In this document: positions 1-64,000 of the stretch, one piece after another
How the letters are laid out: each line of letters opens with the position of its first letter
Position numbering within the stretch: position 1 is the first letter of the stretch
Assembly (NCBI GenBank): GCA_964035545.1
Contig: OZ037773.1
Location: 7,469,751-7,533,750, forward strand
Length of the DNA: 64,000 bases
DNA from: Bugula neritina
Lineage: Eukaryota; Animalia; Bryozoa
Reading direction: 5' to 3'
Notes under the pieces: generated by a model
The model's input: only the letters and a program-made list of their open reading frames with translations
Told to the model about the DNA's origin: nothing
The model's database searches: none
Program-made: the position numbers and the translations under genes

Positions 1-889
1 AACACCCGCAGTCCTCTGCCAGATGAATGAAAAGTTGGGCTACAAAAAGATGCTACCGTTAGCTATAAGTCTATATGCATTACATTGAGCTCAGTCTATT
101 TTATGCATCTTAAAGTGCTTAGGCTAATGGCATCATAAGAAACTTAGGCTATGCTCATTATATAACATATATGACCAGAATAAACTTGATAAGTTTGAGT
201 TATATGAGCAGAACTTTAAATAAGTTAGCACATGTAATCAAGTCTCCAAGGGAGGATAATCTTATCATGCGTATTTGTATCATTTGTATATATTGTAATA
301 TAGCATAAAATAGTAATACATTATATATGATGAAATAATATATTTGGAACAATGTACTATAATATAATATTTATATTATATTGTATTGTATTGTGTTAAG
401 CAATCAAAGTCTAGAAAAAATTGCTGGAATGCATTAAGAAGCTGCTGCAAAATTTAGTGCCTATAATTAAGATGCCTTAGTTACCTTTGCAATCCTATAT
501 GAATTGTAAAACACCAGAGAAAAACTGAGTACAAGCAACTTTTAAAAAAACTTTGTCATATGTTAGTCAGCATTTCAATGATTTTTGTTGCAAATGAAAT
601 TAAAAAAAAAACATTATTGTCAGTTTTAAAAGTGAAAAATATAATCAATTTTGTGTTTTATCTGTATACGAGCATAAATCAGGTTATACAAAAACCATTT
701 ATAACACTGATACTAGTTTGTTGAAAATAATTTTCACCAAAATTTACATTTCCGCCCATAAAACATGCATGTAAATTACATACTTATATAGGAATCTAGA
801 AACAGTAAAATTACAAGCTTTTATCAAACTTTTATTCTTTTATGTGTACCAATTTCACAATTGAATTTGAAAAAAATGCTTAAATTTGT

Positions 890-1190
890 TCAAATGTAGA
901 GATATAACTTACCAACATAATAGTACAACGAAGTACTAAAGCTTATACTCTTTGGACTAGAAGAAATTGATGGTCGAGAATAAAAATTGACAAAATGATC
1001 AAAAAGATTAGCAACACTGTAGTTACTTTTAACGTATCTTAGCAAATATATACTATAGTAAAGCTATAATCCAAAGCTATTTTCTGCTATTTCTTTTGCT
1101 ATATTATAGAGTCTACAATGTCTAGCTTATAGCTATTATTGTAAAAATAGCTTCACAAATGATGATATATATTATACAGATGATATAACT
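890..1190 (-). pseudogene. Decayed signal-peptide-exon region of the CSab peptide family (paralogous to 2645-2930)
   Basis: Phase-1-type donor TTG/gtaag at ~912 with the same intron start context as family members (compare 10061-10100). The hydrophobic codons lack an ATG. About 300 bp is visibly similar to 2645-2930. Confidence 0.3.
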
Positions 1191-1770
1191 AGGCCATAGA
1201 TAATATTATCATGCTTTTACTGATATAAAAAGAAAAAATATGTCACAAAGATATTTTACATTTCAATTAGTCACTTGAGGTGTTCGCTGTGACACATTGG
1301 CCAATGAAACTTGCACCCCTACCTTATCTGCAGTTTCCATTCTGTCCTGCTCATGTAGTGGGGCTATGGAACTTGTATAATATGTTGAGATGTTTCAACT
1401 GCCATAAATTTGTACTTTACAATTATTTTAGTTTATTATTACATTTAAAATGTAAAACTTTCAAAGACTTAGTATTTTTTATTCTAATTTTTCAACCCTC
1501 TTACTGAAATGCATTACTTGTCTGACCACTAAACCATAGATAGCCAACTAACACAGGTCTCTTTTCACTTTATGCCAGTGTGATGACTTCTGCCTTTACA
1601 CAGAATAGAACTGCAGAACTCCAACATGCAAGCCATTACAAATCATTACACTACAGGGGGAGGGGGGGGGGCTACTGGGAAACTATTGCATCGCAATCAA
1701 CATCTATGCATACCAAACCTTTCTGATTGAATTTTATAGTGTGCTGTTATAATTTATATGCATATTGGAG

Positions 1771-1950
1771 AGCAGCTGTAACCAAGGAGTTAGAGCATTG
1801 GCTCAATAAACACGAAATCATGGCTGGTTCGAACTCAGACAAAGGCCATTGGTGATGTTAGAAAGAGCATCTAGTCATAATTGCTCCTGTGCCTCATTAG
1901 AATATTAATGTCTTTAGTCTGCTTTAACAAAAACCTCTTCCTATAAACTT
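1771..1950 (+). mobile_element. tRNA-derived SINE, family 1
   Basis: tRNA-like head with B box GGTTCGAACTC, followed by the core CATTGGTGATGTTAGAAAGAGCATCTAGTCATAATTGCTCCTGTGC, which recurs on the minus strand at ~41250-41390. Confidence 0.7.
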
Positions 1951-2229
1951 CTGTAGGCTTTTTTTAAATTTATATGCATAGGTATATTGAGCATAAATTT
2001 GAGCCTTGGGTTATCCATTCGTATTGCAATCCATATAATTTGTGTTTATTAACCATTCATATTTTTTAAATTACAATTCTAAACTTTATTGATTCAATAT
2101 AAAATATCAACAAATTACACTAAAGTGATTTCTAAATAACCAAGTGTTACCATAACGAAAGCATGCATTGTATAAAATGCAGTTAGTAGTGAGTTGAAAT
2201 GTGATAGATCCACTTAAATAATCTCAGCT

Positions 2230-2710
2230 ATAATAATCCCCATTGGATGAACCAGGTGATAAATTGCAGTCTTATAAGCCATATGGCAATCGAGTTAAGT
2301 CTTTGCTGGGGTTCCCAGGCCAGTGCAGCTTTTTCAATATGGGTGGTGTTGGGGTCACCCGAAGTCATCATCAAAATAGACTGCAAAATTTCAAATACCA
2401 AGCTGCATTCCAAAATGCATAAAGATTTGATAAGCTTCATAATTTTACGAACATAAACTAAAAATTGCCTTGTTTAATATTATTTTAGCTGAAGAAAAAT
2501 ATTGTGGTAGCACATGTTTAGTTAGGTATATTATAAGATAAAAGGGGAATCTGGGAAAACTGAGGTAAAAACCTGTCATCAAATTTGTCTCTCAATTATT
2601 CTTGAATAATAATTTACTAACCTTCTGTAAAATTCTGGAATTTATGTAAATGTAGAGCTAAAGCTCACCAACATATTCACGTGGGATGCTATAGCTTGTC
2701 TTTTATTCTA
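2230..2710 (-). pseudogene. Decayed CSab/defensin-like gene
   Basis: Donor TG/gtgag at ~2668 and acceptor tttgcag at 2381. The phase-1 frame reads VYFDDDFG*PQHHPY*KSCTGLG..., with TGA at the two positions where the gene at 16458 has C-x6-C (SGCPQTVSKC). A further stop and a frameshift follow. Confidence 0.45.
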
Positions 2711-3227
2711 CCAAAAATAATTTAATGGATTTTTAAAATTAAAAAATACTAGCAGCACTGTTGCTACCTTTAACAGCTTAATAAATATATACTGGTAAAG
2801 CTATAACGTAGTGCTTTTTCTATGTTAGTGTCTACAATGACTAGCTTATAGTATGCTATTGTAAAAATAGCTTCACAAATCTTGCTGCAGTTAATATAGA
2901 TACGGTTATCATGCTTTCAAGGCTATGAAAATTATAGATATGTCTCACCCTTTTATATGCTGACCTGATTAAGCTGTTTTAGACTTGTATATTAACTTAC
3001 ATTTCTAGTTTATTATTATATACATCCATTGCTTTATTCTCTAACACGTACCTAAAATTTACTTTAGTGAATTAACTATAAATTTGTATCTCTCAGCTAG
3101 GTAAGCAAATATACTCCAGTTGTATTCAAATACATAAATTGCTTTATTTTCCAAGAAACACGTATTTCTGTAAATACAGACTTTGTAACTCCCAGAAATA
3201 TATGATACATAAACTGGCAGTCATTTC

Positions 3228-3643
3228 TTAATAATCTTCTTCAGTTTTAAAGCATGTACAGACTGAGAGAGTAAAGAGAGGCATTGAGTATCCTTTCCTC
3301 TTACAGTGTCTCCTGCACACACTTTTCTTTGTTGTGAATAGTAAAGCCTCCGCAGTCGAAGCTATATATTGAAAATAAATACTAGATATTTATCTGCAGC
3401 ATGAAAGCAAAATAGCATAATATCATATCATTCATGTGACTTTTTCGAAAAAGATAATGCAAAAATGGCAGCAATGTTAATAAAAATGCTTCAAAATGCA
3501 TTTTTTATAGTTTAATTTTATGATGTGGTACTGTGTAAACATAAACTGTATATTTTATTGTTGACATGAGAAAAACAAACTTTCTATTTACCCAATGAAA
3601 TGATGACAATGATTACAGTTACTAGTAAAGCAAGAAACTTCAT
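3228..3643 (-). CDS. Secreted CSab (defensin-like) peptide A, 4 Cys, 61 aa
   Basis: Exons 3643-3592 (MKFLALLVTVIIVIISL) and 3361-3228 (ASTAEALLFTTKKSVCRRHCKRKGYSMPLFTLSVCTCFKTEEDY*), joined by a canonical GT-AG phase-1 intron. Upstream non-coding exon donor at ~3929, TATA at ~3991-3997, CCAAT at 4037-4041. Confidence 0.85.
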
Positions 3644-3798
3644 AATGTATCTTCGGTCTACAAATATTCAAGAAAACATATTATATTTAGTCAGTTTATT
3701 GAAATGTTGCATACATGTGAATGAATTTTTATCATGTTTTGTCGACTATATTTATATATGTTTAAAAATAAGTTAACAAACAAAAATAACAAGTTAAT

Positions 3799-3817
3799 TT
3801 ATATATATATATATATA

Positions 3818-3883
<66 letters not shown>
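3799..3883. repeat. (TA)n microsatellite in intron 1 of peptide gene A
   Basis: Dinucleotide run seen directly. Confidence 0.95.
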
Positions 3884-3885
<2 letters not shown>

Positions 3886-5537
3886 TTTTTACATACTGAT
3901 TGACATTGAAAACGCATTTAGTTTCTTACCTGGCGTTAAACAGTGTTGAAGATACACGGTCTGAATAATATTAAAACACTTCCACTTATGTTATATATAT
4001 CTTTTGATTTTGATTATTTTATGCAGCTTTTAGTTGATTGGTCAATAGCTAGACTAACAAAGAGATGAAAAACAAGCATAAAAACTTATAGTGATGAGGC
4101 ATATTATGTAGATAGATACAGGACACTATTCTCTTGATTTTGTATGTAAATATATTACTTTCTACGTATGAACTGACCAAAACGTATCAATTCTTTGGAA
4201 ATTGTTATGGCAATATAATCACTTTTATTTTAAAATAATATTTAGGAAGGAATCAGTTAAATGTTGCTATTAGTCACAATGCAATAATGTTTTGTTTGTA
4301 GAGTATCTATTGTTTAGAAAAAAAGTTGTGCATGTCTTGTCACTCACATATCACAATTGATTTGAGGGTAATTATTATAAATATCAGCTAGAACAGTAAT
4401 GATTTTTACGTGCCTACAAAACTCTAGCCTGTATAAAAAGTAAAATTATCTACACATCTACGACAAAGTATGATGAAACACTCTGAATGCAGTTTTATTT
4501 CAACAATGCAACGATGCAATGCTCTGAATATCAAAGTTAAATTATTAAAGTAATAATATGATTTTCATTTGTATTGCATGATTTTAAATAGAAGTAGTAG
4601 AATAAATGATATTCATTTGTTATTGATTTAGTTTGTTTCGAAATATGTAATAGATTGATGATATCCTACCCTAGCAAAACGACAACAAAAATACAAAAGC
4701 AAGCACATGTACTTTATTTCAATTATGGTTGGAAATTTTTATTCTAAGCATAATTATGAAAGAAATAAAAAATATACAGTAAATTTTTTAGCACCTAAAA
4801 TTTTAGTGTTTAAATAAATTTTCCTTCAATCATTCTTCATATTTCATACCTAAATAAGTTAGCCAAGGCAGCTTCTTAAAGACCTCTCAAAGTGATTGCT
4901 GTTTCAGCTAATATTTATAATAACTAAACTAAAATTAGTTGTTATCAATTGACTAAATATACAAAGCTGTTTCTAAACAATACATACTTAACTAATAAAA
5001 CAATAATGACTTGTGATTAATAGTAAGAGTTAACTTCCATTTATCAATAGCTTTGTGAAGTTAGAAATGATTATATTTCCGTAATAATTGACTTTGAATG
5101 TCGTCAGTTTATACGTAATAAGTCAAAATATTTTATCAAACTTAAAATACTGCTGCCCTGTAGCTATATAGTACACCTTAACTGATTTAGATGCATGATT
5201 TTTCAGTATTCTTTAACGTCAGTCGACCTATTAACCAATCAACAGAATGCTCTGTGTAATAATTCAAAACAAAAAATACACAAAGTAGAAAATTTTCTGC
5301 TATTTATAAGTGTGTGTTTATAGTTTACAAGTTTACAGGTTTACAAGTTTTGTCTTTAATATAAAAGTCAAAACATTATAAGCATCATATCTTAAAATTC
5401 AATTAAATTTATACAAAATACAGTTTTACACATGTTCATTAATTTTTCTGCTTGTTCTACTGGTATTGTTTCATTAAAATAGTATGATCATATGGTTTTT
5501 CGAAATAGGTTCATATGTTCATAACAAATTTTAACAG

Positions 5538-5677
5538 CTACAATGGCAAAGGCTTAGAGATTCACATCAAAAGAAAGTGTGTGCAAGAGGCATTGTGATA
5601 AGACTGGGCATTCAAAACATAGCTTGTTTCTTGAATTCTAAAAATGTTTTCACACTGAAGAAGATTGTTTGACTTAA
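5538..5677 (+). pseudogene. Pseudo mature-peptide exon of the A/G (TEEDY) subfamily
   Basis: After the cag acceptor the phase-1 frame reads ATMAKA*RFTSKESVCKRHCDKTGHSKHSLFLEF*KCFHTEEDCLT*. It is colinear with gene G (18592) but has two in-frame stops, one replacing the first Cys of CxC. Confidence 0.85.
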
Positions 5678-6426
5678 AAATTGATTGCTGTAGCTTCTTG
5701 GAGATTACAAAGTTTGTATTCACTAAAATATTTTTCGACGTTATAAATGCTTCCTAAAAATAAAGCAACTAACTTATTTGAAAAACTTTTCACCTGAGTG
5801 ACATGATCACATTATACACACGCACACGCTCTTGCAATGCAATTTTTAAATGAGCTTTTGGATGTGCTTCAGTGCTTATAATCAAGTGAAAACTTAATTT
5901 CTTATTATCAGTAACATTGATGTTCAAGAATGCTGTTTATATATTATGTATATCAGTTTTTTTAATGAACCAGTTATAGTGACTCTAGTATTATTATATT
6001 ATATTTTTAGTTAATTGGAATTTACGTGCATCTTACAAAGTGCAGGGTGGGCGTTGTTTTACAACCAAGTTTAAATTTAGAGAAGATCAATAACACAATT
6101 GAGCTAAAGTTTCCAAACAATATAACAATATAAACTATTTGCATAGTGTATAGTGTAATATAGTGCACAAAATTCTTTGAAATACTTACTAATCAAACAC
6201 ATATATTGCAATCAGTTATTCCGTTTTATACCCTAAAACTCTAAATTGTCGCTATAATATATAGTATTGAATGATGATGCTAAAAATTGTTAAATGAATA
6301 ATTACTCATTTTATTACAGAAAACCTACAAGCATTACAAAATATTTTTGAAAATGTTCTAGAGGCAAAAACTTTTGAAGAAACTAGGATATTATACATTC
6401 GAAACTATCAAAAATGAATTTCAGTT

Positions 6427-6988
6427 TTAAGAAAGATATCTTATGTCTTGGTTGATACAGCGGCAACGTCCATCTGAGTATCTGTACTGAGTGTAACGCT
6501 TCTTGGTACAGTCAGAAGCGCATTTCCTTAATCCAGACCATCTGGGACAATGAGCTTTCACCACTGTAACTTTGAAAGTAATATTACTGATAATATATAA
6601 ATGCCAAACATTAGAATAAAATAATATTGTTGCTTCTGTGTTTGAGTAAATCAGCTTGATGGATATGAAGCATGTGGAATTAGTATCAAAACCCATAGAT
6701 ACTATTTTTATATGTTATCTAAGAGTTAAGCTTAAAATTTCAAGCTAATATTTATATCAGCGTAAAGTTCTATTTTATTATGATATAATATTATGTTATA
6801 TATAAAAATATATATAAGTATATAATTGCATGCAATGAGTATATTTAATAATAGCTAAAACTATCACTATTTTAATAAATATATGTAAACACAATAAATT
6901 ACTTTATGCCATTTGTATTTTTGAATGATTTTAACTCACTCAATGTGCTGGTGACCATCAAACAGATAAGGACAGGCAGGAATTTCAT
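6427..6988 (-). CDS. Secreted CSab peptide B, 5 Cys in mature region, ~63 aa
   Basis: Exons 6988-6940 (MKFLPVLICLMVTSTL) and 6569-6427 (alternative in-frame acceptor at 6563): TVVKAHCPRWSGLRKCASDCTKKRYTQYRYSDGRCRCINQDIRYLS*. Non-coding exon donor at ~7366, TATATAAA at 7440-7447. Confidence 0.85.
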
Positions 6989-9483
6989 ATTAATTTCTTT
7001 ATCTACAAACTTATATATAGTCAAAGATTATTTTAATGCTGCAGATTAAATCATGCTTTATGCACATAGCGAGAGTTGGTTATAATTTAAAAGAAAGTTA
7101 ATAGCAAATTTATAATCACCTCGAAATTTATTTTCTCGATGTTTATTTTATAGTCAACTTAATGAAGAAGAAAAGCTTTTATTATGCATATATGGCTACA
7201 CTAGATTCCATGTTTTACCAAGTTTTAACTAAGCCATTATTTTAAAAAACACATCCAATAGGCATTCGATCTATTTTGAATCTTCAAACTAGATACTATA
7301 ACTTCGTAAAGATACAAAATAATAAAATAAACTGAATAAAAAACATGATTCTATAACCGGACTTACCTGTATGTATTTTTTACAGTTGCTAGTAATGAGG
7401 GTATAAATGCTAGTGCAGTGGAGTAGACACAATTGAAGCTTTATATAGTCTTTTCAAAGATATATGTTGTCAGTTGGCTAATTCCTTTCAGGTGTGTCAT
7501 GAGGTGTAGACATTCAATGTCCTAATAAAACCTTATATTAAATTAGAACAGCTGTGTGCTTTAATATAATGCTTTTTTCATTGTTTTAATACTGCATGTA
7601 TATTGAATATGTATAAAAATGCAATATTGAATCACTTTAAAATTTCGGCTCATTTTGTGTCAACAGTATTTATTTAAAAATAATCAAAATTTGTGTACAC
7701 ACTCAAAACGAATACCAATAGAAATGTCATAATTTTAACAAATAAGTTTGCCTGTTTTTGAATCATGTAGCTACAGTAATTTAAAGAAGCCTTTTTTATA
7801 CTATGCCCATAAAAAAACATTAGCCTACTTCCCAGTTTATAATCGTTTTGGAGATGTGTTTTATAAGGGCATTGTCGACCAAATCTCATATATATAGGGA
7901 TTAGTCACACAACACAATATTTTATATAGATCTCTTGCAATACCTTTGCCTATCAACTTATAGGTGATATGGATAATCTAGAAAAATAAACATGAATCTT
8001 GGATTATATGACTAGAGTAGACTAAATTTACTTTAATCACAATTTTCTGTATAGCTAGGCTACTATAAAAACATTACCCGGCCTACAACAAAATTTTATC
8101 ATAAAACAGATAATGTATTATTACATTGATATAGAAATTCAGTTAACTTGAGTTGAAATAACGGACTATATTGCAAGTATTGTTTACGTCGTTGTGCAAT
8201 AAATAAGCGATAACCATGACCTATAGTTGGGTTTTTTAAATATAAATTAACAAACAAGCTGCAAAATTATTCCCATGTTTTTAGAAGTTTTAATGTTGTA
8301 AAAGCACTTGGTAGTCTGTTTAGAAGAGAGAATGCCGATAAGAGGGAAAGCGACAAATTTTTACCAACTATTCTATATCGCAAACTGAATTATATGTGTA
8401 TTTGAAAACAAAAACCAATGCAAAAATAATTCTCTTAGAATCAAACAGCTGAAAGGGTTAAAAATACTCCATTATGTTCTTTTATAATAAATGACAAAAG
8501 CATTTCAGTCAACATTCTATAACATCCAAATTAATAACTCAAACAAAATAAATGTTTTATACAACATTTTCTTTAATTTTTCAAAATAATATATTATCGT
8601 CACATGTGTCAAATGAAGATCGGTTACAAAAATATCTTACAATTTGAATGCTTTATCATATTATAGCTTATATTATAAACTATATAATGTAATAGTTTTT
8701 CTAGGGCCAACATCTTCACAATCACAACAACTGTGCAGTATATATAGTTTGCAAATTATTCTATTGAATATACAAGCTTTTCAGGTTTTTCAGACATAGC
8801 AGTTTATCAAAAAAAAAATAATTCAATGCATGATAAATATTACTTAGCTACATGTTTTGTGGAGTTTATGATTGAGTCAACAATTAAAATTAAATGTGTT
8901 TTTAGATGTGTACTAATTCAGGGCTTATAATAAGTGAAAACTTAATTTTTATTATCAGCAACATTGATGTTCAAGAATGCTGTTTATATATTAGATTAGT
9001 TTTTTAAGGAACCAGTTATAGTGAATCTAGTATTAATTATTATATATTTTTAGTTGACTAGAATTTGTATGCATTTTACCAAGTGCAGGGTGGGCATTGT
9101 TTTACAATCAAGTTTAAATTTAGAAAAGATCTTAATAACACAATTTAGCTAAAATTTCCAAACTATCAAACAAACGATTTGAACATTTTGTTTGATAGAG
9201 ACATTTGCGAGTGTATATAGTGCACAAAATTCTTTGAAATATTAATTTTAAAAATAAAGCGGATAATTATATATCAATTAGGCATTTGGTTTACCCTAAC
9301 TCAAAATTGTCACTATATAGTATTGAATAAGGATGCTGAAAATTGGTAAATGAATAATTACTCATTTTATTTTAGAAAACATACAAGCATTACAAAATAG
9401 TTTTGAAAATTTTCTAGAGGCGAAAAACTTTTGAAGACACTATAATGTTATACATTCAAAACTATGAAGAATAGATTCCAGTT

Positions 9484-10142
9484 TTAAGAATTAAGATGTG
9501 CTACGTCAAGGCTCCTGCAGCGGCATCGCCCGTCTAAGTATCTGTACTGAGCATGGCGTTTTGTAATGGCGCATTTAGCAGCGCATTTCTTTAATCTAGA
9601 CCAGCTGAAACAAGGAGCTTTCACCACTGTAGCTTTGAAAGTATAAATATTACTGATCATAATTGACAAACATTAAAAATTAGAGAGATGTTGTTGCTTC
9701 TGTGTTTGAGTAAATCAGTTAGATGGATATGAAGTATGAGCAATTAGTATCAAAACACAGAAACTATTTTTTGTATATTATCTATGTAACAGTTAAGCTT
9801 AAAGTTTCAAGCTAATATTTATATCACCGTGAAATTCTATTATGTTAAAATACAATATTATGTTATATATAATATATATATATAAATAATTGCATGCAAT
9901 GAGTAAATTAATATAATTATAGTTGAAAAAAGATCACTATATTTTCATATATTTTCATAATTTCATAAAAGTTATTTCCTGCCATCTGTAGTAGGAAAGA
10001 ATAAGGCAGTTGTGCAAGAGGGTTGGGTTGTCCTGCATGTGATGGTGGCATTGCATACATATAATTGTAAATGTAGTTTTTATAGCTCACCCAATGTACT
10101 GCATGTGACCATCAAACAGATAAAGACAGCCAGAAATTTCAT
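9484..10142 (-). CDS. Secreted CSab peptide C, 5 Cys in mature region, ~66 aa
   Basis: Exons 10142-10091 (MKFLAVFICLMVTCSTL) and 9632-9484 (ATVVKAPCFSWSRLKKCAAKCAITKRHAQYRYLDGRCRCRSLDVAHLNS*). Non-coding exon donor at ~10492, TATATAAA at 10564-10571. Confidence 0.85.
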
Positions 10143-10687
10143 AACAACTTCCATTATCTACAAACTTACAGTTAAAGATTATTTTAATGCAGATTCATGC
10201 TGACACATAGAAAGAGTTAGTTTCAAAAATTATTATCGTCATTTAAAATGAAGTCATTTGCAAATTAATTTATCTTCTTGATGTATGATTTATAGTTAAC
10301 TTATTGACTAAAAAATCTTTTATACTGCATATGACTGCTACTCATTGCTATGATTTACAAAGTTTCAACTAACCCATTCTATTTAAACCACAAATGATAG
10401 GCATACTATGTTGAATTTTAAAGGTAATTTTTTAACTTCATAACGGTATAAAACAAATGAAAGTAAAAACATGTTTCCAGAACCGGACTTACCTGTAGAT
10501 ATCTTTTACAGTTGCCGGTAGTGAGGGTATAAATGCTAGTGCAGTGAAATTAACACTGAGACCTTTATATATAGATGTATGTTATCAGTTGGCTAATTAT
10601 TTAAAGGTGTGTCACGAGTTATGAGCATACAATGTTCTAATAAAAAATCATTAAATAAGAGCAGCTGTGCCATTTAATATAATGCTA

Positions 10688-10790
10688 CTTCCATTGTGGT
10701 GTAATGGCTAGTGCACCTGCTTGCAAGCCGGAGGTCTTTGGTTTGAAAATTGGTGGGAGAAGAAGTTTTATATAGTGTTCTTCCCTGGTT
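10688..10790 (+). mobile_element. tRNA-derived SINE fragment, family 2
   Basis: A-box-like TGGTGTAATGG, TTGCAAG anticodon-like loop and degenerate GGTTTGAA B box. A related copy lies on the minus strand at ~20950-21055. It sits at the edge of the B/C duplication. Confidence 0.55.
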
Positions 10791-11284
10791 ACAAAATTTA
10801 GCACTATGCAAAGTTGATCGTAGACTACAAGTAGCTAAACTTGTAATATAAATCACACAACCTAAAGCTACTTTTACTCCATATGTGAGGTCTGAAAATG
10901 CAGTTGCTTCAAAAAAGTTGTACGTGGGTAGCCAATCAGATCTAATGTTCCAAGTTGTTGTTAATCATTGCATGAATGATTTATAAATTTTACCATTCAT
11001 ACATAAACCTTCAATTTGGTTAAATTGTTAAAATTATAGAATGATACTTATTCTCAATGTAAATAAACTAGGGAATGAAAAGATTGAGAGAAATCATGTC
11101 GTAGTAAAGTATTTTTATTTTCAGCTATGACAATTGATCTTATATAGAGCTCATAGAAATTTAATCTTGCCATTTAATAAGTTTAAGTATGTATTGTTTG
11201 GGGAACTAAATTATATAGTGGCTTAGTCAGTAACTACTTACCCTTTATTCATGCTTACCGTGTTGTACGCCGTAACAGCAAAGA

Positions 11285-11618
11285 TCAGCCATTTTTACAA
11301 ATTTTACAAATTTTACAAATTAAAAAACTCCACGCCGCCTTCACTGAAGCTATTAAACAATGACTAGCTAAAAACTTTATATAACTTATTGTGAACAAAA
11401 GGATATTGCAATAGATGCTGTTAATAATTATCATACTAAGAAATTAACTTCTTAACGATACAGTTAGAACTTGGATTTGATGCTTATATTTTATTGAAAT
11501 TAAATTAAATGTGTAAATATAAAGTATATTTTATAATTAAAATGATATATAATATTTTCTACTTACCTAATGAAGTTATGGAAACAATAGCTGTTACCAA
11601 CAAAGCAAGAAACTTCCT
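11285..11618 (-). pseudogene. Pseudogene of the A/G subfamily: start codon lost and mature exon disrupted
   Basis: Signal exon ~11618-11567 reads (AGG in place of ATG)KFLALLVTAIVSITSL G/gtaag. Acceptor at 11350 gives ASVKA, then unrelated sequence (WSFLICKICKICKNG*). Intron similarity to gene G. Confidence 0.75.
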
Positions 11619-12813
11619 ATTGACTTTGTGGTCTACAGGCATTTAGTGGAGTAAATTATTTGCTGAAAGCTTGCTGAAATATTGTACAGAAATAAGTTCA
11701 TTACTAATTTTTTGAAGCAAATTAAAAAAATATACCGTATATATGCAAAACAATTACAGCTGAATCCATGGTATACTCAAAAACATTTTTTTAGTAGTTC
11801 AAACTGTAGTGACTTAAGCAAAGGTGCAAAAAGAAATTTAGTTTCTTACTCACACTACAGCTATTATATATATACAGTATATATATACAGTATATATATA
11901 TATATATATATATATTATATGGTTCATATTACTTAATTTAGTACACAATGTACATCTCTAGTTTTTTGATTGTTTTTTCACAGTTTGGCTGCTAATGTAT
12001 ATAGTTTTTTAATTAAACTGATAAAATATCAACAAATACAACCGAACTAGCAAGTTTTTTTTCTCATTATTTTTGATTGTCTGTGTTTTATTCTAATTGT
12101 TTAGTAACATTGGGTGGGTAGTGAGATAAACAAGCGTAATATGATATTACTGAACTAAATTATATGCCTTTGAACAGTCAGAGTAAATGCTGAAAAATGC
12201 ACAATAGGAATAAAAGCTTTTGAGACTTGTTTGATGACTTTAACTTTTTTATGACATTTTAGAAAGCATAAAACTAATTTAACAAAAAAAATAAAAATCT
12301 TTTCCCAAAACGAGATACAACAAGAAAAGACTTTTTTATCAAAATGTATTGTTTTTTGCTACTCTCTCAACAAATTTTTTATTTAGTAATACTTTAATGC
12401 CTGTTGATGAATTTTAGATGCATTCCTTTTTATTTACTCTATTATTATTGGCAGCTTGAAATTATCTCACAATTATAATTTCTTCAAATCATGAGGGCCA
12501 GAATTGCATGATAATAAAACTTAGCATAATCACAAAACGGTGAATATATTTCAAAACTAAATTTAGCTATAATTTATGAAAAAACATACTAAAGCCATCA
12601 TTAAATAGCTTTATTTATAAGCATAAAGATAGACTAAAGAATAAGGCGCTTGTGTTCATATTGCATTGAATTTTATTGTGGAAAGCATGAAAACTACACA
12701 GAAAATAATCAACATCATAACTAATAATTTAAATTTACTTAAATGACTAAAAATTTTGTTAATTATAGCAGTGAGAAAGTCATGTTTAGGACAAGGTTAG
12801 ACAGTTTAGAACT

Positions 12814-13187
12814 TTAGTGGTGCTTCTTGTAACCCTTCTTGTGGCATTTGCATACTTTACAGTTCTGCTTGTTGGAATTCTTGTCTCTGCAAAACTTTTT
12901 GCAGCCGTCCTTCTTATCAGGACATTTATCATGAGCAGCTAGAAAATACAATTCAGCCTCATAACTTTGACAGCGTATTATTAATAAGAATCGCAGGATG
13001 ATTAATTGTGTAACCAGTTTATATATATAAGCTCTAAGTTTGAGGCTATAAATAAGAACTATGGATCACACATTTCCTTATAATTTGAATAAAAAAGTCT
13101 TTTAATCATGTATTTCAGAAGAATTTTCAACTTACCCAATGCGCTGATGATCAACATGGCAAAGATAAGTATAGCAAGAACCTTCAT
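12814..13187 (-). CDS. Secreted Lys-rich CSab defensin-like peptide E, 6 Cys, 58 aa
   Basis: Exons 13187-13136 (MKVLAILIFAMLIISAL) and 12938-12814 (AAHDKCPDKKDGCKKFCRDKNSNKQNCKVCKCHKKGYKKHH*). Non-coding exon donor at ~13448. Confidence 0.88.
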
Positions 13188-13522
13188 ACTGAACTTGTTT
13201 CTAAAAAGTAACAGTTGAATATTATAAATATGTGTCACTTCTAAATATGACATTTATATTTACTTAAAAATATTTTTCTAGTTAATTTTAAAAATCACAC
13301 CTGTTTTAAAATTATTCTTACGCAGTTTGTTTTCTCTGTACAATTGCATGCCATTACATAGTTATTTGCTGCTACTATTATACAAAATATCATATATATA
13401 TTTGTAAGAAAAAGAATTAAATTAGCTTCAATGTTATAAGTAGCTTACCTATTGTTTTGTTCACTGTGGCAATCAGTTGTCAGAAAATGAACACAATTGC
13501 TGTAAGAGTGTAAGCTGGTGCA

Positions 13523-13588
13523 TTTATATACAATTTTCAATCCAATTCTGTGCCAATGCAAACTATTGAGCAGCGACAATTTGATTGG
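13523..13588 (-). promoter_or_regulatory. TATA box (TATATAAA 13523-13530) and CCAAT box (13584-13588) of peptide gene E
   Basis: Both motifs lie just upstream of the non-coding first exon, with spacing similar to genes A and F. Confidence 0.55.
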
Positions 13589-14524
13589 CTAACAACTGCC
13601 AACCACAAAACACAATTGCTTCAAGTTCTATTTATAACTTTAGTATATTCTATTTATAAACAGTTTTACTCTTTAATTTAGTGCTTTGATTGTGACTGAG
13701 TAGACTAATTGTCACCAAATAATTATTATTGTCAGATTTTCTCAGTTCTGCAAATAAAAGCTGACTCTAAAAAAACGTAGCACAAGAAATGTGCATATGA
13801 AAGCTGTATTATGCGTATAGTTGCATTGTGACTGGCTGAAACATGCATGTAACGATGCAAATTAGTTTTCAGTGGTGCATTCGGTATAATTATGATATAT
13901 TTCAGGCTTTACTGAGCATGTTCTCTGAATGCGATAAAGAAAGTTTTATTACATAATTTTTGTATTAATATAAAAAGTTGGCAAACAAATCACATTTATA
14001 TAAATCGATTTTTGATATTTGTACATCTCTGCAAATTATTTCTATACTTTGCAGTATAAATTGTGATTAAAATCCAAAATAAATAAATTTAAAAAATATA
14101 AATTATAGTGGTTCTGACATTCAACATTACAATTTTTTTCAGATCCAGTCTGTAATTAGTTCACTTGTCAAAATATGTTTAGTATTAGATTTTTGCAATA
14201 ATTTCAGATGCTGATTATCACAAAACTTTAAGTTCTTTTGAAATTCGCCAAACAAATATATAGACATTGCTATATTAACAATTTGCTAACTTAGTTGGAA
14301 ATATTAATTGATAGTTTATCTTTAGTTACAAAATAATAAACCCATATGTGTCGTTTTGAAAAAAAGATTAGAACACTTTTTTACCAATCACAATATAATG
14401 GATTATAAACTTATGATTAGGCACTAAACCCATTATTTTTCAATACAGATTAACTAAATATTTATTTTAGTAAATGATGTTGTAGTAAAACTCCATGATA
14501 TGCTAGATAAACAGTATAGTCTAG

Positions 14525-14670
14525 AAAAAGCAGCCTCATTTACAAAGAGTTACTGATGAGTGCAACAGCATGCAGTATGCAGTTAAGGTAAGTAAAAAAG
14601 ACAGCTTTCAAATTTGGTTCTTATGCTTGCAGGTGCATCTACGGGTAACAAAGCACCCTATGACAGGTGT
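14525..14670 (+). pseudogene. Decayed CSab mature-exon relic (ACRC subfamily)
   Basis: Reads ...SATACSMQLR*VKKTAFKFGSYACRCIYG*. Nucleotide match TCT.ATGCTTGCAGGTGC...GGTAACAA...ACCCTA to 20475-20530 (minus). Confidence 0.5.
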
Positions 14671-15691
14671 CGCAAGTCTTCTATAAAGGTAGATATGATC
14701 ATCAACAGATGCATATTTTTGTGGATTAGGATTAAAAACAGGTGACTTAATGTCATGTTTATCTTCCCATGAATGATATTTTCAGCTTCGTAGAAATTTT
14801 GTTAAGTTGTTTTAATGTAGTTATAGCTATAAATATGCAAAATATCAATTCTTGTTCAAAAACCAAAAAAAGGCAAACTTGTGAAGTCAAGAAACCATGG
14901 CTAAATTAAATATGAAAATATATATTTTATTGTACTACTTCTTTTTATAATCAGTATACATGGAGAAACAGTCTCATTAATTTGCAATGAATAAAGGACT
15001 TAGATACGCCACCCTATTGTTAAATGTTGATATAAATCACAAAATGGCCATCAACAAATGCTTGCATGATAATTCTGCACCAATTAATTTACCATTGCAA
15101 TCATTTTGATTCGGTTGGTTATAACATCCACTTATTATATATTGCGGAACAATATTTTTTATACTACTACTTTATTTAAAACCAGTATATATATATATAT
15201 AATATGAGGACAACCCCATTTCCTTGCAATTATAAAGGAACTTAGATTTACATTTTCATTGTTTAAATTTGGTATACAATACAAACTGATGATCGATAAA
15301 ATGTATATGCTTATAACTTGTAATCAGTAATTTATTTAGATAAATTTTGAGCCATATTATAATAATGAGGAAATGAAGATTGTATATCCGTGTCATTTCC
15401 ACACATTTTATAGAGGTTAGTATTTAACCATATCAGCTGCGACTATGCATATGGCTGATCTACCCTCAACTGACTTAAAACATTTACCTGGATATTTAAA
15501 AAATGACAAGAGCCTTGTAACAATTACTTTAAACACTGCAGCAAAAACTGAAAATCCACCTTCAGTAGGTCTAATATACCATCAGCTTTTATTAAAGTAC
15601 TAATGAAAACAAGTATAACGCAATTTTTTTATGACAGGAAAACTTTTTAAGGACAATAGAATTATAACTTCTTACTTTTGGCATTTATTAG

Positions 15692-15829
15692 CCAATTAAC
15701 AGGACACTTCAAAATACTAAAGTCTATAAAATTTGAGTAAGAATAGTATATAAAGGTTCTAGTTTCTTTTCTACTTCATGGCAATATAACTCCAGCTTCT
15801 AATAACTTCAATAAACACTCGCAGGTAAG
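15692..15829 (+). promoter_or_regulatory. CCAAT (15692), TATA (15747-15754) and non-coding exon 1 of peptide gene F
   Basis: TATATAAA followed about 70 bp later by a CAG/gtaag donor; same layout as other family members. Confidence 0.55.
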
Positions 15830-16371
15830 AACTGTTAGGTAAATGTGTTATTTCAATTCAATACATATTATATACATGTAGGTAATCACGCAATTGAAGA
15901 TTTAATTAAACATTTAACATATTATTTTGACACTTGATAACTGGTTTTCAATAATAATTAGACCACAAACTTTATAGATTTAGAAAAAAAAACTATTGTG
16001 TATTGGAAGGGGTTTTCATCAACAAAATTATCATGTCTAAGAAACAAACCTAACTTTTCTCAAATTTAATTAATTTCATATATTAGAAAGCTGGCGCTTA
16101 AAATTAAATTTAAAAGCTGTGTAATAAACTAAGAGACTTTTTTATCAAAAATATTCATGCATATTGAAATTACCAGCTGTAAAGCTACTAATATTTAAAG
16201 TAATATTAGCCTAAGCAGTTTTGTTGAAATATTTAGGAATGCATGTAATTATATGTTTTCATAAGCATATATTATTATTATCTAATATATATTATTATAT
16301 AATATATATTATTATATAATATAAAAATATTATTATGTTCTGTTATAACTGACAACTCTTATGTGTGCGTG

Positions 16372-16444
16372 AGTATAAATTTGTGTATCTAAAATATTTA
16401 AGTATAAATTTGTGTATCTAAAATATTTAAGTATAAATTTGTAG
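16372..16444. repeat. 29-bp tandem repeat (~2.5 copies) ending at the splice acceptor of gene F
   Basis: AGTATAAATTTGTGTATCTAAAATATTTA x2, then AGTATAAATTTGTAG. Confidence 0.85.
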
Positions 16445-16457
16445 AAACAAATCCAGT

Positions 16458-16916
16458 ATGAAGGTTGTTGTGGCGCTTATGTTTGTTATGATGGTCACCA
16501 GCACAATGGGTAAGTTGGAAATAATTCAGAAACACATATTATTTTAATAATAAAATCAAATTTTGTATTCATTATGCATCTTTTTAAATATTATAGAAAC
16601 AATACAATTATATTAGCAATGAATATTAAGTTTTAAATGTAATAATTTACAAAAATAATTTTGTATATAAGACTCTATCTTACTTGCATGTGTACACTAT
16701 TATGCCATTGTAACACAATTTAGCTGCATAGAAATTTATTTATTAAGTATATTATCATATACTATATTTTTAGCTTTAGCATTTAGGTATAATTCTGGAT
16801 GCCCTCAGACAGTCTCGAAGTGCAAGCAGTTTTGTATAAACAGAAACTTTCCTGAGTACAAATGTCAAAACAGATGGTGCAAATGTGACAAAAATCGGAA
16901 TATAATAGCAACATAA
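16458..16916 (+). CDS. Secreted CSab defensin/scorpion-toxin-like peptide F, 6 Cys, 64 aa
   Basis: Exons 16458-16509 (MKVVVALMFVMMVTSTM) and 16774-16916 (ALAFRYNSGCPQTVSKCKQFCINRNFPEYKCQNRWCKCDKNRNIIAT*). Canonical C-x6-C-x3-C-x9-C-x4-C-x-C array; AATAAA at ~17064. Confidence 0.9.
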
Positions 16917-17439
16917 GTTCTTAAATGTTGACATTTAACCTGAGAATAAGTCTGCTCCCCATTCCACATCATTTCAATAATTTCATCGAATTTATACAGT
17001 TGAGATACTTATGAGATTACTTATGCTGTAATTTTTTATCATGCAATTCTTTTGTTTGTCCACAATAAAAGCAGGAAACTATATAGTTGTCATTGCGCTA
17101 ATTTATTTGTTTGAACTTTTTTGCAAAAAAATACTGTCTGATTGTGCCTAAAAGCTTTTTGGTCTAAAAGTGGCTGTATTAATATATGAGACTGAGAAGT
17201 GCACCTCACAGTAAATGTTATTCACTTCCATTTGATAGAAAGTGAGAGCAATTTACTATTTTGTGAATAACATGTTTGTCATTGCATTAAGAATTTCTGT
17301 GAATAAACTATAAAGTAGCATAACTCCAATATTATTTTCAGTACACCAGAATAAGAAATATGACTAAAGTTATCAAATCAAAATTGAATACTAGTGAATA
17401 AAACAACCAACAAGAAATATATAATATATATAGACCCAA

Positions 17440-18374
17440 GGACTAAACTATATTCGAAATGTTTTTGAACATAAAAATGGTTATACCCTAAATATGTATA
17501 ATAGAGAAAACTATTAACAATATTGGTGACGGACTACTCAGTGAAAAAGACAACAGGAAACACATTTTACTTCAACTGCCTTATAAAGGAGTAACAGGAG
17601 AAAACCTAATCTGCTCCCTCAATAAATTAATTACAGACTCTTTTCCAAATGAACTCAATGCCCGGATTATATTTAAAAGAACCCCCTTAAGTTCACATTT
17701 TAATCTCAAAGATAAAACCAATAAAGAACACATACACAACCTAGTCTACAAAATAACCTGCCCTGAAGCTATACCTGTCAACAAACATATGTAGGCGAAA
17801 CTGGACGTCGCCTATCACACAGGATACATGAACATTGCCATGACATCAATTCCAAAATTTATCAACACATCTCCACCACTAAACACGGAAACGTATCAAT
17901 AGACAATGTAACAGTTCTAAATCATTCATTTAAAGGAATCCACCATCGAAAAGTAGCCGAAGCTCTCTACATTAAACAAATAAAACCGCAACTTAATAAA
18001 CAAAATTACTCCATACCACTAAAACTATACCAATAAGCTCCACACTACACAACTCTTACATAGTTTCACTAATCCTTGCTATTTTTTTATATTTGGATAT
18101 CTATTTTTTGTCAATTCTAATTTTTTTTATGCAAAAATCAGTATAATTTTTGACATGCGTAATATATAAATTCAGATTATCTCCCTCAGTTTCAATAATT
18201 TATAATAACTGCCACTCTCTATTCTTTGTGTCAAGCTGCATAGTGTCTAAAGTAACGTAATAATTTTTGAATTTCATTCATTGCTACTCTGAAGATGGGT
18301 ACAACGTGGTACCCGAAATATCAGTATAATTACTTTGCCTAATAAAGTAATAATCAACAATGTTTCTCGTATAC

Positions 18375-18375
<1 letters not shown>
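17440..18375 (+). mobile_element. 5'-truncated Penelope-like retroelement (GIY-YIG endonuclease end plus 3' tail)
   Basis: Translates LQLPYKG...LSSHFNLKDK...NLVYKITCP / frameshift / CQQTYVGETGRRLSHRIHEH...IYQH...RKVAEALYIKQIKPQLNKQ...* (stop at 18034-18036). These are motifs typical of PLE GIY-YIG domains. The tail contains a hammerhead motif and ends at a TA microsatellite. Confidence 0.88.
18285..18326 (+). ncRNA. Minimal type I hammerhead ribozyme (PLE-associated)
   Basis: TACT-CTGAAGA-T-GGGTAC-AACGTG-GTACCC-GAAA-T-ATC-AGTA: stem I TACT/AGTA, CUGANGA and GAAA boxes, 6-bp stem II, loop-less palindromic stem III (ATAT) and cleavage triplet AUC. Confidence 0.8.
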
Positions 18376-18420
<45 letters not shown>

Positions 18421-18591
18421 ATATATATAATATATGCTGCTCTATAGTAATGGCACACTCTAGTTTTTTAAAACTCATGAATAAATTTATTGTCTAAGAA
18501 ACAGGTAATACATATATATTATATAATATTATTTAGGATAAACTTTGTAATGCGCAAAAATATAATTCAGCAGCATTTTTACATCAATGAG

Positions 18592-19060
18592 TCAACAATT
18601 TGTATAATAATCTTCTTCTGTTTTGAAGCATTTGCACACAGTGAGAAACAAGCTATGCTTTGAGCGCCCCATACTATCACAATGTTTCCGGCATACACTC
18701 CCAGATGTGGTGAAACGGAAGGCTTCTGCCATAGAAGCTATTAACAAAATAATGTACTGAATATATACCAACAAGATATTTCATGTCTATCCATATTGTT
18801 TCTTTGTGACAAAGAAATATTGCAAGAAATAGAAGTAGTAATAATAAACATATCTAGAAATTTATTTGATATAGGCAAAATTAAATTTTGGATTAGATTC
18901 TTATGGTTTCATTAAACAATTTATTGTCAAAATGGGACCTAGTAACATATGGGAATGTAAAAAATATTTTATTATTATTGACATAATATAAAATAGTTAT
19001 CTACTTACTCAATGATGTTATTGTGATAATGGCAGTTACAAATAAAGAAAGTAATTTCAT
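18592..19060 (-). CDS. Secreted CSab peptide G, 4 core Cys plus C-terminal Cys, 65 aa
   Basis: Exons 19060-19009 (MKLLSLFVTAIITITSL) and 18737-18592 (TSMAEAFRFTTSGSVCRKHCDSMGRSKHSLFLTVCKCFKTEEDYYTNC*). Non-coding exon donor at ~19377; paralogue of A. Confidence 0.85.
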
Positions 19061-20062
19061 CTTGAATCTGTGATCTACAAGCATTCAACTAAATAGATTA
19101 ATTTTTGAAAACGTGTTGAAATTTTGTGAACATGTGCAGAAGAAAGTTGGAACTTTGATCATTGAATATTTATATAGTCATTGCAAAATAAAGAAATAAA
19201 ACAGTATATGTATTACTATATGTAATAATTTTTTTGCTTTGTTTAATGGCCAAACAAAATTTCTATAATCATGTTAAACTTATCAAAAACCATAATTGAG
19301 CCTGCATGTAATATTAAACATTAATCATTTAAATTAACAATGTAGCCCAAGGAAAAATTATACGTTTAGTTTCTTACCTAGTTTATGTTCAGTAGTGCAT
19401 ACGAGTTGTTGTAGTAAAGATTATATACACATTGGGTATTGATAAAATAACTTCTGCGTTTAAATAGTTTTTGGTCTGAATTATTACATATGTAGCTTTC
19501 AATTGCTTGGTTAACCACTCTATAAGAATGGTAATAAAAATAATGATTATCTATATAATAAAATTTATTTAACTAACTTTTTTGCTGGTCTTCAAAATTT
19601 TATTGCCATAAAGCATTTAGTTCTCTAAACTTCAGAATTATATAATTTTATATAATGCAACAGTCACATGTCTTTGCGGAAGAAGGTTTGCACAATCCAC
19701 CAGGTGATTTACATTGTACAATAATTTTTGAATTATTCAAAGTAATATATGACCACATGTCCTAAATAAAGGTCAACTGAAAAATAAAAAATAATCTCAT
19801 AAAAATAATGCTTTATTATATGTATATAATATATTATATATTATAATATAATCATACCAGGATTAACACTATTACAATTCTTATAATGCTTATAATAATA
19901 GTGTTGCATGGAAAACACATGTTATTGCATTTTAACGTTCAGTCTCTTTTTAGAGCTGTAATACTATATGCTAACAATTAAACCTTCAAACTCTGCAATC
20001 ATTTGAAATAAATGCACATATAGCAAATCAAGATGCAAATTTTAAATTGATTATCATTATAT

Positions 20063-20155
20063 TACTTACTTTACCGACTTACTTAAACTGACTTACTTAA
20101 CTGACTTACTTAACCGACTTAACTTAATTAACATAACTTGATAACTTAACTGACT
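20063..20155. repeat. Degenerate ~13-14-bp minisatellite (GACTTACTTAA(A/C)C)
   Basis: Repeated ACTTACTTAA units seen directly. Confidence 0.7.
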
Positions 20156-20500
20156 AATTGTTAATCATTTTAGGCCCTGCGCTTTCACTAGCCTCTGCTA
20201 TGGCGCACCATTGGGCCTCATCATTACCTCCTTTGGGTGATCCCTTGTATTTTTTTTTAATTTTATGTATATATGTATATATACATTAATGAAAATAAAC
20301 AAACAAATATTGCTTTAATAAACTTTAAGCAATATATTTTACGATGTTCTGTTATATGTACTCTAAAAACATTTTTTACTTTAAACATCATATATGGTAT
20401 GTTTTTGATCTTAATCTGCAAAAGCATACAGCTGTTGATGATAATTATTATATCTACTTTCACAAAATATTTTTGACACATGTTGTAGGGTAGGTAGTTG

Positions 20501-20649
20501 TTACCTGTGGCACCTGCAAGCATTAGAACTCACTTTCAACACTGTATTTTTGCACCTATAACATTAGCTCTGTATTCCTGAGCCCGTACTTCTATTTGGT
20601 ATCACTCATTGCTCCAACGAAACACTTTCCTCAGCAAGTTGCACCGAAG
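20501..20649 (-). pseudogene. Decayed CSab mature exon (ACRC subfamily)
   Basis: The acceptor appears mutated (tatataa/CTTCG versus tatatag/CTTCG in gene A). Frame reads SVQLAEESVSLEQ*VIPNRSTGSGIQS*CYRCKNTVLKVSSNACRCHR*; paralogous to 14525-14670. Confidence 0.55.
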
Positions 20650-20949
20650 TTATATATTTCTCCCTAACATCTCAATACTAATCCAAATTTGAAACAATAT
20701 TTTAATTTTATTTAACTGAATTTTGAATTCATGCTGATTTATTGCAAATATCTCGATTATTTTTATATTTTACTTGATTGCATTTTGAGATCATGCAAAA
20801 ACTTTGTTCAAAGATTATATTTTTAAGATGATGCTTTTATAGACAATGCAGAGAGGTGAAACTTAACTTCTCACTTAAACAAAATGGAAATTCTGAATAA
20901 AACAAACCAAATTTATCAACAAAGCCTAATTTATGGTAAAAAAATTAGC

Positions 20950-21055
20950 TGAAGGGAGATTTGGGGTTCAATATAAGAACTGGGATTCAAACCGAGACCT
21001 CTGGCTAATTGCAAGCATGCAAAGGTGCGCTTATGGCCATAACACGACAGGGACT
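20950..21055 (-). mobile_element. tRNA-derived SINE fragment, family 2
   Basis: Reverse complement GTCCCTGTCGTGTTATGG...GCTTGCAA...GAGGTCTCGGTTTGAATCCC, similar to 10688-10790. Confidence 0.55.
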
Positions 21056-22325
21056 ACTGCATGGCTAAACGCAACGTACTATAACTAAGCAAAAAATATG
21101 CATATCAATCACTGTTTAACTCGAGTATTTTTACTCTGATCACATAAAACAAAGTTTTTTAGAAGCTAAAGTTTTCAAAAAGTGACAAATTCAGACGCTC
21201 ACCAAAGTATTACTTACATAAATATAGCATAGGTCAAACGCTATTTCTAAATTTATTCAACACGTTTACAATATATTGAAATGATTTCTATTGCAAGTTC
21301 ATTTACTGGTTTGACTTGAATATATAGCAATAAACACTCTTTTTTCTTACACAGTTGCATTGTCTTCATCATGCTTTATTTAAGGGCATTGTCCACCACA
21401 TGTCTCCAATGTGAAGATTAGAAATCAATAGTTTAAAGGCAATATATCATAGGTTATCTAGCAACATACTGAAATCAAACCTAGGTATGCATCATATAAT
21501 CACAAGTTAGGTTCCCTGGCTATGTAATATCTTGCATTATTTATAGCTTTATAAGTTTTTTAAACTTTAGGAAACTGATAAAAGCACTATTTGATAGGTC
21601 GATTACCATTGGGATTAGTCATTCATCTCTATTATTAAAAACCATAGAGGTGATGTACCTTTATTCTTGCTATATGTCACTATAATATCTGTAAATTGCT
21701 AACATTTAATGAAATATGACATCTAATAAATTTTTATATGTATGCAATGCAACATAATGGAATCCAATATTTTGGTTGAAAAGCATTTGACATGACGTAT
21801 TTACGCATTATCATTTGATTTAAGTTTATCGTAGCTTCCATCAATATATTGTTGGATATTCAGTTAAATGGAACAAACTGAATAAAAATCATGAGGAGTT
21901 GGTGTTAGGTTAATATAACAATTTCCTGATGTATAGGTAGCTGTTAGTCAATAAACTTAAAGTCACTAGTTATAGGCCTATATAAGTGATGGATGTGTAT
22001 CAATTGACCAAAACCACAAAGCAAGTAAAAATTTACAAGTATTTCTACTTATTTATACATAAAATACTAATACTAATTACACAAATACTGATTAGGTTAT
22101 ATAGTTTAATAGGTTTAGCAATGCTGAATAGCTTTTATAACAATTTATGTTACATATAAAGCATATAAATGTATATTAAATGAGTGTAAAATCATTTAAA
22201 ATAACAATTAGTCAGTGCTCAGGAATGTGACTAATTTATATACTATTTGTTGTCTTTCAAATTTAACAGCCTACCGTCACGAGAGAATCTACAATCTGTG
22301 TGCAATATAAAGAAACAAATTGAAG

Positions 22326-22813
22326 ATGAACATTGTGGCGTTACTGTTAATTGCCCTGGCTTCTTTCTGTACATTGGGTAAGTTAAATGCCTTATTTATA
22401 TGTTTCGCTGATCATTAAATGTTTTTTATATTCAGGTTTTTAACAAGTTTTGTATTTAATAGTATTAAAATATCTAAGAAAAATAGCATAGCAGAAAACT
22501 TACACTTTTTTAGCTGAGTTATGCATAAAAAAAAGTTATTATAGAAGTAATATTATCAATTGAACACTTGTATTTGCAATATTGTATGTTTACTAACTAT
22601 TAAATATTTGAATAAATTTAAACATGCAATAGTATATGTATGTATATATTGCATTGATGTTGCTGAAATAATTTCACTGTTTTGTACAATTTTCAAACAG
22701 CATCGGCTGCAACTGGCTTCCAACTAAAATGCATAGCAAAGTGCGCAAAGAAAAAGCGTTATGGCTATTCTATGTATGAAAGTATCTGTGTATGTGTTCC
22801 ACTTCCAGGATGA
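22326..22813 (+). CDS. Secreted CSab peptide H, 4 Cys, 54 aa, C-terminal Gly
   Basis: Exons 22326-22377 (MNIVALLLIALASFCTL) and 22701-22813 (ASAATGFQLKCIAKCAKKKRYGYSMYESICVCVPLPG*); GT-AG phase-1 intron. Confidence 0.85.
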
Positions 22814-23894
22814 TGTCTCCACTCTCCACCTATATACTCACTGAATGGGTATCAAATATGTTGTAATTTTATCATCATTATGTTTCCATGCATGAAAAGT
22901 TATTTATATATTATATCAAAGAAATTCTGCATGCAAAGTTTAAGTTTTAAAAAATATAACAAATATTGAATTTAAAAATAGCTATTTGGTCGTTTTTCTG
23001 AACAACATTTATTAATTGTGATTTTTCTTTCAAGGTGATTTAAATATAAAATATGCATGTAAATCACTTTTTTTGAAAAAAAATATTAGTCTTTCAATTT
23101 ATTTTCATAAGTGAATTTGATTGCTACTGATTCAGTTGACAAATTATATATTATTAATTCAGTAAATCAACTTTATTTAAATTATGCTGTGAAAAAATAA
23201 TGAAATATCTAGGAACACTATATTGCAAATTTCAGTAAGCAAATAATAACAGTACAAAACAAATTGATAAAAATGATGTGATTTCTTTGATATATTAACT
23301 TATTCAATGCTTTATGAGCTGTGCATATATACAAACTATTACTCGGCAAAACCTATAATATTTATATTGTTTTCAAATACTGCATCCTAGCACAAGTCTG
23401 AGAAAAAACTGATACTCATATCATACAGGTAAGACTAACTTGACGTGATAACAGAAAGAGAGCACAACTTTTAGAAAAAAAGAATTAGGCCTAATAATCT
23501 TTTCAAAGGAGACAGTCTTTTTCTAAAATACAGAGAGCTTCTTACTGTTAGTTGAGCAAGTGTCTAGTTTTACCTGTAGGTCTATACTGTGTAGTATAAA
23601 TAGATAAATCCTTATAATATATAATATATTAGCACGTGCATCATCAAATATATTACACCAAATTTTTATTTGACTATTTACCATATTAATAACACACTTA
23701 TTTGAGAATTCTTAAACAGCTGCTTTACCAAAAATTTAATTTATGATTGATAAAATTATGTAACCGTGGTAAATACTTATTTCTACCGATACATTAATTT
23801 GTTCTTAGAAATACAATTAAATTAAAATAAAGAAATTTTTTTAAAGCCAGTTGCTCTTATGTGAAATGAGGTGACCAAATATTTTAGAGATTTA

Positions 23895-24426
<532 letters not shown>

Positions 24427-24730
24427 ATGCATATGATATGTAATATCTATAGAAAGTAATTATATAGTGGTGATTGATGTCGCCAACATCAAGATATTCT
24501 TTAGAAATCAATATGGCAATGTCCGATATTAAAACAAGTAACTTTTTGTTTTTATTGAAAATTTTGCTATCACCAGGTGAATAAACCTGAAACTAATTTA
24601 TTTTCTGCTGTATATTATTCTGATATGTGATATACAGCATACTTTCCAGCTGCTTCACACAGAAGAAGCAAGCTTTTTAGTTAACGAAGTTGTGAATGAG
24701 GAAAAGTATAGAGAGACTTTGGAAGAAATA

Positions 24731-44095
<19,365 letters not shown>

Positions 44096-44452
44096 TGAAC
44101 AATGCTGTAATGACACCCTATATAACTTTGACATTAATTATTATGGCCATGTTGTCAGTGAGTTTATTTTGTGACTTTGCTTTGCTAGTATAACAATTAC
44201 AGTGGTATTTTTCATAGACTCATTGGTTATTACTGCTTTGGTTTGATATAATAATTTTTTAACATTTGTAGTGCTATTATATAATGTCTATACTTTTGTA
44301 AAGGGTTAGATGTTGTGGTTACAGAGCAAGACAAATATACTACTTCGCTGGTATATGCAGCTAATAAAATATAGTTAATAACTGTATATAAAATTATTCA
44401 TAAATTAAAATCAATCCTAAATAAGAATTAGAAACGGTAAGAATGAAACAAC

Positions 44453-44506
44453 AAAATATATACAGCTTGTAGGGTGCTTTATCACCCTACAAGCTGTATA
44501 TATTTT
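44453..44506. repeat. Perfect 24-bp inverted repeat with 6-nt spacer
   Basis: AAAATATATACAGCTTGTAGGGTG-ctttat-CACCCTACAAGCTGTATATATTTT. Confidence 0.9.
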
Positions 44507-46132
44507 TGTTTTACAATTTCACAAGCTTGCCTGCTTTGGACGGTGTCATCCCACGTAGATGATTCCTACTTAGACGATATTTAAAGATTTTAGTGTAATA
44601 TATGTATTTTATGCTATCATTTAGCACATAATAGAAAGCAAAGAAGCCACCAGCAAGCCACTTACAGTAACAAATAACAATACTTCTATAAGAAGCCATA
44701 CTGCACAAACCTTAAACTTAAACGAAAAAGATGGACAAAATATAATAAGAAAAAGTTGTAATATTGCAGTATGTGATATACCATGAAATGCATTTGTGCA
44801 TTTTATTCTGTTATCTGTTATTCTGAATAAAATAAACTGTAGCTAAATTAGTATTGAGTTAAAGCAAATAGCTGGCTTGGTAGCTTACTTTATGTTTAGC
44901 AGTAAATGCAACAGTTATATTTGTATATTACTATATATATTGTACGAAAATTAAAAATACGTTTAAGTTGGATGAAACTCTTTGAACATATGAACATAAA
45001 CAATCGTTTATTTTTACATACCCAAAGTTATCACTATATATTAAATTAGCTTAGTTAGAATTTCTAGCTATTCTATCACAAATAATATTAGACAATCAAA
45101 TTCCAGTCCTAGAGAAGACCTGTAGTAACCCCATGCCTATATATCTGTGTAAAAATGACATTATTGAAAGCAAATTGTTTTGCACAAAGCTTAAGTAGGA
45201 TTATAATGTCATTTCTTTGCATATATAGTTGTATGTACTTGTTGTTTATCATAGATCGACAGTTTATAATCAATCAATAATCAATAATCATTGGTATCAT
45301 GCGAAAATCAGAACAAAGGAAAAAAAAGAGAAACTTCAAATAATACCAGTTAATGATTTGCTAGAATATGAAACTGACAAAGGTGTACAAGAAAACTGTC
45401 AGTTGATTCTATATTGTGCTTAGATTAGTGAAGTGGTTTTAAAAATTTAGCGAGTTAGTAGAATCTGTGATGCTTATGTTAGAGATTATCAACTTTAGGT
45501 TTAAATATCTACAGTCTACACTATCTTCTTCTTGCAATTTTTTAACTTTCGCCATTTCTACGCATTTTCCAGGTGCTGGACTTGTTGAATGCTATATCTT
45601 TTTTTATTATCCAAGGTTTATACCCAGTGCTCATGGTTAACCTATGATACAGTATGATGGGGATTGTTGAGAAAAATGCAGGTCATGTGTTTGTGCCAAA
45701 TTTTTAAAGTGTTTTAGTCTTTTTAAACAGTCTTGAGCAGCATATAGATAGCATTTTCATTTTCAATTATAGCAAAAAACTTAACAGCTCCTATATCTTC
45801 CTTCCAAATTACCAAAGCCAAATCAACTTGAAAAAATAAATAACAGAGTAATTATCAGAAAATATTTTTTCTTTATTTAGCATTAGAAAAATATCAATAA
45901 ATATCAAATTATTTGCAAATAATAACCATGAACAGCTAAAGTTGAAAAGCTAACGCACAAATGAAATTGAGTTAAATTAGATTGACATAAAGTTGTCTAA
46001 AAGTTGATTGCAAGCAAATCAAATAAACTAAAATACAATTTATAATTGATTATTGGTTGTTGTTCTGAAGATTGATTAGGTTCAATTGTCTTTAGGAGAT
46101 TCTCATCACTTGCATAAATCAGGAGCTTTTAT

Positions 46133-49100
46133 TTAGTATCCATAATTGTAACCTAGCAACAAATAACATGCACTATAATATTCATGGAGTAAACAAATTA
46201 GAATAAGTCTAACTGAGGCAAAAATTTTTACTTTAGTAAATGTTGTAGAAGAATAAAGCTGGAAGGAGTGCTAGCTATTATTAAACATCATTATTTATAT
46301 TGATACGTACTGAAAATTTGAAGTTACTTTTTGTTTCAGAGTAAAGATGGAAACTTATTTATAGACCGTATAGGCACAATAGGTACTGCATTGATTTAAA
46401 AATGTGTACTCTCCCAAACAAAGTGAATTGCTGCTACACATAAATTAACCTCACGAATTTATAGTAATATTATACAAATTATATTATATCACTTATGAAA
46501 GACAATTTGGATTAAATTTTCTGGTGTTAGTAAAGTTTAAAGTTTAGTCTAGTTTATCAACTTACACTTCTTGGTGTGATAACAAGCTTTAGTTTCCTGT
46601 TTGGATCCATAGCAGTATTTACCACCATAAGCTGGTGGAGGGTTTGTACAGCTTCTGGTTCTAGTTTGAGAGCCAGTTCCACATGTACCAGAGCAAGAAG
46701 ACCAGTGAGTCCAGTGGGCCCAAACTCCATCAACTGCGAAATAATGCACATATTTATTGCTGGTGGTTTCGCTTTGCATTGTTTTCAAAAAGTATCATAA
46801 TATTATTAGGATAAGTGACAACACCCAAATTTTATTTTAATTAACATACAGTATAATTAGCTGTCTTGATTTGCAAACCTAGACACCAAAACCCTTTCCA
46901 TTTATTGTGTAGAAAAGTAGCACATGAAATACTATTATGTAAGCTAATATGTTATACGCAATTTTACTTAAACTAACAAATAGACCTAATTTCTCTTTTA
47001 CACTGTAAAAAAAGAAACATTTCTATACATACCTTTACATTTCTGGACGTTGCACTTGACTAACTGCTTTGCAATTCCATAGCAATCATCTCCTCCGTAA
47101 GATGGAGCTGGGTTGGTACAGGTTCTGGTTCTGTGTTTATCTCCACCTCCACATGTGGCTGAACAGTCAGAGTAATAGCTCCACTCGCTCCATCCTCCAT
47201 TTACTGTAAGAGAATAAATTGATTAAAAAAACTTTACTTTTGAATAAAATTTGATTTATTACATAACATTAGCAGAAGAAAACAATATTTAAACAATCAG
47301 AAAACAAAAGGTAAATTATCTGAACATCAAGTTTTGAGTATTTAATTTTCTCATGATACAACTAATTACATTTGACAGAAAAAAGTATCACATTCAAAGT
47401 TATAATAAGATTGTTGTACCTTTACAGTATTGTGTGTTACAAGCTACAGTCTCTTTTTCACTTCCATAGCAGTCATCTCCTCCGTAAGCAGGAGCTGGGT
47501 TGGTACAAGTTCTGGTTTTATGTTTGTATCCACCTCCACATGTGGCTGAGCAAACAGAGTAATGGCTCCACTCGCTCCATCCTCCATTTACTAGTAGAAA
47601 ACAGATAAAATTTACACCAGTAATATATCTTCTTGCAGTATTGCGAGCAATAAACTGAACACCCCAATAAGTCAAAGCAAAAAAGTGACTATTTAAGCAA
47701 ATATTTACCTTTACAGTCTTGAGTGTTACATGCTACAACCTCTTTTTCACTTCCATAGCAATCATGTCCTCCGTAAGAAGGAGCTGGGTTGGTACAAGTT
47801 CTGGTTTTATGTTTGTATCCACCTCCACATGTGGCTGAGCAAACAGAGTAATGGCTCCACTCGCTCCATCCTCCATTTACTAGTAGAAAACAGATAAAAT
47901 TTACACCAGTAATATATCTTCTTGCAGTATTGCGAGCAATAAACTGAACACCCCAATAAGTCAAAGCAAAAAAGTGACTATTTAAGCAAATATTTACCTT
48001 TACAGTCTTGAGTGTTACATGCTACAACCTCTTTTTCACTTCCATAGCAATCATGTCCTCCGTAAGAAGGAGCTGGGTTGGTACAAGTTCTGGTTTTATG
48101 TTTGTATCCACCTCCACATGTGGCTGAGCAAACAGAGTAATGGCTCCACTCGCTCCATCCTCCATTTACTAGTAGAAAACAGATAAAATTTACACCAGTA
48201 ATATATCTTCTTGCAGTATTGCGAGCAATAAACTGAACACCCCAATAAGTCAAAGCAAAAAAGTGACTATTTAAGCAAATATTTACCTTTACAGTCTTGA
48301 GTGTTACATGCTACAACCTCTTTTTCACTTCCATAGCAATCATGTCCTCCGTAAGAAGGAGCTGGGTTGGTACAAGTTCTGGTTTTATGTTTGTATCCAC
48401 CTCCACATGTGGCTGAGCAAACAGAGTAATGGCTCCACTCGCTCCAACCTCCATTTACTGTAGAGGCAATAAAATGCAAAATTAGAAAGTGAACCTTTAA
48501 ACCCAAGCAAAACCAACATGGATAGAAGAAATAATATTATTTAAAACAATTTTGCATGTTGCTTAAAAAATAATATATTAAAAAATTTGAGTTTTATTTT
48601 TCATAGTATAAAAATATAAGTTTTAAAATTTTGATCTCACCTTTGCAGTCTTGAGTGTTACAGGCTACTGTCTCTTTTTCACTTCCATAGCAGTCATCTC
48701 CTCCGTAAGCAGGAGCTGGGTTGGTACAAGTTCTAGTTTTATGTTTGTATCCACCTCCACATGTGGCTGAACAAACAGAATAATGGCTCCACTCGCTCCA
48801 TCCTCCATTCACTGTAGAGGCAATAAAGTGAAAAATATGAAAGTGAACCCTTAAGCTCAAACAAAGCCAATATCAATTCAAGGAATAATACTACTTCAGA
48901 GTAATTCAAATTTATTCAAAAAATTGTCGAGTATATGTCCAAGAAATTTTGAATTTAATTTCTTAATGCTATGAGAACATAGAGTTCAAAATTACTGTCT
49001 CACCCTTGCAGTGATGAGTGTTACAAGCTACAACTTCTTTTGCAACACCATAGCAATCATGTCCTCCGTAAGCAGGAGCTGGGTTGGTACAAGTTCTGGT

Positions 49101-52100
49101 TCTGTGTTTATCTCCACCTCCACATGTGGCTGAACAGTCAGAGTAATAGCTCCACTCGCTCCATCCTCCATTAACTAAAGAAAACAAGTTAATTAAAAAA
49201 GTTTTAAATTTGAATAAAATTTGATTGATTACATAACATTAGCAGAAGAAAACAATATTTAGACAATCAAAAAACAAAAATTCATTTATCTGAACATCAA
49301 GTTTAGAGGATTTATTTTTTCTTTAGTGGCATAAAAGCTGCAATCAATTTTATTTGATAGAAGAAAAATTTGTATTGTAAGTTATAATAAAATTGTTGTA
49401 CCTTTACAGTCTTGTGTATTACATTTCACGACTTCCTTTTCACTTCCATAGCAATCATCTCCTCCATAAGCTGGTGCTGGGTTGGTACAAGTTCTGGTTC
49501 TGTGTTTATCTCCACCTCCACATGTGGCTGAGCAAACAGAGTAATGGCTCCACTCGCTCCATCCTCCATTTACTAGTAGAAAACAAATAAAATTTACCCC
49601 AGTAATATATCTTCTTGCAGTATTGTAAGCTATAAACTAAACACTACCAGTAAACCAAAGCAAAAAAACTGACTATTGAAGCAAATATTTACCTTTACAT
49701 TCTTGAGTGTTACAGGCTACTGTCTCTTTTTCACTTCCATAGCAATCATCTCCTCCGTAAGATGGTGCTGGATTGGTACAGGTTCTGGTCTTATGTTTGT
49801 ATCCACCTCCACATGTGGCTGAACAAACAGAGTAATGGCTCCACTCGCTCCAACCTCCATTTACTATAGAAGAAATAAAGTGCAAAATTGGAAAGTGAAC
49901 TTTTAAACCCTTAAGCAAAGCCAATATCAATGAAAGGAATAATACAAATTCCAAGTTGTTTGAATGGTAAATTTAAAATAAGAGAGCTTTATTTTTCACT
50001 GCTGTGAAAATATAAGTTTTAAAATTATTATCTCACCTTTGCAGTAATGAGTATTACATGCTACAGCCTCTTTTTCACTTCCATAGCAATCATGTCCTCC
50101 GTAAGCAGGAGCTGGGTTGGTACAAGTTCTGGTTCTGTATTTATATCCACCTCCACATGTGACTGAACAGTCAGAGTAATAGCTCCACTCACTCCATCCT
50201 CCATTTACTGTAAGAGAATAAATTGATTAACTAGGTTGAGACTTCAATAAGTTTTTACTGATTGCATACATAACAAAGAGGTAAACAATAAATAAATATA
50301 TAAAAAGTGATTTATCTAAAAATTGAGTCTTAAGGATTTAAACTTTGCATATATGTATTTGTGCTAGAAAAATAAAATAAAATTCATTTGACAGAAAAAA
50401 TAATGTATTTTGAGTTATAAGATTGTTGTACCTTTACAGTCATGTGTGTTGCATTTCACAATTTCCTTTTCATTTCCGTAACAGTCGTCTCCTCCGTAAG
50501 ATGGAGCTGGGTTGGTACAAGTTCTGGTTCTGTGTTTATCTCCACCTCCACATGTGGCTGAACAATCAGAGTAATAGCTCCACTCACTCCATCCTCCATT
50601 AACTAAAAGAATATAAATTAATTGATTAGGTTTAAATTTGAATAAAATTATATTTGTTACAAACTAAGAGGTACACAATAAATGAATAAATCAAAAAGCA
50701 AAGCTGACTTATCGAAAAATTTAGATTTAATGATTTAAATTTTCCATGGTGTATTGTTGACACGGAAATACAATTGCATTAGTTTTATTGAAAAAATATT
50801 AAATTTTAAGTTATAATAAGATTGTTGTACCTTTACAGTATTGAGTGTTGCATGCCACAGTCTCTTTTTCACTTCCATAACAATCGTTTCCTCCGTAAGA
50901 TGGAGCTGGGTTGGTACAGGTTCTGGTCTTATGTTTGTATCCACCTCCACATGTGGCTGAACAATCAGAGTAATGGCTCCACTCACTCCATCCTCCATTA
51001 ACTAGAAAAACAAAAATTTACAACATGAAAAAATGAAGCTAAGAGTTTTACTACAACAAACTTTTTAAATTGATAGACAACACAATCTTTTTAAATACTA
51101 TATAAGTTTTCTATATTAAAAATACTATAAAATATTTAAAAAGTATTGGTTTACCTCTGCAGTAATGAGTGTTGCACTTCACGACTTCTTTTCCACTTCC
51201 GTAGCAATCATCTCCCCCGTAAGCTGGAGCTGGGTTGGTACAGGTTCTAGTCTTATTTTGGAGTCCACCTCCACAGTTAGCTGAACAAGCAGAGTAATAG
51301 GTCCATTCGCTCCATCCTCCATTTACTGTAATAAAAACTATTTGTTTGAACAAGAAGCTCCTAAGGTTAGAGTATAAAAGTTTCTGCTATTACATTTACA
51401 TCAACTTGGAAAGTTAACCAGTTGTTTGCCTCCTTGTAATGTTCAAAAAGTTATTTATTGAAATTTTTAAATGTTGATTAAGCCTCACCTGCACAGTGAG
51501 TTCCATGGCAAGCTGTAGTTTCAGTGGAGCTACCATAGCAATCTGAACCACCATATGATGGAGCTGGGTTGGTACAAGTTCTAGATCTAGATTTATATCC
51601 TGTACCACATTTCTTAGAACACTCTCCATAATACCCCCATTCACTCCATCCTCCATTTACTAAAATAAAAAATAATTTTGTGCCACAAAGGGTTTTCATT
51701 GTTTATAGCTCAAATGTACCTGCGATTACATTCACAAAACCCTAAAAAAGCAACTAATTTTTGGCCTCAATGTAATGCTTAAAATGGCAAAACTTAAGTT
51801 TAAAAACATAAAAAGACAAACTCAATCTCACCTGCACAGTGAGTTCCATAGCAAGCTGTAGTTTCAGTAGAGCTACCATAACAACCTGAACCACCATATG
51901 ATGGAGCTGGGTTGGTACAAGTTCTAGATCTAGATTTATATCCTGTGCCACATTTCTTAGAACAATCTCCATAATACCCCCATTCACTCCATCCTCCGTT
52001 TACTGTGAAAATAGTTTTTATATAAAATCCCAATTATTATTGTATTGTTACTTCAAATGCTTGCAACAAGGAATTAAAATATTGTTTGGAGTGGCATGTT

Positions 52101-52505
52101 ATAGTTGATGTTAGTAAAGCTGTACCAGACTTACCTTTACTGTAGTGAGAATACTTGTTAACATTATAACTGCTATAATTGTAGTTAGCAGCCAAAGCCA
52201 CACCTGTATAAAACAAAGCACACTTTTAATACAGTTCATGTACAAGGTATATATAGTTATAATATAACAAAACTGGAAGGGAATTGAAGTATTTTACTGT
52301 TTCAAACTGCTTTCTATCTAACATATTGCTCATATTGGCTACACTGAAATAGCTACCATTTTTTGTTCGTAAATCAAATGATGTTTTTTATCTCTGCTCA
52401 ACTTTAATCTAAACTTCATATAGTGCCCTGGTACCTTTTGTAGGTTTAATAACTGCTCTATAACTCACCTATAACAGCGTAAAAGGCAAAAACCTCAGCT
52501 TTCAT
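46133..52505 (-). CDS. Secreted poly-TSP1-repeat protein 1 (16 TSP1 repeats, ~950 aa)
   Basis: Exons 52505-52469 ([12 protein letters not shown]) and 52203-52135 ([23 protein letters not shown]). Fifteen ~171-bp phase-1 TSP1 exons lie between 52002 and 47033 ([57 protein letters not shown]), then 46733-46566 (16th repeat) and 46152-46133 (CYNYGY*). Confidence 0.88.
47491..48445. repeat. Near-perfect 289-bp tandem repeat (~3.3 copies), each unit one TSP1 exon plus intron
   Basis: The same ORF end recurs at 47689, 47978 and 48267 (period 289), and the intron sequence is identical between copies. Confidence 0.93.
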
Positions 52506-52787
52506 GGTAATGACAGTCTATATCTAAAAAAATACAAATTGATATAGTTTTAAACAATAATAGATAAGAACTATTTGACTTAATTCACTAAAAGTTTACT
52601 TTCAAGTTAGATTTAATAACATATGCAGCAGATTGTTCAATAGTTATAGGGTTTTTATTATATAATTATTACAATTTTTATAAATTAACAAATGCATCAG
52701 AGCACAATATTCAAAAAGAAGTTTTTAGCTAAATGCATTGTTAGAAAAATTATTAGAGATGTGAAAAATTAGCTGTCTCTCTACTTA

Positions 52788-52862
52788 CACTCTGCAGTAC
52801 CAAGTAACTTGAACAGTTTCAATGGTAGTGTGAGTAAAACTGATTCCTCGCTTCTTTATATA
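52788..52862 (-). promoter_or_regulatory. TATA box (52855-52862) and non-coding first exon of TSP1 gene 1
   Basis: TATATAAA on minus followed by a gtaag donor near 52788; conserved in the second copy. Confidence 0.55.
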
Positions 52863-54861
52863 CTACTAAAGGAATTTCACATTATCATTTATATTCAATT
52901 GCACATTCATTACTCAACTTTAACTGTAACCTGATGGTCTTATAATGACGTGACACTATTACCATATTGTTACCTTCCTACCTCAATTAAGTTTTTTATA
53001 ACGAGTGACTAATATGCAGTTTAACGTCTTTCATCCGAGAGTGAAATCACTGGAAAGGTGATGGTGCAAGAATGTTTTTAACAAGGAAGTGTTAAACTGC
53101 ACGTACTTTATTTTGGCTTGAATGCATTTTCAGATCAAAATTATTTAAATTAATAAGTGATAATGTGAAAAGGATGCTCATTATACTAGATTGCATGCTT
53201 GAATTTATTATACCAGTGCAAGATAGCCACTTTAAATGCTATTCATTCATTCATTTTTAGGCATGCAAACACAATTTAATTAACACTGATGCCAGGAAAT
53301 TATTTCTAATGCATATGAAGTTAAATCAGGTACAAAAACGAGTTTTGCAGCAAATATGTTCAACACAAAACTAATTTATATTACTTTCTATTTGTGTTTA
53401 CTAAATATTAGGTGTTCAATTCCAATGCAACAATTTTAAATCAGAAACTTAATTAAGATCAAGGAGTTATAGATGCACTAAAAACTACTAGCAATTACAG
53501 CCTGCTTCTTTGTTTACCCCACTCTCTGCACTTGAAAGCAGTTCTATAATTCTATTAAACAGTAATATTATACACTGTCATCGGGTATATTACACAGTAA
53601 AAGTATAGTAGGCTACAATAACAGTGAAATAGCAATAAATAGCTTCAGCTTACTTTTTAAACTAAGGGATGTATCTTGATGCTCCCCATCACAATTAGAG
53701 ATTGATTTAAGTTTAAACAGTATGCAGTCCTACAAGAATCCTAAATTGTATTTCTATAATGTATTTGAACTGAAAAATGCAATCTAATTAGAATCTAAAA
53801 TTGCTTTCAGTGCTTTCATATAGAAAACTAGCTATATAGATGAAGACCGACATGCATTCTAGATGATATGTTATCTATGCATGATGCATATAATGATAGA
53901 ATTTAAATAGGATCCTGTCTTTTTGTTTGTAGTACCTCTTTTCAAGCAGCAAAAGAAATTTGGAGTACCATATTATTATAATAGTATATACTATATATAA
54001 CATCATAATATTGAGAAAATATGTCATATATGTATAGATATTTATTCTTATATAAAATATAAAAAACTGCACGATTTATATTATATATGTATTTAATAAT
54101 GTTTACTGAAACACTTGCAGGTTCAGTTATTACTACAATATTTCAAATTAAGAAACAAATGTCCTATTACTTCTATATGCATGCTTTGTTCGCCATGTGA
54201 GTTATGTATACAATGCATATCTTATGATGATCATCTGTATAATAAGATATCCAGCTGTATAGCTTCAAATATCTGCTAGAGTAGCTATACTCAATGCTAA
54301 CGTTTTTATTTTGAACTAGAAATAATAAAGTTAATAATATAGTACTAAGCTGCAGATGGGGATAGATTCCCTTTATTCTAGAGTAAAGACAAACTGTATG
54401 CTTAAAAGCATTTCAACTTGTCTATTCAGTTACCACAGATGGTGTCAACAGGGGAATAAATCTGATCTAAATGCATTATAATCAATCTTTTTAGCATTTT
54501 GTAGTGAAGTCTTATTTATTTTCCACCAGAAATCAAATTAATCAATGTACAATCCCTGGCGAAGCTGGTGGCACAATGCAAGATCACTCTGACGCCCAAG
54601 TTACGTGCTGCATGTCCAAAAAGTGTGTGGAAACGTATGAATTAACAACACCATTCAGTAATAGATTAGGAATCTCAAAACAAGTGCAATAATTTACGTT
54701 AGTCTATAAAGAAGGAATTAAACTCGTTTGAGGAAATGTCAAATATCTAATCATTGAAACTCTTGTACAGTTTTTCAATGGAACAGACATTTATAATTTA
54801 TTAAGGCTTAGTCACCTGACCGTCAAGGTGATCCATGATATCATACGATCTAAATACAGAT

Positions 54862-54952
54862 CTGTCAAATGATAAATTTCTTCATTAAGCTACAGTGAAC
54901 TGTCAAATGATAAATTACTCCATTGCTACAGGGAACTGTGAAATGATAAATT
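54862..54952. repeat. ~37-bp degenerate tandem repeat (~2.5 copies)
   Basis: CTGT(C/G)AAATGATAAATT occurs three times with GCTACAG(T/G)GAA linkers, in the non-duplicated spacer between the TSP1 genes. Confidence 0.7.
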
Positions 54953-56876
54953 CGAATATTCAAATATTTTTTGTCATAATATTCAAATAAATAATTTTGA
55001 ATATTATGGCAAAAAGATATTATTTTAAATAAATTGAAACTAGTCTATGTGTTTTACTCTAAAGTTCTATTATGCATGCATGCTAGTTTTAGACATTTTG
55101 TTATATAAAAAAAAAATTATATACATGCTGAGAGTTTCGAATAAAATTAGATAAAACTTGGATATATCTGTTTGGAACTAAAATTCTGAGGCATTGATAG
55201 GGTATAAATGGAGTCATTTGCAAAATAATAATTTGTAATAATAACAAACCTCCTACTTGTGTAAATGGCATTATATGCATATAGTAACTTTCTATTTTTA
55301 GTTGCCCAGCAACATTATGGAGAAGTGATTGCAAAATTGTCAGACAACATATTATTGATAATCAGTTTGCAATCCCTCTTCAAATTGAATAATTGATTGG
55401 TATATAACTAAGCTGATTGAAAATAAATATGATGTGTATTGGTTTTAAATAAAGGTAAGACAATAAAAATACTATTTAAACGTATAGTTTAGAGGTTTCA
55501 CAATATCTAATAGATGGGTATACTAACTATCCCAGTCAAGATTTCAAACAGAATCGCAATTTAAATAATTAAAGAATTTATCAATTTTTTTATTGACAAT
55601 TAGTTTTAAATCTATATATTAGTTTTGAACAATAGAGTCGTCTGCTTAAACTCGTAATTTATTGCATTGTAATAAAGTCATCCTTAGAATATTAGTAATT
55701 TTAAATAGAAATAGTAGAATAAATAGTACTATTTTAACCTGCAATATATAGCTTGTGTCACAATTTCGAAAGCGTGCCTGCAATAGGCATATGAACAGAA
55801 ATTATTGTTTAACATTTTGCATAACCATAGTTATCGTTACCTTAAAATTAGTTTAGCTAGAATTCTTAGCCATTTTATCATAAAAAATATTAGACAAGCA
55901 AGTTCTAGTCCAAAAGAAGACTCATAGCAACCTTATCTATTTGTGTATAAATGAAATTATTGAAAGTAAATTATGTTTTGTGCAAATATTAAGTAGGTTT
56001 ATCATGCTATTTCTTGGTATGTATAGTTGTATGTATAACTGCTGTTCATCATAAATACTGTTAATAGTTATTATCATCGTGCAAAAAGCACCACAAAAAA
56101 AGAGAAACATCAAATGATACCCTTTGATGATTTGCTAGAATATGAAGTTGTCAAAGGTGTGTAAGAAGACTTTCAGTTCTTTTTATATTGTTTTCAGACT
56201 ATAAGTTAAGTGACTTTAACAAGGACTTTAGCAAGCTAGTAGAATATGTTACCTATGTTAGAAATTATCGTACTCAGTTTTTTAAATTTTCTACACATCT
56301 CCTTCTTAATTTTAATTTATTTACTCTAGCCATCTCAAAAAAACTTTATAGTTGCTGAACCCATTGGATATATCTTTTTATTGTTCAAGGTTGCACAGTA
56401 TACTCATGGTTGCCCTATACGATATGTTATGGTATATTGTAAAAGCTGCAAAGTGTGAGCCTGTACAAAGTTTTTAGATGGAAAAGCTTGTTAGGAAAGC
56501 CTTGATATGTATATATTTAATACTGGAAACTTGCCAGTTCATATCTTATCCTTGCTCAGCCACAAGTGATTAAACTGTTTAGTCAATAAATAATGCATCA
56601 TTTATTATAACAGATTTAGATTTATTTGACTATGGGAAAATAAAGAAAGATATCAATAAATATTAAAGTTTTCTGCAAATAACAGGTGAAAAGCTAAAGC
56701 AGAAATGAAATTGAGTTAAATTATATTGATATAAACTTGTCTGAAAGTTGATTGCAAGTAAATTAAATAAACTAAAATACAATTTATTATTGTTTATTGG
56801 TTGTCGTTTTGAAGATTGATCAGTTTCAATTGTCTTTAGGAGATTCTCATCACTTGCATAAATCAGGGGTCTTTAT

Positions 56877-59800
56877 TTAGTATCCATAGTTGTAACCTAG
56901 ATACAAACAACATATGCACTATATTCATGAAGTGAACAAATTAGAATTAGTCTAACTGAGGCAAACATTTTTACTTTAGTAAATGTTGTAGAAGAATAAA
57001 GCTGGAAGGAGAGCTAGCTATTATTAAACATCATTATTTATATTGATACGTACTGAAAATTTGAAGTTACTTTTTGTTTCAGAGTAAAGATGGAAACTTA
57101 TTTATAGACCGTATATGCACAATAGGTACTGCATTGATTTAAAAGTGTGTACTCTCGCAAACAAAGTGAATTGCCGCTACACATAAATTAACCTTATGAA
57201 GTTATGGGAACATTATACAAATTATATTATATCACTTACGAAAGAAAATTTGGATTAAATTTTCTGGTGTTAGTAAAGTTTAATGTTTAGTTTAGTATAT
57301 CAACTTACACTTCTTGGTGTGATAACAAGCTTTAGTTTCTTGTTTGGATCCATAGCAGTATTTACCACCATAAGCTGGTGGAGGGTTTGTACAGCTTCTG
57401 GTTCTGGTCTGAGAGCCAGTTCCACATGTACCAGAGCAAGAAGACCAGTGAGTCCAGTATGTCCAACCTCCATCAACTGGAAAATGATGCACACATTTAT
57501 TGTTGGTGGTTTCGCTTTGCATTGTTTTCAAAAAGTATCATAATATTATGACAAGTGACAACACCCAAATTTTATTTTTATTAACAAACAGTATTAGCTG
57601 TCTTGATTTGCAAGCCTAGACACCAAAACCCTTTCCATTTATTGTGTAGAAAAGTAGCACATAAAATACTACTATGTAAGCTAATATGTTATGCGCAATT
57701 TTACTTAAAATTACATTTATAGACCCAATTTCTCTTTTGCACTGTATAAAAAAGGAACACCTTTCTTTCTTTACGTACCTTTACATTTCTGGACATTACA
57801 CTTGACTAACTGTTTAGCAATTCCATAGCAATCATCTCCCCCGTAAGATGGAGCTGGGTTGGTACAGGTTCTGGTTCTGTGTTTATCTCCACCTCCACAT
57901 GTGGCTGAACAATCAGAGTAATAGCTCCACTCGCTCCATCCTCCATTTACTGTAAGAGAATAAATTAATTAAAAAACTTTACTTTTGAATAAAATTTGAA
58001 TGATCACGTACATAACATTAGCAGAAGAAAACAATAGTTAAACAATCAAAAAACAAAAGATCAATCATCTGAACATCAAGTTTTGAAGATTTAATATTTC
58101 TGCTATATGTTGGTGGCATAAAAAACGCAATCAATTTTGTTTGATAAAAGAAATATTGCATTTCAAGTTATAATAAGATTGTTGTACCTTTACAGTATTG
58201 AGTGTTGCATGCCACAGTCTCTTTTTCACTTCCATAGCAGTCATCTCCTCCGTAAGATGGAGCTGGGTTGGTACAAGTTCTGGTTTTGTGTTTGTATCCA
58301 CCTCCACATGTGGCTGAGCAAACAGAGTAATGGCTCCACTCACTCCATCCTCCGTGAACTAGTAGAAAACAGATAAAATTTACACCAGTAATATATCTTA
58401 TTGCAGTATTGTAAGCAATAAAATGAACACCCCAATAAATCAACGCGAAAAAGCTGACTATTTAAGCAAATATTTACCTTTACAGTTTTGAGTGTTACAA
58501 GCTACTGTCTCTTTTTCACTTCCATAGCAATCATCTCCTCCGTAAGATGGTGCTGGGTTGGTGCAGGTTCTGGTCTTATGTTTATATCCACCTCCACATG
58601 TGGCTGAACAAACAGAGTAATGGCTCCACTCACTCCATCCTCCATTCACTGTAGAGGCAATAAAGTGCAAAATACAAAAGTGAACCCTTAAGCTCAAACA
58701 AAGCCAATACCAATCCAAGGAATAATACTACTTCAGAGTAACTTAAATTTATTCAAAAAATTGCCAAGTATATGTCCAAGAAATTTTGAATTTTATTTCT
58801 TAATGCTATAAGAACATAAAACTCAAAATTATTATCTCACCCTTGCAGTAATGAGTGTTACATGGTACAACTTCCTTTGCAATGCCATAGCAATCATCTC
58901 CTCCGTAAGATGGTGCTGGGTTGGTACAAGTTCTGGTTCTGTGTTTATCTCCACCTCCACATGTGGCTGAGCAATCAGAGTAATAGCTCCACTCACTCCA
59001 TCCTCCATTAACTAGAAAAAAACAAGTTAATTAAAAAAGTTTTAAATTTGAATAAAATTTGATTGATTACATAACATTAGCAGAAGAAAACAATATTTAG
59101 ACAATCAAAAAACAAAAATTCATTTATCTGAACATCAAGTTTTGAGGATTTAATTTTTCTTTAGTGGCATAAAAGCTCCAATCAATTTTATTTGATAGAA
59201 GAAAAATTGTATTGTAAGTTGTAATAAAATTGTTGTACCTTTACAGTCTTGCGTGTTACATTTCACGACTTCCTTTTCACTTCCGTAGCAATCATCACCT
59301 CCGTAAGATGGCGCTGGGTTGGTACAGGTTCTGGTCTTATGTTTGTATCCACCTCCACATGTGGCTGAACAAACAGAGTAATGGCTCCACTCACTCCATC
59401 CTCCGTGAACTAGTAGAAAACAAATAAAATTTACACCAGTAATATATCTTCTTCCAGTATTGTAAGCAATAAACTGAACACTACCAGTAAACCAAAGCAA
59501 AAAAAAACTGACTATTGAAGCAAATATTTACCTTTACAGTCTTGAGTGTTACAGGCTACTGTCTCTTTTTCACTTCCATAGCAATCATCTCCTCCGTAAG
59601 ATGGTGCTGGGTTGGTACAGGTTCTGGTCTTATGTTTGTATCCACCTCCACATGTGGCTGAACAAACAGAGTAATGGCTCCACTCGCTCCAACCTCCATT
59701 TACTATAGAAGAAATAAAGTGCAAAATTGGAAAGTGAACTTTTAAACCCTTCAGCAAAGCCAATATCAATGAAAGGAATAATACAAATTCCAAGTCGTTT

Positions 59801-62704
59801 GAACGGTAAATTTAAAATAAGAGAGCTTTATTTTTCACTGCTGTGAAAATATAAGTTTTAAAATTATTATCTCACCCTTGCAGTAATGAGTGTTACATGC
59901 TACAACTTCTTTTTCACTTCCATAGCAATTATGTCCTCCGTAAGCAGGAGCTGGGTTGGTACAAGTTCTGGTTCTGTGTTTATCTCCACCTCCACATGTG
60001 GCTGAACAGTCAGAGTAATAGCTCCACTCACTCCATCCTCCATTTACTGTAAGAGAATAAATTGATTAACTAGGTTGAGACTTCAATAAGTTTTTACTGA
60101 TTGCATACATAACAAAGAGGTAAACAATAAATGAATATATAAAAAGTGATTTATCTAAAAATTGAGTCTTAAGGATCTAAACTTTGCATATATGTATTTG
60201 TGCTAGAAAAATAAAATAAAATTCATTTGACAGAAAAAATAATGTATTTTGAGTTATAAGATTGTTGTACCTTTACAGTCATGTGTGTTGCACTTCACAA
60301 TTTCCTTTTCATTTCCGTAACAGTCGTCTCCTCCGTAAGATGGAGCTGGGTTGGTACAAGTTCTGGTTCTGTGTTTATCTCCACCTCCACATGTGGCTGA
60401 ACAATCAGAGTAATAGCTCCACTCACTCCATCCTCCATTAACTAAAAGAATATAAATTAATTGATTAGGTTTAAATTTGAATAAAATTATATTTGTTACA
60501 AACTAAGAGGTACACAATAAATGAATAAATCAAAAAGCAAAACTGATTTATCGAAAAATTTAGATTTAATGATTCAAATTTTCCATGGTGTATTGTTGAC
60601 ACGGAAATACAATTGCATTAGTTTTATTGAAAAAATATTAAATTTTAAGTTATAATAAGATTGTTGTACCTTTACAGTATTGAGTGTTGCATGCCACAGT
60701 CTCTTTTTCACTTCCATAACAATCGTTTCCTCCGTAAGATGGAGCTGGGTTGGTGCAAGTTCTGGTCTTATGTTTGTATCCACCTCCACATGTGACTGAA
60801 CAATCAGAGTAATGGCTCCACTCGCTCCAACCTCCATTAACTAGAAAAACAAAAATGTCCGACATGAAAAAATGAAGCTAAGAGTTTTACTACAAAAAAC
60901 TTTTTAAACTGATAAGAAACACTATATAAGTTTATTATTTCAACATTACTATAAAATATACGTTTTAAAAGTATTAATTTACCCCTGCAGTAATGAGTGT
61001 TGCACTTCACGACTTCTTTTCCACTTCCATAGCAATCATCTCCCCCGTAAGCTGGAGCTGGGTTGGTACAGGTTCTAGTTTTATTTTGGAGTCCACCTCC
61101 ACAGTTAGCTGAACAAGCAGAGTAATAGGTCCACTCGCTCCATCCTCCATTTACTGTAATAAAAACTATTTGTTTGAACAAGAAGCTCCTAAGGTTAGAG
61201 TATGAAAGTTTCTGCTATGACATTTACATCAACTTGGAAAATTAAAAGTATGTTTGCCTCTTTTTAATGTTAAAAAAGTTATTCTTTGAAATTGTCAAAT
61301 ATTGATTAAGCCTCACCTGCACAGTGATTTCCATAGCAAGCTGTAGTTTCAGTAGAGCTACCATAACAATCTGAACCACCATATGATGGAGCTGGGTTGG
61401 TACAAGTTCTAGATCTAGATTTATATCCTGTGCCACATTTCTTAGAACATTCTCCATAATATCCCCACTCACTCCATCCTCCATTTACTAAAATAAAAAA
61501 TAATTTTTGCGCCACAAAGGGTTTTCATTGTTTATAGCTCAAATGTACCTGCGACTACATTCACAAAACCCTAAAAAGGCAACTATTTTTTGGCATCAAT
61601 TTAATGCTTACAATGGCAAAACTTAAGATTGCAAACATAAAAAGACAAACTCAATCTCACCTGCACAGTGAGTCCCATAGCAAGCTGTAGTTTCAGTGGA
61701 GCTACCATAGCAATCTGAACCACCATATGATGGAGCTGGGTTGGTACAGGTTCTAGATCTAGATTTATATCCTGTACCACATTTCTTAGAACATTCTCCA
61801 TAATATCCCCATTCACTCCATCCTCCATTTACTAAAATACAAAAGAATTAAATTATATACTTTTAGCTGCAATGAAATATGATGAAATAGTTGTAACATT
61901 AAATAAACAACAAACCTGAATTGCCAAATTATGTTAAATTGATCTTTTGATATTTTAATTCGCATTAGCTTTTTTATTCTAAAACCATTAAGTTTAATTT
62001 TAAACCTAACTTTCATTATCATTTCACCTTTGCAATATTGTGTGTTGCACTTCACGGTTTCCTTTTCACTTCCATAGCAATCATCTCCTCCGTAAGCTGG
62101 AGCTGGGTTGGTACAAGTTCTAGTTCTAGATTTATATCCTGTACCACAGCTTTTAGAACAATCTCCGTAATATCCCCACTCACTCCATCCTCCATTTACT
62201 GTGAAAATAGTTTTTATATAAAATCCAAATTATTATTGTATTGTTACTTCAAATGCTTGCAACAAGGGCTTGAAATGTTTTTTGATATTGCATGAAGTTG
62301 ATGTTAGTAAAGCTCTACCAGACTTACCTTTACTGTAGTGAGAATACTTGTTAACATAACTGCTATAATTGTAGTTAGCAGCCAAAGCCACGCCTGCATA
62401 AAACAAAGCACACTTTTAATACAGTTCATGTACAAGGTATATAGTTATAATATAACAAAACTCAAAGGGAACTGAAGTATTTTACTGTTTCAAACTGCTT
62501 TCTATCTAACATATTGTTCATATTGGCTACACTGAAAGAGCTACCCTTTTTATTTCCTCAATCAAATAATATTTGCTATTTATGCTCACTTAAGTTGAGC
62601 ATTTAATCTAAACTTTATATGGTGCCCTGGCATATTCTATAATAGATTTAATAATTTTTCTACTCACCTATAACAGCGTAAAAGGCAAAAACCTCAGCTT
62701 TCAT
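56877..62704 (-). CDS. Secreted poly-TSP1-repeat protein 2 (14 TSP1 repeats, ~840 aa)
   Basis: Same layout as gene 1: ATG at 62704 ([12 protein letters not shown]), exon ~62393-62328 ([22 protein letters not shown]), thirteen ~171-bp TSP1 exons from 62198 to 57779, exon ~57476-57309, and a final exon 56896-56877 (CYNYGY*). Confidence 0.88.
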
Positions 62705-62989
62705 GGTAATGACAGTCTATATCTATAAAAATACAAATTGATATAGTTTTAAACAATAATAGATAAGAACTATTTGACGTAATTCACTAAAAGTTTACTT
62801 TCAAATCATAGGTAATAACATATGCAGCAGATTGTTCAATAGTTATATAGGACTTCTATTATATAATTATCACAATTTTTATAAACTAAAAAATGCATCA
62901 AAGCACAATATTCAAAAAACAGTTTTAGCTAAATGCGTTGTTAGTAAAAAATTATTAGATAATTGAAGAATTAACTGTCTCTCAACTCA

Positions 62990-63064
62990 CACTCTGCAGT
63001 ACCAACTCAGTTGAACAGTTTCAATCGTTGTGTGATTAAAACTGATTTCTCGCTTCTTTATATA
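62990..63064 (-). promoter_or_regulatory. TATA box (63057-63064) and non-coding first exon of TSP1 gene 2
   Basis: Paralogous to 52788-52862; gtgag donor near 62990. Confidence 0.55.
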
Positions 63065-64000
63065 CTAAAGGAATTCCACATTATCATCTATATTCAATTG
63101 CACATTTATTACTCAACTTTAACTGTAACTTGATGGTCTTATAATGACTTGACACTATTACCATATTGTTACCTTCCTACTTCAATTAAATTATTTATAA
63201 CGAGTGACTAATATGCAGTAACGTCTTTCATTCAGGAGTGAAATCACTGGAAAGGAGTTGTGCAAGAATGTTTTTAACAAGGAAGTGTTAAACTGCACGT
63301 ACTTTATTTTGGCTTGAATGCATTTTCAGATCAAAATTATTTAAATTAATAAGTGATAATGTGGAAAGGATGCTCATTATACTGGATTGCATGCTTGAAT
63401 CTGTTATACCAGTGCAATATAGCCATTATAACAGCTATTCATTTATTTTTAGGCATGCAAACACAATTTAATTAACACTAGTGCCAGCAAATTGTTTCTA
63501 ATGCATATGGTGTTAAATCGGGTACAAGAACGAGTTTTGCATGAGCAAATAAGCTCAACACAAAACTAATTCATATTATTCTCTATTTGTGTTTACGAAA
63601 TGTTTGCTGTTTAACCAATGCAACAATTTTAAATCAGAAGCTCAATTGAGATCAAGAAGTTTTAGATGCACTAAAAGCTACTAGCAATTACAGCCTGCGT
63701 CTCTGTTTACCTCGTTCTCTGCACTCAAAAGCAGGTCTATAATTCTATTAAACAGTAATATTATACACTGTCAGCGGGTATATTACACAGTAAAAGTGTA
63801 GTAGGCTACAATAACTGTAAAATAGCAATAAATACCTTCAGCTTACTTTCTAAACTCAGGGATGTATCTTGATGCTCCCCATCACAATTAGAGATTGATT
63901 CAAGTTTAAACAGTATGCAGTTCTACATGAATTTTAGAATATTTTTCTAGAATGTATTTGAACTGAAAAATGCAATCTAATTAGAATCTAAAAGTGCTTT

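Follow-up and report, generated by a model that had tools for sequence, protein, structure and literature searches.

No other host-defence and toxin scaffold of plants, fungi and invertebrates is as widespread as that of the cysteine-stabilised alpha/beta (CSab) peptides. Plant DEFL genes have two exons with an intron at the signal end, and lie in clustered arrays that are often missed by annotation. Arthropod defensins, such as Anopheles defensin, coprisin and insect defensin A, are cationic secreted peptides of ~40 residues whose helix bears CxxxC and whose last strand bears CxC. The nasonins of Nasonia vitripennis are multi-copy and lineage-specific, lack a propeptide, have a short first loop and are encoded with a phase-1 intron after the signal (PMC2853521). 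Among lophotrochozoans, mussel MgCRP-I has a signal region that is conserved and a mature peptide that is hypervariable (PMC4558851). On Bryozoa, the searchable literature goes no further than mentioning a big defensin (PMC7203481).

The locus described here lies in bugulid DNA, and the window is the whole 64-kb stretch that was analysed. Seven intact two-exon micro-genes (g1–g7) are found within 3.2–22.8 kb, on both strands. The encoded peptides resemble arthropod defensins in size, charge and the predicted placement of the two cysteine motifs, and of all solved structures these defensins match the family profile best (E 6e-4 to 0.15); the peptides differ in scoring below the Defensin_2 cut-off, in having six cysteines in g4 and g5 only, in their short first loop and in phylum. 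All the nasonin traits listed above (copy number, lineage restriction, missing propeptide, short first loop and phase-1 intron) recur in the array. Nasonin-1 has three disulfides (PMC2853521), whereas five of the seven genes here encode peptides with at most two intrachain disulfides each, and the sequences show no significant similarity. Plant defensins share the predicted strand-helix-strand-strand topology but have eight cysteines and come from another kingdom, with g5 sub-threshold for Gamma-thionin. The scorpion alpha-KTx toxins (Toxin_2) come close to the g6 model (TM 0.70) and to the family profile (discrepin, E 0.011), but the Toxin_2 score in the window is sub-threshold and the genes have no known venom context. 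MgCRP-I is like the family in its conserved signal region and variable mature peptide and differs in cysteine pattern and fold class, the two being set apart by description only.

Gene structure and paralogy

Seven stop-free exons with the CxxxC...CxC motif were observed, compared with 0.24 expected per shuffled window (~30-fold enrichment), and the frame-free DNA form of the motif gave 10 merged matches against 1.2 expected. On the same strand, every motif exon (7/7) has 5' of it a hydrophobic exon that starts with ATG, measures 52 nt (49 in g2) and ends in phase 1 at a GT. All seven motif exons have an in-phase AG acceptor, giving GT-AG introns of 197–464 nt and predicted precursors of 54–66 residues, in which exon 2 encodes a cationic peptide of 36–48 residues with a computed net charge of +2 to +10. 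The initial annotation had proposed seven intact precursors of 54–66 aa, built from a 49/52-nt signal exon, a phase-1 intron and a single CxxxC...CxC exon on either strand, and this architecture was found in each of g1–g7. It had also noted that a phase-1 intron at or near the signal end is common in the defensin/toxin superfamily; the intron is indeed present there, but it is not diagnostic of kinship because the trait is general among genes for secreted proteins (PMC5308243). Exon 1 would encode a signal peptide, at the end of which the phase-1 intron splits a codon, usually for Ala.

Subgroup A includes g1 (3228..3643, minus strand), with exon 1 at 3592–3643 (52 nt), an intron of 230 nt and exon 2 at 3228–3361 including the stop; the mature exon contributes 4 Cys to its 61-aa precursor. 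The second intact member, g6 (18592..19060, minus; exon 1 19009–19060, exon 2 18592–18737), has a precursor of 65 aa with 4 Cys, a further C-terminal Cys and an acidic tail. The tandem duplicates g2 and g3 form subgroup B, each with 5 Cys: g2 (6427..6988, minus) has exon 1 at 6940–6988 (49 nt) and exon 2 at 6427–6569 (alternative acceptor 6563), for a precursor of 63 or 61 aa, and g3 (9484..10142, minus) has exon 1 at 10091–10142 and exon 2 at 9484–9632 (alternative acceptor 9626), for 66 or 64 aa. Subgroup C holds the two genes with 6 Cys. These are g4 (12814..13187, minus; exon 1 13136–13187, exon 2 12814–12938), with a precursor of 58 aa and a net charge of +10, and g5 (16458..16916, plus; exon 1 16458–16509, exon 2 16774–16916, alternative acceptor 16780), with a precursor of 64 or 62 aa and canonical cysteine spacing. 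The shortest precursor, 54 aa with 4 Cys, is that of g7 (22326..22813, plus; exon 1 22326–22377, exon 2 22701–22813). Paralogues are 56–85% identical at the nucleotide level in the exon-1 regions and 49–74% in exon 2, and a single DNA profile recovers exon 1 of all seven, establishing that they belong together. The array probably arose by local duplication, in tandem and inverted orientation, with signal exons that stayed alike and mature exons that diverged into at least three subgroups.

Decayed copies

An exon-1 DNA profile (nhmmer, whole 64 kb) returned eight loci, namely g1–g7 and 11545–11650 on the minus strand, and an exon-2 protein profile, applied to translations of all six frames in which stops were written as X, returned g1–g7 and 5543–5674 on the plus strand. 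Since seven of the eight are common to both sets, the total is nine loci, two of them decayed, rather than the twelve or more members, at least five of them pseudogenes, that had been counted initially.

Both decayed copies belong to subgroup A. The first, psi-1 (5540..5730, plus), is an exon-2-like stretch with two in-frame stops, in which three of the four invariant cysteines survive; it matches g6 (tblastn E 6e-16) and the exon-2 profile (E 2e-10). Its upstream flank at 4889–5278 duplicates that of g1 in inverted orientation, and no exon 1 was detected there by the exon-1 DNA profile. The second, psi-2 (11285..11650, minus), is a remnant of exon 1 that lacks a start codon (nhmmer E 1.7e-16; blastn 74% to the g1 exon-1 region; tblastn E 0.001) followed by a short open frame. 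That frame, which gave no match to the exon-2 protein profile, resembles the start of g1 exon 2 by eye only, lacks CxC and runs into low-complexity sequence. Further pseudogene candidates at 1202–1632 (plus), 2574–2653 (plus), 14947–15015 (minus), 19648–19758 (minus), 21351–21400 (minus) and 23311–23408 (minus), and a cluster start placed near 890–1045, had neither an exon-1 or exon-2 profile match nor flank homology, and were rejected.

Orthologues and selective constraint

The window is collinear with contig VXIV02001196.1 of Bugula neritina, at 76–83% nucleotide identity; the genome compared is that of type S (PMC7576161). This collinearity speaks for a related bugulid as the source of the DNA, against a scorpion, Hydra or a mollusc, and the level of identity is too low for type S itself. 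Orthologues of g4–g7 lie on this contig: exon 1 of g4 corresponds to L002 17619–17670, g5 to 12619–13092 (minus) and g7 to 6843–7366 (minus) in the same coordinates. The orthologue of g6 is the annotated B. neritina hypothetical protein KAF6033949.1 (P0002), which has the same exon junction, its signal part being joined to the mature part across the homologous splice donor and acceptor. This model carries an odd N-terminal extension and comes from an AUGUSTUS run with transcriptome hints (PMC7576161). It is the only annotated one of at least four loci on the contig, in keeping with the earlier expectation that automated annotation would miss the family.

For three orthologue pairs, dN/dS in the mature exons was 0.13, with 25.5 synonymous versus 17.5 non-synonymous changes (binomial P 5e-9). 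The splice GT and AG were kept in all three pairs, and gaps took up 3 of 558 alignment columns (one codon) in the orthologous exons, compared with 10% of columns in non-coding DNA. Orthology and selective constraint are established by these comparisons, and we conclude that g1–g7 are real, constrained and largely unannotated genes. Turnover of the cluster is moderate, not fast: the ‘fast turnover’ of the initial annotation was overstated, because the positional orthologues of g4–g7 are under purifying selection at ~20% divergence and there are only two pseudogenes.

Cysteine framework and predicted fold

Four cysteines are invariant in all seven genes, with 13–15 residues between CxxxC and CxC (12 in g4). 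The cysteines of the third canonical disulfide, the first and fourth of six, are both present in g4 and g5 only; g2 and g3 have the first without its partner, and g1, g6 and g7 have neither, leaving five of the seven genes without the canonical six-cysteine framework. Three of the seven have an odd number of cysteines. The odd cysteine is conserved in each case: g2 and g3 share theirs, and g6 shares its own with its orthologue.

Single exons, not the joined precursor, served as query in all searches and fold models. No window peptide reached a Pfam gathering score: the best values were 15.6 bits for g1 against Defensin_2 (PF01097, cut-off 20.4), 13.8 bits for g5 against Toxin_2 (PF00451, cut-off 25.1; E 0.076), 12.1 for g2 against Defensin-like (PF24552, cut-off 27) and 14.7 bits for g5 against Gamma-thionin (PF00304, cut-off 25.1). 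The family profile was compared with the PDB, where all 20 of 20 matches were CSab peptides, defensins or scorpion K+ toxins only, including Anopheles defensin (E 6e-4), coprisin (7e-4), discrepin (0.011) and nasonin-1 (0.42). A search with g5 as a single sequence gave alpha-KTx 19.1 as its best PDB match (E about 1).

AlphaFold models, built on alignments of only 7–8 sequences, reached a pLDDT of 84 for g6 and 69.5 for g5. The g6 model has strands at residues 6–8, 26–30 and 33–37 and a helix at 12–21, and places C15 and C19 in the helix and C34 and C36 in the last strand; the g5 model likewise places C16 and C20 in a helix (13–22) and C35 and C37 in a strand (34–38). Both thus model as strand-helix-strand-strand units in which CxxxC sits in the helix and CxC in the final strand. 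In Foldseek, the g6 model had its best TM-scores with kaliotoxin and noxiustoxin (0.70, rmsd 1.7–2.0), OSK1 and BmKTX, and the g5 model had plant defensins at the top, most of the leading matches being plant defensins or alpha-KTx toxins; E-values were 0.24 or higher and not significant in either case, as expected for domains of ~40 residues. Together with the profile matches to defensins and short toxins only, the models uphold the CSab motif that had been proposed for this secreted-peptide family. The predicted fold is a CSab fold, in which the helix CxxxC is presumably disulfide-bonded to the last-strand CxC, and we regard it as very probable that g1–g7 are real secreted peptide genes of this fold class.

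Function and alternative explanations

On balance, and by a modest degree, we favour a bugulid array of seven functional two-exon CSab host-defence peptide genes, accompanied by two decayed copies, in which purifying selection would hold each retained copy. The most likely role would be that of secreted antimicrobial effectors of the cis-defensin kind, although for the antimicrobial activity itself we put the chances at about even. The ‘antimicrobial or chemical-defence peptide arsenal’ of the initial annotation thereby keeps its lineage-specific family and a role that is plausible from the charge of +2 to +10, and loses its fast turnover.

A rather unlikely alternative is that the peptides resemble scorpion short K+ channel toxins in function as well, and are directed, as chemical defences, at predators, competitors or fouling organisms and not at microbes. 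The six cysteines and short first loop of g4 and g5, the alpha-KTx 19.1 and sub-threshold Toxin_2 matches of g5, the TM-scores of the g6 model and the strongly basic character of the peptides all fit such a role. However, none of the toxin matches is significant and the family profile prefers insect defensins. Bryozoans are not known to have a venom apparatus, and CSab peptides outside venomous animals are mostly host-defence molecules. Antibacterial defensin-like peptides with a short loop also exist, e.g. the nasonins (PMC2853521). By analogy with cysteine-rich peptides in other symbioses, the family might instead manage Candidatus Endobugula sertula, the vertically transmitted, bryostatin-producing bugulid symbiont; B. 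neritina, the related genome, hosts this bacterium (PMC11480708), and the peptides are cationic and belong to a lineage-specific family of several copies. The constraint on the orthologues would fit any conserved role, and we consider this explanation improbable.

Equally improbable is that the peptides are secreted ligands for signalling or recognition, a role that some plant defensin-like peptides do have; fertilisation, settlement or recognition between colonies would be examples. Diversity among the paralogues, together with strong conservation of each orthologue, would suit ligands, and the conserved odd cysteines (g2/g3; g6 and its orthologue) could serve covalent pairing, but such a strong positive charge is commoner in peptides that act on membranes or bind channels. 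That the reading frames arose by chance in AT-rich DNA, or are remnants of dead genes, has almost no probability left. The exons are very short, and the searched open reading frame and exon of the window are not on record in protein collections, but the motif excess over shuffles, the pairing of signal exons with motif exons, the dN/dS of the orthologues and their freedom from frame-breaking indels, against 10% gap columns in flanking DNA, already contradict this explanation.

A wider proposal, which we put forward tentatively and with somewhat less than even confidence, is that the array represents the first CSab (cis-defensin) fold family recorded from Bryozoa, that most members retain the strand-helix-strand-strand fold with only two core disulfides, that the unpaired cysteines of g2/g3 and g6 lead to covalent dimers, and that g4 and g5 converged on, or share ancestry with, the scorpion short-toxin framework.

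Significance and occurrence in databases

A constrained, syntenic and nearly unannotated bugulid family fills a phylogenetic gap among lophophorates, and its loci show again that two-exon micro-genes escape gene callers. Among its members are natural examples of the predicted CSab fold with only two core disulfides. B. neritina is studied for its defensive symbiosis, and a secreted cationic family is therefore an obvious candidate in work on host immunity or symbiont housing.

As a bryozoan family it is new, and it is nearly absent from public protein databases and the searchable literature; the earlier suggestion that it may be undescribed holds in that databases contain one hypothetical protein and no published description was found in the searchable literature. 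An exact look-up of the 89-aa open reading frame at 6427–6696 (minus) gave no record in protein collections, a word-based protein search gave no match for g5 exon 2 and only itself for KAF6033949.1, and an Rfam scan of the whole window returned nothing. A metagenome scan with the g5 orthologue alignment gave 392 pattern matches, none related. The same kind of scan with a degenerate exon-1 DNA pattern gave seven loci (L003–L009), one with a marginal 25-nt match to the exon-1 profile (E 5e-4); they have no DNA similarity to the window and were taken as chance matches. Among 1.84 billion proteins, the family profile matched the one bryozoan hypothetical protein and a single non-bryozoan protein, P0003 (E 3.6e-6), which passes both Pfam Defensin-like and Toxin_2.

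Family structure and gene models

With 25-36% G+C in 2-kb blocks, the window is AT-rich and resembles metazoan DNA. Stop-free CxxxC-x(6-25)-CxC was sought in all six frames, and seven exons of the family type turned up within 3.2-22.8 kb; elsewhere in the window the matches were microsatellite artefacts or cysteine-rich exons of unrelated type. Shuffled windows gave a mean of 0.24 motif matches. Scanning the first 24 kb with a frame-independent DNA motif gave 10 merged matches, against 1.2 expected. A signal-exon scan, run separately from the motif scan and directed at hydrophobic peptides that begin with ATG and run up to a GT donor in phase 1, found a signal-type exon upstream of 7/7 motif exons, each time on the same strand. 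The signal exon measures 52 nt (49 nt in g2), and every signal/motif exon pair has an in-phase AG acceptor after a T-rich tract, with introns of 197-464 nt. The intact genes are thus as the initial annotation described them, seven models composed of a signal exon, a phase-1 intron and a motif exon: g1 (3228-3643, -; precursor 61 aa), g2 (6427-6988, -; 63 or 61 aa), g3 (9484-10142, -; 66 or 64 aa), g4 (12814-13187, -; 58 aa), g5 (16458-16916, +; 64 or 62 aa), g6 (18592-19060, -; 65 aa) and g7 (22326-22813, +; 54 aa). The alternative lengths reflect paired acceptors 6 nt apart in three of the genes. Single exons, rather than joined precursors, were used in the searches and fold models.

An alignment of the seven mature exons (mean column identity 38%) has little in common beyond the four cysteines of CxxxC and CxC, which are invariant and almost constantly spaced. 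All seven are basic, with net charges of +2 to +10. Cysteine content varies, with six in g4 and g5, five in g2 and g3, four in g1 and g7, and four plus a C-terminal one in g6. Both g1 and g6 have an acidic tail. The odd cysteines are shared by g2 and g3, and likewise by g6 and its B. neritina orthologue, which suggests that chains may pair covalently. By similarity, the copies fall into subgroups A (g1, g6 and two pseudogenes), B (g2, g3) and C (g4, g5), with g7 as a singleton. The exon-1 regions, including ~40 nt on each side, are alike in all genes, and a single DNA profile recovers every one of them (E 1e-22 to 1e-29). Exon 2 is far more diverged, the nucleotide identity among paralogues being 49-74% compared with 56-85% for exon 1.

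The exon-1 alignment, which covers the window and the homologous B. neritina contig, also shows, in 11/12 regions, an AG that follows a T-rich stretch and lies ~17 nt before the ATG at nearly fixed spacing. The regions in the window are 3644-3683 (-), 6989-7028 (-), 10143-10182 (-), 13188-13227 (-), 16418-16457 (+), 19061-19100 (-) and 22286-22325 (+), and equivalents are present on the contig. The conserved AG has the appearance of an acceptor site for an intron in the 5' UTR, and introns of that type also occur in some scorpion genes of the cysteine-stabilised alpha/beta fold (PMC5308243).

Decayed copies

Two decayed copies accompany the intact genes. The first, psi-1 (5540-5730, +), is exon-2-like (tblastn E 6e-16 to g6; exon-2 profile E 2e-10), carries two in-frame stops and retains 3/4 invariant cysteines. 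Upstream, the flanking sequence duplicates that of g1 in inverted orientation, and no exon 1 is detectable. The second, psi-2 (11285-11650, -), is an exon-1 relic without a start codon (nhmmer E 1.7e-16), followed by a short open frame that lacks CxC. Since neither the exon-1 nor the exon-2 profile gave a further significant locus in the 64 kb, the family here comprises nine loci, seven genes and two pseudogenes, rather than the twelve or more originally proposed.

Fold and kinship

AlphaFold2 models were obtained for the second exons of g6 (eight-row alignment; mean pLDDT 84.1) and g5 (seven-row alignment; mean pLDDT 69.5). The g6 model comprises a strand (6-8), a helix (12-21), two further strands (26-30 and 33-37) and a short C-terminal helix, and the g5 model a strand (3-5), a helix (13-22) and two strands (27-31 and 34-38). 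In both predictions CxxxC lies on the helix and CxC on the last strand. Foldseek searches against the PDB ranked mostly plant defensins and scorpion alpha-KTx toxins highest; the E-values fall short of significance, which is common for domains of 40 residues. The best matches of the g6 model were kaliotoxin and noxiustoxin (TM 0.70, rmsd 1.7-2.0; E likewise not significant). A profile of the seven exons matched 20 PDB sequences, all of the cysteine-stabilised alpha/beta fold, including an Anopheles defensin variant (E 6e-4), coprisin (7e-4), discrepin (0.011), several alpha-KTx toxins and nasonin-1. Taken singly, none of the window peptides passes a Pfam threshold. The family can therefore be placed with good confidence, on its predicted fold, in the cysteine-stabilised alpha/beta structural class, but by sequence is assignable to no named family. 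The phase-1 intron, put forward earlier as a shared trait of this superfamily, holds as a resemblance and fails as a test of membership, being a general trait of secreted-protein genes and no evidence for shared ancestry (PMC5308243).

Counterparts in other bugulids

Run exhaustively against 1.84 billion representative proteins, a family profile gave two matches only. One is a moth protein (Diatraea saccharalis; 568 residues, multi-domain; E 3.6e-6) that scores above the Pfam thresholds for Defensin-like, Toxin_2 and Gamma-thionin. The other is KAF6033949.1, 'hypothetical protein EB796_007746' of Bugula neritina (E 8.5e-12), the g6 orthologue. It is encoded on contig VXIV02001196.1 (L002), which is collinear with window positions 30272 to 13061 at 76-83% nucleotide identity and belongs to an assembly of the type S sibling species (PMC7576161). 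The window accordingly derives from a bugulid related to type S but separate from it. A third lineage, from JGI sample 3300003318, is 83% identical to the window. The three differ by ~17-24% in the same non-coding DNA, which is more than expected for sibling species.

On L002, orthologues of g7, g6 and g5 keep the window's order and orientation with respect to a PAN-domain gene, and exon 1 of g4 is present at the end of the contig. Of these, the g6 orthologue alone has been annotated, by AUGUSTUS with transcriptome hints. The model places the signal/mature junction at a donor and acceptor homologous to those predicted for g6, and carries 24 extra N-terminal residues, encoded by an upstream exon outside the family pattern. 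An additional exon-2-like open frame of subgroup A (L002 11704-11808, +), beside a long microsatellite, has neither an exon 1 that could be found nor a counterpart in the window; it represents either a relic or a copy specific to that lineage.

Selection and turnover

The mature exons of the three complete orthologue pairs contain 25.5 synonymous and 17.5 non-synonymous differences, giving a pooled dN/dS of 0.13 (0.10-0.14 in single pairs) and a synonymous share of 0.59, where neutrality predicts 0.20 (binomial P 5e-9). For the signal exons dN/dS is 0.51. GT and AG are retained in every pair, and exons contain one 3-nt gap in 558 columns, compared with 10% gap columns in introns and flanks. 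Exon identity between orthologues (81-94%) is only slightly higher than that of introns (77-88%), and the signal of constraint therefore lies in the pattern of change, not its amount. The youngest paralogue pair, g2/g3, has a dS of ~0.4, close to the between-species value, and a dN/dS of 0.64 in mature exons versus 0.15 in signal exons, which fits relaxed or diversifying change after duplication. Regarding the fast birth and death proposed initially, birth and death are both evident (two copies have decayed, one copy is present in only one of the two species, and one duplication is fairly recent), but the pace is moderate, and retained copies are stable and constrained.

Function and novelty

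The structural class, the charge and the preference of the profile for insect defensins make secreted host-defence peptides the best-supported role by analogy. The g1-g7 peptides may instead be toxin-like, or may serve in symbiont management or signalling. The suggestion that the family may be undescribed still stands. Protein collections contain one known member, unnamed, and no bryozoan or Bugula family of this kind is described in the literature searched, which takes in few subscription journals, so that an earlier description is possible. The sole related mention is of a big defensin in Flustra transcriptomes.

Surroundings of the cluster

A multi-exon PAN/apple-domain gene (~24731-32200, +; PAN_1 E 6e-6) adjoins the cluster; its syntenic equivalent on L002 (1-6927, -) is a B. 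neritina gene model of 1352 aa. That model stops at 6927, within exon 2 of the unannotated g7 orthologue (6843-6959, -), and may have absorbed part of it. Short dispersed repeats lie within the cluster (1001-1160 and 2742-2880; 14595-14740, +, and 20400-20551, -), the latter pair also matching L002 twice. Two long dinucleotide-type microsatellites (23822-24511 and 33723-34176), one TA-rich and one CA/TG-rich, produce spurious long ORFs and cysteine-motif matches. Further downstream, a Ser/Thr-rich mucin-like exon (37968-38315, +) lies among cysteine-rich exons with WSxW-type motifs (36.9-42.5 kb) and is probably part of a different large gene, for a secreted or adhesion protein. Near-identical thrombospondin type-1 repeat exons (Pfam TSP_1, E 1e-11 to 2e-15) form two arrays (45937-53000 and 56680-63199, -), which represent a segmental duplication with 89-95% nucleotide identity.

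Follow-up and report, generated by a model that had tools for sequence, protein, structure and literature searches.

A cysteine-rich peptide gene cluster in the bryozoan Bugula neritina is probably a mosaic of older lineages and not a ladder of disulfide loss

We find that a cluster of genes for small secreted peptides with six, five and four cysteines, located on chromosome 9 of Bugula neritina (Bryozoa), is best read as a mosaic of three older lineages in which the C1-C4 bridge was altered at least twice independently, and not as a ladder from six to five to four cysteines; we give this reading a probability of about 0.7. Judging from the trees and the chromosomal distribution of the loci, the four-cysteine state is an old, dispersed clade that was not made in this cluster, and genes B and C look like a separate, later event, grouping with E and F by the DNA of their signal exons. 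Two of the three cysteine states are maintained by selection. We also consider it likely that the genes form a tandem birth-and-death cluster within a B. neritina family of small secreted cationic peptides of the cysteine-stabilised alpha/beta (CS-alpha/beta) type.

The window, i.e., the whole 64-kb stretch of DNA that was analysed, contains between positions 3228 and 22813 (a span of approximately 20 kb) nine loci that belong to a single family. Seven of them (A, B, C, E, F, G and H) are intact genes of two exons, D is degenerate, and the remaining one is a relic of an exon 2. The gene plan consists of a 52-nt signal exon (49 nt in B), a phase-1 intron, and a mature exon with the invariant motif CxxxC...CxC. 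The 52-nt exon encodes most of the signal peptide, and exon 2 encodes the signal end or pro region together with the mature peptide, which has 32-45 residues in the family; all family members are cationic, with net charges of +2 to +10. In the window genes, the signal exons are homologous and lie 197-458 nt upstream of each mature exon, with a GT...AG phase-1 intron between, and a search of the 64 kb with an nhmmer profile built on the signal exon recovers exactly eight copies (E from 3e-10 to 6e-17); thus, the pattern is not a product of chance. Three proteins predicted independently in a draft genome (P0001, P0003 and P0006) have the same splice sites as the window genes.

The first gene, A (3228..3643, minus strand; four cysteines), consists of a signal exon at 3592-3643, an intron at 3362-3591, and a mature exon at 3228-3361, including the stop codon. 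It is followed by the relic (5531..5669, plus strand), which is exon 2 of an A/G-type gene without a signal exon; it carries two in-frame stop codons, one of which sits at the third core cysteine position. The five-cysteine gene B (6427..6988, minus strand) has its signal exon at 6940-6988 and its likeliest mature exon at 6427-6569; the acceptors at 6563 and 6554 are in-phase alternatives. Gene C (9484..10142, minus strand; five cysteines) is the tandem duplicate of B, with a signal exon at 10091-10142, a mature exon at 9484-9632, and alternative acceptors at 9626 and 9617. Locus D (11285..11642, minus strand) retains an A/G-type signal exon (11567-11642) in which the usual start codon of the family is gone and the frame opens at an upstream in-frame ATG, while its exon 2 (11285-11349) is shortened to a 9-nt-repeat peptide with three cysteines. 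The six-cysteine gene E (12814..13187, minus strand) has a mature exon at 12814-12938 and a signal exon at 13136-13187, and an orthologue of the latter is found at the end of L072. The other six-cysteine gene, F (16458..16916, plus strand), consists of exons 16458-16509 and 16774-16916, with an alternative acceptor at 16780; its exon 2 is covered by a contig from run X2, and it should be noted that runs X2 and X3 represent DNA from a divergent B. neritina lineage, not RNA. Gene G (18592..19060, minus strand; signal exon 19009-19060, mature exon 18592-18737) has four core cysteines and a C-terminal fifth, and its orthologue is the predicted protein P0001, with an identical splice. Finally, gene H (22326..22813, plus strand; signal exon 22326-22377, mature exon 22701-22813) encodes a four-cysteine peptide with a short N-terminus and a Pro-Gly end.

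The four core cysteines are invariant in all 38 aligned sequences, with CxxxC and CxC in the expected order and spacing, and 14 residues separate C3 from C5 in 24 of 33 sequences. Translation of F gives C-x6-C-x3-C-x9-C-x4-C-x-C, exactly as a sequence-only reading of this DNA had described it, and the description of A, G and H was equally accurate: they have C-x3-C-x14-C-x-C, no cysteine in the C1 position, and F, L or M in the C4 position, which is the tenth loop residue. The last residue of G is a cysteine that is kept in the orthologue from the second lineage; therefore, G is a five-cysteine peptide. Gene E has C4-x2-C5, i.e., 12 residues between C3 and C5. For B and C, which had been said to keep C1 and to have tyrosine at C4, the tyrosine is indeed present, whereas the identity of the N-terminal cysteine with C1 depends on the alignment. 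This cysteine is separated from C2 by 8 residues in B and C, whereas E and F have 6. Its reading as C1 is favoured by a Cys-Pro dipeptide, but the DNA alignment sets the Trp codon of B and C against the C1 codon. B has 14 residues between C3 and C5, and C has 15, so that the tyrosine of C is the eleventh loop residue. B and C are recent tandem duplicates with tyrosine at C4 and an N-terminal cysteine that would be unpaired. The bridge absent from the reduced-cysteine forms is the predicted C1-C4 bridge, as had been proposed, and the expected hydrophobic residue is seen at the C4 position of these members; most four-cysteine members also have an aromatic residue (F, W or Y) in the C1 position. 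The claimed homology of the four-, five- and six-cysteine peptides is borne out by the common signal exon, the phase and position of the intron, the pro-region motifs, and the 14-residue spacing.

We place the family in the CS-alpha/beta (cis-defensin or scorpion-toxin-like) superfamily, an assignment resting on the shared gene structure, the matches of the family profile, and an AlphaFold model of A. Searched against 177,635 PDB sequences, the family profile matches cobatoxin-1 (E = 2.4e-4), an Anopheles defensin variant (2.6e-3) and nasonin-1 (3.3e-3); among 1.84 billion representative sequences it matches multi-domain proteins (E = 6.5e-10, 2.1e-5 and 3.8e-5), and these multi-defensin proteins pass the Pfam Defensin and Toxin_2 thresholds. 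Every language-model neighbour comes from the CS-alpha/beta clan. No member of the family reaches a Pfam gathering score, the best scores (threshold in brackets) being 15.9 (20.4) for Defensin_2 (PF01097), 13.8 (25.1) for Toxin_2 (PF00451), 16.3 (25.1) for Gamma-thionin (PF00304), and 15.2 (27) for Defensin (PF24552). That A keeps the alpha/beta fold is supported by the model of its 38-residue mature part (pLDDT 85.7), which is built on an alignment including six-cysteine paralogues and has a strand-helix-strand-strand order, with an N-terminal strand, a helix at 7-17, and strands at 21-25 and 28-32. The top Foldseek match of this model is cobatoxin (TM 0.64/0.73, rmsd 1.6 A over 31 columns), and the other best matches include BmBKTx1, insect defensins and nasonin-1M; for so short a chain the scores of the fold searches do not reach significance (Foldseek E above 0.5, Z no higher than 4.2), and PAN/apple and WSC modules score as high as defensins. 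The AlphaFold model of B has a helix and a hairpin (pLDDT 77.2).

In this fold, the helix would hold the invariant CxxxC and the last strand the invariant CxC, and the two core bridges would, by analogy with the superfamily, connect C2 with C5 and C3 with C6. A third bridge, C1-C4, would link the N-terminal segment to the middle strand; it would be carried by E, F, an array of approximately 20 copies on the same chromosome, and a pair of genes on chromosome 4, and be lacking in the four-cysteine group. Since the latter has aromatic residues at C1 and hydrophobic residues at C4, packing of these side chains probably stands in for the bridge. With respect to function, we infer that the secreted peptides most likely serve in host defence, as antimicrobials. 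The six-cysteine forms, which keep Lys or Arg just before C4, may act on ion channels. This basic residue is present in F, in the array and in the genes of chromosome 4, and absent in E and in all four-cysteine members; in the alpha-KTx potassium-channel blockers, a pore-plugging Lys precedes C4, with an aromatic residue nearby.

Across the B. neritina genome, we detected approximately 40 exons of the family, including the six-cysteine array. The six-cysteine genes named above constitute one clade. The four-cysteine group is more diverse and is scattered over six chromosomes, where it has at least 18 loci: in the window it includes A, G, D, the relic and H, and at least 15 further loci lie on five other chromosomes. 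No relatives of B and C were found elsewhere in the B. neritina genome. In the protein tree, the six-cysteine genes form one split (support 97/95, and 85/80 after removal of the C1 and C4 columns), and the placement of B and C is unresolved (p-AU 0.42). In the tree of signal-exon DNA, the six-cysteine genes together with B and C stand opposite all four-cysteine genes (82/75), with B and C nested in the group {F, E, B, C} (84/83 and 88/73); the key branches (82/75 and 84/83) do not have strong support, and the alternative with B and C in the four-cysteine group is not rejected by the signal-exon DNA (p-AU 0.12). Two state changes suffice for the whole family. All trees are unrooted.

We calculated dN/dS relative to orthologues from the second, divergent B. 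neritina lineage. Purifying selection acts on F (0.17, p = 2e-4), G (0.25, p = 6e-4) and H (0.14, p = 1e-3); a four-cysteine gene on chromosome 6 has a value of 0.10 (p = 6e-4), and the four pooled four-cysteine orthologue pairs give p = 9e-8. All cysteines are conserved between the lineages, including the fifth cysteine of G. The comparison of B with C gives dN/dS of 0.52, which is indistinguishable from neutrality (p = 0.12).

The sequence-only reading regarded the cluster as preserving intermediates of disulfide loss or gain. Taken as a stepwise ladder, six-cysteine genes (E, F) would have given rise to five-cysteine genes (B, C) and these to four-cysteine genes (A, G, H), by local duplication and by loss of C4 followed by loss of C1. 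It is true that all three states occur inside 20 kb, that the same bridge is affected each time, that only the C4 partner is missing in B and C, and that the Tyr, Phe and Trp codons found at the C1 and C4 positions are one step from Cys codons. However, the four-cysteine clade is large and scattered over six chromosomes, A and G have their closest paralogues on chromosome 3, outside the cluster (A pairs with a chromosome-3 gene, 95/81), and the signal-exon tree nests B and C with E and F instead of placing them between the six- and four-cysteine groups. In addition, the C1 column of B and C has Arg or Ser, not the aromatic residue of the four-cysteine type. We therefore regard such a local ladder as improbable. 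The reversed polarity, in which the two-disulfide form is ancestral, the clade of E, F and the array gained C1-C4, and B and C carry a half-made bridge or a new unrelated cysteine, is a possible but doubtful alternative. It agrees with the larger number, divergence and dispersal of the four-cysteine lineages relative to the single six-cysteine clade, with the alignment of the B/C Trp codon opposite the C1 codon, and with published work in which the two-disulfide class of this fold is argued to be ancient; furthermore, H and two four-cysteine loci at 3.1-3.3 Mb of chromosome 9 fall on the six-cysteine side of the protein tree, which would make the four-cysteine state paraphyletic, although the support is weak (82/77, and 45/78 without the C1 and C4 columns). 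Conversely, a gain requires two coordinated cysteine substitutions, and the six-cysteine spacing C3-x9-C4-x4-C5 is exactly that of cobatoxin- and nasonin-type peptides, which are all three-bridged and are the best outside profile matches. The unrooted trees show neither direction, and no outgroup was found that would root the choice between loss and gain. We lean toward loss at the deep split, at about 60:40, since the C1 and C4 positions of the six-cysteine members coincide exactly with those of the arthropod short-chain members.

Two further explanations concern parts of the family. B and C could be decaying or non-functional copies, with the odd cysteine count a symptom of relaxed constraint, and their dN/dS, which cannot be told from 1, the great length of their branch (approximately 1.9 changes per column), the lack of relatives in the genome and of any predicted orthologue found for either gene, the presence of two clearly degenerate loci in the same cluster, and the less confident model of B would all fit with this. 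Nevertheless, both genes retain an open frame, a start codon, a GT...AG intron, the four core cysteines, and the same extra cysteine and tyrosine, despite a divergence of about 20% at the amino-acid level and 39% at synonymous sites. A fifth cysteine also occurs in G, in a chromosome-3 locus and in P0008, and that of G is conserved under purifying selection, so that odd cysteine counts are tolerated in this family. Decay of B and C is unlikely, but it deserves serious weight. It has also to be considered that the four-cysteine peptides might be free-standing helix-hairpin cores of WSC or PAN/apple modules, which have a similar CxxxC...CxC, and not of defensin type. Sub-threshold WSC (PF01822) matches were found in 6 of 38 members, the best of which scores 25.2 bits (E = 2e-5; the cut-off is 27.8) and spans positions 25-55 of the 82 in the profile. 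The family profile also matches the WSC-repeat protein P0010 (E = 2.7e-4), and in superposition PAN/apple and Kremen WSC modules fit the model of A as well as defensins do (Z 3.0-4.2; TM 0.73 for a PAN domain in the Atlas). These WSC matches are below threshold and cover under half of the domain, however, and the strongest outside profile matches are to true defensin or toxin domains. Moreover, the signal exon, intron phase and pro region of the four-cysteine genes are common to the six-cysteine genes, which have the spacing of short scorpion toxins and defensins; we consider a WSC or PAN/apple origin very improbable. The mosaic of older lineages remains our preferred reading.

Among known systems, those that match best, both in the profile search of the PDB and in structure, are the short-chain potassium-channel toxins of scorpions (alpha-KTx, e.g., cobatoxin-1 and BmBKTx1; Toxin_2) and the short n-loop defensins (nasonin, termicin and Centruroides defensin-1), whose C...CxxxC-x9-C-x4-CxC framework is that of the six-cysteine Bugula members. 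Both groups are small and cationic, the phase-1 intron at the end of the signal peptide is as reported for nasonins, and most six-cysteine Bugula members have a basic residue before C4. The differences are that the host is a bryozoan and not an arthropod, that most members of the Bugula family are without the C1-C4 bridge, and that Pfam thresholds are not reached. WSC and PAN/apple modules resemble the Bugula family in a Gly-Tyr motif and in a helix-hairpin core that carries CxxxC...CxC, but they are domains of approximately 80 residues and eight cysteines within large proteins, and the Bugula match covers only the core, below the curated cut-off; no Bugula member has a full-length WSC domain (approximately 80 residues, eight cysteines, above the gathering score). 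AdDLP is a bacterial two-disulfide defensin-like peptide of the same general fold; compared by description only, it differs in its bacterial origin and in being without an intron-split secretory precursor. The view of the sequence-only reading that two-disulfide peptides of this kind are uncommon in animals is dated: such a class was described from centipede toxins and is reported to be widespread (Dash 2019, as cited in PMC12284004, PMC7232367). The SLPTX15 peptides of centipede venom (SsTx, Sm2) have the same four-cysteine CxxxC...CxC, in which two bridges tie the helix to the last strand and C1-C4 is absent. Judged by sequence and prediction, A, H and a minimum of 16 further loci share the features of this class, i.e., the two core bridges only and a retained alpha/beta fold, and neither SsTx nor Sm2 is among the 18 PDB sequences matched by the family profile at E up to 10. 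In comparison with SLPTX15, the Bugula loop is shorter (14 residues), and the Bugula genes of the two-disulfide form can be shown to be paralogues of three-disulfide genes, with one gene structure in one genome.

Six-frame translation of window positions 3000-23000 yielded seven open frames on both strands with the core CxxxC...CxC (cysteines C2, C3 and C5, C6), each with a short ATG-initiated exon encoding a hydrophobic leader 197-458 nt upstream. This signal exon ends after 52 nt (49 in B) at a GTAAGT- or GTGAGT-type donor, so the intron is in phase 1 in every gene; the splice sites that we chose are those of the AUGUSTUS models P0001, P0003 and P0006 of a draft B. neritina genome. A nucleotide profile of the signal exon found exactly eight copies in the 64-kb window (E 3e-10 to 6e-17), i.e., those of loci A-H, including the degenerate D, which retains an A/G-type signal exon, has lost the family's usual start codon and has an exon 2 shortened by a 9-nt repeat. 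The ninth locus, at 5531-5669 (+), is a relic that consists of exon 2 only and contains two stops. Translation of the loci confirmed the cysteine patterns that the sequence-only reading had given for F, A, G, H and B, and the description of the peptides is amended as follows: G has a fifth cysteine as its last residue; the C3-C5 spacing of C is 15 residues rather than 14; the N-terminal cysteine of B and C lies eight residues ahead of C2, compared to six in E and F; and only two residues separate C4 from C5 in E.

The segment 17360-18560, between F and G, is a high-copy repeat with no aligned sequence in the draft lineage; in each of the three sequencing runs, contig depth over it reaches thousands to hundreds of thousands, compared to about 60 elsewhere. 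Positions 25000-44000 and 47000-62000 take in a large gene that adjoins the cluster, with exons of the PAN/apple-like and thrombospondin type-1 kinds, and past this gene a minus-strand series of near-identical thrombospondin type-1 exons of a single repeat each. Compound microsatellites at 23820-24510 (TA/TATG-type, ~700 nt) and 33720-34180 (TG/CA-type, ~400 nt) yield spurious long open frames that are Cys-rich or Tyr-Ile.

The family extends far beyond the window, which lies on chromosome 9. The published chromosome-level assembly of B. neritina comprises 216.00 Mb in nine chromosomes, with the longest scaffold of 35.64 Mb and an N50 of 24.8 Mb (PMC11480708). Searched with a mature-exon profile, the genome to which the window belongs yielded about 40 matches with E below 1e-3. 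About 20 near-identical 6-Cys copies, spaced as in F and with a Gly-Lys end, form an array at 4.42-4.58 Mb of chromosome 9 (G000:C9:4421000-4578000, both strands; loci L002-L008, L027-L047, L052, L053 and L056); diverged 6-Cys copies lie at its edges, and a further 6-Cys pair is found on chromosome 4. The four-Cys loci number at least 18, on chromosomes 1, 2, 3, 6 and 9. The signal exon and the phase-1 intron are common to nearly all of these loci, and because this exon-intron plan is shared despite a peptide identity of 15-30%, we consider the homology of the ~40 paralogues to be established and that of the three cysteine states, which the sequence-only reading presupposed, to be supported.

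Among 1.84 billion protein representatives, the sole peptide-sized relatives were predicted proteins of the draft B. neritina genome (GCA_010799875.2; PMC7576161), and none at the level of a peptide gene came from outside this species. Neither F and the array peptide nor B's long open frame gave a match in a word-indexed protein search; the length windows used for the first two excluded the predicted orthologues of 81-89 residues, and this result says little on novelty. Between the draft and the window, aligned non-coding DNA differs by ~18-24% and introns by 11-23%, so that the draft stands for a divergent lineage within the species complex, useful for measuring constraint. It should be added that the divergence of the two public assemblies named Bugula neritina is far above the within-species expectation. 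This fits B. neritina being a known cryptic species complex. The draft contig over the cluster, L072, carries at 11704-11805 (+) an extra four-Cys exon-2 fragment, which lies between the G and F orthologues, has microsatellite flanks and lacks a signal exon; it has no counterpart in the window, and thus the content of the cluster differs between the lineages.

Using orthologous pairs from the window genome and the draft lineage, we calculated dN/dS, with significance given by Fisher p; the draft contig ends inside E, short of A, B and C, and within the cluster the comparison covers F, G and H. The ratio was 0.17 for the 6-Cys gene F (p 2e-4), 0.25 for the 4+1-Cys gene G (p 6e-4), 0.14 for the 4-Cys gene H (p 1e-3) and 0.10 for a 4-Cys gene on chromosome 6 (p 6e-4); the pooled value for four 4-Cys orthologous pairs was p 9e-8. 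Every cysteine is kept between the lineages, including the terminal one of G. For B and C, a paralogue pair within the window, dN/dS was 0.52, which is not significantly below 1. A search of sequencing runs turned up no RNA run. Of the three runs aligned to window 16760-22759, X1 proved to be the assembly's own DNA, whereas X2 and X3 were DNA of the divergent lineage. The X2 contig over exon 2 of F has 13 differences; of the eight listed, five are synonymous and the other three are replacements that recur in the draft orthologue, which assigns X2 to the lineage that the draft represents. Because X2 and X3 share the substitutions of the draft orthologues, they are not independent of the draft, and they do not bear on expression or splicing.

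No family member reached a Pfam gathering score; the sub-threshold matches were to Defensin_2, Toxin_2, Gamma-thionin, the long-chain scorpion toxin domain and, unexpectedly, WSC. The family profile matched cobatoxin-1 (E 2.4e-4), an Anopheles defensin variant and nasonin-1 among PDB sequences, and among the 1.84 billion representatives it matched multi-domain proteins that score above the Pfam Defensin and Toxin_2 thresholds. Language-model neighbours, all below 0.9 and leads only, were termicin, drosomycin-like, nematode antibacterial factor and scorpion toxin clusters. The AlphaFold2 model of mature A, built from a 38-sequence alignment, has a pLDDT of 85.7 and comprises a short N-terminal strand, a helix (7-17) and a hairpin (21-32); that of B is weaker (pLDDT 77.2), with helix and hairpin. 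Foldseek ranked cobatoxin, BmBKTx1, insect defensins, tamapin, charybdotoxin-type toxins, plant defensins and nasonin-1M at the top for the A model, with TM 0.55-0.78 and rmsd 1.3-1.8 A, at E-values that are not significant at such length. With an exhaustive aligner and the ESM Atlas, PAN/apple and WSC cores ranked level with defensins for the same model. The four-Cys loci L051, L058, L059-L061 and L070 match the WSC core just under the Pfam threshold, and the family profile also matched P0010, a WSC-repeat protein. This likeness of four-Cys members to WSC and PAN may reflect a common structural motif or distant kinship. On the evidence taken together, we place the family in the cysteine-stabilised alpha/beta superfamily and infer its disulfide connectivity.

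The C1-C4 bridge had been suggested to be replaced by a hydrophobic residue, and the alignment supports this and extends it, as both partners are replaced by bulky hydrophobics. The C1 column holds Trp, Phe or Tyr in 14 of 19 four-Cys rows, the Trp codon always being TGG among the tabulated sequences, and the C4 column of the four-Cys genes holds mostly Leu, Phe, Met, Val or Tyr. In the A model, Phe at position 3 lies in the N-terminal strand and Phe at position 24 in the middle strand. B and C have Arg or Ser in the C1 column, with the extra cysteine two residues more N-terminal. This cysteine in B is followed by Pro, like C1 in every 6-Cys gene, which favours its identity with C1; in the DNA alignment, it is the neighbouring Trp codon of B and C that pairs with the C1 codon of E and F, and this argues for a new cysteine. 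An odd fifth cysteine occurs in B, C, G, a chromosome-3 locus and P0008, and one might speculate that it makes intermolecular bridges.

A single split of the protein tree holds the nine 6-Cys genes (97/95; 85/80 without the C1 and C4 columns). B and C group together on a very long branch, whose joining to the 6-Cys group has an AU p of 0.42; A groups with one chromosome-3 gene and G with another, so that A and G are not paired. Introns of distant paralogues are saturated (Jukes-Cantor distance 0.45-0.74), which restricts an intron tree to the signal exon and the sequence directly beside it. The corresponding DNA tree leaves out the mature peptide and is based on the signal exon with 60 nt of flank on its 5' side and the first 60 nt of the intron that follows. 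All 16 four-Cys genes, among them D, stand apart in it from B, C and the 6-Cys genes (82/75), and B and C are placed beside E inside {F, E, B, C} (88/73 and 84/83); a grouping of B and C with the four-Cys genes is not rejected (p-AU 0.12). In agreement with this tree, pairwise BLAST of exon-1 regions gave mutual matches among B, C, E and F, and among A, D and G. The closest relatives of H lie on chromosome 9 at 3.1-3.3 Mb. The window thus holds three lineages: {E, F, B, C}, {A, D, G, relic} and H. Only two changes of cysteine state are needed across the family. The suggestion that the cluster preserves stepwise intermediates finds no support in these results.

Signal-exon and intron DNA had been expected to polarise the change; the signal exon with 60-nt flanks separates the groups and does not root them, the trees being unrooted and an outgroup not found. 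We favour loss of the C1-C4 bridge over its gain, with a probability of roughly 0.6, because C1 and C4 coincide exactly with the arthropod short-chain positions. Gain of the bridge, with an older two-disulfide state, is a serious rival to this: the 4-Cys genes are more diverse and more dispersed than the 6-Cys genes, and two-disulfide peptides of the cysteine-stabilised alpha/beta fold have been argued to be ancient (Dash 2019, as cited in PMC12284004). On the reading of loss, we suggest, quite tentatively, that the two- and three-disulfide paralogues of this one animal genome, with their common gene structure, may reflect at least two losses of the bridge. One would be ancient, with an aromatic-hydrophobic pair in place of the bridge and a radiation under purifying selection after it; the other would be recent, in B and C, with a free cysteine left behind. 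If true, three-disulfide ancestors can give rise to the two-disulfide class more than once, this class does not have to be an ancient lineage of its own, and Bugula offers a natural series for testing the contribution of the third bridge.

Few scaffolds of host-defence peptides and toxins are as widespread as the cysteine-stabilised alpha/beta fold, and how disulfide number changes, and whether two-disulfide forms are ancestral, is an open question of the field. The present family is unusually clean material, with ~40 paralogues in one genome, both disulfide states under selection and one pair that may be caught mid-change; it provides a natural test bed, of moderate interest, for how disulfides are lost or gained. 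A literature search found no paper on such a peptide family in Bryozoa, in a species whose chemistry and symbiosis are otherwise well studied; it appears to be the first noted in this phylum and is a new lineage-specific family within a known superfamily. In practical terms it offers a modest yield, namely peptides that are candidates for antimicrobial or channel activity and a set of test cases for disulfide engineering, all by genomic inference.

All members are cationic (net charge +2 to +10) and predicted to be secreted, and the 20-copy array suggests a demand for high output. Several peptides have Gly or Gly-Lys just ahead of the stop (window 22808-22813; L006:1609-1614; L048), which is the usual signal for C-terminal amidation. 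Host defence seems on balance the most probable role. The 6-Cys forms possibly have channel-directed activity, by analogy; most of them carry a basic residue ahead of C4, like the pore-blocking scorpion toxins.
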